From positions 14,239 through 78,238 of the forward strand of contig JAQWCW010000003.1 of NCBI GenBank assembly GCA_028705775.1: DNA of 64,000 bases. The letters run 5' to 3'. The position numbers were made by a program, and so were the translations under genes. The notes below the pieces were generated by a model that saw only the letters and a list, made by a program, of their open reading frames with translations, had not been told where the DNA came from and searched no databases. The stretch is from Eubacteriales bacterium (GTDB taxonomy: Bacteria; Bacillota; Clostridia; Christensenellales; Aristaeellaceae). Shown one piece after another: positions 1-64,000 of the stretch. Positions within the stretch are counted from its first letter, which is position 1. Every line of letters starts with the position of its first letter.

Positions 1-134
1 TACGCTTGCTTCCCGAATGCGCCGCGCTACGGATTGCGCTCGTTTTCCCGCTCCCCCGTTCTTCACAGCGCAAAACCGCGGCGCAATGCTTTCGCACTGC
101 GCCGCGGCAAATAACTATGGGGTTGGAGCTTACC

Positions 135-3719
<3,585 letters not shown>

Positions 3720-4266
3720 TTAAATACGCTGAAAGGATTTTTTGCGCTTGAGCCATGCCCTTTCAGGAAATAAGCGCATGACGAAGGAAGCGGAAATCCC
3801 CGCTGTTACTATTATATGTTTTGCCGATTAAACTGTCAACCGTTCATAACCCTTGATTTTGCGGCAAATTTGTTATTTTGTCGCAAAAGCGCGGCTATGC
3901 GGCTGCCGAAAAAGGGGACGCCCGCAAAGAGCGTCGGGCGAGGAAGCGCGAAAGATACGCTCCTGTCGGCAAAGCAAGCTCCGAAAGCGGCTCCCAAACC
4001 GCCTCTTGACCGCCTGCACACAAAAGAACGGCGAACCGGCGGCAAATATTCCGCAAGCCAAGATAAGGCATGATTTTAGCAGGATTTCTCAAATGTATAT
4101 AGAATTCCATAGCTCGTAATAAAATGTAAGGCGCGCATTGCGGCAAAGCGCGCAGCGGCAGCGCGGCTCTGCGCCGCCCCTCTCATCTGCGGAGCAATGC
4201 GGCTTCCGCAGGCAAATCACGAAAGCGCGCGCACTGATAGGGCAAAGCAAACCAACGGACGGAGAG

Positions 4267-4413
4267 ATGAAAATGTTCTTTTTTCCAATCGCAATACTTG
4301 CAATAAAGGACGAAACCGAGCGGGAATTCATGAAGGAGCTCTATATCAGCCACAGCATGAATATGTTCCGAATTGCGCGCTCGCTGACAAAGTCTGCGGC
4401 GGAAGCGAAATAA
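4267..4413 (+). pseudogene. possible remnant of a sigma-70 family sigma factor gene (only about 48 N-terminal codons)
   Basis: GGAGAG RBS then MKMFFFPIAILAIKDETEREFMKELYISHSMNMFRIARSLTKSAAEAK-stop. This resembles the first ~45 residues (start of region 2) of clostridial sigma-70/ECF-like factors, but regions 2-4 are missing. An unrelated short tail is open in another frame up to 4529. Confidence 0.3.
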
Positions 4414-4578
4414 TCAAGCTGGGCGCGGACACGGTTTCAATGCCCGAAGGCACCGAAAACTCCGTTGCGCTCCTCAATCCCTTCGACGAGGCGGAGCTTC
4501 AGGCAATGCTCAAAAAAGCAAGCGACTGAAAGGCATTCTCCCGTAAGCTCAATCAGATAAGCAAAAGCGCTCCCAATG

Positions 4579-4587
4579 TGCTATAAT
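4579..4587 (+). promoter_or_regulatory. extended -10 promoter element (TGcTATAAT) upstream of the small Cys-rich ORF
   Basis: TG at 4579-4580 and TATAAT at 4582-4587, about 37 nt upstream of the ATG at 4624. Confidence 0.4.
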
Positions 4588-4623
4588 GCTTTCAAAACCC
4601 AGACCCATGGGGAGGAAAGCAGA

Positions 4624-4842
4624 ATGGACGGGAGCGTTTTTTCGCGGAAAAGCGATGATTTGAAACAGGCGAATGCGATTTCGGGCGGCACAAATACCGA
4701 ATGCCCGTGCAAGCGGCAGGGCTGCAAGCGCCACGGCGACTGCGCCGCCTGCAGGGAATTCCATTCGGGGCGAAATAAGCCGCCCGCCTGCCAGCGCGAG
4801 CCGAAAGCGCCGCGCGCAAGGGAAAGAAGCAAAAACCGCTGA
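4624..4842 (+). CDS. small Cys/His-rich protein (72 aa), putative metal-binding, function unknown
   Basis: GGAGGA RBS 7 nt before the ATG. Motif ECPCKRQGCKRHGDCAACREFHSGRNKPPAC followed by a basic tail. Has its own extended -10 element. The 5' part of the 4576 ORF call is probably not translated. Confidence 0.5.
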   Translation: MDGSVFSRKSDDLKQANAISGGTNTECPCKRQGCKRHGDCAACREFHSGRNKPPACQREPKAPRARERSKNR

Positions 4843-4936
4843 ATTCCCGTTTCGGCTTTGCCGATACGGTTTCGCAAAACGTCACGCTTATTAGGAGCTA
4901 TATAATAGGAAGAATCACCCGAAGAAAGGGCAAATT

Positions 4937-6052
4937 ATGGAATGGTATGACGAGGCGTTTTTATGCGCCGAAAGAAAATATCTGAATACATATAAGTCAG
5001 CAGAGCAAAGGGGAATCATTCCGTACAGGGGCAAGGGCGGCGAATGGCTCGCGCCTCCCTATGACGGGAACAGCTGGTGGACTTGCGGCTTCTACCCTGC
5101 CCTGCTGTTGCAGCTGTACAAGGGCGGCGGGGATAAGCGGCTGCTCAGTGAAGCGCGGCGCACGGAAGGGCTGCTTCAGGCGGAACTGACGCGTTTCAGC
5201 TGCCTGAATCACGACGTCGGCTTTATGTACCTGTTGTCGGCGGGCGCGGATTACAAGCTGTTCGGCGGCGAAAGCAGCAAAACGGCAACGCTTCACGCCG
5301 CAAATCTGCTTGCGGGGCGCTTTAATCCCTGCGGCTTCATCCGCGCATGGAACGGCGACAAGAGCGGCTGGGCAATCGTTGACAGCCTTATGAATCTGCC
5401 GCTGCTGTACTGGGCGAGCGAAGTGACGGGCGACCCCCGCTTCCGCAAAATAGCTTGCATTCACGCCGACACGGCATTGAGGGCGTTCGTAAGAGACGAC
5501 GGCTCATGCAATCACATAGTCATATTCGATTCCGAAACGGGCGAAGCGCTGGACGCGCCCGCCGGTCAGGGCTGCGCGAAAGGCTCAAGCTGGTCGCGCG
5601 GTCAGGCATGGGCGCTGTACGGCTTCACCCTCAGCTACATCGCAACGGGCTTTGAGCGCTATCTTGCCGCGGCTGAAAAAATCGCGGACTATTTTATATC
5701 GAACATCCGCGAGGACGGGCTTACCCTGTGCGATTTCCGTCAGCCGAAGGATGAGGAGCTTTTTGACAATATAGCGGGCGCGTGCGCTGCCTGCGGGCTG
5801 ATGGAGCTTAAAAAGCACAGCAAATCGGGCGCGGAAAAATACGAAAGCGCCGCCGACAAAATGCTTCTGGCAATCTGGGAAAAATGCTGCGACAGGAGCG
5901 AGAGCGTATGCGGGCTTACGCAAAAATGCACCGCCGCATATAATGACGACGGTGCAGGGCGAAACACGAACATTCTCTACGGCGATTATTTCTTTATCGA
6001 GGCAATCTGTAAAAAGCGCGGAACAGATATAATGCCGTGGACGCGGAGCTAA
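4937..6052 (+). CDS. glycoside hydrolase family 88 (unsaturated glucuronyl/chondroitin disaccharide hydrolase-like)
   Basis: 371-aa ORF with GH88-like blocks NSWWTCGFYPALL, NHDVGFMY, GFIRAWN, NLPLLYWAS, SWSRGQAWALYGF. Confidence 0.85.
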   Translation: MEWYDEAFLCAERKYLNTYKSAEQRGIIPYRGKGGEWLAPPYDGNSWWTCGFYPALLLQLYKGGGDKRLLSEARRTEGLLQAELTRFSCLNHDVGFMYLLSAGADYKLFGGESSKTATLHAANLLAGRFNPCGFIRAWNGDKSGWAIVDSLMNLPLLYWASEVTGDPRFRKIACIHADTALRAFVRDDGSCNHIVIFDSETGEALDAPAGQGCAKGSSWSRGQAWALYGFTLSYIATGFERYLAAAEKIADYFISNIREDGLTLCDFRQPKDEELFDNIAGACAACGLMELKKHSKSGAEKYESAADKMLLAIWEKCCDRSESVCGLTQKCTAAYNDDGAGRNTNILYGDYFFIEAICKKRGTDIMPWTRS

Positions 6053-6085
6053 CGCGCGGTTAATAATATTAACTAAACAAATGCG

Positions 6086-6649
6086 TTACTTACTTTTCTT
6101 GAGCTTATAAGCGGCGCGTGCATAAACGCAAAGGGCGCAAAGGCTGAGAGCGACGGCGGCAAGCAAAACCCAGAAATCAAGCTGAAAGCCCCATGCGGTA
6201 AACTCCGGATGGAAGAACGTGAGAACGATTGCAAGCATGAACGCGACAGTCGCCGCCTTGCCCGCCATTTTGGAGGCGATAACCTTTTCGCCCCTGAGAA
6301 GCAGCAAAGCGCCGCAGACCATCAGCAGCTCCTTGAAAAGCACGATTCCCACAAGCCATGGGTTCGCCCAGCCGCGCAGCGTGAGCGTTATCAGCACGGT
6401 AAGCACCATAATTTTGTCCGCAAGAGGGTCCATCAGCTTGCCGAAATTGGTTATAAGCCCGTTTTTTCTTGCGATATAGCCGTCCAGATAATCCGTGAAG
6501 CTTGCAATAAGGAAAACCGCGAGCGCCCATTTGTCAAGCCCCATATTAAACAGAATCAAATAAACGGGAATAAGAATTATTCGCATAATTGTGAGCGCGT
6601 TCGGAACGTTCCACATATCCTTCGTCAAATTCTTGAGTGCTTCCTTCAT
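6086..6649 (-). CDS. pgsA: CDP-diacylglycerol--glycerol-3-phosphate 3-phosphatidyltransferase
   Basis: CDP-alcohol phosphatidyltransferase signature DYLDGYIARKNGLITNFGKLMDPLADK. Multi-TM protein. Start moved to the internal ATG at 6649 (MKEALKNL), which has a GGAAGGAG RBS. Confidence 0.9.
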   Translation of the reverse strand: MKEALKNLTKDMWNVPNALTIMRIILIPVYLILFNMGLDKWALAVFLIASFTDYLDGYIARKNGLITNFGKLMDPLADKIMVLTVLITLTLRGWANPWLVGIVLFKELLMVCGALLLLRGEKVIASKMAGKAATVAFMLAIVLTFFHPEFTAWGFQLDFWVLLAAVALSLCALCVYARAAYKLKKSK

Positions 6650-6782
6650 TGCCAATGCTCCTTCCAGCGTTGTGTCGATATAATAGTATAACATAAACGG
6701 CGGAAAAAAGCACCGTTAACGGCATGGTTCAACAAAGCGGCTTATTTTTTCTTAACATCGCAATTTTTGATAAGTGGTTTAC

Positions 6783-6811
6783 TTTACAAAACGGATTAAA
6801 TCAGCTAGAAT
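6783..6811 (+). promoter_or_regulatory. candidate sigma-A promoter for the LacI-family gene
   Basis: TTTACA, 17 nt spacer, TAGAAT. Confidence 0.35.
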
Positions 6812-6944
6812 ATATGAAAGAAGGTTAATGCGGAAGCGTGGATAAATCAGCCTTATCCATTCAGGATTTGAATGGAGCAATGCGGTTTTTATATTGTTTT
6901 CGCCGTTTGTCTGCCGTCGGGCGGCTATGCGAAGGAGAATGGGA

Positions 6945-7952
6945 ATGGCAAAGAAAGTTACGATGAAGAACATCGCGGATCAGCTCCGCGTTTCAACCGT
7001 TACCGTTTCCAAGGCGTTGGGCGGCAAGGACGGCGTTGGCAAGGAACTGCGGCAGGAAATCCAGTCGCTCGCCGAACAGCTGGGCTATCAGTACAGCGCG
7101 CATCAGAAGTCCGGCGATGATGCCGGCGGAAGCAATATAGGCATTCTGATTGCCTCGCATTTTTTTGACGACAAGGCGTTTTATGCCAACATATACCGCA
7201 AGATTGTGACGGGGCTGAGCGAGCTTGGCTATTACGCAATCCTCGAAATCGTTCAGCCGGAGGACGAAGCGGCTGCAAGCGAGCCGAGCATTCTGCAAAA
7301 CTGCAAGGTGGACGCGTTCATTGTCTTGGGGCAGATGAAGCGCGAGTATATCGACGCGCTCAAAGCTTATGATTTGCCCTGCCTTCTCGTGGACTTCTAT
7401 AACGAGCATTTCCATATGGACGCGCTTGTTTCCGACAGCTATTACGGCAGCTATCTGCTCACAAGCCATCTAATCAACATGGGGCACAGGAGCATCGGCT
7501 TCCTCGGAAGCATTCGCGCAACAAGCAGCATTCTCGACCGCTATATGGGCTATCGCAAGGCGCTGCTCGAGGCGGGCATTGAGGAAAAAAGCGAGTGGCT
7601 CATTGAGGACAGGTCGCTGATTAACGGAATGCTGATTCCCTTTGAGCTGCCCGAAAAGCTGCCGACGGCCTTCGTCTGCAACTGCGACGAAGTTGCGTAC
7701 ATCCTTGTCCGCCAGCTTTGGCGCAGGGGCATCCGCGTGCCGGACGATATTTCCGTTGTCGGCTTTGATGATTTCATGTTCGCAACCCTCTGCAATCCCC
7801 CGCTCACCACCTTTGCCGTGGACTTGGACGCAATGACGCGCTCGGCAATTCAGGCAATCACGCATAAGATAAAGAACCCCTCCTATTCCATCGGTCGCGT
7901 CGTAATCGGCGGCAGGCTCGTCCTCCGCGATTCGGTTAAGGAATTGAAGTAA
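6945..7952 (+). CDS. LacI family transcriptional regulator
   Basis: N-terminal HTH MKNIADQLRVSTVTVSKALGG plus a periplasmic-binding-protein-like sugar-binding core. GAAGGAGAA RBS before the ATG at 6945. The ORF call from 6894 is probably an upstream extension. Confidence 0.9.
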   Translation: MAKKVTMKNIADQLRVSTVTVSKALGGKDGVGKELRQEIQSLAEQLGYQYSAHQKSGDDAGGSNIGILIASHFFDDKAFYANIYRKIVTGLSELGYYAILEIVQPEDEAAASEPSILQNCKVDAFIVLGQMKREYIDALKAYDLPCLLVDFYNEHFHMDALVSDSYYGSYLLTSHLINMGHRSIGFLGSIRATSSILDRYMGYRKALLEAGIEEKSEWLIEDRSLINGMLIPFELPEKLPTAFVCNCDEVAYILVRQLWRRGIRVPDDISVVGFDDFMFATLCNPPLTTFAVDLDAMTRSAIQAITHKIKNPSYSIGRVVIGGRLVLRDSVKELK

Positions 7953-7958
7953 CGGAGA

Positions 7959-8234
7959 GGTTAACGGACGGAAACGCGACAGGGTTTGGGAATGCGTTGA
8001 GGTACGGAAACGCAATGGAGTACGGAAACGCGGTGAGGTTACGGAAGCGCGTTGAGGTACGGAAACGCGTTGAAGGCATGGAGCATGATGTAGCAGCCGA
8101 AACGTGTTAGATTGCTGAAACGTATTGATGTTACGGAAGCACGTTGAGGTACGGAAACGCGTTGAAGGCATGGAGCATGATGTAGCAGCCGAAACGTGTT
8201 GAGGCTATGGAAGCGCGTTGATATGTAGAATCAG
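7959..8234. repeat. degenerate 18-bp minisatellite (about 15 units, consensus GTTGAGGTACGGAAACGC) containing a 58-bp exact duplication
   Basis: Read directly. Units follow head to tail right after the LacI stop codon. Exact 58-mers at 8051-8108 and 8143-8200 (period 92 bp). Confidence 0.85.
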
Positions 8235-8408
8235 AAAATCACCGTCATTGCGACGGTGATTTTCGCCTTATAAGGCGGAAGAGCAGAGCCATTGCTCTAC
8301 GGGTGTGTGTTGTCATGGTTTCACAGTCAAACCGTATATCAGCGGTATTTACAGCATAGTTTCCACAGAACAACCAACATCGAAGCAGAGCGGAAGCGCT
8401 GCAAGAAT

Positions 8409-8623
8409 AAGCCTCCCTTGTGTAAGAACAGGTGGCACGGCGCAGCCGTGACGGAAGGATTGTCGGTTCGTTTGTCTTTAGTTTTCTCGCAAAAATATTG
8501 TTGAATAACAGGCACAAATCATTATATCACAAGAGTTTCCGACAATCCCTCAGGCGCTCCGCGCCAGCTCCCTTTGCACAAGGGAGCCTCCTTTGGTAAA
8601 CAGACTGCAGTCGCAGTCTGTTT
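8409..8623 (-). repeat. interspersed composite repeat, copy a (unit B, spacer, inverted unit A, GC hairpin)
   Basis: Unit B at 8409-8466. Unit A at 8539-8588. Hairpin AAACAGACTGCAGTCGCAGTCTGTTT at 8598-8623. Alignable with the copies at 15907, 44665 and 51252 in inverse orientation. Confidence 0.8.
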
Positions 8624-8697
8624 ATGATATAGTACTTTCGTGCCTGAGAATTATATAGCCAAACGAGAACTAACAATATCCGCTTCCCCTACACCCC

Positions 8698-8822
8698 TGC
8701 TCGCTCAAAACGCTTCGGATGCTAGGAGACAAGCTAAATGGCGAGGGAGTTTACTCGCGGGTAAATGACTGCCTCGGCTGTCGCGTATTGGGCATAAGCG
8801 ATAGGCGGTTTTTCAGCGAGCA
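8698..8822. repeat. palindromic ~125-bp element (module C) with terminal inverted repeats TGCTCGCT(C/G)AAAA
   Basis: TIRs at 8698-8710 and 8810-8822. The core GGAGTTTACTCGCGGGTAAATGACTGCCTCGGCTGTCGCGTA is shared with 51312-51442 in the opposite orientation. Confidence 0.7.
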
Positions 8823-8846
8823 GGAAGCGGCAAGTAAGAAGCAGGC

Positions 8847-9218
8847 TCATTCCGTCTTGCATAAAAAATACTGATTAATCCCATCCGTAATATCGCGGTA
8901 GCAGCTATTGACCTGCTCGAGCGATTCGTTTATATCCTTGAGTCTGCCGCCGCGGATTATGACGAGCAGCTGCCCGACGGAGTGCATAAGCGGCACAAAA
9001 CCCATATTTCCGGCAACGCCCTTGAGCGCGTGCGCCGCGGTAAAGGCTTCGTCCCACACGCCATGCTCAACGGCTATATTAAGCTCCTCGGTAGTTTTAT
9101 CGTCAAGGAAATCGGTAAGACATTCCGCATACAATTCCTCGTCGCCGCCGAGTCTTTTTATAGCGCCGTCAACATCGGTTTCCCTAAGCGCGAGCGCGTG
9201 CCGCTGACGATTATTCAT
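8847..9218 (-). CDS. stand-alone Hpt (histidine phosphotransfer) domain protein
   Basis: 123 aa from the internal ATG at 9218 (GGAGGGAGG RBS). Phospho-His motif AFTAAHALKGVAGNMG. Close paralogue of the 25002 gene. Confidence 0.85.
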   Translation of the reverse strand: MNNRQRHALALRETDVDGAIKRLGGDEELYAECLTDFLDDKTTEELNIAVEHGVWDEAFTAAHALKGVAGNMGFVPLMHSVGQLLVIIRGGRLKDINESLEQVNSCYRDITDGINQYFLCKTE

Positions 9219-9312
9219 AGGGAACGAACGCCTCCCTCCGCAAAAAATATACGATGGATTGCCAATACTGACGCAAAAATCACAGATGATTCGCGCCGCT
9301 GCAAACGCCGTA

Positions 9313-9681
9313 TCAGGACGGCTGCTCCGCTTTTTCGGCAATTTCGCGAAGCTTTTCAAGCTCCGCCGAAACCCTGACATACTCGCGCTCGGCGTCAGGG
9401 CGGCGTTTTGCCCTCAGCGCCTCGGTAAGCTCGCAGTCCGCCTCATAATACGGCGTAAGCCCGAGATTTCCCGAAAGCCCCTTCAAGGCGTGAGCGCAGA
9501 AGAACGCTTCATCAAGGCTGCCCTTTTCCATAGCCGCTTTGAGCGCCGAATGATTCGGCTCAGAAAGAAACGCGGAAAAGCAAATCACATACAGCTCATT
9601 GTTTCCCATAAACAGGTCTTCAATACCCTCGGCATCCACCCCGTATCCGGTAAGCAGCCCCATCAAAGTATTATACTCCAT
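9313..9681 (-). CDS. stand-alone Hpt domain protein
   Basis: 122 aa. Motif AFFCAHALKGLSGNLG. Starts 24 nt downstream of the giant GGDEF/EAL gene stop. Confidence 0.85.
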   Translation of the reverse strand: MEYNTLMGLLTGYGVDAEGIEDLFMGNNELYVICFSAFLSEPNHSALKAAMEKGSLDEAFFCAHALKGLSGNLGLTPYYEADCELTEALRAKRRPDAEREYVRVSAELEKLREIAEKAEQPS

Positions 9682-9705
9682 TTTATTCTCCGTTTCAGCA
9701 AAAAT

Positions 9706-12700
9706 TCACGAAGGCTTCTTTTCGCCCAAATCCGTAAGCGCGATATAAAGCCTGCCGGTCAAGCCGTAATCGTTCGCCACCTTGTAAACGCCCGCCTTGA
9801 ACCAATGGAAAACGGAGTTCGGCGTGCGGAGGCGCAGTATAAGCTCTGCCGTCTGCCTTTCGCGGCTGGCGGCAAGGTCGTGCGCGGCGCCCTGAAAACG
9901 CTTTACCGTTTCGGTATCCGCAACGGAATCGGCAAGAAGGATATGCCACAGCTGCCGCTTGTCATACTTTCCGGCAAGATAGCGCGAGATGTTTTCATCA
10001 TAAATAAACGCGCCGTTAAGCCAATCGTTTTCGATTACGATTGTATTCTCGCGCTCAAGCACGGTTTTATAGCGGCGGATTTCACCGTTCCTGTACTCAA
10101 GCATACTGTTCTTCGCCCGCAGCCGCTCGTTTTCCGCCTTGGATATGGCTGATTTCACACGAATTTTAAGCACATCGGCGGCATAGGGCTTCGTCACATA
10201 ATCCGAAGCGCCGGCGCGAATAGCGCGAAGGCTTGTTTCACGGTTTCCGTCGCCGCTTACGACAACGACGGGAATCGTGCGCAGTTCAGGCGACTTCTGC
10301 ATTTTTTCCAAAACGGCAAAGCCGTCCATTCCCGGCATCATCAAGTCAAGAAGCACGACGGAAATTGCCGCGCCGTAATGACTGAGCCGAATCAGCGCCG
10401 TCCGCCCGTCCCTCGCCTTTTCAATAATGAATTCGGCGGCGAAGATATTGCTGAGCATCGCGTGGGCTATCTGGCTGTCGTCAACGATGAGCATACGGCG
10501 CTTTCTTTCCCTCTGCGCAGCAGGCACTATGGGCGCGATTTCCGCTGCATCCTCGAAAGCGTCGCGCTCAAGCTTCATCATATCGCCGTGATAGAAGGAG
10601 TAGCTGTCCTTGCCCGCGCCCTTGACGTTGTAAAGCGCGATATCCGCCTTGTTGTAAAGGGAGGCAAAATCCGTCCCGTCCCTCGGCGTTACGGTAATTC
10701 CGATGCTTCCCGTGGTTTCAACCTCCGTGCTGTACGATTTGCGGGTAAGCGCGCAGATTTGCCGCGCCTTTACAGCCGCAATCGAGTCGCCCGGAATATC
10801 CGTCAGGAATACAACGAATTCATCGTCCTGAAGCCTGCCGACCAAATCGTTATGCCTCAGCGCCGTGCGTATGGAGGCGGCAATATCCGCAAGCGCCTGG
10901 TCGCCCGCGCTGTGCCCGAAGGCTTCATTGACCTGCCCGAAGCCGTCAATATCAAGCGCCAGAAGCGCGTGATGAGTTCCGGGTTTTGAGGTTTCGATTA
11001 TATAATTGACCTGCGATTCAAACGCAGAGCGGTTCAGCGCGCCGGTGAGCGAATCAATCTGCGTCCGCTCCTCAACCGAAAGCTCCTCGCGCTTAATGCT
11101 GTCAATGTCCTCAAACAGCAGGTATGCCTCGACCTCCGCCTTGCCGGGCGCGTCCATCATTTCAACGGTCAGCCTGAGCCAGCGCGTTCCGTCGCCGCCG
11201 TCCTTTTTATCGCGGTATTCGATTACAACCGCGCTCCTGCCCTGATAATAGGAAGAAAGAAGCGAATCGGCGCTGATGAAGGCGTTAAAGCGCTCGGCGT
11301 CCTCGCTGAAAACATACATTTCCGAATACATACGCATCCTTGCGCCGAAATCCTTTTCGGATGAGGAAAGCTCCGTCCCGATAAGCGTGCCTTCATCCTC
11401 CCCGAACATTTCGTGGCGCGAAAGATTGCAGCGGTAGAGGGAATACCCGTCGGAATCGCGCCCCTGAAGCGACTGCCTCCACTTGCCGTAAACCGCGTCC
11501 TTTTCCCGCTCGTCGGTCACGTCCGCAAAGGATATAACGGCGGAAACAGGCTCGCCGCTGAATGAAAATATGGTGGAAAAGCTTGCGGACAGCCAGCGCC
11601 AGCCGACCTCCGACATACGCTTGAACGTAACCCTTCCGCTCTTTTCGCCGCGGATTATGCTGTCATAGAAGGCGATATAGTCCTCGGCGGTATCGGGCGA
11701 TACGCTGCCCTGCCTGACCTGACTGAGCGGCAAATCCGTCATGGATTCCGGCGCGTCATATATGCTGCTGGCGTGCGGGGAAATGTGCAGGGTTCTTGAA
11801 GCCACGTCAAAGCGGCAGACAATCGTTTTGCTGTGCGCAATCGCAAGGCGGTTCTCCTCCTCGCTGACCCTCAGCTTGTCAAGCGCATCCTGCCGCGCGG
11901 TTATGTCAAACAGAACGGCGTTGAAAATGGGCTTCCCCCCGTTTTCAATTGAGCGCACAGCCTTTAAGTTAAGCCATTTGTAGCCTCCGTCCTTCATGTG
12001 CGCCTTGAATACGGCGTCAAGCCGCTCCCCGCTTTCCTCAAGGGCGTAGAACTGCTTCTTAACCAGAGCAATATCTTCCTCGTCAATCCCTTCGATAACG
12101 TCCACATCGCCGTGCGCAAGGCATTCCTCGCGCGTAAGCCCGAACAATCTCAGGAAGCCGTCGTTGAAGTATGTCAGGCGAAGCTGCCCGCCAATGCGCT
12201 CAAAGGAAGCGATTCCGCCGGGAATATTATCCGTCAGAAGCTCAAGGCGGGATTTGATTTCCCTTTCCTCCGTTATGTCACGGCCCATTCCGTATATGCC
12301 GATGATATTGCCGTGCGAATCCTTGAGCGGGAATTTGGAGGTGCTGTAATAATGCGCCATCCCGTCCTTTCCGGTAAGGGTATTGACGTAATCCAGCAGC
12401 GACTCGCCGCTTTCAAGCACAAGCCTGTCAAGCCGCTCAAAATCGGCCGCGTTTTCCGCGCCGAGCAGCTCGGAATCCGTTTTTCCGATAACATCGTTTT
12501 CATCGCTGTAGCCGGTAACGGCGCAAACGTCCCTGCTCACGCACAGGTATCTGAGGCGGCTGTCCTTGACGAAGGAAAAGCCCGTCTGGGTGTCCATCAT
12601 CGCGCGCATAACAACGGGCAGCATTTCCCTGATTGACATTGCCTCGTCGGTAATCGGAGTGTAGATTGCGTAAAGCGCATACTTGCGCCCGCCTTTCGGC

Positions 12701-15479
12701 ACAATGCGCCCGTGAACATGGAAGGGTCTGTACGTTTCCTCGTCGTTTCCGTAGAGGAGGCGGAAATCGAGCGAAGCCTCGCGGTTTTCCTTTATGGCAA
12801 GCGCAATTTCATCGCGAATCTGCTCCCTGTCGGCAGGGTGCGCGCTGCCGAGAACGTTCATGCTGTCATACGCAACGGGCGAGCGCCCGACAAGCTCCCA
12901 ATACCGCTTGTTTATATGCACAGCGCGCATTTTCCCGTCATCAATTTCAAAAAGCGCCGCGCCGCCGGGCAGGTTATCCAGCAGCTCCTTCTGCGCGTTC
13001 TTTTCGTTCGTTATGTCCGTGTAGGTCGTAAGCTGAACCTTGCCCTCCTGCTCAAACTCGGTCATCGAAATCTGGCTTCTGAGCCATATAACGCGCCCGT
13101 CGCGCCGCACAGCGCGATATTCAAGCACGGCGGGCTTTCCCGTCGTGCTGACGGCGGTCACAATACTTCTTACATATTCTGCGTCCTCGGCATACAGGGT
13201 CGTGAACGCCATATTGCCGACCTCTTGCCGGTACTGCTCAGGCGAGTAGCCAAGAATGTCGTAATACCTGTTATTCGCAAGCAGGTATTTGACATTTCCA
13301 TCCTTCAGCGAAACGGCGGTTATTCCGCAGTTCACGTTGTCCATAACAGCCTTGAGCTGACCCGCAATCAGTCTCTCCTTGCTTTCCGCCTCGCGCTGCG
13401 CGGTAATGTTCTGGTTTATGCAGTACACAAGATACCTGTCGCCGGTTGAGGCGATAACGCGCATTGTGGAATGCAGATACACTTTTCCGCGGCATCCGGG
13501 CAGGCTGATGAAGGTTATGTCGCGCGTGACCTCCTGCTGCGTTTCAAGGGATTTGTAAAGCGCGGCGAACAGCTCGTGCCTTTCGTTATCGTCCATGTGC
13601 GCAGCCCAGTTAAGCGCAAGCGCGTCGTCAATCGTCATTCCGGCGAGTCCGAGCATTTCCGCGTATTTTTCGCTTGCGCGCAGGATTTCAATTTTGCCGC
13701 TGTGGCACTCGAATATGCAGGCGCTGCCGATATAGCTGTTGAAAATAAGCGAATCAAGGGATTTGGGGTCCCAGAGCGAGTTGTTGTCAAGATGTTCGAT
13801 GGTTTCCATCGTGCGCAGCTTGATTTCCTTTTTGGGCGAGGCAAGCGCCTTTTCAAACTCCGCTTTGGGCATCGGCTTTGCGTAAAGATAGCCCTGAATA
13901 TACTTGCAGCCGATTGAAGCAAGATAGTCCGCCTGCTCCTTTTTCTCAACGCCCTCCGCGATAACGGACATTCCGAGCCATTTTGTCATGCGGACAATGC
14001 TTTCGATTATATTGCCGCCGCGCTCGGTGTCCCCGCTGTCCTCCATGAAGCGCATATCCAGCTTGAGCACCTGCGCCGGAACGCTTTTGAGCGTATTGAG
14101 CGAGGAATAGCCGCTTCCGAAATCGTCAATTTCCATCGTAAAGCCGTAATCGATAAGGCTCTTGACTACGGAAATAATCACGTCCGTATTCTCCGCAAAG
14201 GCGCTCTCCGTTATTTCAAGGCGGAGCATCGACGCGGGCAAATCGTATTTCTTTATAAGCCCGATTATCGTTTCCACCATATCGGGCATGAAAATATCAT
14301 AGCGCGAAATATTGACGGAAACGGGCAGGGGCGAAAGCCCGCGCTCCCGCCAGTCGGCAAGGCTTCTGCACGCTTCCTCCCACACGAATTTGTCCAGCTC
14401 GTATATAAAGCCGTTCTTTTCAAATATCGGCACGAATATGCCCGGCGAAACAAGCCCCTTCACGGGATGCCGCCAGCGCACAAGCGCCTCAGAGCCGACA
14501 AGCGCGCCGGTGGTGTGGTTGTACTGCGGCTGATACCATGCCTCAAACTGGCGCGCTTTCAGCGATTCAGCCATTTCCGTAACGATTTCCTGCTCCATAA
14601 TCAGGCGGCTTCGCATCGCCTCGTCATAATAGGCAATCTTATCCTTGAAGCGCCCCTTGACCGATTCCGCGGCAAGGGAAGCCCTGTCGAGCATTGCGCT
14701 CGGAGAGATAGTCCTGTCGCTCACCACATATCTGCCTATGCTGAACGATATCGGGGCAACAAGCCCGTCAACGCTGCTCGCCTTCCTGCGCATATCGGCA
14801 ATCTTTACGGAGTCCTGCTCGGAGGCAGGGTACAAAACGGCAAAATTGTCCGCCGCAACCCTGCACGTTATTCCGCCCATTTCGCCAAAGCCTACGGAAA
14901 ACACATTGGCGATATATTTCAGAACGTCGTCGCCCTTTTTTGTGCCGTACTGGTCGTTTATAACCCTGAAGCGGTCAATATCAAAGCACGCCATTACATA
15001 GAAGCCGTCGTCCTTTTCGGCAACCATTTCGGAAACCATCTCAAAAAGGCGGCTCTTGTATAAAGCCCCGTGAGCGCGTCGCGCTTCAGGGCGTTTATTG
15101 CGGCGGCGGTTTCCCAAAGGCGAATCGAGCTGCGCACCCGCTGCTTGATTATCGCGGGCTTGTAGGGCTTGCTTATATAGTCGCTCGCGCCAAGCCCGAA
15201 CGCCTTTTCTTCCGATTTAACGTCGGTCTGCCCCGTCATAACGATTATGGGCAGCTGCGAAAGCATACTGTCCCCGCGCAGCTTTACAAGCACATCAAAT
15301 CCGTCCATATCGGGCATCATCAGGTCAAGAAGCACAGCAGACAAGCCGCCCTGAGCAATTATGCTCAACGCGTCAGCCCCGTTCGACGCCTCCGCCGTTT
15401 CATACTCGCCGCCAAGAATGTTTTTGAGCATTTCGCGGTTAACAGCTATGTCGTCTACTATCAATATTCGTCTTTTCAT
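9706..15479 (-). pseudogene. giant REC-GGDEF(degenerate)-EAL-PAS array-GGDEF(degenerate, QDDEF)-REC-PAS-like c-di-GMP signalling protein, frameshifted as sequenced (ORF pieces 14994-15479 and 9706-15117)
   Basis: The REC ORF (MKRRILIVDD..DLMMPDMDG..KP) ends in the GGDEF-domain lead-in LKRDALTGLYTRAAF. The 1803-aa ORF continues in another frame with EMVSEMVAEKDDGFYVMACFDIDRFRVINDQYG. EAL motifs EALVRW, EITES, DDFGSGYSS, EGVE, QGY. Second REC has LLDLMMPGMDG..TKP. Confidence 0.85.
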
Positions 15480-15657
15480 CGTGCGCTCCCTTGCAAAACG
15501 CGCGGTGTGCGCAGGGCACAAACCGGCTATGCTTTATCTGAATGCGATAATTTTAACAATCTTACGGCAGAAATCTGAAAATTCAATAGGCAGGCGCCGC
15601 TTGGCTTGCAGGAACAGTGAGGGCATTCCCGACATATTCTTATCAGATGCTTTTTGT

Positions 15658-15686
15658 ATTATATCATAATTGTTCTCTGCCGACAA
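15658..15686 (-). promoter_or_regulatory. candidate sigma-A promoter for the giant REC-GGDEF-EAL gene
   Basis: On the minus strand: TTGTCG, 17 nt spacer, TATAAT, about 175 nt upstream of the ATG at 15479. Confidence 0.4.
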
Positions 15687-15906
15687 TATCCGCAGTATAT
15701 AATTGCAAAGTTTATTTATTTTCTATCATATTTCCGCAGTTAAGGAGGGAGAAAAAGGGGTGAAAAAAGAGAAGAAGGCGGAATAAAGTTGATTGCAAGG
15801 CGGGTAAAGGCGGGCGAAGAAGGAGCGCAAGCGCGGTCAGTACAAACGGAGAGGGAACGATTCAGGTAAGCGGAGCAGGAACGGCGAAGGAGGTTGGCGC
15901 GAGCAT

Positions 15907-16112
15907 AAACCGTCTGCACAAGCAGACGGTTTACTAAAAGAAGGCTCGTATGTAGTAAAGGGAGCTGGCGCGTAGCGCCTGAGGGATTGTCGTAAACGCT
16001 TGATATATAAGGGGTTGCGCCTACTATTCAACAGCATTCCTTGCGAGAATCCAACCGACAATCCTTCCGTCACGGCTACGCCGTGCCACCTGTTCTTGCA
16101 CAAGGGAGGCTT
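15907..16112 (+). repeat. interspersed composite repeat, copy b
   Basis: Hairpin AAACCGTCTGCACAAGCAGACGGTTT at 15907-15932. Unit A (inverted) at 15957-15992. Unit B at 16055-16112. Shared tail ATCCGGTATCGTTGCCGTACTG. Confidence 0.8.
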
Positions 16113-16488
16113 AATCCGGTATCGTTGCCGTACTGCGAAACAGTCTCTTGTTGGTTCGCGTTCCCCGTTCCATTCTCTCCACACAAAAACATATATGAAA
16201 ATATAATAATTCATCAATCATCTTATAAAAGCATTGATTTTGCGGTTCCTCTGGTGTAAAATTGCAATAGTCAATTAATCCACAAATTAACCGCGCAGGG
16301 CATTATCGGTAAAAACCATTATGTCAATGAGCGCGCGGCAAAGCCAAAGACGGTTTTGAGCAATAACAGGGCAGCGCAGGCAGCGCTTTTGCGCATGATT
16401 GGTATTTCCCGCGCAATCATTATCACGCGCAATCGGGATTCCGCCGTATTTTTTGGCGTTTCTCCGTCCAAACGGCGTTTCGCCATCA

Positions 16489-16620
16489 TTCGGCGCTCCG
16501 CCGCAAGCCCTTTTACCGCAGCCTCGTTCGGCGCTCCGCCGCAAGCCCTTTTACCGCAGCCTCGTTCGGCGCTCCGCCGCAAGCCCTTTTACCGCAGCCC
16601 CATTCGGCGCTCCGCCGTCC
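16489..16620. repeat. 38-bp tandem repeat, about 3.4 copies (TTCGGCGCTCCGCCGCAAGCCCTTTTACCGCAGCCTCG)
   Basis: Read directly. The 38-nt period is not a multiple of 3, so each copy falls in a different reading frame. Flanked by more degenerate related sequence over about 16400-16760. Confidence 0.85.
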
Positions 16621-16823
16621 GGACGGCATTCCGTCACCACACCTTTAACGCCGCCCCGCCCGCGCGCTGCCGCTTAATCGGCGTCTCACGCGCAACAGTT
16701 ATCCCCCATCCGGCGTTTCGTCCCCGTCCGGCGCTCTGCCGCGCCGCCCAATATTTATTACTCGGCATATCAGAAAAAGTTCGCGGGCAAGCATATGCCG
16801 GCGCGAAAAGCGAGGAACAGAAA

Positions 16824-18152
16824 GTGTCAGCGATTCCAGCAAGCAAAGAAATTTATCTGAACGAAACGGAAGTTAAGCCCAATCTGTACGCCTCGCGCGT
16901 GCTTGCGGGCATTGTCGGCGTCATCTGCATAGTTTTCGTGCTCAACATCACCGGAATATTCACCCTAGATTACATACTGGTATTCCTTTCCCTGATTGTC
17001 TCCGCCTCAATCTTCATAGCAATGCGCCTGCTGGTTCGCAATCCCGTAATGGTAGTAAAGCCCGTCACCAAATATATTATGCTCGCAATGGAGCTGCTGC
17101 TCGTTCTGACGGTTACGGTTCTGCTCAACGTTCATGCGGTTCTGGGCTTTGTGCTTCCCGTTCTGCTGGCTACGCAGTACCGCTCCTATAAATTTTCGCG
17201 CTGCGCGATTCTAGGCTCATGCCTTTGCTGCCTTGCAGCGCCGATATTTTCATACCTTCTTGAAACGTGGGATTTAATCTTCATGACGGGCTATATCGAA
17301 ACCTTCTGCCGCGTGTCGGTAAGCCCCGTGCCTGCCGCAGAAGGCAGCTTCCTCATTGCCGTATGGCAGATAACCCTTTACTGGTCAATGCCGCAGGCGC
17401 TGACGCTGCTCGCCTTTGGAATAATACTGCAATCCGTTACCAAAAACGGAATCGACAGCGTTCGGAATCATATGCGCGTAGCGGATTTGAGCGAGGATTT
17501 GAACAGGCAGCTGGGCAGCATAGTTTCGATGCAGGAAAAGGTGCTTTACTCGATGTCCGACATAATCGAAAACCGCGACATTGAAACGGGCAGCCATGTA
17601 AGACGCACAAGCGAGATTGTGCGCCTGCTCACAAACGCAATGCTGCGCGACGAGCAAAGCGGCGTTACGGAGGACTTTTGCAACTCCGTCGTCAAATGCG
17701 CGCCGATGCACGATTTGGGCAAGATAGCGATTCCCGACACGATTCTGAGAAAGCCCGGAAAGCTTACGCGCGAGGAATATGAAATCGTCAAGAAGCACCC
17801 TGAGAACAGCGCGAAGATAATCGAGCAGGCGCTTACGGGAATCGAGGACGAGCGCCTGATGAAGATTGCAAAGAACATAGCGCTTTACCATCACGAGCGG
17901 ATGGACGGCAAGGGCTACCCCTGCGGGCTGTGCGGCAAGGATATACCGCTTGAGGCGCGGATTATGGCAATCGCGGACGTATACGACGCGCTTGTCAGCG
18001 AGCGCTGTTACAAAGCCCCGATGGACGCGCGCGAGGCGTACATAACGATTGAGCAATCAATGGGAACGCAGTTCGACATCTCGCTCAACAAGTATTTCAT
18101 CGAGTGCAGGGAACAGATAGAAAGCTATTATTTTGCCAAAAAGTCCGCATGA
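16824..18152 (+). CDS. membrane-anchored HD-GYP domain c-di-GMP phosphodiesterase
   Basis: C-terminal HD-GYP motifs HDLGKIAIPD and HHERMDGKGYP. Multi-TM N-terminal region. Start placed at the in-frame GTG at 16824 (GAGGAA RBS), because the ORF call from 16356 runs through the non-coding tandem repeat. The start is uncertain. Confidence 0.8.
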   Translation: MSAIPASKEIYLNETEVKPNLYASRVLAGIVGVICIVFVLNITGIFTLDYILVFLSLIVSASIFIAMRLLVRNPVMVVKPVTKYIMLAMELLLVLTVTVLLNVHAVLGFVLPVLLATQYRSYKFSRCAILGSCLCCLAAPIFSYLLETWDLIFMTGYIETFCRVSVSPVPAAEGSFLIAVWQITLYWSMPQALTLLAFGIILQSVTKNGIDSVRNHMRVADLSEDLNRQLGSIVSMQEKVLYSMSDIIENRDIETGSHVRRTSEIVRLLTNAMLRDEQSGVTEDFCNSVVKCAPMHDLGKIAIPDTILRKPGKLTREEYEIVKKHPENSAKIIEQALTGIEDERLMKIAKNIALYHHERMDGKGYPCGLCGKDIPLEARIMAIADVYDALVSERCYKAPMDAREAYITIEQSMGTQFDISLNKYFIECREQIESYYFAKKSA

Positions 18153-18343
18153 GCGCGCAATCAGCCAAAGGGAAGCGCAAAGCTCTTTCAAAAATCTATA
18201 ATCTGATATATAATACGCGTATACAAGCCGGCATTGAATAGCTCTATCCGCAAAAGAGCGCGGGTAAATCGCATTCTGCCTTCCGTACCATTCGCAAGCA
18301 CGATTTAACGGCGTCTGACGAGTCGTCGGCGCGAAAGGATTAT

Positions 18344-21300
18344 ATGCAGCCGCAGAGGGTGAAAAACCAAAAAGCAAATACGGGAGAAAAGACGGCGCAC
18401 GGCGCAAGAATTCCGAAAATCCTTGTCGCGCCTATTTTGTCGTTCCTGCTAATCTTTGCGTCGATTGCGTTTACGGGCGTCGGCAACGTAAGGCACGCGA
18501 GCGAAACGGCGCGCGAAGTGCTTATGGCGTCCGCAAAGGAGCAGTCCTCCGTGCTTTCCGCAACATGGCGCGGGCAGGTTGACACGCTCGCCGCCGTTGC
18601 AATCGAGCTTGCGGAATACGATGAAATCAATATGGAAGCGGCGCTGAAAAGGCTTCTCCGCCTGCAGCGCGAGGGCGATTACAGCCGCCTCATGTTTTCC
18701 TTGGGCGACGGAATCGCGCATAGCGCAGACGGCTCTGTATTTGACATATCCTCGCGCGGCTACCTGAAGCGCGCAATGAGCGGAAAGTGGGCTGTCGAGC
18801 GCATTCCGGAAGGAATGGACGGAACGGGAAGCTTTATTGCGCTTGCCGTTCCTATAATAAAGGACGATAAGATTATCGGCGCCGTCGAGGGCATTTACGG
18901 CGAGGAGCGCCTTTCTAAGCTGATTATTCCGGAGGTGTTCGGCGGCGAGGCGTACTCCGTAATATGCAGGGAGGACGGAACGGTCTCCATTGAAACAGAA
19001 AATCCCAGCTTCGGCGGCGAGAATATGCTTGCGGTAATCGAGGAAGCGATGAACGGCAGGCAGGGCAGCTTTTCCGCAATCAGGGAGGACGTAGCAAGCG
19101 GGCGGCAGGGTACGTTCACCGTGCGCCTTTCGGGAAGAAAGCTCTACGCCGCATATGTTCCGCTCGACTCGCGCTCAGCCGGCGGCGAAAGGCTTATGCT
19201 TTTCAGCTTCGTTCCCGCAGCGCAGGTTGACGCGCCCGCAATAAGGCAGACCTATTACAACGTGCTTATGCTTATAACCGCGCTGGTCGGCGGCGCGATT
19301 ACCTTCATATGGCTGCTCAGGCATCAGAAAAAAACGGAGCTACGCCTTCGGGAGGAACGCGACCACCTGATGGTTATCGAAAAGCAGAACCGGATAACGA
19401 TGGAAAAATCTGGTCTGATTATGGCAAGATACGATTTGAAAACCGGCACGGTATGCGGCGAGTCCGCGCTTGTGTCGGCGCTAGGCTATCAGAGCGGGGT
19501 AATGCACACGCCGGATTCCTTTATTTCAGGCGGCGTTGTCGCGCCCGAAAGCATAGAGGAGCTGCGCAAATTCTACGCAAATCTCCGCGCCGGCAAGCTC
19601 GGAACAGCCGTAGTATCGCTCAAAACGCCCGACAGCGGCTTCCGCTGGTTCTCAATAGACGCGAGCTTTGCCGAGGATTCGGAGGGCAAGCCGTATCAGG
19701 CAATACTAATCATGCGCGACGTTACCGAAAAGCAGGAAAAGGAAGCGCTCTATCAGAACTGGCTCAAGACAATCCGGCAGAAGGACGTGCGGAGCTACTC
19801 GCTTTTCAGGTGCAATCTGAGCAAGGGCGACTCCTTCAGCGCGTCGGAGGGCAGCCTGCTTACCATCTGCTTCTCCCCGGGGCCGCACACCTTCAACGAG
19901 CGCACGGACGAATATGCGGGCAGGTTCGTTCACATTGACGATTACGACGCATACAAGGCGCTTCTGAACTCCGAAAACCTGCTTGCGAGCTATTATCGCG
20001 GCAAAACGAAGCATACAATGGAATACAGGGAAAACACGGGCGCGGAGAAATACCGCTGGCTTCGCGTTACAATCGAAACCCTGAAATACCCTGTCGGCGA
20101 CGATATCGAAGTGCTGCTGATGTACGACGATATCGACGAAAAAAAGCGCGCGGAGCTGAAGGAAAAGGAAAAGGCGTCCATCGACCCGATGACGGGCGTG
20201 CTGAACCGCTCCGCGTTCGTTGAGCGCCTTTCCGCAGTTTTCACGGATAAGGAAAAAACCTCATACGCCGTCATCCTAATCGACCTTGACGGCTTCAAGC
20301 AGATTAACGATTCGTTCGGGCACGCGGTGGGCGACCAAGCGCTTTACGAGGTCGGGCAGTCGCTTCTCTCCGTCGTTTCAAGCGGCGATATTCTGGGCAG
20401 AATCGGCGGCGACGAGTTCATGATTTTTGCCCGCGGAATCGAAAGCCAAGCCGTAGCGGAAAAGCGCGCAATTCAGATTCAGGCGCTTCTGCGCAGGGCG
20501 TACAGCCTTGACGTGAACCTTTCCGCGAGCATTGGAATCGCGTTTTACCCCTCGGACGGCAGCGATTTCAAAACGCTGTACCGCAATGCGGATATAGCGC
20601 TTTATGCCGCAAAGCAGAGCGGAAGGGATGCCTTCTCCTTCTATATAGGCGAAAATCCGCCGAATAGGCAAAGCGCCATATCGCCGGCAACTCAGCTGTA
20701 CCGCGGCAGCGAGAAGCGAAGAATTATTGTATACGAAAAGGACGAGGAAGTAATCGACGAGATTACGGGGCTGTACGCCGATAATTACAAAATCGAGATT
20801 TGCGAGGACGAGAGGGAGCTTCTTTACCGCCTGCGCAAGTACGGAATGGCGATTTCGGCAGTCCTTCTCAGCCTTGACGTTCAGGACACTGACGGCTTCT
20901 CCCTCCTTGCCGATTTGCGCAGAAACGATACCTCCGGCTCCGTTCCGATAGTTGTTATTAGCGCGGAGCGCGGGCAATGCGTTGCGGCGCTTCGCTGCGG
21001 CGCGCGCGATTATATACCAAAGCCAATAAACCGCGACGTGCTCAGGGCGCGCGTTGAGGCGGCGATTGCTCAGGTTGACAATGAGCGCCTGCGCGCGCAG
21101 AACGCGTATCTGCAAACGCAGAGCGGCGAGCGCTCCAAATACAGGACGGTTTTTGAAAACACGGGAACGCTCGTTGTGGAATACGACTGGCTCACCGGTG
21201 CCTTTACCTACGACCCCGATATGTCGCAGAAGATTTGCGGCAGATATGACTCGCGCTCGCTGTGGATGATTCTGCTTTCCGACATGGTTGCGGACGCGAT

Positions 21301-23194
21301 GGACGTAAAGCGCCTTCAGGAGTCGGTGCATGATTTGGCGACGGACAGAAAGGCGCAGAGCGCAAAGAAGGACGTTCGCCTGAAAACCCCCGACGGCTCC
21401 CGCCATTGGTTTGCCGTTACGATGTTCAAGCGCATAAACGAGCTGAAGCTGACCAGCCGGATTATAATGACCTTTGCCGACATAAACGACAACGTGCTGA
21501 CGGAGGACAGGCTTCGCTATCAGGCGGAGCATGACGCGCTTACGGGGCTTTACAACCGCAGCGCTTTCCTTGCCGCTGCCGAAATGGTGATTCGCACAGG
21601 CAGCGAAAACACCTATGTGCTTATGTGTACGGATATTGACAATTTCCGCTTCATCAACGAGCGCTTCGGACGGGACGAGGGCGACAGGCTGCTCAAATAC
21701 TCCGCTGAAAAGCTGCGCACGCATACGGAGAGCGTAAACGGGCTTGCGGGGCGCCTGAGCAACGACGTTTTCGCCATACTGGTCAGGAATACGCCGACCG
21801 TTTTCACAACCGCGGAGCAGATTATACTGAACTTCTTCAAGGACTATCCGCTCAAAACGAACCTGACCTGCCGCGTAGGCGCATATGTGATAAACGATAA
21901 GGAAATGACCGTCGACACGATGCTCGACCATGCCGCGACAGCAAAGGAATCAATACGCGGCAAGTACGGAAAGCGCCTTGCGCTTTTCGACGAGAGCATG
22001 AACGAGCAGGCGCTTCTGGAAAAAGACATAGCCGACCATATGGAGGCGGCGCTTGCGGAAAAGCAGTTCGAGGTTTACATTCAGCCGCAGTTCCATCACG
22101 CGAGCGGAGCAATCGTCGGCGCGGAGGCGCTTGTACGATGGCTGCGCCCCGACCGCGGTCTGGTATCCCCCGCCGCGTTCATTCCCGTGTTTGAAAAGAA
22201 CGGCTTTATCGTAAAGCTTGACGAATACGTATGGGAAAAAACCGCCGAGCTGATGAGCGAATGGATTCGCAAGGGCATGAATGTCGTCCCCGTATCGGTG
22301 AACGTATCGCGCGAGGACACAAAGGATTCCGAGCTTTGCGCGCGCCTGAGGCGGATAGTCGAAAAGCACAGTATTCCCAAGGATTTCTTCCGTATAGAAA
22401 TTACGGAAAGCCTTTTCGCGGACGACGCGGAGCGCCTGCGCACCGTTGTTGACGAGCTGCACGAAGCGGGCTTCCTTGTGGAAATGGACGATTTCGGAAG
22501 CGGCTATTCCTCGTTCAATATACTCAAGGATATTCCGGTTGACATACTCAAGCTCGATATGCGCTTCTTATCCGGCGAGGATAACCTCGGTCGCGGCGGA
22601 ATGATTGTCGGCGCGGTTCTGAGAATGTCGCGCTGGCTCGGAATACCCGTTATAGCGGAGGGCGTTGAGAAAAAGCATCAGGCGGATTCCCTTCTGAGCG
22701 TCGGCTGCCCGACAATTCAGGGCTACATCTATGAAAAACCGATGCCCGCAGAGGAATACGCAAAGCGCTTCCTTGAAAGCAACGCCGCGCGCGCCCTGCC
22801 TGAAAACAACATTGAAACGCAGCTTGACACGCACAGCTTCTGGGATTCCACCTCGCTCGACTCGCGCCTGTTCAACCTGTATATAGGGCCTGCCGCCGTG
22901 GTTGAATACCATATGGGCGAATATGAATTCCTGAGGATGAACAAGCGCTTCATGGATTTGATGATGATAGACGACAATGCGGCAATGCCCGCCTGCCTGC
23001 TCATGCGCTTTTCGCAGGAGGACAGACCGGCAATCAAGAGCGCGGTTCTCAGCCTTATCGAAACGGGCAAAGAAACGTCGTTCAGCGCGCGCGCCCATCT
23101 GAGCGACGGCAGCGAGAAGCGTCTCAGCGTCGCCCTGCGCCTGATTGCAAAGAGCGAGGACAGGGCGCTGATATTCGCCGCGCTGGATAAATAG
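18344..23194 (+). CDS. giant TM/Cache-like sensor-PAS-GGDEF-REC-PAS-like-GGDEF(degenerate)-EAL-PAS c-di-GMP signalling protein
   Basis: 1616-aa ORF. N-terminal TM helix, an extracytoplasmic Cache-like region, then a second TM. Intact RIGGDEF. Internal REC (LLSLDVQDTDG..IPKP). Degenerate RLSNDVF GGDEF. EAL motifs EALVRW, EITES, DDFGSGYSS, EGVE, QGY. Confidence 0.9.
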   Translation: MQPQRVKNQKANTGEKTAHGARIPKILVAPILSFLLIFASIAFTGVGNVRHASETAREVLMASAKEQSSVLSATWRGQVDTLAAVAIELAEYDEINMEAALKRLLRLQREGDYSRLMFSLGDGIAHSADGSVFDISSRGYLKRAMSGKWAVERIPEGMDGTGSFIALAVPIIKDDKIIGAVEGIYGEERLSKLIIPEVFGGEAYSVICREDGTVSIETENPSFGGENMLAVIEEAMNGRQGSFSAIREDVASGRQGTFTVRLSGRKLYAAYVPLDSRSAGGERLMLFSFVPAAQVDAPAIRQTYYNVLMLITALVGGAITFIWLLRHQKKTELRLREERDHLMVIEKQNRITMEKSGLIMARYDLKTGTVCGESALVSALGYQSGVMHTPDSFISGGVVAPESIEELRKFYANLRAGKLGTAVVSLKTPDSGFRWFSIDASFAEDSEGKPYQAILIMRDVTEKQEKEALYQNWLKTIRQKDVRSYSLFRCNLSKGDSFSASEGSLLTICFSPGPHTFNERTDEYAGRFVHIDDYDAYKALLNSENLLASYYRGKTKHTMEYRENTGAEKYRWLRVTIETLKYPVGDDIEVLLMYDDIDEKKRAELKEKEKASIDPMTGVLNRSAFVERLSAVFTDKEKTSYAVILIDLDGFKQINDSFGHAVGDQALYEVGQSLLSVVSSGDILGRIGGDEFMIFARGIESQAVAEKRAIQIQALLRRAYSLDVNLSASIGIAFYPSDGSDFKTLYRNADIALYAAKQSGRDAFSFYIGENPPNRQSAISPATQLYRGSEKRRIIVYEKDEEVIDEITGLYADNYKIEICEDERELLYRLRKYGMAISAVLLSLDVQDTDGFSLLADLRRNDTSGSVPIVVISAERGQCVAALRCGARDYIPKPINRDVLRARVEAAIAQVDNERLRAQNAYLQTQSGERSKYRTVFENTGTLVVEYDWLTGAFTYDPDMSQKICGRYDSRSLWMILLSDMVADAMDVKRLQESVHDLATDRKAQSAKKDVRLKTPDGSRHWFAVTMFKRINELKLTSRIIMTFADINDNVLTEDRLRYQAEHDALTGLYNRSAFLAAAEMVIRTGSENTYVLMCTDIDNFRFINERFGRDEGDRLLKYSAEKLRTHTESVNGLAGRLSNDVFAILVRNTPTVFTTAEQIILNFFKDYPLKTNLTCRVGAYVINDKEMTVDTMLDHAATAKESIRGKYGKRLALFDESMNEQALLEKDIADHMEAALAEKQFEVYIQPQFHHASGAIVGAEALVRWLRPDRGLVSPAAFIPVFEKNGFIVKLDEYVWEKTAELMSEWIRKGMNVVPVSVNVSREDTKDSELCARLRRIVEKHSIPKDFFRIEITESLFADDAERLRTVVDELHEAGFLVEMDDFGSGYSSFNILKDIPVDILKLDMRFLSGEDNLGRGGMIVGAVLRMSRWLGIPVIAEGVEKKHQADSLLSVGCPTIQGYIYEKPMPAEEYAKRFLESNAARALPENNIETQLDTHSFWDSTSLDSRLFNLYIGPAAVVEYHMGEYEFLRMNKRFMDLMMIDDNAAMPACLLMRFSQEDRPAIKSAVLSLIETGKETSFSARAHLSDGSEKRLSVALRLIAKSEDRALIFAALDK

Positions 23195-23211
23195 AAAGGA
23201 GCGTCGGTTTT

Positions 23212-23685
23212 TTGGATAAGCTTGAAATTTCAAGCCCCGCTTTTCAAAACGAGGGGCAGATTCCGATTAAGCACACGGGCTTCGGGGAGGATTTATCGCC
23301 GGAGCTTTACATAGGGAACCTGAGCGGGGACGCGGTTTCGCTCGCGGTAGTGATGGAGGATTTGGACGTTCCCTTCCTCAAAAGCTTTCCGCACTGGGTA
23401 ATCTGGAACATACCGCCGCTGGACGCGATTCCGGAGGGGGTTCCGGCAGGGAAAAAGGTTGATTCCCTTGGCGGAGCGGTTCAGGGCGCGGCGTTCGGCA
23501 AGAACTGTTACAGGGGCCCGAAGCAGCCGCCGTTCATAAAAAGCGCCCACAGGTATATGTTTTCCGTCTACGCGCTCGATATAAAGCTAAGCCTGCCGCC
23601 GACGGCGGGCAAGGACGGGCTTATGCGCGCAATGCTTTCCCATATCATTCAGGAAGGCAGCATAACGGGCGTTTACAAGCCCTGA
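23212..23685 (+). CDS. YbhB/YbcL family Raf-kinase-inhibitor-like (PEBP) protein
   Basis: 157 aa. TTG start 10 nt after an AAGGAG RBS. PEBP-like blocks HWVIWNIP and HRYMFSVYALD. Confidence 0.8.
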   Translation: MDKLEISSPAFQNEGQIPIKHTGFGEDLSPELYIGNLSGDAVSLAVVMEDLDVPFLKSFPHWVIWNIPPLDAIPEGVPAGKKVDSLGGAVQGAAFGKNCYRGPKQPPFIKSAHRYMFSVYALDIKLSLPPTAGKDGLMRAMLSHIIQEGSITGVYKP

Positions 23686-23708
23686 AAGCTGCAAAAGAAA
23701 GGCATATT

Positions 23709-24698
23709 ATGAAACCGGTAAAACTGCTGACGATTGCCGCGCTGGTTCTTGCGCTTGCTTTGCCGTGCGCCGCGCTTGCCTCAAACGCAACTGACACCTC
23801 CGCGTGGACGACGGAAACCTCCGATACCGCCTCGCACGCCTATCCGATGGGCAAGGGCGTAATCGAGCTTTTCGATTCATACACCTTTGAAACCGGCGTA
23901 ACGCGCGTAGGCGCGATGGACTATTATCTTTACGACCCGATTAAGCACGGAGCGCCCGCAGACAAGGAGTACCCGCTGATAATGATGCTTCACGGCTCAG
24001 GCAACGGCGGCGATAACGACAAGCTCTGCGGCGCTCTGACGGACTGGATGATTTACGCCTCAAGCGAGTACCAGAGCGCGCTTTCGGGCGCTTACATCCT
24101 GTTCCCCAAGGCGAACGAATATGATACAAGGCGCACAAAAACCGTATGCGATACGGAATATCTTTACAAGGGAACGGGCGACTGGATGACGAGCGCAAAG
24201 ATGACCTCCGTTTACTCGCCTGCCCTTTACGCGCTTGTCCAAAAGCTTAAAGCGGAGTATCCGATTTCAAGCCTTTCGGTTATCGGCAGCTCGGCAGGCG
24301 GCTATATGGCATGGCGCTTTGCAATCGACTATCCCGATTTGTGCGACAAAATCATTCCCGTAGCGCCCGCCTATGCCCCGAGCGAAAAGGAGCTGAAGCT
24401 TCTTGAGGATAACGGCGTCGGGATATGGGTTGTCCACGGCGAAAAGGACGCAAACTGCCCGCTCAAGCTGTTTACGGGCAAAATTGCCGACAGGCTTGAG
24501 CAAATGGAAAACGCGCGCGTGTCAATTCTGGACACGGTGCGCTTCGGGGACAGGCGCATAGTCAGAATAATCGTTGACGGAATGGATATGGGGCAGCATC
24601 TTGCGCAGTTTGCCGTCGGGCAGAATATGATTTATGCAGACGGCTTGCCCTATGACGAGCGCTATCCGGACGGAATTATCGCGTGGCTCGTCGAATAA
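23709..24698 (+). CDS. secreted alpha/beta-hydrolase (esterase/peptidase-like)
   Basis: Signal peptide MKPVKLLTIAALVLALALPCAALA. LHGSGNGG oxyanion-type block. Nucleophile elbow GSSAGG. Confidence 0.7.
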   Translation: MKPVKLLTIAALVLALALPCAALASNATDTSAWTTETSDTASHAYPMGKGVIELFDSYTFETGVTRVGAMDYYLYDPIKHGAPADKEYPLIMMLHGSGNGGDNDKLCGALTDWMIYASSEYQSALSGAYILFPKANEYDTRRTKTVCDTEYLYKGTGDWMTSAKMTSVYSPALYALVQKLKAEYPISSLSVIGSSAGGYMAWRFAIDYPDLCDKIIPVAPAYAPSEKELKLLEDNGVGIWVVHGEKDANCPLKLFTGKIADRLEQMENARVSILDTVRFGDRRIVRIIVDGMDMGQHLAQFAVGQNMIYADGLPYDERYPDGIIAWLVE

Positions 24699-24785
24699 AG
24701 GTGCTTCTGCGCCTGCCCACGCCGCGTTTTGCGCCGCGCAAGCCGGCGCTGTAACGGCTTTTCAGCAAATTTTTGCAGAAATTGA

Positions 24786-24814
24786 TTGCGTGAAAATAAA
24801 ATATCAGTTATAAT
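24786..24814 (+). promoter_or_regulatory. candidate sigma-A promoter ahead of the Hpt/CheB-CheR-kinase operon
   Basis: TTGCGT, 17 nt spacer, TATAAT. This leaves a leader of about 185 nt before the ATG at 25002. Confidence 0.4.
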
Positions 24815-25001
24815 AACTATGGATAAAAAGCGTAATACTGGATTTTTCTTTCCGCACAGGCGGGGAATTTGCCGTTTATATGGCTTTTTCCTCGATTCAG
24901 GGCGGAGTCAGGCGTGTTTCGGACACCGATTTTACGTTTACCAAAGCGCCTGCGTCAAAAGCGCAGGTCACACTTGAATATACGAGAGGAGTTCATTCCC
25001 G

Positions 25002-25382
25002 ATGACGCATGAGCAGCGTAAGGCGCTGGTTCGGATAGACACAGATATATCGGGAGTTGAGCGGCGCTTTTGCGGCGATGACGCGCTGTACATATCGTGC
25101 CTTAGCTTATTCCTCAGCGATTCAACGATGGAGCAGCTTACGAGGGCGCTCAGCCTTCGGCTGTGGGACGACGCGTTTACCGCCGCGCACGCGCTTAAAG
25201 GGCTTGCGGGCAATATGGGCTTCGTTCCGCTGATGCACTCCACGGGGCAGCTGGTCGCCCTGATTCGCGGAGGCAGAACCCTTGAAATCAGCGACGCGCT
25301 TCTGCGCGTCAGAATGGACTACGCGGAAATAACCGATGTAATAAATCAAAACTTCATATGCGCGATTACCGAAGGAGAGTAG
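25002..25382 (+). CDS. stand-alone Hpt domain protein
   Basis: 126 aa. Motif AFTAAHALKGLAGNMG. Paralogue of the 8847-9218 gene. TAG stop. Confidence 0.85.
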   Translation: MTHEQRKALVRIDTDISGVERRFCGDDALYISCLSLFLSDSTMEQLTRALSLRLWDDAFTAAHALKGLAGNMGFVPLMHSTGQLVALIRGGRTLEISDALLRVRMDYAEITDVINQNFICAITEGE

Positions 25383-25387
25383 CGAAA

Positions 25388-28300
25388 ATGAAAAACGATG
25401 GACTAAAGCACGGATATAAATACATTGTCGGAATAGGCGCGTCTGCGGGCGGGCTTGAGGCGCTGCAAAAGCTGCTGAGCGCGCTGCCCTCCAACACGGG
25501 CTTCCCCTTCATCGTGATTCAGCACCTCTCTCCCGATTATAAAAGCCTGCTCGGTGAAATACTGGGCAAGTACACGGATATGCCCGTTATTCAGGCGGAG
25601 GATAACATGACGGTGCTGCCCAACCGCGTGCATATCATTCAGCCGGGAAAGAATATGCGGATAGAAAGCGGAAGGCTCAAGCTGGTTGACCAGATTCCGA
25701 AGGAGCTTAACCTGCCTATCGACATTTTCTTCCGCTCCCTTGCCGAGGACGCGGGCACAAACGCAATCGCAATAGTCCTTTCCGGCACAGGCTCTGACGG
25801 AACGAACGGAATCAAGTCAATCAAGGAAAACGAGGGAATGGTTCTCGTTCAGGATTTGGAAACGGCAAAGTTCGACGGAATGCCGCGCTCCGCTATGCGG
25901 ACGGGGCTTGTTGACGCGCAGCTTTCCCCTGAGGAAATAGCGATAGAGCTTGAGCATATTTCCGGACTTCCGCTTGCGGCGGAGCGCGGCAAAACGCTTC
26001 AGGAGATTGACGCGGAGCTGATGCGAAAGGTTTACGCCGTTCTCAAAAAGGTCAGCAACGTTAATTTCACGCATTATAAGCAGACGACAATCCTGCGCCG
26101 GATGGAGCGCAGAATGATGATAACGCATAAGGAGCAGCTCTCCGACTATGTGGACTACCTGCTCGAATCGCCCGAGGAGGTTCGGGTGCTTTCCAAGGAG
26201 GTTCTGATTGGCGTTACGAGCTTCTTCCGTGACCCTGATTATTTCCAGCTTTTGAAGGACAAGGCGATAACAGATATAGTCAGCCGCTCGCAGGGCGAGG
26301 AGCCGATTCGCGTATGGGTCGCCGGCTGCTCGACGGGCGAGGAGGCGTACTCAATCGCCATCCTTTTCAGCGAGGTAATGGATAGCATGAAGCTCAAGCG
26401 CGAGCTTAAAATCTTCGCTACCGACCTTGACACGGAGGCGATAACGACCGCGAGCAAGGGGCTTTACGGCGACAATATCGTGGACGCGGTTTCCCCCTCG
26501 CGCCTCAGCAAGTATTTCACGCGCAAGAACAACGCATATCTTGTGAACCGCGAAATACGCAAAATGATAGTTTTTTCTCCACACAACGTGTTTCAGGACC
26601 CGCCGTTTGGCAGGCTTGACATGATTTCGTGCCGCAATATGCTCATATATTTCCAGCCCGTCCTGCAAAACGACCTTTTCGCAATTTTCCATCAGGCGCT
26701 CAAGGACGGCGGATACCTGTTCCTAGGCAAGTCCGAGGCAATCGGCTCATACACGGACGCCTTCCCCATCGTCGACGCGGCGACAAAGATTTTCGGGCAT
26801 TGCGCCGACGCGAAAATTGCCGGCTCAAAGAAGGTTCCGTACCTGCAGACGACCTATATGGACGAGGAGCTTTCGGGCGATTCGGGGCTTTCAGCCTTCT
26901 CGCTTCAAATGCGCAGCGAGCGCTCCGCCGAGTCGTCGGCAGTATCAATCGATAACTCAATCCTTGAGCAGTTCCTGCCCGCAACGGTTGTAATAAACGA
27001 GAAAAATGAGCTTATACACACCTACGGCGACACCTCGAACGTAATGCATTTCTCCCTCGGAAGATATTCGAGCAATCTTTTCGATTTGATAACGGAGGCG
27101 CTGAAAATACCCGTTTCCACGCTTCTTAAGGAATCGCGCGACAAGAAGCGAAAGGCGCAGTACAGGGACATCCGCTTTACGGGCGAAAGGGAGAACTCCG
27201 TAATCGACCTTACCGTTGCCCCCGCGAGCCATAATAACAGCGTATCCGAAAACCTGTACGCAATCGTGTTTGCGCAGACGCGGCAGGATAAAGCCGATAC
27301 GGACTCCGTTGTGTACGACGTCGACAGGGTTTCCTCGCAGCGCATAACGGATTTGGAGCAGGAGCTGGTTGAAAAGCAGACGAAGCTTGACCAGAGCGTA
27401 TCCGAGCAGGAAACGGTTAACGAGGAATTGCAGGCGGCGAACGAGGAGCTGCTTACCGCAAACGAGGAGCTGCAAAGCTCCAATGAGGAGCTGCAATCCG
27501 TAAACGAGGAGCTGTACACGGTCAACTCCGAATATCAGCAGAAGCTGACGGAGCTTTCCGATTTGAACGACGATATCGCAAACTTCCTTTCCTCAACGCT
27601 CACGGGCATAATTTTCGTAGACAACAAGCTCAACATCCGCCGCTATACGGATTATGTAACCTCCGAATTCTCCGTTATGGACCATGATATAGGCCGCTCG
27701 CTCGCCTTTATTTCCTATCATTTCCCTGCGGTTGATATAACGGAAATATGCACGAACGTGCTTAAAACGCTGATTCCCAACGAGCGGGAAATAACGACGA
27801 ACAGCGGCAAATCCTTCTTCATGCGCGTCGCGCCGTACCGCTCGACGGAAAACAAAATTCTCGGCTGCGTAATAACCCTTATGGATATTACGAAGCAGAA
27901 GCAGAATCAGGAAAGCCTGCTCAGCACGGAAAAGCGCCTTTCAATGGCGCAGCAGGCAAGCGACGCAAAGAGCGATTACCTCTCGCGCATCGCCCACGAA
28001 ATCCACTCGCCGATGACCTCGCTTATGGGGCTTGTCAGGAACGCCCGCGCGCTCGCAACCGACGACGCGCAGAAGGCGGAAATCGACAAGATTGCCCAGA
28101 CAATCGACTATATGACCTCAATCGTCACGGATATTTCCGAAGCGTCCGTATGCGAGCGTCTTTCCAAGGAGCAGATTACCGAGCCGTTCGTTTTGCGCGA
28201 TATGCTGGAAAGCGTGAGCGAGGCGGTGCGCCCCAAGCTTGACGAGGCAGGCGTTTCCTATAAGCTGCTGCTTGACGAGGGCTTCAACCCCTCCTATATC

Positions 28301-29086
28301 GGCAGCAGGGCGAAGCTGCAGCAGATTCTGCTCGGCTTCCTCAGCTCCTCCCTCCGCCATACCGAAAAGGGCGACTCGATTACGCTTCGCGTGTTTGAGG
28401 AACTGGGGCGGAGCGAAAAGGCAAAGCTGTGCCTTATCGTTTCCGACACGGGCAGCTATATAAAAAAGGAAAACCTCGACAAGCTTTTCAAGCCGTTTTC
28501 CGATATCGCGGAGGAAAACAGAACGCCGAGCAACGCATGGCTCGGGCTTTCCACCGCGTATAACGAAATCATATCACTGGGCGGCAGCGTAAGCGCAAAA
28601 AGCGAGGAAGGCAAGGGCAGCACCTTTACAATCACCGTGCTTCTGGACAGGCAGACGGAGGCGGACAAGGAGCAGAGGGAGCAGGCGTTCAGCAATAATC
28701 TTTCGGGCAAAAACGTGCTGATTGCCGAGGACAACGCGCTGAACCGCACAATCTTGGGCGCGCTTATCAAAAACGAGGGAATGACCTACGCGGAGGCGCA
28801 GGACGGAGAGGAAGCCGTGAAGAAATTCACGGACGAGCCTGCCGGAACCTTCGACTGCATACTGATGGACATGAGAATGCCGAAGCTTGACGGAATCCGC
28901 GCAACGGCGAAGATTCGCGCAAGCGGCAAGCCGGACGCGAAAACCGTACCGATTATCGGCGTTTCCGCAAACGGCTTTGTGGACGATATAAGAAAAGCGC
29001 AGGACGCGGGAGTCAACGAATACACAACGAAACCGATTTACCGCGAAAATCTGCTTACCGCAATAAGGAAGCTGATTAAGCGCTGA
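25388..29086 (+). CDS. CheB methylesterase-CheR methyltransferase-coiled coil-PAS-HisKA-HATPase-REC hybrid sensor kinase
   Basis: CheB block GASAGGLEALQ..VIQHL..LSGTGSDG. CheR block FFRDPDYF..VWVAGCSTGEEAYS..FATDLD. Heptad segment EELQAANEELLTANEELQSSNEELQSVNEEL. H-box DYLSRIAHEIHSPM. G-box GKGSTFTI. C-terminal REC (LMDMRMPKLDG..TKP). ATG at 25388 follows a GAAGGAGAG RBS. Confidence 0.9.
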   Translation: MKNDGLKHGYKYIVGIGASAGGLEALQKLLSALPSNTGFPFIVIQHLSPDYKSLLGEILGKYTDMPVIQAEDNMTVLPNRVHIIQPGKNMRIESGRLKLVDQIPKELNLPIDIFFRSLAEDAGTNAIAIVLSGTGSDGTNGIKSIKENEGMVLVQDLETAKFDGMPRSAMRTGLVDAQLSPEEIAIELEHISGLPLAAERGKTLQEIDAELMRKVYAVLKKVSNVNFTHYKQTTILRRMERRMMITHKEQLSDYVDYLLESPEEVRVLSKEVLIGVTSFFRDPDYFQLLKDKAITDIVSRSQGEEPIRVWVAGCSTGEEAYSIAILFSEVMDSMKLKRELKIFATDLDTEAITTASKGLYGDNIVDAVSPSRLSKYFTRKNNAYLVNREIRKMIVFSPHNVFQDPPFGRLDMISCRNMLIYFQPVLQNDLFAIFHQALKDGGYLFLGKSEAIGSYTDAFPIVDAATKIFGHCADAKIAGSKKVPYLQTTYMDEELSGDSGLSAFSLQMRSERSAESSAVSIDNSILEQFLPATVVINEKNELIHTYGDTSNVMHFSLGRYSSNLFDLITEALKIPVSTLLKESRDKKRKAQYRDIRFTGERENSVIDLTVAPASHNNSVSENLYAIVFAQTRQDKADTDSVVYDVDRVSSQRITDLEQELVEKQTKLDQSVSEQETVNEELQAANEELLTANEELQSSNEELQSVNEELYTVNSEYQQKLTELSDLNDDIANFLSSTLTGIIFVDNKLNIRRYTDYVTSEFSVMDHDIGRSLAFISYHFPAVDITEICTNVLKTLIPNEREITTNSGKSFFMRVAPYRSTENKILGCVITLMDITKQKQNQESLLSTEKRLSMAQQASDAKSDYLSRIAHEIHSPMTSLMGLVRNARALATDDAQKAEIDKIAQTIDYMTSIVTDISEASVCERLSKEQITEPFVLRDMLESVSEAVRPKLDEAGVSYKLLLDEGFNPSYIGSRAKLQQILLGFLSSSLRHTEKGDSITLRVFEELGRSEKAKLCLIVSDTGSYIKKENLDKLFKPFSDIAEENRTPSNAWLGLSTAYNEIISLGGSVSAKSEEGKGSTFTITVLLDRQTEADKEQREQAFSNNLSGKNVLIAEDNALNRTILGALIKNEGMTYAEAQDGEEAVKKFTDEPAGTFDCILMDMRMPKLDGIRATAKIRASGKPDAKTVPIIGVSANGFVDDIRKAQDAGVNEYTTKPIYRENLLTAIRKLIKR

Positions 29087-29101
29087 TTGGGAGGACGCAG
29101 T

Positions 29102-29461
29102 ATGGACGCAGTAATGCTTGCGGAATACGGAATAGACTACGAGAAGGCGCTTGGCAGCTGCATGGGCAACGAAGCGTTCCTGCGCAAGATTCTGACCATG
29201 TATCTTGACGACGTAAGCTTCGGAACGGCTGAAAGCGCGTTTAAGAAGCGCGACTGCGCCGCGCTGTTTTTAGCCGTGCATGAGCTGAAGGGCGTTGCGG
29301 GCAACGCGGGCTTTGTGGGACTTTACGCCGCGGTTCTGCCGCTTGTTGAGCTTACGCGCTCGGGAAAATGCGACTGGAACAAGGCGACAGAGCTGTTTGA
29401 AAATCTCAAGAAGGCGTACGAGCGCACGATAGCGGGAATACTGCGCTCAATTCCCGAATAA
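29102..29461 (+). CDS. stand-alone Hpt domain protein
   Basis: 119 aa from the ATG at 29102 (GGGAGGA RBS). Motif LFLAVHELKGVAGNAG. Starts 16 nt after the kinase stop. Confidence 0.8.
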   Translation: MDAVMLAEYGIDYEKALGSCMGNEAFLRKILTMYLDDVSFGTAESAFKKRDCAALFLAVHELKGVAGNAGFVGLYAAVLPLVELTRSGKCDWNKATELFENLKKAYERTIAGILRSIPE

Positions 29462-29549
29462 CAATATCAGCAAATAAACAGGCAGCTATAAAGCAGAAAA
29501 ACTGAATATCTCTTTTACCGCCCGACCGACAAGGCACACAGGAGGAAAA

Positions 29550-30929
29550 ATGAATATCAAAAAATTGTCCCTGCTCGCGCTTATCGCGGCGCTTATTCTG
29601 GCAATCTCAGGCTGCACGGGAAACGTACCGAAAGCTCCGGAAGTAACCGCCGAGCCGATTACGATTACCGTTGCGGGCGGCTGGGAGGATTGCCGCGCAA
29701 TCGACGAGGTGGCGCGCAAGTTTACCGAAAAGTATCCGAACTGCACGGTGCGCTATGAGTACCTTCAGGATTACAACAACTCGCTTGTAAAGCGCATGAC
29801 GGGCGACAGCCCTGTCGACGTGTTCTTTACGTCGAATATTCAGGCGGATTCGCCGCTTCTTCCGTATGCGCTCAACCTCAACGGGCGGGAGGATTTGAAT
29901 CTTACAGACGTGTTTTACGGGCTGACGCAGAATTTCACCTTCCGCGAGAACGGCGAAATATCCGATAGGCTTTACGCAGTGCCGGTCGGCGCGGATATGC
30001 GCGGGCTTTTCGTCAATAAAACGCTGCTTGCCTCGCTCGGGCTTACCGTTCCTGCCAATAAGGCGTCGCTGCTTAACGCCTGCAAGGTTCTCAAGGAAAA
30101 CGGCTATATGCCGCTGCAGGGCAATCCCAATGATTTTTAGCAGACGCTGCTTTATCCGTGGGTCTGCAATATCATCGTCAACTCGCCAAAGGAGGCGGGC
30201 GTGCGCGAGGCGGTCGAAAAGCGCTCAGCCGGCATAAGCGAGCTTTTCCGCGAGCCGTTTGAGCTTATGTACACGATTGTCGAAAACGATTATTACAACT
30301 ATAAGCACGAGCAGGACGTAAACGGGCTGTTCGTTGACAGCGCCGATATTGATTACGCCCGCTATTTCCTCAACATAAAGAAAACGGACAGCGGCTATGA
30401 AAAGGCGGACGATGTCGGCGTTATCGCCTTCATGCCCTCCCCGATGTCGCGCACAAGCGTAATGGAAAAAGCGCGCGAGGACTACCACAGCAATATTGAA
30501 TATGTGTTCATTGCCGCGCCTGTCAGCGACGAGGGCGGCTTTGCATACCTTTCCCCCGGTCACGGGCTTGCAATCAACAAGGAGTCCCCGAACGTCGATT
30601 GGGGCGTCCGCTTCATGGATTTCCTCTTTCAGCCGGAAAACAGCGAGCTTTTCGCAAGCGAGTTCCACACAATCCCGAACACGAAGAACGCGGTTTCCTA
30701 CATCCGCAAGCTTTTCGACGTTCCGGACAACCGCATTTCCGAGCTGGGTCAGGTTACGTTCGGCTATGATTTCTACAAGCCAATCACCACAACCCTGCGC
30801 GATATTTCAAAGGGCAACAACCCGAAATATATGCAGACAGCCGAGGACGGCTCCGTATCCCTCTACCCGCTTGACTACTACATGAATCAGCTAGAGGAAA
30901 GTTTGAAATCAGATGAGCAACAGCAGTAA
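29550..30929 (+). pseudogene. ABC-type extracellular solute-binding lipoprotein (family 1) interrupted by a single in-frame TAG at 30138-30140
   Basis: Lipobox LILAISGC. ORFs 29550-30140 and 30201-30929 share one frame. The 20 codons between them are open (QTLLYPWVCNIIVNSPKEAG). No other disruption. Confidence 0.8.
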
Positions 30930-33525
30930 TAAACCCGAAATAAAAGAACGGCTGCATAAGCGCGGGCAGGGGCTTATTGTAATAATCCTCAACCTGGTTC
31001 TGCTTTCGTGCGCGATTCTCTTTTACACAATGTACACGAGCGCGTACGAAAAGCGGCTGAACGATGAGAATTTAGGCAATATAGCCAACATGAACCGCTC
31101 CGCTGCAATGAACGCTACGGCGCTGATTGAGAGCATGAACATAAAGCTCGACGATTTGGCGCAGTACGTCAAAAAGCACGCCCTCGACCTTGAGGGCGCG
31201 CTTGAAATGATTGACGACGCGAACTCAAGCAGCGAAAGGTATTTCGAGCTAATCGGGTAGGACGCGAAGGGCTATCTTGCCGAGCGCGGCGAGGACGGGC
31301 TTTTCCCGCAGCTTGATTATTCCCACACTTCCTATGCGCCGCTGCAAAGGATTTTCAAGGAAGAATATCCGGACGGAATCGGCAAAATCCGCTTTGCGCC
31401 GGAATACACTGACGGCGGAAGAAGCGCCGAAAAATTCTTCGCAATATACAGGCGCATAATAATCAAGGACGGCGATAAGGACGTTCCCTACACTATTATG
31501 CTCGCAACGAGAGCAAAAAGCGTGCTAGAGGTGCTTAACGCGCAGGACGATTATCTGGGTCAGTCCACAGTGCTTATCGACGACGCGGGCAACTATATCG
31601 TCAGCAACATCGACTTCAAGTCGAGCAACTTCTTCCAGTACCTGTATGTGTACAACAACCTGTCGATGGACAAGCGCAACGCGATAATAAACGAAGTGAA
31701 GGAAAAAGGCGCGGGCGAATTGTACTACAAGAATTCAGGCAACAAGATAGAGGACTGCGTTTACCGCTACGAAAGGATTGAGAACAGCGGCTGGTACTGC
31801 ATAACCGCCATTCCGCTTTCCTCCTTCCACTCCCCCGTGTTCAACATGAGCTATGCAATTTATGCCGTAGCCGCGCTGCTTCTGCTCCTGCTGACGGATT
31901 TGCTGTGGCTGCAGGGAATGAACCGCCGCCTCCGCGTGAGTATGCTCAGGGAAAAGGAAGCGAGCGCCGCAAAAGGCAGCTTCATGTCCCGTATGTCGCA
32001 TGAAATACGCACTCCGCTAAACGCGGTAATAGGCTACAACACGATTGCGCGCAACGAAATGAGCGACGCAAACGACGACGCGTCGCGCAGGCAGGCGGAG
32101 ATGAAGGTGCTGGACTGCCTTACAAAGAGCGATATCGCGTCAAGGCATCTGCTGACGATAATCAACGACGTTCTGGATATGTCCGCAATCGAAAGCGGTA
32201 AGATTAAGGTTTCCGTTGAGCGCTTCGATTTCAAGGGGCTGATAAGCTCAATAACCACCATTTTCTATTCGCAGGCGCGCGCAAAGGGCGTCGAGCTTGA
32301 GGTTGTGTTTGACGCGCTTACCGAGGAATGGTATATGGGCGACCAGCTCAGGGTAAACCAAGTGCTGACAAACCTGCTTTCAAACGCAATCAAGTTCACT
32401 CCGGAGGGCGGAAAAGTAAGGCTCACAATCAGCCTTGCGGAAAACTCCGAAAAGAAGGCGCGCATTCACTTTGCCGTGTCCGATACGGGAATCGGAATGA
32501 CAAAGGAATACCTCAGCCACATCTTCGTGCCGTTTGAGCAGGCGGATTCCTCAATCTCGCGGCGCTTCGGCGGAACGGGGCTTGGGCTTTCCATAACAAA
32601 GAACCTGATTGACCTTATGCACGGAACAATCGAAGTTTCGAGCGAGCCGAGCAAGGGCTCACAGTTTGACGTTGAGCTGACCTTCGGGCGCACGGCGCAG
32701 CCCTCGCAGGAGGAAGCCTACGATTTCAGCTATATCAAGGCGCTCGTTGTGGACGACGACGCAAGCACCCGCGATTACATCAAGCTGCTGTTCGGGCGCT
32801 GCGGCGCAAGATGCTCCGCCGTCGCTTCGGGCGACGCGGCTGTGGACGCTTTCAAGGCGGCGCAGGCGATGGGCGAAAGCTATACAATGTGCCTTGTGGA
32901 CTGGCGTATGCCGCAAATGGACGGAATCGACACAATCAAGCGTCTGCGCGAGGTTTCGGAAAAGGATATACCAATCGTGGTGCTTACGGCATACGATTAC
33001 TCGGAGCTTGCGGAAAAAGCGGAGGACGTTGGCATAAAGAAGTTCATCGCAAAGCCGCTTTTCCAGTCAACGCTCTTTGACCTGCTCGCCAATCTTTCGG
33101 GCGGAAAAGCTCACCTTAACCTGCAAAAGAACAAGGTGTACGATTTCAAGGGTCGGCGCGTGCTGCTTGCCGAGGACAACGCAATGAACATGGAAATAGC
33201 CAAAAAAATAATGGAGTCCGCGGGTCTTAACGTTGACGAGGCATGGAACGGGCGCGAGGCTGTTGAAAAGTTCAAGGCGGCGCAGGCGGGCTATTATATG
33301 GCAATACTGATGGACGTGCATATGCCGGAAATGAACGGGCATGACGCGGCGCGGACAATCCGCGCAATGGAGCATCCCGAAGCAAAAACGATTCCCATAA
33401 TCGCAATGACAGCGGACGCGTTTGCCGAAAACGTTGCCGAGGCAAAGGCGGCGGGAATGAACGAGCATATCGCAAAGCCAATCGACATTCCGACGCTGTT
33501 TTCCACTTTGAGCAGATATGCGTGA
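30913..33525 (+). pseudogene. TM/Cache-like sensor hybrid histidine kinase with two C-terminal REC domains, interrupted by a single in-frame TAG at 31258-31260
   Basis: ORFs 30913-31260 and 31498-33525 share one frame, and 31261-31497 is open (DAKGYLAERGEDGLF...). H-box SHEIRTPLNAVIGY. N/G boxes LSNAIKFT and GGTGLGLSI. REC1 has VDWRMPQMDG..AKP. REC2 has LMDVHMPEMNG..AKP. The start overlaps the SBP gene by 17 nt. Confidence 0.8.
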
Positions 33526-33545
33526 GGTCAGCGGGGCTGAAAAAC

Positions 33546-34082
33546 CTACGGAATAAGCTTCATATCGCGTCCGAGCATATCGTCGCTCGGGCGCGTGTTT
33601 TCGTTTCGGAACATAACGTAGTCAATCGGAATTCCCTTTTTCTCTGCCATTTTGATGGTCAGGAAGGTTCCGCCGTATCTCCCTGTGTATAAGGCGATAA
33701 GCCTGTCGCTTTTCTCTATCATCCATCTGTCCCGCCGCTGCATACAGCCGTCCGAATATCTTTCGGCAAGCACGGTAACGCTGTCGGCGCTCCGGATTAT
33801 ATCAAAATAATTCCGCCTGTCGCTTTCGCGCCAGCGCGCGTACTGACCCGAACAGGGAATCGCGCAATGCAGCCTTACGTCCCCGTGAAGCGCGCGAAAG
33901 GCGATTACCTCCCGCGCCGCCCATTGGTCAACGCCAAGCGCCATTCCGGATATGAAATTTCGGCAGCCGAGGCTGTAAGCCCGCTCAATCGCCTGATACA
34001 ACAGGCGCTTTAGCAGCAAAACGTCGTCGCCGCATATATGCAGGTGCTGCGGGCGATGACCCGTAAACGCGCAAGTCAGCAT
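33546..34082 (-). CDS. DUF1273/YpsA-like SLOG family protein
   Basis: 178 aa. N-terminal CAFTGHRP motif and GMALGVDQWAA block typical of the family. GGAGGAAAT RBS. Confidence 0.7.
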   Translation of the reverse strand: MLTCAFTGHRPQHLHICGDDVLLLKRLLYQAIERAYSLGCRNFISGMALGVDQWAAREVIAFRALHGDVRLHCAIPCSGQYARWRESDRRNYFDIIRSADSVTVLAERYSDGCMQRRDRWMIEKSDRLIALYTGRYGGTFLTIKMAEKKGIPIDYVMFRNENTRPSDDMLGRDMKLIP

Positions 34083-34232
34083 ATTTCCTCCAAAGTGCTT
34101 GATATAAGCATTATAGCAAAGCCGCCGCCCGCGTTAAAGCGAACATCGGAATTTTTCTGCATAAAAACGGGTGTCAACGCGCGAATAAGCGCCGCATAGA
34201 CTGAAAAGAAGCTGAAAGGAGGCTGATTTTTG

Positions 34233-36068
34233 ATGTGCGGAATCGCAGGATGCGTTGATTTCGGCGCAGATTTTCTTATGGAAGCGGAGAAAAGCGAGGA
34301 AACGGCGAAGCGGGCGTGCGGCGCGCTGAGGCGGCGCGGGCCGGACGGCTTTGGCATTTATGTTCAGAAGCATTTGCTGATGGCGCATACCCATCTGGCG
34401 CTCATGGAGGAGGTTAACGGCTCTCAGCCCGCGCGGCGGAATTTCGGCGGCGAGTGCGCAATATGTATGTGCGGCGAAATCTTCAACAGCGGAGAATTGA
34501 GGCGCGAGCTTGAGGGCAGGGGCTACGGGTTTCAGGACGGCGGAGACGCGGAGGTTGCGCTTGCGGCGTTCATGGAATACGGCGAAAAATGCGTCGAGCG
34601 CTTTGACGGAGTATTCGCCCTTGCCGCATGGAATGCAAAAACGGAAACGCTGCTTCTTACGCGGGACAGGATTGGCGTAAAGCCCCTTTTCGTCTATACC
34701 GAGGGCGCGAGAATTTTCTTCGCCTCCGAGCCGCAGGCAATCCTTGAAATGCTTGAGAAAAAGCCGAAAATATCCGAAAACGGCTTGCGCGAGCTGCTCG
34801 CGCTATCGCCGCTCCGCTCCGTCGGCGAGGGTATTTTTGATAATATGCGCGAGTTCATGCCCGCGCGCGCGATGACAATCACCCGCGAGGGCTGCACGGA
34901 AAGAAGCTACTGGCAGCTCAAATCAATGCGGCATACGGACAGCTATGACGACACAGCCCAGCACGTCCGCTATCTCCTCTCCCGCGCGGTAAGGGCGCAG
35001 GCGCATTTTGACGCGCCAATCTGCACCTTCCTGAGCGGCGGGCTTGATTCCTCCGTCGTCACCGCGCTTTGCGCCGAAAGCCTGCGCGAAAAGGGGGTAG
35101 CCCTTTCGACATACTCCTTCGAGTACGGCGACAACAGCAGGTATTTTAAACCGACGGCATATCAGCCGGACACGGACGACAACTGGGCGGCGCGCGTTGC
35201 GGCGGAAATCGGCACGGAGCATATGATACTGAGCCTTTCGAGCGCGGAAATACACAAGCTGATTCCGGCGGCGGCAGAGGCGCGGCTTTTCCCCGGAATG
35301 GGCGATATCGACGCTTCGCTTCTGGCATTTGTTTCGCGGGCAGCAAAGCGCCACGGCGTTGCGCTTTCCGGCGAATGTGCGGACGAGGTTTTCTGCGGCT
35401 ATCCATGGTGCGCGCGCGACATTGCGCGCGGCGCTTTGCCGTGGGATACGGACAGGGAGGCGCGGACGCGGCTTATAGCCCCCGAAACGGCGGCGCGGCT
35501 TGAGCTTGAAGAATACGCCGCGGAAAAGGCGCGCGCGCTTTGGGACTCCGCGCCCGTTGAAGGCTCCGCGAGCGAAAAGGACGAGGCGAGAAAGCGCGTG
35601 AATTACATGAACCTATACGGCTTCATGCACACCCTTATGGAGCGCAAGGACAGAATGACAATTTACTCATCCTTGGAAATCCGTGTTCCCTTCTCCGATT
35701 ACAGGCTAATCGAATACGTTTACAACACTCCCGACGCGTTCAAGCACCCGGGCGGCGAAAACAAAGGGCTGCTCAGGCGCGCCGCACGCGGGCTTTTGAG
35801 CGAAAACACCCTGCACCGCCCGAAATCGCCCTACCCCAAAACGCACAGCCCCGTATATGAAAAAGCGATAACGGAGGTCATGCGCGGCATTCTTGCCGAT
35901 TCCTCCTCGCCGCTCTATAAATATATGGACAGAAACGCCCTCTCCGCCCTGCTCCAATCGGAAACGGAGGTAGGAAAGCCGTTTTTCGGTCAGCTCATGG
36001 CGCGCCCGCAAATGCTCGCATGGCTCTGGCAGCTCGACATTTTCCTCAGAAAATTCGACGCGGCGTAA
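34233..36068 (+). CDS. asnB: asparagine synthase (glutamine-hydrolysing)
   Basis: MCGIAG N-terminal nucleophile Cys2. PP-loop FLSGGLDSS. Length about 611 aa. The ATG at 34233 is preferred over the TTG at 34230. Confidence 0.9.
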   Translation: MCGIAGCVDFGADFLMEAEKSEETAKRACGALRRRGPDGFGIYVQKHLLMAHTHLALMEEVNGSQPARRNFGGECAICMCGEIFNSGELRRELEGRGYGFQDGGDAEVALAAFMEYGEKCVERFDGVFALAAWNAKTETLLLTRDRIGVKPLFVYTEGARIFFASEPQAILEMLEKKPKISENGLRELLALSPLRSVGEGIFDNMREFMPARAMTITREGCTERSYWQLKSMRHTDSYDDTAQHVRYLLSRAVRAQAHFDAPICTFLSGGLDSSVVTALCAESLREKGVALSTYSFEYGDNSRYFKPTAYQPDTDDNWAARVAAEIGTEHMILSLSSAEIHKLIPAAAEARLFPGMGDIDASLLAFVSRAAKRHGVALSGECADEVFCGYPWCARDIARGALPWDTDREARTRLIAPETAARLELEEYAAEKARALWDSAPVEGSASEKDEARKRVNYMNLYGFMHTLMERKDRMTIYSSLEIRVPFSDYRLIEYVYNTPDAFKHPGGENKGLLRRAARGLLSENTLHRPKSPYPKTHSPVYEKAITEVMRGILADSSSPLYKYMDRNALSALLQSETEVGKPFFGQLMARPQMLAWLWQLDIFLRKFDAA

Positions 36069-36083
36069 GGCTCAAAGCAAGCG

Positions 36084-36126
36084 CGATAAAACAAAACGCC
36101 TTCCCGAATCGGGAAGGCGCTCTTTG
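36084..36126. terminator. bidirectional intrinsic terminator between convergent asnB and the rRNA methyltransferase gene
   Basis: Stem GCCTTCCCG/CGGGAAGGC with a short loop. The U-tract is strongest on the minus strand (TTTTGTTTT). Confidence 0.6.
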
Positions 36127-36162
36127 GTATATTTACTTCGCCGGCTTTTCGGAATAATCCGC

Positions 36163-37521
36163 TCATACGCCGGTATCGTTTTCCCATTCGTCCCGCGCGC
36201 GGTTGCTTACGCGAAGCCCTTTGGGGTAATGGTTCTTCATCTGCCCGTCCACGCACTTTGAAAACATCAGCGGCAGCCCGCCCAATGTGAGCAGCGTCCA
36301 GCCGTTTTCCGCTCCGTCTGCAAAGAAGCTTTCGCCGCGCTGACAGGCTATCGCCTGCGGAAGCGTTACCTCATATTTCCTCTTGGCTGCGCCCGAAAGC
36401 GCGGAGAGCGCAAGCGCGTGGGACGGTTCAAAGCGCCCGGGCTTTATTTCTCCCAAGGTCAGCCCCGCGCGCAGAACGTGCAGCCCCGCAAGCGGCGGCA
36501 TATCGGCAGGGCAGGAAAGCAGGGAGCGCCCGAACATGAGCGCAGCGGGCGCGGCGGAGGTGAAATTTTCCCTCCAGAACGCCTGAAAAAGCCCCGCGCT
36601 TTCCTTATCCGGCGTTTTCAGCCCGCTTGAATGCGCGCGGTGCGGCGATTCCCCGTCCTTAATAATCAGCGCCATAAAATGCCCCTCGCCGCGAACCTTG
36701 TGCGGGAAAATGTGCATATAGCCCGCGCCTGCTGTGCCAAGCCCCTCAAGGGCAAACGGCGCAAGATGAAAATCCTCATGCCGCGCAAGGAAGGAAAGCA
36801 CCGTTCCCTCGTTTTCAATTTCATTGTAGGTGCAGGTGGAATAGACAAGCCGCCCGCCGGCGCGGAGCATTTTCGCCGCCGCGTCAAGAATTCCGCTCTG
36901 CCTTTCGGCGCAAAGGCGCGGCGAATCCTCCGTCCACTCGGCAATCGCTTCGGGATGCCTGCGGAACATACCCTCGCCTGAGCAGGGCGCGTCCACAAGC
37001 ACCGCGTCAAAAAATTCAGGCAGGCATTCCGCAATTTTTTGCGGCATTTCTGAAATTACAACGGCGTTTTGTACGCCCATGCGCTCAACGTTGCGCGAAA
37101 GCACAAGCGCGCGCTTCTGCACAGGCTCGTTAGCAACGAGCAGCCCGCTTCCGCGCATATAATCCGCAAGCTGCGTGGTTTTTCCGCCCGGCGCGGCGCA
37201 CAAATCAAGCACGCGCTCGCCCTCTCTTGGCATAAGCAGCGCGGCGGGCGCCATGGCGCTCGGCTCCTGAAGATAGTGCGCGCCCATATCATGGTAGGGG
37301 TGCTGCCCAGCCATGCTGCCCGCGGACAGGTAAAACCCGCCTTTTGCCCATGGAACAGCCCCGATAACATCCTGTGGAAACGCCGAAAGCGCGCCTTCAT
37401 ACCCGCTTCTTACGCGGATTCCGCGCGTCGGCGCTTCCTTCATCGCGGAAAAGAAACGGGAGGCTTCTTCTTTAAGCATCCCGTTCATGTTTTCGATAAA
37501 GCTCTTTTTCAGCTCCGTCAT
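36163..37521 (-). CDS. RsmB/RsmF family rRNA cytosine-C5 methyltransferase
   Basis: SAM motif LDLCAAPGGKT. Catalytic DAPCSGEGMFRR and YSTCT blocks. C-terminal PUA-like extension. The start overlaps the upstream ATPase gene by 4 nt. Confidence 0.85.
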   Translation of the reverse strand: MTELKKSFIENMNGMLKEEASRFFSAMKEAPTRGIRVRSGYEGALSAFPQDVIGAVPWAKGGFYLSAGSMAGQHPYHDMGAHYLQEPSAMAPAALLMPREGERVLDLCAAPGGKTTQLADYMRGSGLLVANEPVQKRALVLSRNVERMGVQNAVVISEMPQKIAECLPEFFDAVLVDAPCSGEGMFRRHPEAIAEWTEDSPRLCAERQSGILDAAAKMLRAGGRLVYSTCTYNEIENEGTVLSFLARHEDFHLAPFALEGLGTAGAGYMHIFPHKVRGEGHFMALIIKDGESPHRAHSSGLKTPDKESAGLFQAFWRENFTSAAPAALMFGRSLLSCPADMPPLAGLHVLRAGLTLGEIKPGRFEPSHALALSALSGAAKRKYEVTLPQAIACQRGESFFADGAENGWTLLTLGGLPLMFSKCVDGQMKNHYPKGLRVSNRARDEWENDTGV

Positions 37522-38198
37522 ATATCAAGCCACTCCGGACGCATATACGGCGTTAAAATGAAGCGCTCGCCGTCCGTATTTTCGCCTATCTTTTCGGCAA
37601 TATCCTCCGTCATGACCGTCATAGCAATCGGAAGCCCCGTTTTTTCGCTGATTTCGCGAAGCACCCTCTGCCCCTCCAGCACGGTTTCCGCCTCGGTATC
37701 GCGCGCGGTATTCGTGTTGTTGACGATTGCGTCCGGCTTCATCCTTGCGCGCTCGCTGACTCTCTCCATCAAATCAAGCGTATCCTCGGCAGTTCCCGAA
37801 AGCGGGCGACAGGCGTTGACGACAAACAGCATCGTCACCTTATCACGCTCACGCTTGAAGCTCGGCTCAAACACGCCGAGAGCCGCCGCGCCCGTATCAT
37901 CGCCGCCGACATCGAAAATAATCACGTCCTCATCGGAATTGAAAACGCTCTGAATCTCTGCGGGCAGCGCGGGAATATCGACGGCGCTCATTGCAAACGT
38001 CGGCATAAGCACGCGAACGCCGTGCCCGACAAGCATATCCTTGCGCTCCGCGCTGCGGAAATACGGATTCACGATGTCAAAATCGACAAGGCAGACCCTC
38101 TTGCCACTGCCTGCGTATTTAACCGCCATATTAAGTGCGATTTCCGTTTTTCCGCTGCCATAATTGCCCGTCAGAATGATGTACCTTTTATCCGCCAT
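37518..38198 (-). CDS. P-loop NTPase (MinD/ParA-like SIMIBI-class ATP-binding protein), function unknown
   Basis: Walker A LTGNYGSGKTE. VCLVDFDIVNPYF block. Walker B-like IIFDVGGDD. Confidence 0.65.
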   Translation of the reverse strand: MADKRYIILTGNYGSGKTEIALNMAVKYAGSGKRVCLVDFDIVNPYFRSAERKDMLVGHGVRVLMPTFAMSAVDIPALPAEIQSVFNSDEDVIIFDVGGDDTGAAALGVFEPSFKRERDKVTMLFVVNACRPLSGTAEDTLDLMERVSERARMKPDAIVNNTNTARDTEAETVLEGQRVLREISEKTGLPIAMTVMTEDIAEKIGENTDGERFILTPYMRPEWLDI

Positions 38199-38214
38199 TT
38201 AACAAAACCCGCTT

Positions 38215-39729
38215 TCATTGACGATTGTCGTCGTCGTCCTGCCGCTCGGATGGATAAACCGGCGCCCTGAACGCGCTCTCGCGGTCAACAGGCGGCGGCA
38301 GGGTATCAAGCCCCGGCATTTCCGCCTCGTCCATCATAAGGCGCTCGATAATCCGCTTCCCCCAGCCCTCGCCCTTGCGCTTTGCGCTCTGCCTGCGCCC
38401 TGCCCTGCGCGGGCCGGACACGAGCGGAACCTGCGCTCCGTCGCCCGAAACCCTGCCCCTGTATACATAGCCGCCCGATGGCTGATTCGGCGCGTATCCG
38501 TACCCGTCATCGACAGGCTGTACGGCGTTATATCCGTACCCGTCATCGACAGGCTGTACGGCGTTATATCCGTACCCGTCATCGACTGGCTGTACGGCGT
38601 TATATCCGTACCCATCATCGGCTGGCTGTACTGCGTTATATCCGTACCCGTCATCGACAGGCTGTACGGCGTTATATCCGTACCCGTCATCGACTGGCTG
38701 ATTTACGCCGATACCAAAGCTGCCGACAGGCGCATTGGTAAAGCCGTCGTCAACCGGCGTATCGGAGTACGGCTGCTGATAATCGTAATCCTGCGGCGCA
38801 AATTCGTCCTGCCTGCTTTGCGCGGCAGACGGAGCATACTGCGCGGTTTGCTCGTACTGCTCAGGCTGAATGTACTGCGTCGGCTGACCGTACTGCTCAG
38901 GCTGAATGTACTGCGTCGGCTGACCGTATTGCTCAGGCTGAATATACTGCGTCGGCTGCGCGTACAGGGCGGTGTCCCCGTAGCCCGAATCGGACGCGCC
39001 ATCATCCGCCGCCGTATTTTCCGCATATCCGCCGAGCGTTTCATTGCCGTAGGGCGCGGGCGAAACGCCGTTTTGTATATCGCCGCGGTTATATGCCTTT
39101 TCACGGCGAAGCCTTCCGGCCGCATAGCGGCGCGTTCCGTTCTCCTCGCCGCCTTCCTCCGCGGGAGTCTGATATGCTCTGGTTTCCCCGCCGCTGTAAG
39201 CGTACTGCTCCTGCGGCAAAGCGGGAGCCCCGCGTTTCCAGTCAGGAGGCGGCATATACGCCGTATAATCGGCAGGCGGGAAGGGCGAAGCCTCGGCGTA
39301 AACGTTCGTTTCCTGCCGCGCAGGCCCGCTGTACCTGCCCGAAAGCCGCCTCGTTTCCTGCCCGCCGTCATAATTCACGTCCGGAATGCGCGTCCCGACG
39401 CGCGTTTCAGAGCTTACGGTTCCGCGCGGCGAAGCGCCCGCAAAGGCAATTCCCGCAACGGGAGTATCGCCGCTCAGCTCTTTTCTGTGGAAAATTCGCC
39501 GCAGCTTGCTCGCCCAGACCTTGTACGGTCTCCAGCGAAGCATCCATATTACAAAGTCAATCACCGCGCCCGCGGCTATCAGAACAATAGCGATAATCTT
39601 CCAGTTTTGCAGTATAAAACTGAGCGCGCCGTGACCGGACGTATCGGAAAACAGCGAAACAAACCAGTTCGCGGCGCTCTGCGTCCATCCGAGAAGGATA
39701 TTCAGAAGAAAGTTAACAAATCCGTTCAT
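38215..39729 (-). CDS. membrane-anchored protein with Tyr/Gly/Asp/Gln-rich tandem repeats, function unknown
   Basis: 504 aa. Two N-terminal TM segments, then a low-complexity region with 3x PTQYIQPEQYGQ and 6x NAVQPVDDGYGY. GGAGTGA RBS. 8-nt gap after cdaR. Confidence 0.7.
   Translation of the reverse strand: MNGFVNFLLNILLGWTQSAANWFVSLFSDTSGHGALSFILQNWKIIAIVLIAAGAVIDFVIWMLRWRPYKVWASKLRRIFHRKELSGDTPVAGIAFAGASPRGTVSSETRVGTRIPDVNYDGGQETRRLSGRYSGPARQETNVYAEASPFPPADYTAYMPPPDWKRGAPALPQEQYAYSGGETRAYQTPAEEGGEENGTRRYAAGRLRREKAYNRGDIQNGVSPAPYGNETLGGYAENTAADDGASDSGYGDTALYAQPTQYIQPEQYGQPTQYIQPEQYGQPTQYIQPEQYEQTAQYAPSAAQSRQDEFAPQDYDYQQPYSDTPVDDGFTNAPVGSFGIGVNQPVDDGYGYNAVQPVDDGYGYNAVQPADDGYGYNAVQPVDDGYGYNAVQPVDDGYGYNAVQPVDDGYGYAPNQPSGGYVYRGRVSGDGAQVPLVSGPRRAGRRQSAKRKGEGWGKRIIERLMMDEAEMPGLDTLPPPVDRESAFRAPVYPSERQDDDDNRQ
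38495..38710. repeat. in-frame 36-bp tandem repeat, 6 units, inside the membrane protein gene
   Basis: Unit TATCCGTACCCGTCATCGACAGGCTGTACGGCGTTA with very few substitutions. Encodes NAVQPVDDGYGY on the minus strand. Confidence 0.9.
38854..38960. repeat. in-frame 36-bp tandem repeat, about 3 units, inside the membrane protein gene
   Basis: Unit GTACTGCTCAGGCTGAATGTACTGCGTCGGCTGACC. Encodes PTQYIQPEQYGQ on the minus strand. Confidence 0.9.
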
Positions 39730-39737
39730 TCAATAAT

Positions 39738-41156
39738 TCACTCCGCCGTAAACACGGCGTCCGCCGTTTCGGGCTGCGCCTGCGCGGATTTCATTCCCGA
39801 TGCGTCCGAGCCGATATAGGTAATCTTTATCGGCAGCGCAAGCGTTCCGACGCCCGCGCCGGACGCGTCAGCCGCAAGCGTGAAGTCGGCAGCCTTTAGC
39901 TTATCGAGCCAAAGCTGCTCGCCCGTTACAAGCAAATCGCAGCGCCTGAGCTGAAGATTCGCGGAAAGCCCGTCGGGGACGTTCTCAACTCCGAGAGGGA
40001 TGTTCTTAAGCAGCTTTGTAGAAATAATCGGCTCGATTACAACGGAAACGACAATCCTGCGCGTGCTTGCGTAAACGGCGCCGTCCGGAACGTTAATCGG
40101 AACTGTCGCAAGGAAGCTCCTGTCGCGCCCCGAAATATCAACGGCAGCCGCAGAGAAGATTTCTTTGGTAAGTATTATCGCGTTTTCGTCGCCCGCAACA
40201 AGCACCGTTTCCGGCACGACGTTTACGGAGGCAAGCCGATAGCCCGCGGCAGGCTCGCCCGTTATGTTGACCTCGCCCGAAACGCCGATTCGCGCAAGCT
40301 CGTAAATCCTTACGGAAACGGTAGCGCTGTCAAGCGTAAGGGAATCGCTCGTCATCCTTATATCCGAGGAATCAATGAGCATCCCCGACTGGTCGTAGAG
40401 CATAATCGGAAGCGCAAGACTCTGCTCCTTTTCGTCAACGGAAAGCGTACTCAAGTCAAGCGTAACCTTCGCGGAGCGCACCTGCGAAATAAGGCTTCTA
40501 GCGCCGCTTATATTGATTGTGGAGGGGTCAACGCTCGCCGCGTCAGCCCAGTAGCCGTCCTGAAGCTCGCCCTCTGTTCTTACTGAAAGCGGAATGCGGT
40601 AGCGCGTGACATATTCGTCCACAACAACGTCAACGCTCGCGGGGCTTACGGACGATACCGCGCCGTATACGCTTGAGTTGGTATAGCTGATAGGAACGGA
40701 CTGAGCGCCCGCCTGCGTTACCCTTGATAAATCGACCCTCGCGTAATACGTGGAAGCCGCCGCCGCGCCGTACTGAAGCTGCGGAACGTCCGCGCTCAGC
40801 TTGATTTCCGGCAGCTCGTCAAGATTGCTCACAACGACGTACCCCCTCGTCTTGAGCGTATCCTGCCCGACGACGGAAAGCTGAACGTCATTGAAGGTTT
40901 TTTCGCGCGTCATGGACGGGTCCTGCGAAATAAGCACAGACCAGATTATAACCGCAACGAAAAGGGAGCAGATTTTCCACTGCCAGTTGTGCGAAAGCAG
41001 CTTGCCGAAAAGGTGCAGCGCTTCCTTGACGCTCAGCTTCTCGCGCTGTTTTTCCGGCTGCGCGCCGTTTTGCGTTTTTCTTGCCTCTCCGCGCGCGTCC
41101 GCCCTCTGGCGCGCCGACTTGCGCGCCTTCTTTTTCTTGTTTACGGCTGTACTCAT
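39738..41156 (-). CDS. cdaR: YbbR-domain protein, CdaR-type regulator of diadenylate cyclase
   Basis: 472 aa. Basic N-terminus plus a single TM, followed by repeated beta-rich YbbR-like modules. 4-nt overlap with cdaA, which is the canonical position. Assignment rests partly on synteny. Confidence 0.7.
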   Translation of the reverse strand: MSTAVNKKKKARKSARQRADARGEARKTQNGAQPEKQREKLSVKEALHLFGKLLSHNWQWKICSLFVAVIIWSVLISQDPSMTREKTFNDVQLSVVGQDTLKTRGYVVVSNLDELPEIKLSADVPQLQYGAAAASTYYARVDLSRVTQAGAQSVPISYTNSSVYGAVSSVSPASVDVVVDEYVTRYRIPLSVRTEGELQDGYWADAASVDPSTINISGARSLISQVRSAKVTLDLSTLSVDEKEQSLALPIMLYDQSGMLIDSSDIRMTSDSLTLDSATVSVRIYELARIGVSGEVNITGEPAAGYRLASVNVVPETVLVAGDENAIILTKEIFSAAAVDISGRDRSFLATVPINVPDGAVYASTRRIVVSVVIEPIISTKLLKNIPLGVENVPDGLSANLQLRRCDLLVTGEQLWLDKLKAADFTLAADASGAGVGTLALPIKITYIGSDASGMKSAQAQPETADAVFTAE

Positions 41157-42007
41157 TTGCTCCTCCTCCTTCCGCGCGTTCTCTCAAGCACCGTTTGGAG
41201 GAAGCTTTCGTTCTTCTTTGTGTATATAGTGCCAAGCACGTCCTCGATGCCCGTTCCGTCAAGCCCCCTGTAAAGCTTGCCGTCCTTGGCGTAGGAGATT
41301 GTTCCGGTTTCCTCGGAAACGACCATGATAATCGCGTCGCTGTTTTCGCTCATTCCGATTGCGGCGCGGTGGCGCGTTCCAAGCTCAAGATTCAGCCCCT
41401 TGTTATCGGTCAGCGTGAGCAGGCAGGCGGCGGCGACAACCCTGTTGCCGCGCACGATTACAGCGCCGTCATGCAGCGGAGTGTTCGGCTCGAATATGTT
41501 TTCAAGCAGCGGGCAGCTCACAAACGCGTCAATCGGCGTTCCCGAATCAATGATTTCCTTTATATGCAGCTGCTGCTCGAACACTATCAGCGCGCCGACA
41601 TGGCGCTTTGAAAGATTGAGCAGGCACTGGCGGATTTCCGAAATAACCCTTGTTGAGTCGAGCAGATTATCCGTCCCCGCGATTCCCATAATATGCCCGC
41701 GCCCAATCTGCTCAAGAGCGCGCCGCAGCTCCGGCTGAAACAGGATTACCAACACGACTGCGCCGTTGTTGACTACGTTTCTCAAAACCCAGTTAAGCGC
41801 GGTAAGCCCAAGGAAATCGCTTATCCAGCTTGCGAGCAGCAGGATAACAAGCCCCTTTAAGACCTGCGAGGCGCGCGTTTCACGCGTCAGCATAAGCAGG
41901 CTGTATATAAGGAAGGCGACAATCAGAATGTCGATTATGTCCGTTATCTTCGGGCGGTTGAGTATGTTCCACAGAATGGAAGAAGCCTGCTCCCATATCG
42001 TATTCAA
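41153..42007 (-). CDS. cdaA: membrane diadenylate cyclase CdaA (c-di-AMP synthase)
   Basis: Three N-terminal TM segments. DAC-domain blocks GALIVFE, LHDGAVIV, RHRAAIGMSE, SEETGTIS. TTG start at 42007 preceded by a GGAGG RBS. Confidence 0.9.
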   Translation of the reverse strand: MNTIWEQASSILWNILNRPKITDIIDILIVAFLIYSLLMLTRETRASQVLKGLVILLLASWISDFLGLTALNWVLRNVVNNGAVVLVILFQPELRRALEQIGRGHIMGIAGTDNLLDSTRVISEIRQCLLNLSKRHVGALIVFEQQLHIKEIIDSGTPIDAFVSCPLLENIFEPNTPLHDGAVIVRGNRVVAAACLLTLTDNKGLNLELGTRHRAAIGMSENSDAIIMVVSEETGTISYAKDGKLYRGLDGTGIEDVLGTIYTKKNESFLQTVLERTRGRRRSK

Positions 42008-42479
42008 GCTTGGGAACCTCCGCTCTTCATAAATTCTTTATCGGCGCATTCCGCGCGTATTGCGGCGCGGCGGCGATATACGCCTCTTCATCATAAAGTA
42101 TACATCATCTTGCGCCTTATGGCAAAGCGGGAAAAGGGAAAATCGCTGATTTTCTTTATAAAAATCTGCGTTTGTCACAGGTCAGGGGTGAAGCGGCTGC
42201 CGCCGGTAAGTCCGCCATAGTATTAAACGGGATTTGCGGCGTTATTAGTCCATAGATTGCAAAGGTTTCAACGCATATTTTTCGGAGAGGATTTCAGTTA
42301 TCGCCGCGTCCTCAGTCTTTGGCAAGGAGGTTTCCGCATATGGCAGCGGTTTCCCTACCGGAAAGCAGGAAGAACCATTCGGGGCAGAGCGCCCGCAAAA
42401 GCGCCTTATTGTCAAACGGCGCGTCCTCTGCTATACTTGCGGTAAGGCTTTCAATACTTTTGCAAAGGCGGCGCGTAAC

Positions 42480-43100
42480 ATGGCGCATGAGAATTTTATA
42501 ATCGGAATTGCGGGCGGAAGCGGCTCGGGCAAAACCACCTTCGCGAAGCGCTTGGGCGATTCCTACGAGGGCAAGGTTTCCACAATCAGCTGCGATAACT
42601 ACTATCGCGCGCAGGACGATATTCCGCTTGAGAAGCGCAAAACGCGGAATTACGACTCGCCGGAGGCGTTCGATTTCGACCTTATGTTCAGGCAGCTCAG
42701 CGCCCTCAAGCGCGGCGAGGATATGGAATGCCCCGTATACGACTATGTAAAGCATACGCGGAGCAGCGAAACCGTAACGGTCAAAAGCAATCCGGTAATA
42801 ATCATTGACGGAATCCTCCTGTTCACGGATGAGCGCCTACGCGGGCTGATTGACCTGAAAATATACGTTGAAACGGACGCGGACGAGCGGATTATAAGGC
42901 GAATCGACCGCGATATCCGCGAGCGCGGAAGGACGATGGACAGCGTTGTAAGCCAGTATCTTGCAACGGTAAAGCCGATGCACAACGAGTTCGTCGAGCC
43001 TACGAAGCGCTATGCGGACATAATAATAAACGGCGGGCTGGGCGAGGCGGCGTTCATGGTCGTTTCGTCGGCAATGGAAAGAATTATCAGCGGAGTATGA
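42480..43100 (+). CDS. udk: uridine kinase
   Basis: P-loop IAGGSGSGKTT. Blocks NYDSPEAFDFDL, VIIIDGILLF and DADERIIRRIDRDIRERGR. Confidence 0.9.
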   Translation: MAHENFIIGIAGGSGSGKTTFAKRLGDSYEGKVSTISCDNYYRAQDDIPLEKRKTRNYDSPEAFDFDLMFRQLSALKRGEDMECPVYDYVKHTRSSETVTVKSNPVIIIDGILLFTDERLRGLIDLKIYVETDADERIIRRIDRDIRERGRTMDSVVSQYLATVKPMHNEFVEPTKRYADIIINGGLGEAAFMVVSSAMERIISGV

Positions 43101-43122
43101 CGCGTCAGACCGCGCCCGCGTC

Positions 43123-43151
43123 TTGAATATTTATGGGCGCTGTGCTATACT
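43123..43151 (+). promoter_or_regulatory. candidate sigma-A promoter for the BMP lipoprotein gene
   Basis: TTGAAT, 17 nt spacer, TATACT, with TG at the -15/-14 positions. Confidence 0.45.
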
Positions 43152-43213
43152 TAGTGCGTTGCTTGGATAGGTACTCTCTTATAAAAGAGAGACAAAAATA
43201 AGGAGGAAAACAC

Positions 43214-44329
43214 ATGAAGAAGCTTTTGGCAATTCTTCTCGCGATGGCTATGCTGCTCGGCGCGTCCTGCGCTTTTGCGGAAACCATCAATCCCGATGAC
43301 ATTGAGGACAATATGACCTCAACCGACGGTAAGTTCGAGCTTGCGTTCGTAACCGACGTCGGACAGCTGAAGGACAAGTCCTTCAACCAGGGCACTTGGA
43401 ACGGCGTCAAGGCTTACGCCGCCGCCAACAGCATGAGCTATAAGTATTATCAGCCCGCCAACGGCGATCAGGCGACTGATGACGACCGTTACGACGCCAT
43501 GAAGGCTGCCGCCGACGGCGGAGCGAGGGTTGTTGTAGCCGCAGGCTTCCTGCAGGCTTCCGCTCTCACCAAGGCTGCTGTTGATTATCCGGACTGCAAG
43601 TTCGTATTCATCGACGGCTGGACGCTTACCGACGCTGACGGAAAAGCTCTGCCCAACGTAACCGCTATCGCCTTCCAGGAAGAGCAGTGCGGCTACTTCG
43701 CCGGCTATGCCGTAGTCAAGAATGGTCTGACCAAGCTTGGCTTCTGCGGCGGTGGCGGCGGAACCAATCCCGCTTGCTGCCGTTACGGCTACGGCTTCGT
43801 TCAGGGCGCTAACGCTGCCGCTGCCGAGCTGGGCGTACAGGTAGAAATGAACTATTCTTGGCTCTACGGCGCGAGCTACTCCAACTCCCCTGAGCTTCAG
43901 ACCATGGCTAACGGCTGGTACGAGAACGGCACCGAGGCTATCTTTGCCTGCGGCGGCTCAATGTTCGCTTCCATCACCGCTGCCGCCGCTGAGAACGATA
44001 CCTTCGTAATCGGCGTTGACACTGACCAGTCCTTTGAGTCTGAAACCGTTATCACCTCCGCTATGAAGGGCATCGGCGAAGCTGCGCAGTGGGCCATCAC
44101 CCACTTCTACGCCGGCACTTGGGACGAAATCGGCGGAACCACCGTTAACCTCGGCGTTAACGACGGCGCTGTCGGACTCCCGACCGATACTTGGAGCCTC
44201 CAGAACTTCACCGTTGACCAGTACAACACCGTTCTCGACGCTGTCAAGGCAGGCACTCTCGTAGTCGAAAGCGACTACACCGTAATGCCCACCGAATACA
44301 GCAACCTCAAGCTGAACATCGTTGAGTAA
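43214..44329 (+). CDS. BMP family (PnrA/Med-like) ABC transporter substrate-binding lipoprotein, probably nucleoside-binding
   Basis: Lipoprotein signal AMLLGASC. Blocks FVTDVGQLKDKSFNQGTWNG and VVAAGF typical of the BMP family. AAGGAGGAAAA RBS. Confidence 0.85.
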   Translation: MKKLLAILLAMAMLLGASCAFAETINPDDIEDNMTSTDGKFELAFVTDVGQLKDKSFNQGTWNGVKAYAAANSMSYKYYQPANGDQATDDDRYDAMKAAADGGARVVVAAGFLQASALTKAAVDYPDCKFVFIDGWTLTDADGKALPNVTAIAFQEEQCGYFAGYAVVKNGLTKLGFCGGGGGTNPACCRYGYGFVQGANAAAAELGVQVEMNYSWLYGASYSNSPELQTMANGWYENGTEAIFACGGSMFASITAAAAENDTFVIGVDTDQSFESETVITSAMKGIGEAAQWAITHFYAGTWDEIGGTTVNLGVNDGAVGLPTDTWSLQNFTVDQYNTVLDAVKAGTLVVESDYTVMPTEYSNLKLNIVE

Positions 44330-44460
44330 TTGACGGCTGAGTTCATCGCTGAGAATTCTTCGTTGAGTTATCACCGCTGAATCCTCATCGCAGAGCAATC
44401 ATTTCTGAGTAATAACAGCTGTATGGAATATACGTAAGCGTTTCCATATGCTAAAAACTC

Positions 44461-44495
44461 CCGCCCTCCCGCGAAATCGGGAGGGCGGTTTTGTT
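44461..44495 (+). terminator. intrinsic terminator downstream of the BMP lipoprotein gene
   Basis: Stem CCGCCCTCCCG/CGGGAGGGCGG, 6-nt loop, then TTTTGTT. Confidence 0.8.
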
Positions 44496-44609
44496 GCGCG
44501 GAAAGCATAAGAAGCGAGGAGTGATATAGGAATGAGTATATGCTGTAAGGCTTAACGGCAGACAGCAGCGGCATGGAACGCACACACGGTTCCATCCGTT
44601 CCAAAACTC

Positions 44610-44642
44610 CCGCCCTCCCGTGAAATCGGGAGGGCGGTTTTG
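44610..44642 (+). terminator. second, near-identical copy of the same intrinsic terminator
   Basis: Same 11-bp stem with loop TGAAAT, then TTTTG. Confidence 0.7.
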
Positions 44643-44664
44643 AAGTTCGATAGCGTTATATCAT

Positions 44665-44869
44665 AAACAGACTGTAGCCACAGTCTGTTTACCAAAGAAA
44701 GGCTCCCTTGTGCAAAGGGAGCTGGCACGAAGTGCCTGAGGGATTGTATGAAAGGCTTGATATATAAGGATTTACGCCTGTTATTCAAAAACATTTTTGC
44801 GAGAATCCCAACGACAATCCTTCCGTCACGGCTATGCCGTGCCACCTGTTCTTGCACAAGGGAGGCTTA
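44665..44869 (+). repeat. interspersed composite repeat, copy c (best preserved)
   Basis: Hairpin AAACAGACTGTAGCCACAGTCTGTTT at 44665-44690. Unit A (inverted) at about 44701-44747. Spacer CTTGATATATAAGGATTTACGCCTGTTATTCAAAAACATTTTTGCGAGAA. Unit B at about 44811-44869. Confidence 0.8.
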
Positions 44870-44943
44870 ATCCGGTATCGTTGCCGTACTGATAAAACAG
44901 CCTCTTGTCGCTTTGCGTTTGCTCCGCGCTGCCGCTGCAATCG

Positions 44944-46632
44944 TCAGCAGCTTCTGCTCTTCTTAAGGGTGCGCTTGCTGCAATACATCAGGGTATCGAC
45001 GCGCCTGATGAATTCAAGGAAGCTGCCGTCCTGCGCGGAGTAGCTGCCGAAGCCGATTGCGAGGCTGAGCGGCATTGAGAGCGCCCTGCCGCGCTCGCGC
45101 GCCTCTTTTGCGATACGCTCTGCCAGCTCGCGGGTTTTGAGGTCGTTATAATCGGGCAGGAGAATTACGAATTCGTCGCCGCCGGTTCTGAAGCACATTG
45201 CCGAGGCGGGCGCAAGCTCACGCAGCATTTTTCCCGTTTCCTGAACAGCCGTGTCGCCCGCGTTATGCCCGTAGGTGTCGTTTATCAGCTTCAAATCGTT
45301 AATATCCAGAACGATGGAGCAGAAGCTGCTCTTATCCTTGCTCTTTTCGATTTCGGAAAGCTCATACTCATAGGCGTTTCGGTTGCCTATGCCCGTCAGC
45401 GAATCGCGGTACGCCATATCGCGGAGCAGCGCAGACTCAAGCGAGGCGCGGTACAGCCTGAAGAAATCGCGTATATAGCCGCAGAATTCGATAATCACGA
45501 ACGTCGATACGCCGAGTGAGAACCAAAAGCTGTTATTGAAGGAGGGCAGCTTTACATAGATAAGCACAATGTCGGCAATTCCACCGGCTATCATCGGAAG
45601 CGCTTCAAGAAGCTTTTTCGGCAGGCGCGGCTTATTCTTGTTTGTTACAAGCAGGTAAACCGTTAGGACTATGATTGAAATCACGATTATTCCATGCGTA
45701 TAGGGAACCATCGAGCGAAGGCTTACAAGCCCCATGGCGTTGAGCAGGGTTTGGACAACGAAGTTTGCGGCGCATATGAGCATGACCGCCGCAGGCATAC
45801 GCTTTGAACTGCCGCTTTCATCATCGGTAAGCAGACCGATAAGCGGCATGGGAAGCAGCGTAAGCAGCGTCAATGTAAACGAGGAGAGCGCAAAGCCGTT
45901 CGGGCAGAGCATCTGCGCAAACGAGGTTTCGCAGAACACATAGAGCGCAAACAGAATTGCGAAAAGCGCGGCAAACACAGTCGCTGGCCCGAGCGACAGC
46001 TGCTTTCTGAATACAAGGTGAAGGATAATCAGCCCGATTCCCAGCACGAGCATACAGCCCGAAAGCACGATTGACAGAAGGCTTATGTAAACCGCGCTTT
46101 TCAGAATCGTCGCCTTTGAGCCGAGGAGCGGCGGTTTTATAAGATAGCTTATGCTGTTTCCGAGCTGACCGCGGAGCTTTATTGTAAGCGTTTTGCCGTC
46201 AAGGTCGTCGAGGATTCTTACAAAGTGATAGGTGTTGCCCGTAGAGCCGATGAACGCGGAGGTTTTCGACGCAAAGTCATATATTGTTTCCCCGTCAATC
46301 GCAACCGAAACATCGACATAATTGGAATAGAAGCAAAGCGCGGGCGAGGAAAGCAGACCCTTCTCGTTTTTTAGCGTTCGCGTAAGGGTGTACTCGCCGT
46401 TAACTCCGTAGTCAACCGTCAGCGGAAGCTTGACCTGCTGCGGCTCGCCTATATCCGCAGTCAGCGTCCAGCCGTCGTCCAGCGTTATAACCGTTTCGGA
46501 AAACGAGTACAGATTATCCTGCGGAAAAACAGACAGCGCAAGCGAAAGCAGCAGAACCATACATACGCAGAAGCACAGGGTCATGCGCAAAAATACAGTT
46601 GATGAAAACAGCCTGCCGTTGTGACCGCTCAT
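44944..46632 (-). CDS. membrane sensor diguanylate cyclase (extracytoplasmic domain, multi-TM region, GGDEF)
   Basis: 562 aa. Signal/TM, an extracellular domain of about 150 aa, about 7 TM helices, then C-terminal DSLTGIGNR..DINDLKLINDTYGH..RTGGDEF. Confidence 0.85.
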   Translation of the reverse strand: MSGHNGRLFSSTVFLRMTLCFCVCMVLLLSLALSVFPQDNLYSFSETVITLDDGWTLTADIGEPQQVKLPLTVDYGVNGEYTLTRTLKNEKGLLSSPALCFYSNYVDVSVAIDGETIYDFASKTSAFIGSTGNTYHFVRILDDLDGKTLTIKLRGQLGNSISYLIKPPLLGSKATILKSAVYISLLSIVLSGCMLVLGIGLIILHLVFRKQLSLGPATVFAALFAILFALYVFCETSFAQMLCPNGFALSSFTLTLLTLLPMPLIGLLTDDESGSSKRMPAAVMLICAANFVVQTLLNAMGLVSLRSMVPYTHGIIVISIIVLTVYLLVTNKNKPRLPKKLLEALPMIAGGIADIVLIYVKLPSFNNSFWFSLGVSTFVIIEFCGYIRDFFRLYRASLESALLRDMAYRDSLTGIGNRNAYEYELSEIEKSKDKSSFCSIVLDINDLKLINDTYGHNAGDTAVQETGKMLRELAPASAMCFRTGGDEFVILLPDYNDLKTRELAERIAKEARERGRALSMPLSLAIGFGSYSAQDGSFLEFIRRVDTLMYCSKRTLKKSRSC

Positions 46633-46830
46633 TTGTATCGCCTCACATACGCCGCGTGCGCGGTTTATCGATAGTTTTATTCGCTTATCCGGAGTTAAAA
46701 TTGACCTATACTTATTCTACCATAATTCTGCCGTAAAGCAAGCAATATTCGGAAATATTTTTGACGGAGCGCCAAGCTTTCAAAAAGCGCCTGAAAAGCC
46801 GCGCTTTAGCTCCGGCTGAAAAAGCGCACG

Positions 46831-46870
46831 AAAAAGCCGCCGCGGGCGTTTTTGCGCTTCGCGGCGGCTC
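46831..46870 (-). terminator. intrinsic terminator downstream of the CE15-like esterase gene
   Basis: Minus-strand stem GCCGCCGCG/CGCGGCGGC followed by TTTTT. Confidence 0.65.
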
Positions 46871-46899
46871 TTGATTGATATTGGTTTTTCGGTTTACTC

Positions 46900-49884
46900 T
46901 CAGAAGGCAAGGCTCAGCTGAACGGGAGCGCCAATCATGTTGCCCTCGGAATCGACCGAGCGGAACACGAACGCGTTGATTTCGCCGCTTTCGGCAGGCG
47001 CGTCGTACACGAGGCGCACGGACTGGTTGTCGTCAGCCCATTCAAACGATACGCCGGATACCACGTTGATTGCAACGCCGAAGTCATTGCGGTTAACGGG
47101 AGCGCTGAAGGATATGGTGGCGCCGGTATTATCGGCGGCTTCAACCTTCATTTCAACCTTATACGCGCTTTCGACTGCCGCACTTGTGAGAGGACGGATT
47201 ACAGCTGTATCCTTGAGAACGCCGTTTTCGTCAAAGTCGGTTTTCCAGTTGCCCAGTATAGGCCAGTATTCCTCGCCCTCCGGCAGTCCGCTCTTGGGAG
47301 TGTTCTGCAGAAGCTCGGGCGCCCATACGGGGGTCTGGGGAGTGAGCGTGTTGTAGGTGGGCTTAAAGCGCATACGCATCTTGCCGTTGCCGCCGTTCGG
47401 GTCGTACTTTTCGTACTCTATATCCATCGCGATGGTATAGCCCTGAAGCGCCTCAAGCTTGGCGTTGCGGATGCTGAAGGTGACCTTCTCGCCCATCGGC
47501 ACATTGTAGCCCATGGTGTCTGCGTAGAGCATGAGCGAGGCGCCGTAGGGCTGCAGATAGCCGCTCTGCGGAACAATCTGACCTTCCCACTCAACCTTGT
47601 TGTCATAATCGTAGATGTCGGCGGGTAGGCGCTCGCCGTTCATGTAAAGGCGGACTGCGTTGGTTTCGCTGTTGTAGTTGACAAGCGGCGTTGTGAAGCA
47701 GATTCCGCTTCCCACGTCATGACCGAGCGCGCTGTTATCCGAAATGGAGTGCCTGAGCGCGTCCTTGATAGTCCAGCCGCAGATTTCAATCGTCTTGGAA
47801 TCCTTTGCGCCGATTGCGGTTGCGGTGTACTGACCCGCTTTTGCCTGCTCTGCTGTGAGCGAAATTTCGGCAACGCCGTCCTTCGCTTCGCCGGTAAGCT
47901 TGGTTTCGCCGTCCGTAAGGGTCAGCTCAACCTTGTCCGCGTCGGTATGGAAGGCGAAGGTAAGCGGAACGCCCTCGGTAACGCTGTTGGACTCAGTCCA
48001 AAGCACGTGCTTGGTGGGGCGTGACCAGTCGATGTATGCGCTGGGGATGAAGTACGGGCTGCGCGACATTGCCGCGATGGAGCTGAACTCCTTGGCAGGC
48101 AGAATCGTTCCGCTGCCGTCGGCGGCGGTAAGATGGTTCGTTGCGCCCGTGTCGGGGTTGATGGTAAGGGTGTCGATGAACCTGCGGTTAATGGTCTCGG
48201 CTCCGTAGTACGCCTTATCCATTACGGCGATGATGTCCGGCATATCGCGGTCCTGATTGGCGTGAGCCTGGTCGCGGACGATAATGCCGATATTGTCGCC
48301 CTGATTCAGGAATTCATAAACTTCCTTTGCCGCCGTCATATTGAGCACGGTGGAGGGAGTGCTTATCCATGCGTCCTGCGCCTCAGCCGTCCAGCAGAGG
48401 ATATAGCGGGTTTCCTTCGTGGTTGCGAAGGCGGCTATAAGCGCGTGCAGGTCGAACGGAGTGTTGTCCGCAAGGTCAGGGCGAACGGTGAAGATTTGCG
48501 CGCGGTCGCCGAACCACTGGTCTTCTCCGGTGTTCTGTATGGCGCGCTGGAGGCTCTCGTTAAGCCCGTAGGCATAATCGTGAACGATTACGCTGTCGCC
48601 GCTGTTTACAACAGGAGGCTCATAGCTGAAAAGCTGACCTTCGGTTGAATAACGGAAGCCGGCGGTTCCTCCGCCGCCCGGGTCGCTCATGGTGACAACC
48701 TTGAAGCGTGTTTCGCCGTTGTCGCCGTTATCGAATACGCCGCCGACAAGCGCGCGCTTGCCGTTGTTGGAGCAGCCGGTGATTGCGGCGCTGTATGTGT
48801 CAACGTCGGGCAGGATTACGTCGGGATTGATTGCGGCCTTTTCGTCCGCAGAAAGCTTTACGTAGCTCTCAAGAGCGTCAAGGGCGCGGCTGGCAATCCA
48901 GCCGGACGCCATCAAATCGCCGCTGTCAACGTCGTATGCGTTGACGGTGGTATTGTCGTTGTGAACCACGGGGTCGGTCGGAGTATAGAGCTGCTCGTAA
49001 ACGCTCAGCTGTCCCGCGTCGGGGTCAACGCTGTTGGAGACGCCGATGTAGGCATAGCCGTTTTCGTTAAGAACGCGAATCTGCTCCTCGGAAATGCTTC
49101 CGATTGCAACCAGCACGGGGTATCCCGCGGCGTTCTGGCGCAGAACTCCGTCAACAACGGGCGCTTCGGCGGGCACGCGCAGCGAGAAGGTGTATTTTAC
49201 GCCCTCGGCAGCTGCTGCGGAGCGAACGCTCTCGTTTTCGGGGTTGGTGTCCTTGATGAGCATTTCAACGGTCAGCACAGGGAGCTTTTCCTTTGACACA
49301 ACGCCCTCATGCTCCGCCCAAGTGTCGCCTTCCTTCCATGCGGCAAGCCCGCCATCCATCTCGAAGGCGTCGCCGGTATGAACATAGTCCTCAACGGGGG
49401 TAAATCCCGTGTAGTACATACCCATTCCAAAGCCGGTGAAGTCCAGAACGGACATCGTGTAAGCGCCCTCGGGCAGCTTCAGCGGCTCGCTCCAGCCCCA
49501 TGGGGAGGGAGTGCCCTTGGTCACGTTCTCGTTCCAGTTGTACTGGTAGTTCTCGTATATGCCCGTAACCGTCGTGTCGCCCTTGAGCGGGTCGTGACGG
49601 CTGCCGTATACGTAATACTGAAGCATATCCTTCAGCTCGGCAGAGCGGGCGTCCCATTCCTCGGGGGTTTCAACCCTTCCGCTTCCGTCAGGGTCGGCGG
49701 ACGCGTCAAAAAACTCGAACAAATCGGGCAGACTGAAATTGTCGGGCAGCTGCTCCAACTCTGCCGGATAGGGGAAGTACGAGCGGGGAGCTTCCGTGTT
49801 TTCCGCAAATGCTGCGGGCGCGCCGGTCATTGCAAGCGTGAGCGTCATTGTTGCGCCCAGAATGCGTTTCAACAGCTTTTTCAT
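46900..49884 (-). CDS. secreted multidomain protein with a CE15-like (glucuronoyl esterase-type) alpha/beta-hydrolase core
   Basis: 994 aa. Signal peptide ending AAFAE. Blocks LPDLFEF..VETPEEWDARSAELKDMLQYYVYG, ITGCSNNGKRALVGG (GCSxxGK nucleophile motif) and TPFDLHALIAAFA. Long C-terminal beta-rich extension. Confidence 0.55.
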   Translation of the reverse strand: MKKLLKRILGATMTLTLAMTGAPAAFAENTEAPRSYFPYPAELEQLPDNFSLPDLFEFFDASADPDGSGRVETPEEWDARSAELKDMLQYYVYGSRHDPLKGDTTVTGIYENYQYNWNENVTKGTPSPWGWSEPLKLPEGAYTMSVLDFTGFGMGMYYTGFTPVEDYVHTGDAFEMDGGLAAWKEGDTWAEHEGVVSKEKLPVLTVEMLIKDTNPENESVRSAAAAEGVKYTFSLRVPAEAPVVDGVLRQNAAGYPVLVAIGSISEEQIRVLNENGYAYIGVSNSVDPDAGQLSVYEQLYTPTDPVVHNDNTTVNAYDVDSGDLMASGWIASRALDALESYVKLSADEKAAINPDVILPDVDTYSAAITGCSNNGKRALVGGVFDNGDNGETRFKVVTMSDPGGGGTAGFRYSTEGQLFSYEPPVVNSGDSVIVHDYAYGLNESLQRAIQNTGEDQWFGDRAQIFTVRPDLADNTPFDLHALIAAFATTKETRYILCWTAEAQDAWISTPSTVLNMTAAKEVYEFLNQGDNIGIIVRDQAHANQDRDMPDIIAVMDKAYYGAETINRRFIDTLTINPDTGATNHLTAADGSGTILPAKEFSSIAAMSRSPYFIPSAYIDWSRPTKHVLWTESNSVTEGVPLTFAFHTDADKVELTLTDGETKLTGEAKDGVAEISLTAEQAKAGQYTATAIGAKDSKTIEICGWTIKDALRHSISDNSALGHDVGSGICFTTPLVNYNSETNAVRLYMNGERLPADIYDYDNKVEWEGQIVPQSGYLQPYGASLMLYADTMGYNVPMGEKVTFSIRNAKLEALQGYTIAMDIEYEKYDPNGGNGKMRMRFKPTYNTLTPQTPVWAPELLQNTPKSGLPEGEEYWPILGNWKTDFDENGVLKDTAVIRPLTSAAVESAYKVEMKVEAADNTGATISFSAPVNRNDFGVAINVVSGVSFEWADDNQSVRLVYDAPAESGEINAFVFRSVDSEGNMIGAPVQLSLAF

Positions 49885-50286
49885 AGTGGGTTCTCCTTCT
49901 TTTTGCGTGTGAAGTTTTGATTTGACTTCGATTTGAGCGATGAGGGGATAACGAAAAACAGCTTTGACCTCCTTTCTTTCAGCTCATCCATTTAGGAATA
50001 TTATAAATGCGTTATCTGCAAAATAATATGCGGATATTGCCCAAGGGTATGCGATTATGGCTATTATATTATGCCAATTTGGTCAATAAATGCACGTTAT
50101 GTACAACGAATATACGTACAAAGGCTGCAAAATATACAAGTTTCGAATGTCGGTTTCGTATAGTGTGCATATCCCGAATTAAATACATCATGAAATAATA
50201 CAAATTATCTTGAGTTATGAAAGGTTGAGCAAACGGGCTTACGGGCATTCGTTTGCTGCCCGTCTTTCGGGGCTTCTATTATATAC

Positions 50287-50315
50287 TTGAGAAATCATTC
50301 TCTCTATGGTATTAT
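50287..50315 (+). promoter_or_regulatory. candidate sigma-A promoter for the L,D-transpeptidase gene
   Basis: TTGAGA, 17 nt spacer, TATTAT, inside an AT-rich divergent intergenic region. Confidence 0.45.
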
Positions 50316-50363
50316 ATGCAAAGCAGGAAGGCGCGATTTTTCGCCGCTGCAAAGGAGATATGA

Positions 50364-51209
50364 ATGAAAAGAAAGATAATAGCTTTAATGCTTGCGGCGC
50401 TTTTTTTAGCAGCGCCCGCATTTGCCGAAAGCAACAGGGAAACCCCCTCCGAGGCGGTTACAAAAGCGCCCGTCCGCGCGACTTCGACTCCCGTGCCCGA
50501 CGATATGCCGTATGAAATGCCGTACGAAATCAAGGTTGACTATACAAACCAGATTACCACGGTTTACGATTCGGTTACGGGCGAGATTGTCCGGCAGATG
50601 ATATGCTCCGCCGGCGAGGAAGGCTCCGAGTTTGCGGAAGGCGTTTACTATCTGCCTGCCAATGCCCGCGATACGGACAGGACGGAATGGGCGTATATCC
50701 ATAAGTATAACTGCTACGTTAAGTATGTAACCCGAATCAAGGGCGGCTATCTCTTTCATTCCGTGCCGTTTCACTCAAAAAAGCTGACCAAGCTGGACTC
50801 CTACGCTTGGTATTCCATGGGCAGCGCGGTTTCCCACGGCTGCATAAGGCTCGTGCCTGAGGACGCGGAATGGATTGCGAAAAACTGCCTCGAGGGTACG
50901 CGCGTTACAATCTACCGCTCAAACGAGGTTGACGAGGAGCTGCGGCAAAGCCTTGCCCTCGGCGTTCCCGGCGAGCAATACGGCGATTACAGCCTTGACG
51001 CGCCCGAAAAGTATAAGCTCGCCACCGTTACCGAAGAAAGCGGAGCAACCCTTTTCTCCGGCAAAAAGTCAGGCGGCGAATCCATCTATATCAAGATTCC
51101 CTTGGGCAGCGAGGTCTATGTCACCCGCACGGATAAGTATTATTATCACGTGAAATATCAGTATCTTACCGGCGTCGTGCCGAAAAAGCATTTGGAGATA
51201 GTAGAGTAA
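50364..51209 (+). CDS. L,D-transpeptidase (YkuD domain) with a C-terminal SH3-like domain
   Basis: Signal peptide. Catalytic block GSAVSHGCIRLVPEDAEW. Confidence 0.85.
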   Translation: MKRKIIALMLAALFLAAPAFAESNRETPSEAVTKAPVRATSTPVPDDMPYEMPYEIKVDYTNQITTVYDSVTGEIVRQMICSAGEEGSEFAEGVYYLPANARDTDRTEWAYIHKYNCYVKYVTRIKGGYLFHSVPFHSKKLTKLDSYAWYSMGSAVSHGCIRLVPEDAEWIAKNCLEGTRVTIYRSNEVDEELRQSLALGVPGEQYGDYSLDAPEKYKLATVTEESGATLFSGKKSGGESIYIKIPLGSEVYVTRTDKYYYHVKYQYLTGVVPKKHLEIVE

Positions 51210-51251
51210 ATTTTATATAAAGCTTAATGATTAGTTGCAATAATATATCAT

Positions 51252-51467
51252 AAACCGTCTGCGCAAGCAGACGGTTTTTCAAATGAAGGCTCCCTTGTGT
51301 AAAGGGAGCTGTACGCTTGTCGAAAAACCGCCTATCGCTTATGTTGGCTACGCGACAGCCGAGGCAGTCATTTACCCGCGAGTAAACTCCTGCCCCGTCT
51401 GCGCTTGCCGCCTAGCGATAGACGATTTTTGAGCAAGCTCATGCGCGTAGCGCCTGAGGGATTGTCC
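51252..51467 (+). repeat. interspersed composite repeat, copy d (hairpin plus unit A only, with unit A split by an insertion)
   Basis: Hairpin AAACCGTCTGCGCAAGCAGACGGTTTTT at 51252-51279, which can also act as the ldt terminator. Unit A left half ends at 51311 and the right half resumes at 51443. Confidence 0.75.
51312..51442. mobile_element. 131-bp palindromic (MITE-like) element inserted inside repeat unit A (module C copy)
   Basis: Interrupts GGGAGCTG|GCGCGTAGCGCC, which is contiguous in copy b. Termini GCTTGTCGAAAAA ... TTTTTGAGCAAGC are inverted repeats. The core matches 8698-8822 in reverse orientation. Confidence 0.6.
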
Positions 51468-51484
51468 TCTTCCTGCAAGCCCAT

Positions 51485-51721
51485 TCATTCCTCCTCAGCG
51501 GGGAGGTCGTCGGTTTCGTCCTCGACGTATTCGAGCAAGTCGCCCGGCTGGCAGCGGAGGGCGCGGCAGATGGAGCTGAGGGTTGAGAACCTGATTGCGC
51601 TGATTTTGCCGGTTTTTATGCGGGAGAGGTTCACGTCCGCTACTCCGACCCGCTTGGCAAGCTCGCCGAGCGGCATTTTTCTGTCCGCCATAACGCGGTC
51701 AAGCCTTAAAATTATTGCCAT
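51485..51721 (-). CDS. small XRE-family HTH transcriptional regulator (YozG-like)
   Basis: 78 aa from the internal ATG at 51721: MAIILRLDRVMADRKMPLGELAKRVGVADVNLSRIKTGK. Typical partner of DUF2975 membrane proteins. Confidence 0.8.
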   Translation of the reverse strand: MAIILRLDRVMADRKMPLGELAKRVGVADVNLSRIKTGKISAIRFSTLSSICRALRCQPGDLLEYVEDETDDLPAEEE

Positions 51722-51728
51722 TTTTGCC

Positions 51729-52226
51729 TCACAACGTTTCGTCGACCTGACGCTGCAGCTCCGCGCCATAGGAGAAAATGAGCGCAATCGCGTACACGAC
51801 GAAGGCGACGACGATACCGAGATAGATGTTATCCAGAGCAATCGCAACGCCGAGCAGGATGCCGATTGTTTTAATTCTGCGGGCTATGTCAAGGGTGAAG
51901 GGCGTGTCGCTTTCGCTGATTTTGGTAAAGAGCGCCGTTACGAAATAGAGAAGCGCCTGAGAAAGCCCTATCATTATGATAGACTTTACGAGCTGCTCCT
52001 GCATTTCGGGAATCGTTTCTCTGCCCATCAGGCTGTAGAGCTTGATGTCAAGCCCGAAAATTTTGATAATGCTCGCGTCAGGCGATATAAGACTTGCCGC
52101 AAGCATAGTTCCGAATATTCCGAGCATAACATACAGGATGATTCTGGCTACCTTTGCCATGATGATTATCGTCTTGCTCTGCGCCGCAATGCGCTCCTTG
52201 AGGGTCTTTACGTTGGTATTTTCCAT
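51729..52226 (-). CDS. DUF2975-like integral membrane protein
   Basis: 4 predicted TM segments. Lies 7 nt upstream of the YozG-like HTH gene. AGAAGGAGA RBS. The start could instead be the ATG at 52232. Confidence 0.65.
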   Translation of the reverse strand: MENTNVKTLKERIAAQSKTIIIMAKVARIILYVMLGIFGTMLAASLISPDASIIKIFGLDIKLYSLMGRETIPEMQEQLVKSIIMIGLSQALLYFVTALFTKISESDTPFTLDIARRIKTIGILLGVAIALDNIYLGIVVAFVVYAIALIFSYGAELQRQVDETL

Positions 52227-52436
52227 TTTCATTCTCCTTCTTATACGGGCGGGCATTTCCTGCTCCGCGCCTGCGCCGCAGCTTCTTTTCTGCGGTTTCC
52301 CGATTACAAAAACTCATTCCATCGCGTAAGGGCTGCGCCTTCCCTCGCTGCGATGGAATGAGTATATCAGGGATATTTACGTTTGTCAACAATAAATTAA
52401 CGATAAACGTTAATTTCTTTACGTTGCCCGTTCGGG

Positions 52437-53549
52437 TTACGGCGCGCCGCACTCCTTGCAGGGCTTTAGCTTGTTATAAGGCTCTCCGGAGAGCTGCGAA
52501 TAGGTTATCGTTCCCGTAAGCGGGCGGTATTTCGTGCCGACGGACGAGCAGTTCGCGTCCACATGATAGTATGAGCCGCCGTCGGGGTTATAGTAGAGCA
52601 GGGTGTTCGGGTCTACGGTCACAACGGGTTCGGGGGTTATTTCATAGCCGCCGAGCGCCGCCTGCTGCTCCTCCTCCGCCTCTGCCTGCTCGTCAACCTC
52701 GACTCCGCTTGCAATCGTGTTGGGGTCTACATACCACGAGCCGTTTTCCTGAATAAGGAACACCGTGTAATCGACCTTGCGCTCGGCGCTGCCGCTGAAC
52801 TCAACGGCGCAGCGCACCTGCGCCTGACGGGTCGTGTCCATTTCAGTTCCGGATATGCGCTTGACCTCGTATTCAACCAGCTTGCGGCGCGCGATTATGC
52901 GGAACATTTCCGTCTGCGGGTCGTTCTGCGTAAGCGAGGAGCGCCATGTGTTGGTCGTGAGCGTCGTCATATGCTCGATATCGTTCTCCATCCAATAGCC
53001 GAGGAACAAATCAAGGGTCATTTCGGAGGCGGATTTCGACTGCAGATTGGCAGGAACGTCCGTAGGATAGGGCAGAGCTTGCCCCTGCTGCGGATTGATT
53101 GGCTGCTGGGGCTGCGCGGCGTTTCCGGCGTTCGTTCCCGCGCTGATTCCCGCCTGACCGGATACCGGCAGGGAGGTGGTTATATTTCTGTTATCGGGTC
53201 TTGCAGCTGTAATAAGCGTGACTATCGTAATCAGGACGAGCGAAAAATGCATCGCCGTCATGATGAAGCGCGCCGTAATCACAAACTTGCGTTTGAGCCA
53301 CATTATGGCGATTGCCGCCGCCGCGAGCGCGATATAGACGTACTTGACCGGCGAAAGCAGCAGCCCGATTATAAACAGAAGGGGCAGCAGCAGAACGAGC
53401 GCGTACTGAAGCCATTGGTCAGACGCGCGCTCAAGATTGATTTTCGGCACAGCCTTGCGGTAGCTTTCGCCCTTATCGGGCTTTTGCTTGTTTATATTCT
53501 GCGTGCCGTAGGTGGGCACGCTGCCATAACGGTTTCTGTTCAAATTCAT
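52437..53549 (-). CDS. membrane protein with extracytoplasmic NTF2-like region and C-terminal Cys motif, function unknown
   Basis: 370 aa. GGAGGAAA RBS. 3-4 TM segments. C-terminus YYHVDANCSSVG...LKPCKECGAP. Confidence 0.6.
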   Translation of the reverse strand: MNLNRNRYGSVPTYGTQNINKQKPDKGESYRKAVPKINLERASDQWLQYALVLLLPLLFIIGLLLSPVKYVYIALAAAAIAIMWLKRKFVITARFIMTAMHFSLVLITIVTLITAARPDNRNITTSLPVSGQAGISAGTNAGNAAQPQQPINPQQGQALPYPTDVPANLQSKSASEMTLDLFLGYWMENDIEHMTTLTTNTWRSSLTQNDPQTEMFRIIARRKLVEYEVKRISGTEMDTTRQAQVRCAVEFSGSAERKVDYTVFLIQENGSWYVDPNTIASGVEVDEQAEAEEEQQAALGGYEITPEPVVTVDPNTLLYYNPDGGSYYHVDANCSSVGTKYRPLTGTITYSQLSGEPYNKLKPCKECGAP

Positions 53550-53653
53550 TGCGTTTCCTCCGCTCGCTCGCGATTACTGCGTCAGTGCGGATATTCCTCC
53601 GCGCTGATTATAACGATTCAGCCCTTCAATTACATCCATTCAGCTACATCCAT

Positions 53654-54679
53654 TCAGCGCCCCTTGACGCTGCCCGCCGTTGAATCGCGCTCGATAATCG
53701 TCGTTTTGATGATTTCGTTTTTTACCTCGCTGTCGGGATTTTCCATGATGTCGATGAGCATATCGCAGGCTTTTCTGCCAAGCTCGAACGCGTTTATGTC
53801 AACGGTGCTGAGCGAGGGCACGATGTAGCGGCTCATCGGCGAGTTGTTGAAGCCGATTACGGACATAGTGAGGGGAACGTCGATTCCGTGCTTCGTAAGC
53901 GTTCCGATTAGCCAGACTGCCAAATCGTCCGTCGCGCATACCGACGCGCTCGGCGCTTTTTCGCCGCAGAGCCGCTTGATGCAGCTGTCCTCCGACGCCT
54001 TGTCGCCAACGCCCGCCGCAGGGATTATCAGGCTTTCGTCAATCGGCAGATTGGCTTTCCTGAGCGCCTCCCGATAGCCCGTCAGACGCTCCATCGTATA
54101 ATGATAGCTTCCGTCCGCGCCGACGAAGGCAATCCTTTTATGCCCCTTGCGGATTAGCGTTTCCGTCGCCTCGCGCCCCGCAAGCACGTTGTCGTTATCA
54201 ACCCAGTTACCGCTTCTGTCCGAAGGATGGCCGATTTCCACAAAGGGCAGACCGGCTTCCCTGAGCGCCTCGGCAGGAATATCGTCAACAGGCGCCGAGA
54301 GCAGAATCATCCCGCGAACCATTCCGCTCTGGGACAAAGACGCGATTCCGCTTCCCTTTCGTCCGTCCGCGCCCGTTGAAATCAGAACGTGCAGCGATTG
54401 CTCCTGCGCCGCCTGACAAATTCCGCGCATTGCTTCCATAAAAAACGGGTCCTGCGAATAGCCCTTGGTGTAGCAATCGTAAACGACGGCGATTGCGCAC
54501 GAATCCTGCCTTACCAAAGAGCGGGCGAGCAGGTTGGGCTTATAATTCAGCTCCTGCATAACCGCCTTGACGCGCTTCTTTGTGCTTTCGCTTATCCGCG
54601 CGCTGCCCGACGCCACCCGACTGACAGTTGAGGGCGATACGCCGGCGGCTCTCGCAACATCCTTGATTGTCGCCTTCAT
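53654..54679 (-). CDS. LacI family transcriptional regulator
   Basis: HTH MKATIKDVARAAGVSPSTVSRVASG from the internal ATG at 54679. Sugar-binding core. Confidence 0.9.
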   Translation of the reverse strand: MKATIKDVARAAGVSPSTVSRVASGSARISESTKKRVKAVMQELNYKPNLLARSLVRQDSCAIAVVYDCYTKGYSQDPFFMEAMRGICQAAQEQSLHVLISTGADGRKGSGIASLSQSGMVRGMILLSAPVDDIPAEALREAGLPFVEIGHPSDRSGNWVDNDNVLAGREATETLIRKGHKRIAFVGADGSYHYTMERLTGYREALRKANLPIDESLIIPAAGVGDKASEDSCIKRLCGEKAPSASVCATDDLAVWLIGTLTKHGIDVPLTMSVIGFNNSPMSRYIVPSLSTVDINAFELGRKACDMLIDIMENPDSEVKNEIIKTTIIERDSTAGSVKGR

Positions 54680-54884
54680 TACTTCGTCGCCTTTCAAACG
54701 CTTTTGTTTCATGCATTCCGCAAATGCGGATTTATTGATTTTCCTTTTTATTATCTGCGTTTTATGCAAAAAAGTCAATGCTTTAAGAAAAGCGCCGCGC
54801 GCTAAAGCGCGGGAAAAACAAAAAACGCGCGGGCATATTTGCGTTTGCCTGCGCGTTTTTATCGGTTGAATGCGTTTTGCTTTT

Positions 54885-55721
54885 TCAGAGACGCCTTGCG
54901 ACTACCGCCATAACCTCGCCGCAGTCGGAATAATCGCTTCCCGAAACGTCCCCGAAGAAGCGGAAATCTCCAAAGCCCGCCGCCTGAAGCTCCGCCGAAA
55001 GCGTTTCCTTCGTGAACGCCTGATTCCATATGTTGTAGGTTTCGCATCTGCTTTCGGTTATGATTATGCTCTGCTCAAGATAATTGCCCGTTTCGGGATA
55101 GAGATAGCGGCTGTCAATCTCAACGTATTTTTCATCAGACCAGAAGCCCCCGTCATGATAGCTTACGTCGCGCCCCTGACTGTACCCGTACAAAAACGGC
55201 TTTGCATACGCGTCGAGTATCATAAGCCCGCCCTTTTTGAGCGCGCGGCGCGCGTTGCCCAATACGATGTGCCGCGATTCGGGGGAAAGCACTCCGAAAT
55301 CGTTGTATATAAGCGTGCATACGTCGAACTCGTTTTCAAACGCAATTCGCCTGTAATCGCGGTTTACATAGCAGATATTAAGCCCGTTTTTCTGCGCGCT
55401 TTCGGACGCGTAGTCAAGGGAGCGGCGGGACATATCAACGCCCGTCACCGTAAAGCCGAGGCGCGTAAGCCTTTCGGCATAAAGCCCAGGGCCGCACCCC
55501 AAATCTAGCAGCGCGGGCGAGTCAGCCTCGCAAAGGCTACGAATCCATTTGGCGGACGCGTCCATGAACGCGGGCTTGCGCGAGGCGGCGTCCGTATCCG
55601 GCGAAAGATGCGCCTCAAGCATTCCCTTTGAAATATGCTCGTCGTCCCAGAACGCCGCCGTGCTGTCTGAGTACAGCTCGGGTCTCAACCCCGCGCGCTT
55701 GATTATCTCGCTGTAATCCAT
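54885..55721 (-). CDS. class I SAM-dependent methyltransferase
   Basis: Motif I LLDLGCGPGLYA. 278 aa. AGGGAGAA RBS. Confidence 0.8.
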   Translation of the reverse strand: MDYSEIIKRAGLRPELYSDSTAAFWDDEHISKGMLEAHLSPDTDAASRKPAFMDASAKWIRSLCEADSPALLDLGCGPGLYAERLTRLGFTVTGVDMSRRSLDYASESAQKNGLNICYVNRDYRRIAFENEFDVCTLIYNDFGVLSPESRHIVLGNARRALKKGGLMILDAYAKPFLYGYSQGRDVSYHDGGFWSDEKYVEIDSRYLYPETGNYLEQSIIITESRCETYNIWNQAFTKETLSAELQAAGFGDFRFFGDVSGSDYSDCGEVMAVVARRL

Positions 55722-55941
55722 TTTGTTCTCCCTTGGCTGTTTATAGCTTTGTTTTTCGGTATTCCGTGCTTTTCCGCGCTCAAAAACGGCATTTCTGCCG
55801 TCTGCGTATCAGCGCTCCGTTTGTTTTTGTTCTTCACGCGGCGCGGCGCAAAAGCAATAAAATCGGCGCGTTTTACGCCGCGCGATTTTTTTCTTTTTCC
55901 GATGGTCTGATAATAGCACAATTATCAAAAAAAGTCAAGTC

Positions 55942-55970
55942 TTGTATTTCCGCGCGCCCAATCGTATATT
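55942..55970 (+). promoter_or_regulatory. candidate sigma-A promoter for the two-gene 56003-57314 unit
   Basis: TTGTAT, 17 nt spacer, TATATT. Confidence 0.35.
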
Positions 55971-56002
55971 GCGTTTACGGACTTTAGAAGGAGGCGGCTT
56001 TT

Positions 56003-56449
56003 GTGGAAATATCGCTTGCAAATATCGGCGCGTCGGAAACGCGGCGCGAGCTTACCGCCGTCAATGAAAAGGCGGCGCGCTACGGATTGGCGCTCACGGA
56101 GGGGGAGCTGGAGGGACTGCTGATTGAAAGAAAGCGCGCGCTGGAGGCGGCGGGGCGCGTTGAAATGTCCTCCGGAATTCTCCCGAGGCTGATAGAGGAA
56201 TTCATGCCGTCGCCCTACGTTTCGCGCGCGGACTTTGCCGAAACGCTCGCCTCGCTGCTTGAGTCCTTCTACTATTTCAAAAACGAGTGCGAGGAATCAA
56301 TGACTGACGGCGAGCTGCTTGAGAGAATGCGCTATGTGTTTGACGAAAAGGCGCACGGCGCGCTTGAGCTGCTTTCGGACATGACGCTGTGCGACCTTAT
56401 GCGGGGCGAAGTTTGCGATGAGGAGGACGAAGATGACGAATGGGATTGA
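56003..56449 (+). CDS. acidic hypothetical protein (148 aa)
   Basis: GTG start 10 nt after a GGAGG RBS. Helical, with a very acidic tail CDEEDEDDEWD. Translationally coupled to the next ORF. Confidence 0.6.
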   Translation: MEISLANIGASETRRELTAVNEKAARYGLALTEGELEGLLIERKRALEAAGRVEMSSGILPRLIEEFMPSPYVSRADFAETLASLLESFYYFKNECEESMTDGELLERMRYVFDEKAHGALELLSDMTLCDLMRGEVCDEEDEDDEWD

Positions 56450-57314
56450 AGCGCCTCAGACAAACGCCGAATGGAACGCGCGCCTGACGGAGCTGTGGCA
56501 ATACTCGGCAAAGCGGTATTCCGCAGGCTTTTCATCTTCAATGCGCGAGGAAACGGCGCTGGATTTGCTCAAATCCGTGGATTTTACATTGTCCCGCTGG
56601 CTGAATGCTACGGGAATATCTAAAAAGGAAGCGCTTCTGATGCCGGCAAGGGAAATGCTCTTGGCGGCTCAGGACAAGCTGCTCTCCGACGTAAAGGCGC
56701 TCAAGCGCGCGTACGGGCGGCTCGGCGCGATGATGCCGAAAACGGGCAGCGACGCGCTCAAATCAACCTTTGCGGCAATCGGCAGATTTTTTGAGCTTTA
56801 TGACGCAATGTTCATGTCCGCGCTCATCCCCTGCGATATTGACTATCAGCTTGCGATTCCCGTAAGCGAAAAGCGCCTCGGCGCCGACTATATAAGCGAT
56901 TATCTTTCGGAAATTGCAACCGAGAGCGCGTTTATTTCGCGCTTTGACGCGGCGTTGGTTGAAAGGCTGCTTACCGCTTGGCGCAGGGACTGGCGGCTTG
57001 AAATCAGCAATATTTTCGAGCCTGTCTTTGCCTGCGCGCTCGCGCTTTCCATGCTTTCCCTCCCGCCGCGCACGCTTATGCTCAAGGCTGAGGATTTGGC
57101 TCGTCTGCATTCGCTTTTTGAGCCTTTTGACGAGGAGGGCGTGAAGAAAAAGCTGCTTTCAGGCGTTTCTTCTCTTGAGAGCGCGCTTTCGTTTTCCGGC
57201 TTTTCCGGCGTGCTTTCAACCTGCGCGTTTTCGCTTGCGCCCAGAATCACCGCGGGAGCGAGACTTGCCAACATATTTATATCTGTTAAGCCGTTTCGAT
57301 TTATGCTATACTAA
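56433..57314 (+). CDS. hypothetical protein (293 aa), partner of the acidic protein
   Basis: ATG at 56433 preceded by a GAGGAGGA RBS that lies inside the upstream gene. 17-nt overlap. Confidence 0.6.
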   Translation: MTNGIEAPQTNAEWNARLTELWQYSAKRYSAGFSSSMREETALDLLKSVDFTLSRWLNATGISKKEALLMPAREMLLAAQDKLLSDVKALKRAYGRLGAMMPKTGSDALKSTFAAIGRFFELYDAMFMSALIPCDIDYQLAIPVSEKRLGADYISDYLSEIATESAFISRFDAALVERLLTAWRRDWRLEISNIFEPVFACALALSMLSLPPRTLMLKAEDLARLHSLFEPFDEEGVKKKLLSGVSSLESALSFSGFSGVLSTCAFSLAPRITAGARLANIFISVKPFRFMLY

Positions 57315-57398
57315 TGAGCAGAAATCATAATCGGTCCCGATATTTTTAAGGAAGCGCCGATTATAATTTTTGCAGATTCACATAGGAGGCACCTTGAT

Positions 57399-58550
57399 AT
57401 GACAACTCAAAGCCGCAGAAGGCGGAGAAAAAAGCTCTGGCCTGTATGGGCGCTGGTGCTCGCGGACGTGCTTGCAGCCGCGGTTGCGCTTAATGTTTTC
57501 GCGCTTTTTGACCATGTTATTCCGCGCCCCGAGGCGAACGTCAACGGCGCGGGAATGGGCGCATACCGGACGGCGGCTATCAATAACACGACCCCTCAGC
57601 CGGCGATAACGGATAATCTCGCCGCCATTGCCGCGACGGACACGCCCGCGCCCGAATATCAGGCGCTTGCCGCGACAGAGCAGCCGGCAACCGAAGCGCC
57701 GACGGAGTATATTGCGCCGGTTGTTACAGCCGAGCCTGCCGCGACGGATATTCCGGCGGACGCGCCGTGGAGCGTAAAATTCGCGGATAAGTTCACGTCG
57801 GGGCAGCCGTACTACTCCGAGGACGGCTATGTCGGCAACACGGTTTCCGTGTATCTGAGCCGCCACAGCGAGAAAAAAGTCACCTATGCGGACAAGGTTA
57901 TAAAGAATCTCGCCTATTATGTGATGGATATATATGTTAGCAATATCGAGTGCCTCCGCACCGCGTTTGCAAACGACACCTACGGCGTCGGAATAACCCA
58001 GAGAATGAGCGAAATGAGCCGCAACAACGCGGCAATCGCCGCAATCAACGGCGACTACTGCGGCTTCAACAAGGAAGGGCTTGTAATCCGCAACGGAGTG
58101 CTTTTCCGCAATAATATCGCCAAGGACAGGGCAGTTCTCGTGCTTTTCTACGACGGAACAATGAAGGCGTATAAGCCCGACGAGGTAAACGTTGACGAGC
58201 TGCTTTCGCAGGGCGCGTGGCAGGCATGGAACTTCGGCCCGTCCCTGCTTGCGCCTTCGGGCAACGCGATTGCCGAGTTCACCAACAACTCCTCGAATCC
58301 CCGCACGATTATCGGCATGGTTGAGCCGGGGCATTATATGTTCGTTCTGATTGACGGGCGGCAGGACGGCTATTCCGACGGAATGAGCTACGTTCAGATG
58401 TCCGAGCTTTGCAAGCGCCTCGGAATGAAGGTTGCGTATAACCTTGACGGCGGGCAGACCTCGCAGATGTTCCTTAACGGCGAAAACGTCAATCAGCCGT
58501 ACAACGGAGGGCGCGTGACAAGCGATATAGTATTTGTCACGGAGCGCTAG
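57399..58550 (+). CDS. phosphodiester glycosidase family protein (NAGPA-like, membrane-anchored)
   Basis: N-terminal TM, a Pro/Ala/Thr-rich linker, then blocks AAINGDYCGF, PRTIIGMVEPGHYMFVLIDGRQ and AYNLDGGQTSQM. Confidence 0.75.
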   Translation: MTTQSRRRRRKKLWPVWALVLADVLAAAVALNVFALFDHVIPRPEANVNGAGMGAYRTAAINNTTPQPAITDNLAAIAATDTPAPEYQALAATEQPATEAPTEYIAPVVTAEPAATDIPADAPWSVKFADKFTSGQPYYSEDGYVGNTVSVYLSRHSEKKVTYADKVIKNLAYYVMDIYVSNIECLRTAFANDTYGVGITQRMSEMSRNNAAIAAINGDYCGFNKEGLVIRNGVLFRNNIAKDRAVLVLFYDGTMKAYKPDEVNVDELLSQGAWQAWNFGPSLLAPSGNAIAEFTNNSSNPRTIIGMVEPGHYMFVLIDGRQDGYSDGMSYVQMSELCKRLGMKVAYNLDGGQTSQMFLNGENVNQPYNGGRVTSDIVFVTER

Positions 58551-58558
58551 GAGGAAAA

Positions 58559-58771
58559 ATGATGGATAAACTGCTTAAGCTTCTCGATAAGGTTCTTCCG
58601 CACCTTACAATCATCATGAGCATTATGATGCTTGTGTTTTTCTTAATCGACCGCGCTAACAGCTACAACACCTTCATGGAAAACGAGTTCCATAAATGGC
58701 TTGCTTTGGGGCTTCTCGTTTGCGGCTCCGCAAGCGCGATTAAGCTTATCGCGCGCCAGAGAAAGGATTGA
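58559..58771 (+). CDS. small two-TM membrane protein (70 aa)
   Basis: GGAGGA RBS. The start overlaps the back-up stop of the upstream gene. Two hydrophobic helices. Confidence 0.5.
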   Translation: MMDKLLKLLDKVLPHLTIIMSIMMLVFFLIDRANSYNTFMENEFHKWLALGLLVCGSASAIKLIARQRKD

Positions 58772-58775
58772 GCCG

Positions 58776-59564
58776 ATGGAGGAATTTGTTATCTCAAACC
58801 CTCTTGAGGGCGTTTATCATATCGCGGACGCGCTCGGAGTGCATTTCACCTTTCTTGTGGGCAAAAAGCGCGCCCTGCTCTATGACGCGGGCTACGGGCT
58901 TTTCGACCCGCGCCCGATGCTTGCGCGCATTACGCCGCTTGAGTATACGGTAATCATGAGCCACGCGCATTTTGACCATGCGATTGGCGCAAGGTTTTTC
59001 CCCAAGGTATATATGCATTCTGCGGATTTCCCGATTCTGCCCGAATATGCGGGGCGCTATCAGCGCGGCAGAACCCTCTCGATAGCCGGAATGCGCGGAA
59101 TCAGGATTGATAATGAGGACGAGTACAGAAAGACGGATTTCTCCATGTTTACCCGCCTGAGCGCTTCATCCTTTGACTTGGGCGGGCTTACCGCGAACGT
59201 TGTTGAAATGCCGGGGCATACCCTCGGCTCTGTCGGGCTTTATGTTCCGGAGCTTGAGCTGCTTCTGACGGCGGACAGCTTCAACCCGACAACGTGGCTC
59301 TTTTTCCATGAGGCTGTGCCGCTCGGCGATTATGTCGCAATGATGCAGCGCGTTATCAAGCTGCCCTTCACGCGCGCCCTCTCGCCGCATAAGCCGGATA
59401 TTACGAGCCGCGAGCTTGTCGAGGAGTTTGTTGACGGGCTTAACAAGGCTACGTTTGCAAAGGCGGAGCGCGTGCGCATAGAGCCGTACACCAATATCAA
59501 CACCTACCGCTGCAACCCCTCCGAAAGCTTTTCCCTTACCTTTGACGCGGATAAGGCGAGGTAA
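58776..59564 (+). CDS. MBL-fold metallo-hydrolase
   Basis: HAHFDH metal-binding motif and a later GH motif (MPGHTLGS). Start placed at the internal ATG at 58776. Confidence 0.8.
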   Translation: MEEFVISNPLEGVYHIADALGVHFTFLVGKKRALLYDAGYGLFDPRPMLARITPLEYTVIMSHAHFDHAIGARFFPKVYMHSADFPILPEYAGRYQRGRTLSIAGMRGIRIDNEDEYRKTDFSMFTRLSASSFDLGGLTANVVEMPGHTLGSVGLYVPELELLLTADSFNPTTWLFFHEAVPLGDYVAMMQRVIKLPFTRALSPHKPDITSRELVEEFVDGLNKATFAKAERVRIEPYTNINTYRCNPSESFSLTFDADKAR

Positions 59565-59649
59565 AACCCCGATTTGAACCGCATATTCAGTTGCGCTTTA
59601 TGGCGGCAGGACGCTTATCCCGCCGCCTTTTTATATCGCAAATTCGCCG

Positions 59650-60351
59650 TCAGCCTTCTGCCTCGCGCTGCCTTATCTCCATCCTCCTCCAGCTTATGAA
59701 GCCGTAAATGTCGTTTGCAAGAAAGGCTGTAAAGCAGATTACAACGGAAATGTAGGCTCTGTTTTCAAGCGCCGCGAGCGCCCAAAGCGCAATCAGCACA
59801 ACGTCGTTCGCCGCATAGCCAATCGCGTAATACGGGCTTCTTCTGAATGTGAGGTATACGGCAATGAAGCTTGTCGTAACCGATATTGTGCTTGGAACGA
59901 TGTTCGCCGTTTTGAAGGCTGAAAGAATGTAATAAAAAATAAGCGTTACTGCCGCCGCCGCAAGCCACATGAGCAGCATTTCCTTTTTGGACGGCTTGTT
60001 AACCTTTACCTCCGCCTTGTTCCCGCCGTATGGATTTTTCAGCCATGAAACGAGCGCGAATACAGCCATCGGCATAGTCATTCCGAGGTATGTCAGCATT
60101 TCGCCGTAGTACGCAAAGCTATAAGAAATTATGCCGTAAAGCAGGCTGAAAACAACCATCAGCAGCTGCCCCGTCGGGTTTCCCTTCGCGCAGAAGATAA
60201 GCGAGGTTACGCCAATCAGGGACGCCGCAAGCGTCATATAGCTTTTGCCGTCGAAAAGGCAGAAGGACAGGATTATAACAGCCGCCGAAACAGACCACAG
60301 CGCGATTTCGCCCTTTGAAAAATACCCTCCTGCCGGTTTTGCCTTCTCCAT
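59650..60351 (-). CDS. pnuC: PnuC family nicotinamide riboside/vitamin transporter
   Basis: 233 aa from the ATG at 60351 (AGGAGGA RBS). About 7 TM segments. PnuC-like blocks GNPTGQLL, SWLKNP and ANDIYGFISW. Confidence 0.75.
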   Translation of the reverse strand: MEKAKPAGGYFSKGEIALWSVSAAVIILSFCLFDGKSYMTLAASLIGVTSLIFCAKGNPTGQLLMVVFSLLYGIISYSFAYYGEMLTYLGMTMPMAVFALVSWLKNPYGGNKAEVKVNKPSKKEMLLMWLAAAAVTLIFYYILSAFKTANIVPSTISVTTSFIAVYLTFRRSPYYAIGYAANDVVLIALWALAALENRAYISVVICFTAFLANDIYGFISWRRMEIRQREAEG

Positions 60352-60361
60352 AAATCCTCCT

Positions 60362-60421
60362 AAAAAAATAAGCACCCATGTACTCATCTTCAAAGACCTA
60401 ACGATGAGTAATGAATGCTTT
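60362..60421 (-). terminator. strong intrinsic terminator inside the pnuC 5' leader (attenuator)
   Basis: Minus strand: AAGCATTCATTACTCATC, 14-nt loop, GATGAGTACATGGGTGCTT (about 18 bp with one bulge and G-U pairs), then ATTTTTT. It ends immediately before the RBS. Confidence 0.65.
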
Positions 60422-60574
60422 TCGCACTCCTGCCCGGTGGCAGAACTATTCGCAGATAAGAATATCATAAAATCCGCGCGGCTGCAAGGCGGGGATGGTG
60501 CCATATCCGTGACTTATGGACTGACATATTAATGCAGACGTTCCGTTCCGAAACGCACTTTGGCTCTCGCTTAT

Positions 60575-61066
60575 TTAAGGTATTCTGCGCGTAATTATAG
60601 AACGCAGTTCGTCAATACTGAGGTATTCTCCGTCAGTTGGTTTTTTGCGATGGAGCATTCGATGACAATTTGCGCAAACAAGGCACATATCTTCCAGTTT
60701 TACTGCTGCGTTTTCTTTTGCTGTACTGATAGGAACTATGTGATGCGCCTCAATAAAACCTTCTCCGATTTTTCCGTAAGTATCAGTAAACGAAAAATCG
60801 CATATTTCGCAATATAGTTTTCCGTGAGCGCTAAGGAACAGCGCTTTTACCTTTTTAACCAAATCACGATTTCTTTCTCTTACATAGTGCTTTATCAGTT
60901 TCTTTGCGCCCTCGATATATTCCCTGTCGCGGTTTTCCATATTGATGTCAATAACATCATATAAATTAATGTTGCAGGGATGGCATTTGACAAGATACAC
61001 AAAAGGCTGTTCTGTTTCCTCAATGCTGACATTCTCAAGTGCAGGAGATTTCACTTGTCGAGTCAT
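60575..61066 (-). CDS. HNH endonuclease (McrA/COG3183-like)
   Basis: 163 aa. YCEICDFSF...FIEAHHIVPIS...LVCANCHRMLH. AT-rich codon usage compared with the flanking genes. Confidence 0.8.
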   Translation of the reverse strand: MTRQVKSPALENVSIEETEQPFVYLVKCHPCNINLYDVIDINMENRDREYIEGAKKLIKHYVRERNRDLVKKVKALFLSAHGKLYCEICDFSFTDTYGKIGEGFIEAHHIVPISTAKENAAVKLEDMCLVCANCHRMLHRKKPTDGEYLSIDELRSIITRRIP

Positions 61067-61407
61067 TTTCTGACTCTGCCATCAGACAGCGTGACAGATT
61101 CCGCCTTGCTTCTTTTCTCTAAATAATAATAATATGTGGAGGAGAAAATTTCTTTGAATAGCTCCTGCACTGTATTATTCAGATACTTAATTTGTACTGA
61201 ACCGTTCCCTCCTTGTTCCGAGTCACGCGGCAAAGCATTCAATAATTTCGCTTTATATTGTTTGCCGTTTATCAACAATGTTATTTGCTTTGACCTTGTG
61301 CCGTCTGCAAACACAGTCTCGCGCAGGTGTTTTTTTGCACTCGCGTCAAGCGTAAACCCAGGTTCGAATATGGAATAGACGACAGGCTTTTTTCTGTAAA
61401 GTATCAT
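61063..61407 (-). CDS. hypothetical protein (114 aa), translationally coupled partner of the HNH endonuclease
   Basis: 4-nt ATGA overlap with the HNH gene. Same AT-rich composition. No motif that I recognise with confidence. Confidence 0.55.
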   Translation of the reverse strand: MILYRKKPVVYSIFEPGFTLDASAKKHLRETVFADGTRSKQITLLINGKQYKAKLLNALPRDSEQGGNGSVQIKYLNNTVQELFKEIFSSTYYYYLEKRSKAESVTLSDGRVRK

Positions 61408-61462
61408 CGTACGCCTCCGTATTATGTATTTCTCGTAAAATTATATGCAACAAAAATCGACT

Positions 61463-62197
61463 TTATTCATCCTCAAGCCCGAATTCAAGCCCGTTTTCCA
61501 TTCCGAAGCGCGCGGTTTCCTCCATTCGGGCTATTCCCTGCGGAAGCCGGTCGTGGGTGAAAACGACAAGCGGCGCTTCAGGGTATGCGTTTCGCGCTTC
61601 GGACAGCGCGGCGCTTACATCCGCGCATTTCTCAAGCCTTGCCATTGTTCTGTAAATGTGAAGCCCCGTTTCCGTATCGCGGCACTGACCGCAGCGCTTC
61701 AGCTTTGCGTCCGTTTCGGGCGCGAGGGAATAGGAAACCCTGTCGTCATCCGCGCCGAGCAGCGCCTTTACGCCGTTTTCGGCAAGAAAGCGGCGAAGTC
61801 TGGTTGATGCGGCGAAGTAGTGAAGCCTTAGCGCAGAGGTCGGCGCGCCGCCCGTTATGCGTTTCAGCTCGCGCGTTACGTATTTATACGCCTCCGCGCT
61901 TTCCTCAAAAGGCGCGATAAGCATATTTGCGTCAGGGTCTGCGGAATGGAAGCCAAAGCGAAGCCATGACGCGTTTTCGCTCAGCTCGTTTGCGAATTTG
62001 CCGGTGGAATTGCCGATGTCAAAGACGCCGTCCCGCGCAAAGCAGTACAGCGTAATTTTCGCGCCGTATTTTTCATGGAGAGCTTTATAATACGCAAGGC
62101 GGGGGCAGCAGAATGCGCTTCCGCATTTGTCCGCGTTTTCGGTAAGCTCGCGGAAAACGCTCAGGCTGTCGTCAACCGAAAGATGAATGCGCTGCAT
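61463..62197 (-). CDS. hypothetical protein (244 aa)
   Basis: GGGAGGA RBS before the internal ATG at 62197 (MQRIHLSVDD). GC-rich codon usage like the host genome. No confident family call. Confidence 0.6.
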   Translation of the reverse strand: MQRIHLSVDDSLSVFRELTENADKCGSAFCCPRLAYYKALHEKYGAKITLYCFARDGVFDIGNSTGKFANELSENASWLRFGFHSADPDANMLIAPFEESAEAYKYVTRELKRITGGAPTSALRLHYFAASTRLRRFLAENGVKALLGADDDRVSYSLAPETDAKLKRCGQCRDTETGLHIYRTMARLEKCADVSAALSEARNAYPEAPLVVFTHDRLPQGIARMEETARFGMENGLEFGLEDE

Positions 62198-62296
62198 ACT
62201 TTTCCTCCCGATTCCGCCAAAGGAAACCGCTTTGTACGGCAAACCCGCGCTTATCCTTCACGCGCTTGTCGCCTTGCTCCTGCGCTCGTTTACCTT

Positions 62297-62740
62297 TTAT
62301 TCGTCGTCCTCGTCGCTATCCTCGTCGTCCGGCGACAGCTCCTCAAGCTCCTCGGCAGTTCCGTCGAGCAGGGCGGCGTCCTGATATTCGTCCTCGCAAA
62401 TCGGCGCGGAAAGGAATTCCTCCACGAGCGCGCGCGCCTCGTCCTTTTTATCCTTTTCGACCATTATCATCTCGCCGTACACGGAGTAGCCGAAAATTAC
62501 CTTGTTATACCCGCCGAACTCGTTGCCGCGGTGGTAGCAGTCGATTCCGCTGTCGCGGAGGAAATCGCAGAGCAAGTCCGCCTGCATATCGTCCTGCGCA
62601 ATGTAGCAGCATTCGGGTTCCTTGACCCGCGCCGTCCAGACCTCGCCCTCAGGAGGCGTATCCGAAAGCGGCAGATGGCAGTCCACGCACTCCGTTGCTT
62701 CATCCATGTATTCACAGCCGCATTTGGGGCAGTATTTCAT
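62297..62740 (-). CDS. zinc-ribbon plus DUF2007-like small protein with acidic tail
   Basis: MKYCPKCGCEYMDEATECVDCH zinc ribbon. C-terminal acidic run DDEDSDEDDE. Confidence 0.6.
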   Translation of the reverse strand: MKYCPKCGCEYMDEATECVDCHLPLSDTPPEGEVWTARVKEPECCYIAQDDMQADLLCDFLRDSGIDCYHRGNEFGGYNKVIFGYSVYGEMIMVEKDKKDEARALVEEFLSAPICEDEYQDAALLDGTAEELEELSPDDEDSDEDDE

Positions 62741-62759
62741 AATTCATTCCTCCGCTATT

Positions 62760-63674
62760 TTAGTCGGCGTAGCCAACGAGCGCGTCCTGCTGCTTTTGCA
62801 GCGCTGTCAGGAAAGCGTCGTCCATTGGCGACAGCATTGTTCCCTTGCGATAGATAAGCACGTCCTTTTGCTTGGGCGCGTCACCGTCATAGCCGTGCTG
62901 GCAAAGCTGATAGCGCTCAAGCTGCCTTTTCGGGACGGGCGAAACCCACATATACGCGTTTTTGATTTGAGACAGCAGCTGAAAGCGGCTTCCCCTCTCG
63001 TATACAGTGATGACGCGCGAATGCCTTTCGCTGTCCTCAGGCTGACGGAACGCGGGATTATAGCTGTCGCCGTAGCGAATCTGTATTCCGCCCGCAATGT
63101 CCTCCGCCGAGAATACCGGCTTATCCGCCTTTTTATGCTCGCGGCTTGTCAGCACAAGGTAGCGGAACGACCACAGCTCGCGGTAATCAAGCCCCTTTTC
63201 GCGCATTGTTTTGATAAAATAGTCCTCAAAGCTCGCCTGATAGCGGACGATACCCAAATCGTATCCATCGTCCGCAACGGCGCGGATTGCGGAAAGCGCG
63301 TTCGTTTCCATATAGTCAAGCTCAAGCCCGTTTTCGGCGCTTTTTGCAATATCCGCAAACGCCTCCGCGATATAGCTTGCCCGCGGAACGGCGAGCCTGT
63401 ATCTTTCGCCCGACGCGCCGCCGCCCGAATAGCGCTTTTCCAGCTCGTCAAACTGCCTTACCGCGCCGCGCGCGTACTGAACGAATTCCTCGCCGCGCTT
63501 TGTTGTCGCAAGCCCCTTGCCGGAGCGCTCGAAAATTTGAAAGCCGAGGCTTCCCTCAAGCTCCTTGAGCGCGCGGGATAGGTTCGGCTGATTCATGTAC
63601 AGGTTTTCCGCCGCTTCCGTTATCGAGCGGGTTTTGTCCATTTCCAGCACATATCTCAGCTGCTGAATGTTCAT
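62760..63674 (-). CDS. LysR family transcriptional regulator
   Basis: N-terminal wHTH MNIQQLRYVLEMDKTRSITEAAENLYMNQPNLSRALKELE. 304 aa. Confidence 0.9.
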   Translation of the reverse strand: MNIQQLRYVLEMDKTRSITEAAENLYMNQPNLSRALKELEGSLGFQIFERSGKGLATTKRGEEFVQYARGAVRQFDELEKRYSGGGASGERYRLAVPRASYIAEAFADIAKSAENGLELDYMETNALSAIRAVADDGYDLGIVRYQASFEDYFIKTMREKGLDYRELWSFRYLVLTSREHKKADKPVFSAEDIAGGIQIRYGDSYNPAFRQPEDSERHSRVITVYERGSRFQLLSQIKNAYMWVSPVPKRQLERYQLCQHGYDGDAPKQKDVLIYRKGTMLSPMDDAFLTALQKQQDALVGYAD

Positions 63675-63704
63675 TTGCCCAATCGCGCTCCTTTCCGCTT
63701 TATT

Positions 63705-64000
63705 TTATAGCCCGAACGTGCGTTTCAGCACCTGCAGAACTCCGTCCTCGTCGTTTGACGGCGCTCTGAATCGGCAATGCGCAAGAAAATCCGGATGCCC
63801 GTTCGCCATTCCGTAGCTGTGGTAAACCGCGTCCATCATTTCCGAATCGTTCATGTAATCCCCGAACGCCATGCATTCCTCGGGGCGAAGCGATTTCATA
63901 GCCATAAGGCGGCGCATCGCAAAGCCCTTGCTTACGCCCTTTTTCATGATGTCCACCCAGTTCTGCCCCGACACAACCACCGCCGCATCATCGGAAAACG
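63705..64000 (-). CDS. Cof-type HAD-IIB phosphatase, C-terminal part (gene continues past the window end)
   Basis: Motifs KGVSKGFAMRRL and AFGDYMNDSEMM. The frame stays open to position 64000. Confidence 0.75.
   Translation of the reverse strand, partial: FSDDAAVVVSGQNWVDIMKKGVSKGFAMRRLMAMKSLRPEECMAFGDYMNDSEMMDAVYHSYGMANGHPDFLAHCRFRAPSNDEDGVLQVLKRTFGL

Follow-up and report, generated by a model that had tools for sequence, protein, structure and literature searches.

A cluster of stand-alone Hpt, hybrid kinase and c-di-GMP genes in an uncultured Clostridia-type bacterium: a putative, partly decayed multistep phosphorelay

An uncultured wastewater Clostridia-type bacterium was found to carry a 25-kb signalling stretch in which Pfam identifies four monodomain Hpt genes, two hybrid kinases, two giant GGDEF/EAL proteins and an HD-GYP protein (Table 1). 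Judged from sequence, the region rather probably encodes a multi-kinase multistep His-Asp-His-Asp relay with c-di-GMP turnover, mainly hydrolysis, as its output. Domain content, key residues, and gene order with its conservation were observed directly, and from them we infer all phosphotransfer steps and which proteins are partners. Pathways of this kind have already been described in other bacteria (e.g. SiliHK-SiliHpt-SiliDGC and LuxPQ-LuxU), and the region would be a lineage-specific variant; in the NCBI annotation the Hpt genes are already named 'Hpt domain-containing protein'.

Table 1. Features of the signalling region, with positions in the window (the whole 64,000-nt stretch of DNA analysed)
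Feature	Position	Strand	Description
Hpt1	8847-9218	-	Class A, 123 aa, HALKG at His63; Pfam Hpt 33.8 bits
Hpt2	9313-9681	-	Class B, 122 aa, HALKG; Pfam Hpt 30.6 bits
Giant 1	9706-15479	-	REC, GGDEF (AADNF), EAL, several PAS, GGDEF (QDDEF), REC, PAS-like tail (Pfam)
Frameshift site of giant 1	15043-15047	-	T5 run, -1 nt; ancestral T6 gives '...RAAFFEMV...'
HD-GYP phosphodiesterase	16824-18152	+	Membrane protein, 442 aa; Pfam HD_5 115 bits
Giant 2	18344-23194	+	TM, extracellular domain of about 265 aa, TM, PAS, GGDEF, pseudo-receiver, PAS-like, GGDEF (SNDVF), EAL, PAS
Giant 2 pseudo-receiver	20711-21082	+	Equivalents of CheY D12/D13/D57/T87/K109 are E, K, S, S, K
PEBP-family gene	23212-23685	+	Pfam; 17 nt behind giant 2
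Alpha/beta-hydrolase gene	23709-24698	+	Pfam; 23 nt spacing
Hpt3	25002-25382	+	Class A, 126 aa, HALKG; Pfam Hpt 34.7 bits
Kinase 1	25388-29086	+	CheB, CheR, coiled coil, PAS_10, HisKA, HATPase, REC; 1232 aa (Pfam)
Five invariant heptads	27419-27523	+	N-E-E-L-x-[S/A/T]-[V/T/S/A]; kinase 1 aa 678-712
Hpt4	29102-29461	+	Class C, 119 aa, HELKG; Pfam Hpt 23.7 bits
Solute-binding protein (SBP) gene	29550-30929	+	Lipoprotein-type, extracellular, SBP_bac_1
Kinase 2	30913-33525	+	TM, periplasmic domain, TM, HisKA, HATPase, REC, REC

In the conserved core cassette, a cytoplasmic CheB-CheR-PAS-HisKA-HATPase-REC hybrid kinase would stand between HptA and HptC. This core appears to be bordered in relatives on one side by a REC-GGDEF-EAL-PAS-GGDEF-REC giant (both GGDEF domains degenerate) followed by HptB, and on the other by a membrane hybrid kinase that has two receivers and often a solute-binding protein beside it. 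In the proposed relay, 1) each hybrid kinase would autophosphorylate on His and pass the phosphoryl group to the Asp of its own receiver, 2) this Asp would phosphorylate the His of a dedicated Hpt, and 3) the Hpt would transfer the group to the intact receivers of the giant, whose EAL domain would mainly hydrolyse c-di-GMP. Giant 2, with GGDEF and EAL, and the HD-GYP protein would be sensor-driven c-di-GMP enzymes outside the phosphotransfer wiring.

The original prediction of four monodomain Hpt genes with an H-x-L-K-G motif was borne out: the motif lies at residue 60-64 in all four, as HALKG or HELKG, and Pfam calls the small proteins Hpt, with Hpt4, at 23.7 bits, just below the cut-off of 24.6 bits. 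All 11 positional orthologues of Hpt4 match Pfam Hpt (best E 3e-8), and the best PDB fold matches of its AF2 model (pLDDT 96.5) are Hpt domains, namely 3myf (TM 0.79), BarA 3iqt (TM 0.74) and HptB 7c1i (TM 0.70). The four proteins fall into three classes, each orthologous by position. Hpt3, whose stop lies 5 nt ahead of the kinase 1 start, has relatives in 177 clusters, which in the Hpt-seeded loci are always directly upstream of a CheB-CheR kinase. Hpt1 shares 55% identity with Hpt3 and 64-66% with the kinase-upstream Hpts of loci L001, L019 and L022; among the class-A Hpts seen, it alone is not followed by a kinase gene, and no kinase remnant was found downstream of it. Hpt2 starts 24 nt past the giant 1 stop and has as orthologues the second-upstream Hpts L001_up2, L006_up1 and L040_up2 (45-48% identity), and Hpt4 starts 15 nt past the kinase 1 stop.

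Gene order was compared with that of related Oscillospiraceae/Lachnospiraceae MAGs, with the kinase as the seed of the synteny search. The gene immediately before the CheB-CheR kinase encodes an Hpt in at least 26 of 33 loci, and the gene immediately after it does so in 13 of 40; of the 44 informative Hpt genes, 37 have a hybrid kinase as the next gene downstream. Independent Hpt-seeded synteny gave the same result; the linkage is strongly kept in relatives, and neither it nor the HMM calls refute the original prediction. The full order (REC-GGDEF-EAL giant, HptB, HptA, CheB-CheR kinase, HptC, hybrid kinase) is present in L001, L086 and L087, whereas L004 has HptA, kinase, HptC, SBP and kinase 2, and L019 has HptA, kinase, HptC and an intact giant 1.

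Clustering of signalling genes can also be explained by duplication hot spots, and the genes could be co-located without forming one pathway, each Hpt serving only its adjacent kinase, the acceptors (e.g. CheY-like, Spo0A-type or DNA-binding regulators) being encoded elsewhere and the giants being independent sensors; we consider this rather unlikely. In two relatives (L088 and L089) the HptA-kinase pair stands alone among housekeeping genes, so that the terminal acceptor need not be a neighbouring giant, and since a REC-linked c-di-GMP gene occurs within 10 kb in only 9 of 34 well-flanked loci, the final acceptor may be encoded elsewhere. Giant 2 and the HD-GYP protein, which carry membrane sensor domains of their own and lack a working receiver, also fit separate pathways. 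L011, L035 and L089 have AraC-type response regulators at a distance of a few kb, but these come with His_kinase and SBP genes of their own. In favour of a single relay, a REC-GGDEF-EAL giant immediately precedes the Hpt genes in the window and in six other loci (L001, L002, L006, L039, L086 and L087) and directly follows HptC in L019, and the giants next to Hpt genes have one or two fully intact receivers yet no kinase of their own.

Giants with receivers beside GGDEF/EAL domains had been predicted, and the domains were found, but giant 1 is not one ORF and the giant 2 receiver does not appear functional. Giant 1 is split into a 161-aa REC ORF (14994-15479) and a 1777-aa ORF (9706-15039), with an ATG 4 nt past the slip; in the corrected frame it aligns over its full length with the intact 1818-aa orthologue L019:14122-19578. 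Both of its RECs read DDD[T/S]K and its EAL motifs are intact. As both GGDEF sites are degenerate, leaving EAL the sole intact catalytic domain, the phospho-regulated output would be mainly EAL hydrolysis. Across the two giants three of four GGDEF sites are degenerate, giant 2 retaining an intact first GGDEF motif and an intact EAL besides its degenerate second GGDEF. The giant 2 receiver lacks the phospho-acceptor Asp (EKSSK versus DDD[S/T]K) and, by its residues, cannot be phosphorylated in the usual way, whereas all of the 20 receivers compared from the c-di-GMP proteins of close relatives (L001-L047) have DDD[T/S]K or EDD[T/S]K, except the two of L027 (DDNAR and DDDSH). The PEBP-family and alpha/beta-hydrolase genes may be co-transcribed with giant 2. 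The expected HD-GYP phosphodiesterase is present, with intact HD (residue 296) and GYP (residue 364) motifs behind about five N-terminal TM helices; it has no receiver domain and is therefore outside the phosphotransfer wiring. No DNA-binding response regulator was detected in a Pfam scan of the cluster, as anticipated, and it is plausible that the output runs through c-di-GMP enzymes and not through transcription.

Both predicted hybrid kinases were found, but kinase 2 carries two REC domains (Pfam) and is interrupted by a TAG codon. Kinase 1 is cytoplasmic, with no TM segment found; the Ser-His-Asp triad of its CheB domain aligns with S164/H190/D286 of 1A2O, and the key residues of its REC are E, D, D, S and K. 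LuxQ is among the best NCBIfam matches of kinase 2 (325 bits, far under the 1200-bit cut-off). The SBP gene shares 17 nt with the start of kinase 2. Between Hpt3 and the stop of kinase 2 the genes are tightly spaced and terminator-like matches are weak, the region's strongest terminator-like hairpin (33566-33595) being located directly after kinase 2.

The relay had been predicted to be complete; its parts list stands, but in this strain it is partly decayed. Besides the frameshift in giant 1, in-frame TAG codons interrupt kinase 2 (31258-31260, codon 116; Ser in orthologues) and the SBP gene (30138-30140; TCG, Ser, in sister strains, with an intact 459-aa call in L080 and L081). Only the core of HptA, CheB-CheR kinase and HptC and the two giant 1 fragments are left as possible working parts. 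The damage to both proposed acceptors (the split of giant 1 and the pseudo-receiver of giant 2) and the lack of a kinase adjoining Hpt1 argue against the relay. The locus might even be a non-functional relic in this strain, its intact genes just not yet degraded. Consistent with this are the three disrupted genes and the pseudo-receiver, a further nonsense mutation of giant 2 segregating in sister strains (TGG to TGA at codon 149, truncating it in L081 and L083-85), and the 13 coding polymorphisms among six near-identical assemblies, two of which are nonsense and seven non-synonymous. We nevertheless regard a relic as improbable, since kinase 1, all of the Hpts, the HD-GYP protein and, in this strain, giant 2 retain uninterrupted frames and their catalytic residues, the two long ORFs that result from the frameshift might still be expressed, and the housekeeping flanks, in an ORF survey that was not systematic, show no comparable damage. 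Sequencing or assembly errors, recoding of TAG (to pyrrolysine or some other residue) or programmed frameshifting, to which two in-frame TAGs in adjacent genes and a frameshift in a homopolymer might point, are largely refuted and very improbable, because i) the frameshift (the same split gene calls in L080, L081, L083 and L084) and the kinase 2 TAG are also present in assemblies made independently from other samples, on which ground assembly error was rejected, ii) giant 2, Hpt3 and YpsA have TAG as their true stop, iii) each TAG stands in place of a Ser codon (TCG in a sister strain, Ser in orthologues), iv) a search of the window gave no tRNA genes, and v) the T5 run after C does not follow the slippery-site rule X-XXY-YYZ and is shorter than the run needed for transcriptional slippage.

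The proposed relay resembles several known systems. In Silicibacter sp. TrichCH4B, transfer from a hybrid kinase (SiliHK) through a stand-alone Hpt (SiliHpt) to a REC-GGDEF protein (SiliDGC) was shown biochemically, phosphorylation altering the c-di-GMP output; this alphaproteobacterial relay has H-NOX/NO as input, and its genes are not clustered with the acceptor (PMC4436077). A hybrid kinase, a stand-alone Hpt and a receiver fused to a c-di-GMP enzyme are shared with the present locus, where they are known from sequence. Unlike that system of one kinase, one Hpt and one REC-GGDEF protein, the present one has three Hpt classes, a CheB-CheR-fused kinase, giant multi-PAS acceptors in which the intact catalytic domain is EAL, and a host among the Clostridia. 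In Vibrio, several hybrid kinases (LuxPQ, LuxN and CqsS) feed the single shared monodomain Hpt LuxU, whose acceptor LuxO is a sigma-54 transcription activator, and LuxQ works with periplasmic LuxP. Kinase 2 and the SBP gene have the same layout as LuxPQ, but the present locus has several Hpts and lacks a DNA-binding acceptor. In the Pseudomonas aeruginosa HptB network (PA1611, ErcS', SagS and RetS to HptB to HsbR/HsbD), a stand-alone Hpt, matched in fold by the Hpt4 model, serves several kinases and controls a diguanylate cyclase and biofilm behaviour via an anti-anti-sigma partner-switch module; the genes of this proteobacterial network are scattered, whereas those of the Clostridia locus are clustered. 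RpfC-RpfG of Xanthomonas, RocS1-RocR and VieS-VieA are hybrid or unorthodox kinases controlling REC-HD-GYP or REC-EAL phosphodiesterases, with the Hpt domain fused to the kinase rather than stand-alone; the HD-GYP protein, having no receiver, is not RpfG-like.

The Wsp system consists of separate proteins, WspA (MCP), WspC (CheR), WspF (CheB), WspE (CheA-REC) and WspR (REC-GGDEF), with direct His-Asp transfer. The present locus likewise couples CheR and CheB adaptation enzymes to a kinase, with a receiver-linked c-di-GMP enzyme as the predicted output. In contrast to Wsp, which has a chemoreceptor, CheW, a CheA-type kinase and no Hpt protein, CheB and CheR are here fused to a HisKA-type kinase, and Pfam domain calls gave no MCP, CheW or CheA in the window. 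All CheB-CheR-PAS_10 kinases examined contain invariant NEELxxx heptads, about five in number, similar to the methylation sites of chemoreceptors, and those of kinase 1 are candidate methyl-accepting sites.

The domain content originally predicted for the cluster at 8.8–33.5 kb was borne out by ORF listing and Pfam searches, but giant 1, a REC/GGDEF/EAL/PAS protein that had been taken to be encoded by a single ORF (9706–15479, minus strand), is split by a frameshift. The minus-strand genes are ordered giant 1, Hpt2 and Hpt1, and those on the plus strand HD-GYP, giant 2, PEBP, alpha/beta-hydrolase, Hpt3, kinase 1, Hpt4, solute-binding protein (SBP) and kinase 2. The flanks are ordinary chromosome, with genes for PFOR, CDP-alcohol transferase, a LacI-type repressor, YpsA, AsnB, RsmF and CdaA. 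As first noted, the cluster lacks a DNA-binding response regulator, none being present among the window genes; nor were MCP, CheW or CheA found among the genes of the 64-kb window, in which the sole Che domains are the CheB and CheR fused to kinase 1. The PEBP-family and alpha/beta-hydrolase genes (23212–24698) start 17 and 23 nt behind giant 2 and probably share its transcript. Rfam matched no riboswitch or other RNA family, c-di-GMP riboswitch included, either in the whole window at the gathering threshold or in 15400–16950 at E ≤ 1. A scan for consensus promoters and terminators gave little except a terminator-like hairpin 3' of kinase 2, and a tblastn search of 7900–8900 with kinase 1 and all ORFs of the relatives gave nothing meaningful for a decayed kinase gene after Hpt1.

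Genes of the signalling cluster, with window coordinates and, for the Hpt genes, scores against Pfam Hpt (PF01627)
Gene	Position	Strand	Evidence
Hpt1	8847–9218	-	Pfam Hpt (PF01627), 33.8 bits
Hpt2	9313–9681	-	Pfam Hpt (PF01627), 30.6 bits
Membrane HD-GYP gene	16824–18152	+	
Giant 2, GGDEF/EAL	18344–23194	+	
Hpt3	25002–25382	+	Pfam Hpt (PF01627), 34.7 bits
Kinase 1, 1232 aa, CheB-CheR-PAS_10-HisKA-HATPase-REC	25388–29086	+	Pfam
Hpt4	29102–29461	+	Pfam Hpt (PF01627), 23.7 bits
Solute-binding-protein gene	29550–30929	+	
Kinase 2, hybrid kinase with two receivers	30913–33525	+	Pfam

The four small ORFs are Hpt proteins by HMM, Hpt1 to Hpt3 scoring above the curated cut-off (24.6 bits) and Hpt4 just below it. 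The assignment of Hpt4 is backed by its orthologues and its fold: 11 of 11 positional orthologues match PF01627 (best E 3e-8), a profile built from them matches solely Hpt and CheA-P1 structures in the PDB, and the AF2 model (pLDDT 96.5) is all-helical, with Hpt domains as its best PDB fold matches (3myf, TM 0.79; BarA, TM 0.74; HptB 7c1i, TM 0.70). A word-indexed protein search with Hpt4 returned 2 proteins only, which reflects the sensitivity of the search and not rarity. All four proteins carry H-[A/E]-L-K-G at residues 60–64 (HALKG or HELKG), and the phospho-His is conserved in 45 of 47 Hpt ORFs of relatives, the two exceptions being fragments. Since Hpt1, Hpt3 and Hpt4 are already named 'Hpt domain-containing protein' by NCBI, the gene-level calls are not new.

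Kinase 1 is a hybrid kinase, with HisKA, HATPase and a C-terminal REC in one intact ORF; its H-box reads AHEIHSP, its REC keeps the key residues E, D, D, S and K, and the protein is cytoplasmic, lacking any TM segment. In kinase 2, HisKA, HATPase and the two receivers (DDDTK and EDDTK) are intact in domains and residues. Its periplasmic domain and translationally coupled binding-protein gene give a LuxP/LuxQ-like layout. Both receivers of giant 1 keep their phospho-acceptor residues, in a gene that is frameshifted. The receiver of giant 2 (20711–21082) has E, K, S, S and K at the five CheY active-site positions and is a pseudo-receiver; the five other receivers of the cluster are intact, as are those of the relatives' giants, except both in one locus (L027). 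The EAL signature (EALxR, N, ExTE, DDFGxG, KxD, EGVE, QG) is complete in giants 1 and 2. Both GGDEF sites of giant 1 are degenerate (AADNF and QDDEF), and giant 2 has one intact GGDEF at residue 688 and one degenerate site, SNDVF. From these motifs, competent EAL enzymes are predicted in both giants and a competent GGDEF enzyme in giant 2. In the HD-GYP protein both motifs, HD and GYP, are intact; it has about five TM helices at its N-terminus and no REC, and is not of the RpfG type, in which an N-terminal receiver is fused to HD-GYP. Outside the cluster lies the gene for another stand-alone GGDEF protein (562 aa; 44944–46632, minus strand).

Scanning with kinase 1, one genome per species, gave 45 loci with kinases 55–80% identical, nearly all of them from uncultured Oscillospiraceae, Lachnospiraceae or Eubacteriales MAGs, plus Yanshouia hominis. 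Small Hpt ORFs were sought at these loci with an HMM of the four window Hpts. The genes are not scattered in relatives, which keep the Hpt-kinase pairing: of the 33 loci with enough flank, at least 26 have an Hpt ORF as the immediate upstream neighbour of the kinase gene, and 13 of 40 have one as its immediate downstream neighbour. Three Hpt classes can be told apart, each orthologous by position: in relatives, class A (Hpt1 and Hpt3) is found just upstream of the kinase, class B (Hpt2) stands one gene farther out on that side, in most cases straight behind a giant with REC, a degenerate GGDEF and EAL, and class C (Hpt4, HELKG) lies just downstream of the kinase. A hybrid-kinase gene comes immediately after 37 of the 44 informative Hpt ORFs (the CheB-CheR kinase after 30, another hybrid kinase after 6, and the pair of SBP and kinase 2 after 1). 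Look-ups seeded from class A Hpts gave the same picture of synteny as those seeded from the kinase. A LacI-type gene flanks the cluster in the window and in three loci of relatives (L022, L086 and L087), and in three others (L010:9175–11106, L016:13780–15732 and L023:2741–4666) a LacI/periplasmic-binding-protein-like sensor fused to GGDEF is encoded beside the Hpt-kinase cassette.

In the accepted scheme of two-component signalling, hybrid kinases cannot hand on phosphate without an Hpt. This need, together with the tight pairing of the Hpt and kinase genes, argues for dedicated Hpts. The best candidates for terminal acceptors would be the two intact receivers of the giant 1-type protein, which has no kinase of its own and whose sole intact catalytic domain is EAL; if these are the acceptors, the regulated output would be c-di-GMP hydrolysis. 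We infer every phosphotransfer step, and consider it fairly probable that the ancestral cluster was a relay to c-di-GMP. The order giant, HptB, HptA, CheB-CheR kinase, HptC, hybrid kinase appears in full in three loci (L001, L086 and L087), another (L004) reproduces the right half of the window cluster, and in L019 an intact giant 1 orthologue immediately follows HptC. The genes might instead share a neighbourhood while serving different pathways, with the acceptor encoded elsewhere. A c-di-GMP gene lies within 10 kb in 18 of 34 well-flanked loci and is receiver-linked in 9 of the 34, and two loci found from class A Hpts hold the HptA-kinase pair alone among housekeeping genes. What is conserved as the smallest unit is the pair of Hpt and kinase, and the c-di-GMP giants are frequent, not obligatory, neighbours. 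We regard separate pathways as rather unlikely.

Parts of the relay logic are shared by LuxPQ/LuxN/CqsS-LuxU, the P. aeruginosa HptB network, Wsp, RpfC-RpfG, RocS1-RocR and VieS-VieA. Compared with known systems, the window cluster has i) three position-specific Hpt classes, ii) a HisKA kinase fused to CheB and CheR, near which no chemoreceptor, CheW or CheA is encoded, iii) giant multi-PAS proteins with degenerate GGDEF sites as putative acceptors, and iv) a clostridial host. To our knowledge, almost all of the multistep relays with free-standing Hpts that have been elucidated are from Proteobacteria and eukaryotes. A relay of the kind proposed here, SiliHK to SiliHpt to SiliDGC of Silicibacter (hybrid kinase, stand-alone Hpt and REC-GGDEF), was proven biochemically (PMC4436077). 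The kind of pathway is therefore already known. According to a survey of sequenced genomes (PMC4558063), less than 1% of the two-component proteins of Firmicutes are hybrid kinases, and in prokaryotes generally the share of Hpt proteins is typically below 1%. No published description of the cluster was found, and nothing relevant came from searching the literature on clostridial Hpt relays, on kinases with fused CheB and CheR or on the NEELQS motif. With three Hpt classes before hybrid kinases and beside receiver-EAL giants, the cluster is a conserved cassette in Clostridia that is compact and hence testable, and it could show how several inputs merge into c-di-GMP control in these bacteria.

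Several genes of the cluster are interrupted. Giant 1 shifts frame at a T5 run (15043–15047); one added T gives '...RAAFFEMV...', aligned with 'REAFFEKV' of an intact 1818-aa orthologue, and the remainder is a frame of 1777 aa with its ATG 4 nt past the slip. Kinase 2 is not a single ORF, as it has a TAG at codon 116 (31258–31260), within the periplasmic domain, where orthologues have Ser; its orthologue in L004 is intact. The binding-protein gene has a TAG at 30138–30140 (S197*), where two sister assemblies read TCG (Ser). When the exact sequence of Hpt3 was looked up, six independent assemblies (NCBI MAG, ENA and Logan assemblies) at least 99.9% identical to the window were identified; the records of two of them give PRJEB12083 as the project, which a metagenome study of hospital and farm effluents cites (PMC5437528). 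The giant 1 frameshift is present in all 4 sister assemblies reaching the site and the kinase 2 TAG in all 3, while the binding-protein TAG is confined to the window and one other assembly, and a TGG to TGA change at codon 149 of giant 2 (W149*, window 18790) occurs in four assemblies and not in the window. The 13 coding polymorphisms among the sister assemblies comprise 2 nonsense, 7 non-synonymous and 4 synonymous changes. Near-identical strains thus differ in nonsense mutations at the locus, with the giant 1 frameshift and the kinase 2 TAG fixed, and the differing lesions indicate that the locus is gathering loss-of-function alleles in nature.

In this strain, frame and residues are both intact only in the following relay parts: Hpt3, kinase 1, Hpt4, a REC fragment standing alone and what remains of giant 1 (1777 aa). 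The interrupted genes would suit a dead relic here and the intact parts speak against one; we think it improbable. That the lesions are artefacts or recoded is very improbable: sequencing error was rejected since the same lesions recur in independent assemblies, TAG recoding since TAG terminates three intact genes and both in-frame TAGs replace Ser, and programmed frameshifting in giant 1 on sequence grounds. ARAGORN found no tRNA gene, and thus no suppressor or Pyl tRNA, in the window; with TAG the real stop of three intact genes, the in-frame TAGs are plain nonsense mutations. The pattern resembles a loss of the pathway still under way in wastewater populations, and the sequence is compatible with selection for loss as well as with relaxed selection. 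To judge by the nonsense and frameshift mutations at strain level, the populations sampled may be able to dispense with the pathway or may be under selection against it.

Kinase 1 has the domain order of its family in Pfam (CheB_methylest, CheR_N/CheR, a coil of NEEL heptads, PAS_10). We found that its residues 678–712 (window 27419–27523) form five heptads, N-E-E-L-x-[S/A/T]-[V/T/S/A], a stretch kept letter for letter in nearly all 46 homologous ORFs of the fetched loci and still to be made out in a protein of Pirellulaceae whose overall identity is just 33%. When the CheR-coil-PAS_10 segment was searched exhaustively, 11,325 representative proteins were obtained at E ≤ 1e-30; among the best 150 of these (35–80% identity; representatives P0123–P0272), 148 have at least three heptads and most have five, and over the 730 heptads of this set the N, E, E and L are 96–100% invariant. 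The classical methylation consensus of chemoreceptors is Glu-Glu-x-x-Ala-Ser/Thr, which the heptad pattern matches, and the fused CheB domain of kinase 1 keeps its Ser-His-Asp triad. It is possible, although we hold the idea only tentatively and think it on balance doubtful, that kinase 1 and the whole CheB-CheR-PAS_10 family are receptor-less, self-adapting kinases acting on their own heptads. The fused CheR and CheB would methylate and demethylate the roughly five heptads of the same protein, methylation would tune the autokinase output, and in these Clostridia the adapted signal would pass through the dedicated Hpts to c-di-GMP phosphodiesterases, a Wsp-like logic without chemoreceptor, CheW or CheA. 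No paper on a self-methylating CheB-CheR kinase was found in the library searched, which is incomplete, and such a kinase may already be known. A concrete hypothesis follows for the target of the fused methylation enzymes, and c-di-GMP output becomes tied to a family of kinases that is uncharacterised and very large, with over 11,000 representative clusters.

A hairpin-rich repeat of about 250 bp is present in three full copies (8405–8626, minus strand; 15904–16162 and 44662–44919, plus strand), 79–84% identical to each other, and as a stub (51249–51311, plus strand). The first hairpin, in which changes are compensatory, lies between an A-tract and a T-tract and looks terminator-like; the repeat has no match in Rfam. 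All three full copies adjoin signalling genes, one of them lying just past the 3' end of the gene for the 562-aa GGDEF protein, and those at 8.4 kb and 15.9 kb are mutually inverted and bracket the block of Hpt1, Hpt2 and giant 1, which suggests rearrangement. The long gap before the HD-GYP gene contains a 38-bp tandem repeat (16489–16617; 3.4 copies, 97% identity), within which lie the sole indel and four of the SNPs that separate the sister strains. An imperfect 18-bp tandem repeat of about nine copies (7968–8165) lies between the LacI-type gene and Hpt1. Finally, a 504-aa ORF with no Pfam match (38215–39729, minus strand) contains 36-bp tandem repeats at 38495–38700 and 38853–38965 and adjoins the CdaA/YbbR c-di-AMP genes (39738–42007).

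Follow-up and report, generated by a model that had tools for sequence, protein, structure and literature searches.

An in-frame amber codon in a solute-binding lipoprotein gene, probably a recent and still polymorphic nonsense mutation, beside an interrupted sensor kinase gene

Introduction

Recent unitary pseudogenes are null alleles that go back to a single nonsense mutation and that still segregate. As at the locus described here, one substitution-type stop interrupts a gene of which sister strains and all relatives have an intact copy. An in-frame UAG within an otherwise intact gene is also what pyrrolysine decoding gives in Bacillota and Deltaproteobacteria, and the organism studied here is likewise of the Clostridia type. 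A third group of related systems is that of the binding-protein-dependent sensor kinases, with LuxP-LuxQ, TorT-TorS and ChvE-VirA as examples. In these, as here, the gene of an extracytoplasmic solute-binding protein (SBP) adjoins and overlaps that of a membrane-bound hybrid histidine kinase whose extracytoplasmic domain is large. LuxP, TorT and ChvE are of a different fold class from the family-1 SBPs (SBP_bac_1/8, carbohydrate type).

We have analysed an SBP-kinase gene pair of an uncultured "Eubacteriales bacterium." The term window is used for the whole 64-kb stretch of DNA that was analysed, and coordinates refer to it unless another sequence is named. A preliminary description of this DNA had noted a single in-frame TAG in the SBP gene, for which it had offered three explanations: a very recent nonsense mutation, a base-call error, or read-through or recoding of amber.

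Results

The SBP gene is interrupted by a single in-frame TAG

The SBP gene contains the following features.

29550..30929, + strand: 459-codon gene of a solute-binding lipoprotein (SBP_bac_1 / SBP_bac_8), with an interruption at codon 197; assigned by translation, Pfam, full-length homologs and the intact 459-aa allele of sister strains (NCBI MDD2648006.1)
29550..29615, + strand: signal peptide and lipobox (LAISG/C, Cys22), read from the translation; the hydrophobic segment spans residues 1-27
30138..30140, + strand: derived amber codon TAG; the ancestral or alternative allele is TCG (Ser), base 30139 (A vs. C) being the only difference
30201..30929, + strand: downstream remnant open reading frame (ORF), 242 aa, C-lobe of the SBP; "hypothetical protein" in NCBI metagenome-assembled genomes (MAGs)

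Translated straight through, positions 29550-30929 gave 459 codons with a single stop, codon 197, which is followed by QTLLYPWVCNIIVNSPKEAG. The codons at 30129-30149 read AAT GAT TTT TAG CAG ACG CTG, in agreement with the preliminary description. The two ORFs that it had placed in one frame (29550-30140, 196 aa, and 30201-30929, 242 aa, starting 651 nt apart) do share that frame, and the rest of the frame past the TAG is free of other lesions.

The joined SBP sequence matched SBP_bac_1 (PF01547) with 56.2 bits, against a cut-off of 26, and SBP_bac_8 (PF13416) with 44.4 bits, against a cut-off of 27. The latter match covered residues 54-382 and thereby ran across the TAG and over both lobes. 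More than 100 full-length SBP homologs, of 455-470 aa, covered 98-100% of the joined sequence, including both of its halves. With profile matches above the curated threshold, both lobes covered and a lipobox at the N-terminus (ISG/C, Cys22), the two ORFs proved to belong to a single family-1 SBP, as had been claimed.

With the stop at residue 197 of 459, the entire C-lobe is lost, and judging from the sequence such a truncation would lead to loss of function. A perfect AGGAGG is found 6 nt 5' of GTG 30201 (30185-30203, + strand), within the SBP frame and just past the TAG. This motif could permit the restart of a signal-less C-lobe fragment; it is probably an accident of the KEAG codons.

The adjoining kinase gene carries a second amber codon

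The gene downstream of the SBP gene was found to carry a lesion of the same type, 1120 bp away, which had also been pointed out before.

30913..33525, + strand: hybrid histidine kinase gene, 870 codons, interrupted at codon 116; assigned by translation, Pfam, hydrophobic segments and intact catalytic motifs
31258..31260, + strand: second amber codon, which falls within the extracytoplasmic sensor domain and is shared by all recorded copies of the locus
31498..33525, + strand: downstream remnant ORF of the kinase, with 675 aa if it starts at ATG 31498 and 667 aa if it starts at GTG 31522; TM1 and the first ~195 residues are missing

The kinase gene, which shares 17 nt with the 3' end of the SBP gene, encodes a first transmembrane segment (TM1, 30961-31041), an extracytoplasmic sensor domain in which Pfam gave no match, a second transmembrane segment (TM2, 31831-31923), HisKA, HATPase_c and two receiver domains, and the catalytic motifs are all intact. 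The stop at codon 116 parts TM1 from the remainder of the protein, and no clear Shine-Dalgarno sequence precedes the starts of the remnant ORF. The SBP-kinase pair has no genes of an ABC permease or ATPase next to it, and the SBP is presumed to be the sensing partner of the kinase.

Upstream of the pair lies a signalling cluster (18300-29461, + strand), which contains the gene of a PAS/GGDEF/REC/GGDEF/EAL protein of ~1630 aa as well as the following genes.

25002..25382, + strand: Hpt protein
25358..29086, + strand: 1242-aa CheB-CheR-PAS-HisKA-HATPase-REC fusion
29087..29461, + strand: second Hpt-like ORF, whose product with the start used here is not on record, as gene callers set another start

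The presence of such a dense cluster upstream suggests that the broken module fed a larger phosphorelay.

The SBP TAG belongs to one of two haplotypes

An exact-product look-up of the downstream ORF of the kinase returned four near-identical contigs, which we have compared with the window base by base: ENA ERZ27298659 (L038), ENA ERZ27298658 (L040), Logan SRR22315502 (L039) and Logan SRR22315503 (L041, the same contig as L001). Consecutive accession numbers suggest that a single study produced all the copies, and "all copies" hence refers to this population and not to the species.

At the SBP site, TAG was present in the window and in Logan SRR22315502 and SRR22315503, and these two contigs showed a single difference from the window, at the synonymous site 31905. 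The site was TCG (Ser) in ENA ERZ27298659 and ERZ27298658, where the SBP is called as a single 459-aa gene. Over 10-17 kb, the ENA contigs differed from the window at 10-12 sites (~99.9% identity). One of these was 30139 (A to C), the single base by which the sister strains differ at this codon, so that the lesion is a substitution and not an indel, as the preliminary description had it. The remaining differences, some synonymous and others not, fell in six other genes.

A cluster look-up added three NCBI MAGs, all named "Eubacteriales bacterium." The SBP was intact in one of them (MDD2648006.1) and split into 196 + 242 aa in the other two (MDD3881042/3 and MDD4511888/9). The kinase was split into 115 aa + 675 aa in all three, and its codon at 31258 was TAG in the five near-identical sequences as well as in the three MAGs. 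The deposited "ABC transporter substrate-binding protein" and "hypothetical protein" are the two halves of a single gene that was broken recently, and the deposited fragments of the kinase are to be read in the same way.

Since the evidence at 30139 is a single-base difference between assemblies of possibly related samples, we have considered that it might stem from a sequencing or assembly error, the true base being C everywhere. Against this, the TAG was seen not only in the window but also in two Logan assemblies, each of a different run, and in two distinct NCBI MAGs. It was also linked to ~9 SNPs over 17 kb, synonymous and non-synonymous, which split the haplotypes alike in each assembly. 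These ~9 linked SNPs are common to both ENA contigs, which argues for two real haplotypes, and the TAG travels with its haplotype, as a random error would not. The base-call error proposed in the preliminary description is thus very unlikely.

Two further differences between the sequences were noted. Codon 18 of the kinase, next to TM1 (30964, + strand), is Gly (GGG) in the window and Trp (TGG) in the ENA contigs, a non-conservative difference that would fit relaxed constraint but is a single case. The two haplotypes, TAG and TCG, also differ, not by SNPs alone but through indels or copy number too, in a gene of unassigned function and without a Pfam match on record (38215-39729, - strand). 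This gene holds two 36-bp tandem arrays that encode 12-aa repeats, one at 38495-38700 (5.7 copies) and the other at 38853-38965 (3.1 copies).

The species was found neither among the GTDB representative genomes nor in the JGI metagenomes, the latter searched with two codon-degenerate patterns spanning each TAG. A literature search on the run, assembly and protein accessions returned no paper.

Orthologs carry ordinary residues at both TAG columns

The preliminary description had suggested that orthologous SBPs be aligned to see which residue occupies the TAG column. In 39 aligned orthologs this residue was Ala (14), Gly (13), Ser (11) or Thr (1), and the sister strains, too, carry an ordinary sense codon. 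The closest other species (L002), with 70% amino acid identity in the SBP and 65% in the kinase, has TCG (Ser) at the SBP column. As TCG is common to the sister strains of the window and to the nearest other species, it is the ancestral codon and TAG was derived from it by a C-to-A transversion. The SBP site hence combines a sense codon in very close relatives, a stop that is not conserved and a one-step path from TCG to TAG, all of which are expected of a segregating null allele. Among the explanations offered earlier, it is the very recent nonsense mutation that is borne out by TCG (Ser) at this codon in near-identical sister strains.

The adjacency of the SBP and kinase genes is kept in 36 related loci (from GTDB genomes, for the most part MAGs of uncultured Oscillospiraceae and Lachnospiraceae), in which a kinase homolog lies directly downstream, and in ~30 of these 36 loci the kinase match crosses the TAG column unbroken. 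The residues found there in the relatives are S/R/G/A/T and other sense residues. In L002 the codon corresponding to 31258 is CGG (Arg), two steps from TAG, and no intact close allele of the kinase is on record. No stop codon was present at the SBP or the kinase TAG column among the relatives examined. Both columns are variable, which indicates that neither is a special functional site.

Stops within the SBP matches of two related loci were set aside as irrelevant, one being the natural gene end (L006) and the other a TGA in the signal-peptide linker (L012). In the latter, the Lachnospiraceae MAG CAZNAP010000034.1, the in-frame TGA of the SBP homolog is at position 6094, just after the lipobox, and may mean that the start is mis-set, that the gene is a pseudogene or that the assembly is in error.

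TAG is used as an ordinary stop codon in the window

If amber were read through or recoded, be it as pyrrolysine, with the help of a suppressor tRNA or in a programmed manner, both genes could still give full-length products. Two adjacent genes with one TAG each and no other lesion would be compatible with this, as would the presence of the kinase TAG in every copy seen. However, sister strains have an ordinary TCG in place of the SBP TAG, and the two ortholog columns, devoid of stops, vary among small or polar residues. We have therefore looked at TAG usage and at RNA structure with this explanation in mind.

The frames of the window were re-called with only TAA and TGA as stops, and coding potential was scored by a codon-usage model trained on the window. 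Among its ~40 genes, 19 end with TGA, 17 with TAA and four with TAG. The TAG-terminated genes are the following.

23192: GGDEF/EAL protein
25380: Hpt protein
33546: YpsA-like protein
58548: fourth TAG-terminated gene

The next gene begins 20 nt past TAG 23192 in another frame, so that read-through there would run into it. Every other TAG inside a long frame, those of the SBP and kinase genes aside, was inspected and found to lie upstream of likely start codons, and no conserved gene of the 64-kb window other than the SBP and kinase genes has an internal TAG. Within these 64 kb, TAG terminates genes and in-frame TAGs are not frequent, which is not the picture expected of genome-wide amber reassignment. 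The window contained no tRNA genes (and hence no tRNA-CUA), no pyl genes and no Rfam family at gathering score.

A second stop follows closely in three of the four TAG-terminated genes, with an in-frame TGA 3-6 codons past the TAG at 25380, 33546 and 58548, and this might be taken as a backup-stop signature in support of read-through. The next in-frame stop lay 3, 4, 6 and 40 codons after the TAG terminators (n = 4). After TAA and TGA, the medians were 10-12 codons, and the distance was 5 codons or less in 8 of 36 genes. We have rejected the signature, as it concerns four genes only and these are not distinguishable from the TAA and TGA genes.

The 120 nt downstream of the SBP and kinase TAGs were compared with shuffled sequences and gave z = +1.44 and -0.67, respectively, neither of them significant. 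No downstream structure was seen at the SBP TAG (76th percentile). Starting 6 nt past the kinase TAG, there is a 16-bp hairpin (31266-31305, + strand, -22.6 kcal/mol), which would be in favor of read-through and is among the top 0.75% of 50-nt coding windows when the 50-nt window is picked, as it was, after the structure had been seen. Yet, when the same Gly/Ala/Arg/Glu-rich peptide is recoded synonymously, the hairpin ranks only at the 5.5th percentile, equally stable folds occur at three other places in the kinase gene, and it is not formed in the corresponding L002 region. The hairpin is at chance level and is explained by the GC-rich codons of the peptide.

That both lesions are amber codons is itself unremarkable. 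We have enumerated all single-base changes in both genes, with transition:transversion weights of 1 to 4, and TAG made up 52-64% of the possible nonsense outcomes because G-ending codons are favoured. The chance of both lesions being TAG is ~0.3, and paired in-frame amber codons need not, as a caution, imply recoding.

With TAG terminating four genes of the window, no stop in the orthologs, no other internal TAG in these 64 kb and no significant structure, the amber read-through or recoding raised in the preliminary description appears very improbable. We see just as little chance of a milder form of it, in which read-through of amber, or a suppressor tRNA encoded elsewhere in the genome and not recognised as such, would allow low or conditional expression of the kinase and, in the TAG haplotype, of the SBP. 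Such a reading would draw on the kinase TAG in every copy seen, on the 49 family-invariant residues that the 870-codon gene has all kept and on the hairpin behind its TAG.

Both lesions are young and the kinase was probably hit first

At family-invariant positions, the window SBP showed no deviation (0/20) and neither did the kinase (0/49), which is no worse than intact relatives in a leave-one-out baseline. Together with the intact catalytic motifs, this supported that both lesions are young. All copies share the kinase TAG and only one haplotype has the SBP TAG, so that the kinase lesion is probably the older one. From this allele distribution we infer that the kinase was hit first and the SBP second, with relaxed selection as the link between the two events, and the pattern fits the stepwise decay of one sensor module.

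Loss of the module may alternatively have been adaptive, its inactivation being favoured in the sampled habitat and the null alleles of the kinase and then of the SBP rising by selection. The mechanism is plain nonsense mutation here as well, and only the evolutionary force differs. Such a history would account for two independent nulls in one module within a very short time, in genes that are otherwise undamaged, and for the TAG haplotype being the commoner one on record (3/5 DNA sequences and 2/3 NCBI MAGs). However, a second knock-out in the SBP would gain little if the kinase was already dead, and mutation alone would suffice to give one nonsense change among 12 SNPs over 17 kb. We thus regard selection for the loss as conceivable but unlikely.

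Discussion

The best explanation of the SBP TAG is a recent nonsense mutation (Ser TCG to TAG) under the standard genetic code, giving a null allele that is still polymorphic and that probably followed the lesion of the kinase. We estimate the probability of this reading at about 0.88. The SBP case is one of ordinary gene decay.

According to the proposed course of events, the kinase would have been knocked out first, which would have left the SBP without its partner and under relaxed selection, and the nonsense mutation in the SBP gene would then have arisen in one lineage. A C-to-A transversion at 30139 changed TCG (Ser) to TAG and created a null allele of the lipoprotein solute-binding sensor partner. 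This allele is still segregating, closely related strains of the uncultured "Eubacteriales bacterium" population carrying either TCG or TAG. Standard termination at the SBP TAG would yield a 196-residue N-lobe fragment, and a C-lobe fragment restarted at GTG 30201 would be devoid of a signal peptide, so that no functional binding protein would be made. Apart from this, both genes are undamaged, as both events are very young. The locus may thus serve as a small example of a two-gene sensor module early in decay, in which intact and null alleles of one partner coexist.

The comparison with known systems agrees with the reading of a recent nonsense mutation. Unlike the UAG codons decoded as pyrrolysine, the one described here is not conserved in orthologs and alternates with the Ser codon TCG, and the gene is not that of a methylamine methyltransferase. 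The two interrupted genes encode proteins of the SBP_bac_1 and HisKA/HATPase_c families, neither of them a methylamine methyltransferase, with no ortholog stop at either column. In the window there are no pyl genes or tRNA-CUA that could serve such decoding, nor is there a significant PYLIS-like structure. The resemblance is to recent unitary pseudogenes, in which, as here, other lesions are absent and a functionally linked neighbour gene is also struck. Nothing essential distinguishes the present case from them; the one mild curiosity is that both lesions are amber, which is the likeliest outcome under the codon usage of this genome.

Follow-up and report, generated by a model that had tools for sequence, protein, structure and literature searches.

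The 64-kb stretch of DNA that we analysed (hereafter the window) carries on its forward strand two adjacent genes of one sensory module, each of which is interrupted by an in-frame TAG codon. The first, at positions 29550 to 30929, was identified by translation and Pfam as a gene for a lipoprotein solute-binding protein (SBP) of the SBP_bac_1/8 type, with TAG at codon 197 (30138-30140; read from the sequence and compared in sister contigs). This is its single internal stop and it is spanned by the SBP_bac_8 profile (residues 54-382). The second, at 30913 to 33525, is a disrupted gene for a hybrid sensor histidine kinase with TAG at codon 116 (31258-31260), assigned from translation, Pfam, homologue alignment and the fold of a homologue. 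The first-pass annotation, made from the sequence alone, had described the two genes as adjacent and coupled and as each broken by one amber codon and nothing else; we find that they overlap by 17 nt (the SBP gene ends with TAA at 30927-30929 and the kinase gene starts with ATG at 30913), and that the single amber codon is the sole lesion in each.

Directly upstream of the SBP gene lies an intact gene for a small Hpt phosphotransfer protein (29102-29461, + strand; Pfam match with an E-value of 6e-5, just under the gathering score), which is likely the phosphorelay partner of hybrid kinases, and further upstream Pfam identifies an intact CheB-CheR-PAS-HisKA-HATPase-REC hybrid signalling protein (25358-29086, + strand). 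On the other side a YpsA/SLOG gene (33546-34082, - strand; Pfam) is convergent with the kinase gene and ends in TAG, and it was used as one of the controls for TAG as a terminator. Since the neighbours of the SBP gene are the Hpt and kinase genes, with no permease or ATPase genes, this is not an ABC transporter operon, and the SBP is presumed to be a co-sensor of the kinase. An SBP gene is located directly upstream of the kinase gene in 11 of 12 intact orthologous loci.

Read in one frame, 30913-33525 contains 870 sense codons and one internal stop (115 aa, stop, 754 codons, and TGA at 33523). According to the list of open reading frames, the part before the stop (30913-31257, + strand) encodes the cytoplasmic tail, the first transmembrane helix (TM1) and the start of the sensor, while the rest of the frame (31261-33525, + strand) has 754 codons. 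The stop, in the context ...CTA ATC GGG TAG GAC GCG AAG GGC..., lies within the sensor domain, in the part distal to the membrane. The layout is, in order, TM1, an extracellular sensor with dCache fold, TM2, HisKA, HATPase_c and two receiver domains, with Pfam matches to HisKA, HATPase_c and twice to Response_reg. Homologues (46-57% identity) align continuously through codon 116, and as the alignment runs across the stop the kinase is a single gene rather than an open frame arising by chance; the earlier proposal of one gene interrupted within one sensor domain is thus borne out by the one-frame translation together with the alignment.

Apart from the TAG the frame is pristine: no damage is seen in the H-box, in the N and G boxes or in the receiver aspartates. 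As judged from these motifs there appears to be no positive sign of prolonged decay, which counts against reading the gene as a pseudogene. If termination is normal, the 115-aa fragment is the sole product expected. The split itself is already known, in that the gene has been publicly deposited as split ORFs in an uncultured "Eubacteriales" metagenome-assembled genome (MAG); the fragment is annotated there as a separate "hypothetical protein", and the public annotations downstream of the TAG are of a "response regulator" of 675 or 667 aa.

The sensor had been called Cache-type in the first-pass annotation. Pfam gives no match to dCache_1 (PF02743) in the kinase protein of the window, while five of 17 homologues do match it, all below the gathering score (E ≥ 0.003), and none of the Pfam, NCBIfam and PDB sequence searches names the sensor domain; the matches of the PDB profile search with the kinase are confined to the HisKA region. 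Support comes instead from the predicted fold. The AlphaFold2 model used is that of an intact homologue (P0001; 57% identical, pLDDT 75), and the fold of the window protein is assigned by homology to it. In this model, two PAS-like alpha/beta modules come after a long N-terminal helix, the whole lying between two TM helices, and a Foldseek search of the PDB returned dCache ligand-binding domains as top matches, with E-values down to 5e-10. The top 50 matches are almost all of this type, and include TlpA, PctA/B/C/D, Tlp1/3, Mlp24/37 and HK1S-Z. The Cache assignment thus holds by fold and not by Pfam. For the kinase core, NCBIfam similarity is highest to TorS, BarA and LuxQ, yet far below their cut-offs.

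Comparison with nearly identical public contigs shows how the two stops are distributed. At position 30138 the SBP gene has TAG in the window and in contig L003 and TCG (Ser) in L001, L002 and L004, three contigs that share 99.9% identity over 12 kb; the protein is accordingly present as an intact 459-aa form in one NCBI MAG and in ENA contigs, and split into 196 and 242 aa in two NCBI MAGs. On these sequences the SBP stop is a derived TCG(Ser)->TAG polymorphism (C->A) that is segregating in the population. The kinase TAG is present in L001 to L004 and in three NCBI MAGs, that is in every sampled copy, and a sister strain with an intact kinase was not found among them. Its carriers differ by approximately 10 SNPs per 12 kb (about 0.1%). 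Because all copies fall in one near-clonal cluster the stop need not be old, and the lesion would need only to predate a very recent common ancestor. Relatives with 70-98% identity were not detected, as a protein search, a GTDB genome scan and a JGI metagenome scan gave only sequences at ≥99% or ≤65%. A TCG (Ser) codon as the ancestral state at the kinase site is plausible; the nearest relative, L007, has CGG (Arg).

Disabling lesions other than TAG are found in the same population. In all 10 contigs one gene has a -1 frameshift, located in a T-run, that separates its REC part from its GGDEF-EAL-PAS part, and a TGG->TGA change (W149*) in a 1616-aa GGDEF-EAL gene is seen only in the sister haplotype L167/L168; non-TAG lesions arise at a similar rate in this population. 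The coding SNPs among the strains (approximately 10 nonsynonymous, six synonymous and two nonsense) are close to an unfiltered mutation spectrum. We also observe that the local density is unusual, with four signalling-gene lesions in 64 kb, over three haplotypes, in a near-clonal population.

In 12 orthologues from reference genomes the frame is open across codon 116, where Ser (AGC, AGT, TCT), Gly (GGC, GGG), Ala (GCA, GCG) or Arg (CGG) codons are found; six of the 12 have Ser, and a conserved TAG is present in none. Some orthologous modules are nevertheless damaged, each in its own way: L006 has a lone in-frame TAG at another site, in place of a conserved Lys, L011 (P0002) has TGA in place of a conserved Trp, L007 has a frameshift, and in L005 the SBP and kinase genes are fused by an out-of-frame deletion. 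The modules of relatives are thus decaying with varied lesions, a pattern that the first-pass annotation had itself set against its proposal of a common cause. Three of the nonsense lesions in this gene family are TAG, which counts against an ordinary mutation; however, TAG is the stop most accessible from G/C-ending codons, which this genome prefers.

Taken together, the kinase TAG is very probably an ordinary and recent nonsense mutation that has inactivated an SBP-dependent hybrid sensor kinase, with no special decoding of TAG. Judged from its architecture and from known SBP-stimulated kinases, an intact module would have a surface lipoprotein SBP that binds a ligand, probably a carbohydrate, and docks on the extracellular dCache domain of the kinase; the kinase would then autophosphorylate and the phosphate would be relayed via the receiver domains and the adjacent Hpt protein. 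With translation ending after 115 residues no membrane-inserted sensor kinase would be made, and the gene would be a young pseudogene. Loss of the kinase would leave the partner SBP without a signalling role, and one sub-lineage would later have gained the SBP nonsense mutation, a TCG->TAG change that is itself seen among the strains. The kinase was probably lost first and the partner SBP later, and both lesions would belong to a wider, ongoing build-up of varied disabling mutations in the signalling genes of this population. A "recent double knockout", one of the causes suggested before, fits these data; the shared cause attached to it does not, as the lesions are sequential and independent, the kinase TAG being present in all sampled genomes and the SBP TAG in some. 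Likewise, the argument from frameshifts, which long-standing pseudogenes would be expected to accumulate, is inapplicable here because the lesions are young, their carriers differing by only the ~0.1% given above.

An alternative that we regard as very improbable is that translation restarts after the stop. The first in-frame start is ATG 31498, 80 codons downstream, and initiation there or at GTG 31522 would yield a protein of 667-675 aa comprising half of the sensor, TM2, the kinase core and both receivers; it would act as a ligand-independent kinase or phosphatase, perhaps jointly with the 115-aa fragment. This would make use of the long intact ORF with all catalytic motifs that follows the TAG, and both gene callers and NCBI do annotate the 675-aa "response regulator". 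A Shine-Dalgarno motif is, however, found upstream of neither ATG 31498 nor GTG 31522, and in a product without TM1, as inferred from the model topology, approximately 110 residues of half a Cache domain would need to be exported with no signal sequence to direct them; moreover, that the partner SBP was lost later is consistent with a dead module. Two homologous proteins, P0005 and P0007, start at the same column as the truncated ORF. We considered whether this marks a shared programmed feature and rejected it, since the DNA has unrelated upstream lesions (TAG at a Lys site and a deletion) and the common start column arises because gene callers chose a conserved Val/GTG codon; the matching starts do not, for this reason, speak for a restart.

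Very unlikely, in our judgement, is that the stops are read through, either with the help of a suppressor tRNA whose gene lies elsewhere in the genome or on a phage (e.g. one that accepts Ser and has a CUA anticodon) or through context-dependent leaky termination, such that full-length kinase and SBP are made at least conditionally. Both TAGs are at Ser positions (the SBP gene of sister strains has TCG, and half of the kinase orthologues have Ser), the kinase frame is otherwise undamaged, and the related L006 kinase also has a lone in-frame TAG. In addition, Clostridia have unusual Ser-accepting "allo-tRNAs" that suppress amber when artificially given a CUA anticodon; the natural ones decode UAA or sense codons and not UAG (PMC5389517), which weakens this point. 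Against read-through, TAG is a working terminator in the window. Approximately four of 40 intact genes (~10%) end in TAG, at their natural C-termini (GGDEF-EAL, Hpt, NAGPA and YpsA); in NAGPA only three residues separate the end of the Pfam domain from the TAG, and three of these four genes have a further in-frame stop within 2-5 codons. Internal in-frame TAG was seen in only two of about 42 genes. A third candidate, at 1419 on the + strand, was discarded as it lies in an antisense shadow ORF of a pyruvate:ferredoxin oxidoreductase gene (135-3707, minus strand). ARAGORN and Rfam predicted no tRNA gene within the 64-kb window, no Rfam family matched in it, and the RNA downstream of the two TAGs shows no unusual structure (z = -1.1 and +0.2). 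Orthologues do not share the TAG positions, and with TGA nonsense and frameshift lesions in the same population there is nothing TAG-specific to explain. The amber suppression or conditional read-through put forward in the first-pass annotation is thus not upheld.

The most specific form of this idea, namely a Clostridia lineage with a Ser-inserting amber suppressor (e.g. a tRNA-Ser or allo-tRNA with CUA) in its genome or a resident phage, and with the module expressed at a reduced or conditional level, is if anything a slimmer prospect. Were it true, TCG->TAG would be nearly silent, and the positions of both TAGs at Ser and the otherwise intact kinase frame would be explained. A change of the genetic code in the lineage, or pyrrolysine, would account for two in-frame TAGs within 1.2 kb, and has next to no probability given that TAG serves as a terminator, that no other of about 42 genes has an internal TAG, that TCG/TAG polymorphism in 99.9%-identical strains is a signature of mutation, that neither gene is a methylamine methyltransferase (Pfam gives SBP and histidine kinase), and that the genes annotated in the 64-kb window include no pyl genes. 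A sequencing or assembly artefact in one assembly, which was considered solely because the source is metagenomic and for which nothing was found, is effectively refuted by an identical TAG in at least four samples or projects (ERZ27298659, ERZ27298658, ERZ926043/ERR1193299 and SRR22315502) and in three NCBI MAGs.

Natural recoding of UAG is known as pyrrolysine in methylamine methyltransferases and from TAG-recoded gut phages with suppressor tRNAs. The kinase gene resembles such cases in having an in-frame TAG in an otherwise intact frame, and differs from them in that the position is not conserved, that the window lacks suppressor tRNA and pyl genes, that TAG still terminates, and that only two genes are concerned, with one TAG polymorphic with TCG. 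The agreement is closer with unitary pseudogenes, in which a bacterial sensory gene has a single nonsense mutation, as a loss-of-function polymorphism at the level of strains: an ORF whose sole damage is one premature stop, an intact allele or a sense codon in close relatives, normal use of the stop codon elsewhere, and successive loss of functionally linked neighbour genes are common to both, and nothing essential is different, the local density of lesions noted above being the sole unusual point.

The module as such resembles SBP-stimulated sensor kinases, e.g. LuxP-LuxQ, HptA-HptS, TorT-TorS and XylFII-LytS (reviewed in PMC8050422) and the CuaD "three-component" system of Ruminiclostridium (PMC10384115). 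As in these, the SBP gene adjoins the kinase gene and not ABC permease genes; it shares with LuxQ and HptS a bimodular extracellular sensor resembling dCache, and with LuxQ and TorS the combination of a hybrid kinase and a separate, neighbouring Hpt protein. In contrast to these systems, the SBP is SBP_bac_1/8 (carbohydrate type) and not Peripla_BP_4, Peripla_BP_1 or SBP_bac_11, the kinase has two receivers, no cognate DNA-binding regulator is visible nearby, and the module is broken.

As it stands, a young pseudogene is of little consequence. It does provide a worked example of the ordered decay of a sensory module, with the kinase broken in all strains, the SBP in one sub-lineage and another signalling gene in another, and it shows that sister assemblies should be checked before recoding is invoked for lone in-frame stops in MAGs. 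Moreover, the comparison defines an uncharacterised and widely conserved Clostridia module consisting of an SBP_bac_1/8 lipoprotein and a dCache hybrid kinase. Finally, its repeated loss hints that the ligand is dispensable, or that the loss is advantageous, in the habitats sampled.

By single-frame translation the hybrid histidine kinase gene (30913-33525, plus strand) has 870 sense codons and one internal stop, a TAG at 31258-31260 (codon 116) in the context ...GAG CTA ATC GGG TAG GAC GCG AAG GGC..., which divides the frame into a 115-aa ORF (30913-31260) and 754 codons up to the TGA at 33523. Since intact homologues (46-57% identity) align without a break over the TAG and Pfam identifies HisKA, HATPase_c and two receiver domains downstream of it, this is a single gene with one interrupting stop. 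The position of codon 116 is variable among 12 intact orthologues, i.e. Ser (AGC/AGT/TCT), Gly (GGC/GGG), Ala (GCA/GCG) or Arg (CGG), and none has TAG. Translation could restart in frame 80 codons past the TAG at the earliest, at a codon that no Shine-Dalgarno motif precedes; a functional N-terminally truncated kinase would have neither a ribosome-binding site nor a plausible membrane topology, and we regard it as improbable.

The upstream gene (29550-30929, plus strand), which overlaps the kinase gene by 17 nt, encodes a lipoprotein solute-binding protein (SBP) with a SBP_bac_8 match over residues 54-382 (Pfam) and one internal TAG (30138-30140). Hence, as the first-pass annotation had it, two neighbouring genes of one module each carry a single amber codon, the kinase frame being otherwise intact. 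Intact orthologous loci are known from 12 Oscillospiraceae, Lachnospiraceae, Christensenellaceae and other MAGs, and 11 of the 12 keep the SBP-kinase pairing. No ABC permease genes are present near the pair. By architecture the module resembles the SBP-stimulated sensor kinase systems LuxP-LuxQ, HptA-HptS, TorT-TorS and XylFII-LytS, reviewed in PMC8050422, and the three-component system CuaD of Ruminiclostridium (PMC10384115). The kinase core is nearest to TorS, BarA and LuxQ in NCBIfam, yet far below their cut-offs, and the kinase is an uncharacterised relative outside any named family.

The sensor was originally called Cache-type, for which sequence profiles gave no support: a Pfam search of the window protein's sensor region gave no match, dCache_1 was matched in 5 of 17 homologues (all at E ≥ 0.003), and a profile search of PDB sequences matched the HisKA part and left the sensor region without a match. 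We therefore rely on the fold. An AlphaFold2 model of an intact, 57% identical homologue (P0001; window fragments included in its alignment, mean pLDDT 75) has the topology TM1, long helix, two alpha/beta modules and TM2, and its Foldseek matches in the PDB are almost exclusively dCache ligand-binding domains (TlpA, PctA-D, Tlp1/3, Mlp24/37 and HK1S-Z kinases; E down to 5e-10). By the fold of this homologue the name Cache-type is correct and the TAG falls in the membrane-distal module, a single gene being interrupted within one sensor domain.

A small Hpt protein gene (29102-29461, plus strand; Pfam) lies just upstream of the SBP gene and is one of four small Hpt ORFs in the 64 kb, the others being a tandem pair (8847-9380 and 9313-9681, minus strand) and a second single gene (25002-25382, plus strand); every one adjoins a giant hybrid signalling protein. 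Phosphorelay and c-di-GMP genes are unusually frequent here: the region encodes at least three GGDEF/EAL proteins, one HD-GYP-like HD_5 protein and a CheB-CheR-kinase fusion. An intergenic repeat of ~250 nt occurs in three copies of 82-85% identity (8385-8575, minus; 15904-16162 and 44662-44919, plus), two forming an inverted pair around the large GGDEF/EAL-Hpt gene block and the third lying 3' of another GGDEF gene. It opens with a perfect hairpin, CATAAACAGACTGCA...GCAGTCTGTTTAC, matches nothing in Rfam and may represent an unknown RNA or a MITE-like element. The intergenic region downstream of a LacI-family gene (7981-8190) is made up of degenerate tandem repeats of a GGTACGGAAACGCGTTGA-like unit, one 92-nt duplication (87% identity) among them. 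An island of two short genes without Pfam-annotated neighbours (60575-61407, minus strand), one with an HNH-like motif (CEICDF...HH...CANCH), may have been left behind by a mobile element or a defence system.

The truncated kinase product is also encoded on contigs of four other samples (L001-L004), whose identity to the window is 99.91-99.99% over 10-12 kb. The kinase TAG is found in each of them, whereas the SBP site is TCG (Ser) in L001, L002 and L004 and TAG in L003 and the window only. In three further NCBI 'Eubacteriales bacterium' MAGs, found by exact-sequence look-up, the kinase is invariably split (115 + 675 aa), and the SBP is intact (459 aa) in one and split (196 + 242 aa) in two. 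The SBP TAG is thus a derived C->A substitution segregating in a near-clonal population, while the kinase TAG is fixed in the sampled clone and older than the population's common ancestor, itself very recent. Divergence within the population is ~10 SNPs per 12 kb, and the coding SNPs over two compared stretches (~10 nonsynonymous, 6 synonymous and 2 nonsense) are close to expectation for unfiltered mutation. The earlier argument that lone amber codons are unlikely in long-standing pseudogenes, where frameshifts are expected, does not apply because the lesions are young.

Lesions of other types are present in the same population. A very large signalling gene (REC, GGDEF, EAL, several PAS, GGDEF, REC; 14994-15521 and 9706-15117 on the minus strand) carries a -1 frameshift within a T-run close to 15020 (GCCGCCTTTTTGAGATGG). 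The lesion, seen in all ten public contigs with the gene, cuts the receiver and GGDEF start off the other ~1,800 residues (GGDEF-EAL-PAS-GGDEF-REC). An extra T would give back ...AAFFEMVSEMV..., and the frameshift is either a slippery site or a pseudogenising lesion that has become fixed. Moreover, the 1616-aa PAS-GGDEF-REC-EAL gene (18344-23194, plus strand), intact in the window, has TGG->TGA (W149*, 18788-18790) in a sister haplotype (ERZ27298659 and ERZ27298658) from the samples with the intact SBP gene. One NCBI MAG encodes the intact form of the SBP protein and, on its contig L166, matches window positions 7994-22479 at 100% identity; as this MAG appears to lack both the SBP TAG and the GGDEF-EAL TGA, the lesions fit a simple tree, in which an ancestor with the kinase TAG and the frameshift gave one branch adding the SBP TAG and another adding the GGDEF-EAL TGA.

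The module also decays in other species. A 61% identical orthologue (ERZ27277086 k141_225160) has a lone in-frame TAG (1024-1026) for a Lys conserved in relatives, at another sensor-domain position than the window's (TAL*HFDVY vs TALKHFALY). In a Lachnospiraceae MAG (CAZWXS010000093.1, 5190-5192) TGA replaces a conserved Trp in HATPase_c (...GGMLELY*ERTELKD...), the frame being otherwise open; its 496-aa truncated product is recorded on 41 contigs, and the allele is therefore widespread in that species. A further module (L007) has a frameshift and a small duplication. In a low-GC relative (ERZ4240422 NODE_7073, ~4989) a ~1 kb deletion joins SBP residue ~330 out of frame to kinase residue ~200, removing the SBP C-terminus, TM1 and half of the sensor, on a contig of low coverage (3.7x) where misassembly is possible. 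Decay of the module by such varied lesions is the result that the first-pass annotation had listed as refuting read-through.

TAG is a normal terminator here. With ~42 genes in the window (codon-usage-based gene call), four intact genes end in TAG, beside two N-terminal fragments: the 1616-aa GGDEF-EAL protein, an Hpt protein, a NAGPA-domain protein (Pfam domain ending 3 residues before the TAG) and YpsA, convergent with the kinase; three of the four have a back-up in-frame stop 2-5 codons beyond. Apart from the kinase and SBP genes no gene in the window has an internal TAG; a third candidate (1419, plus strand) was the antisense shadow of a minus-strand pyruvate:ferredoxin oxidoreductase gene. 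No tRNA genes or Rfam matches were found in the 64-kb window, and the predicted folding of the RNA 3' of each TAG does not exceed that of shuffled controls (z = -1.1 and +0.2). Amber suppression of both TAGs would suit the Ser positions beneath them, the otherwise intact frame and the Ser-accepting allo-tRNAs known in Clostridia, but the natural allo-tRNAs covered by PMC5389517 decode UAA or sense codons, their amber-reading versions being engineered, and with TAG terminating intact genes, no tRNA in the window and varied lesions in the population and relatives we consider it very unlikely. An assembly error is excluded by the TAG's presence in independent assemblies, and a genetic-code change or pyrrolysine by terminator usage and the TCG/TAG polymorphism.

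The initial observation is confirmed and its interpretation holds in part: the recent knockout is right, and the suppression suggested with it is not supported. The kinase feature is an ordinary pseudogene, already deposited publicly. Termination at codon 116 would release a 115-aa fragment, and a product restarted downstream would be unable to sense, since it would lack TM1 and half of the Cache domain. Finally, loss of the kinase would have lifted selection on the SBP, leading to its decay.
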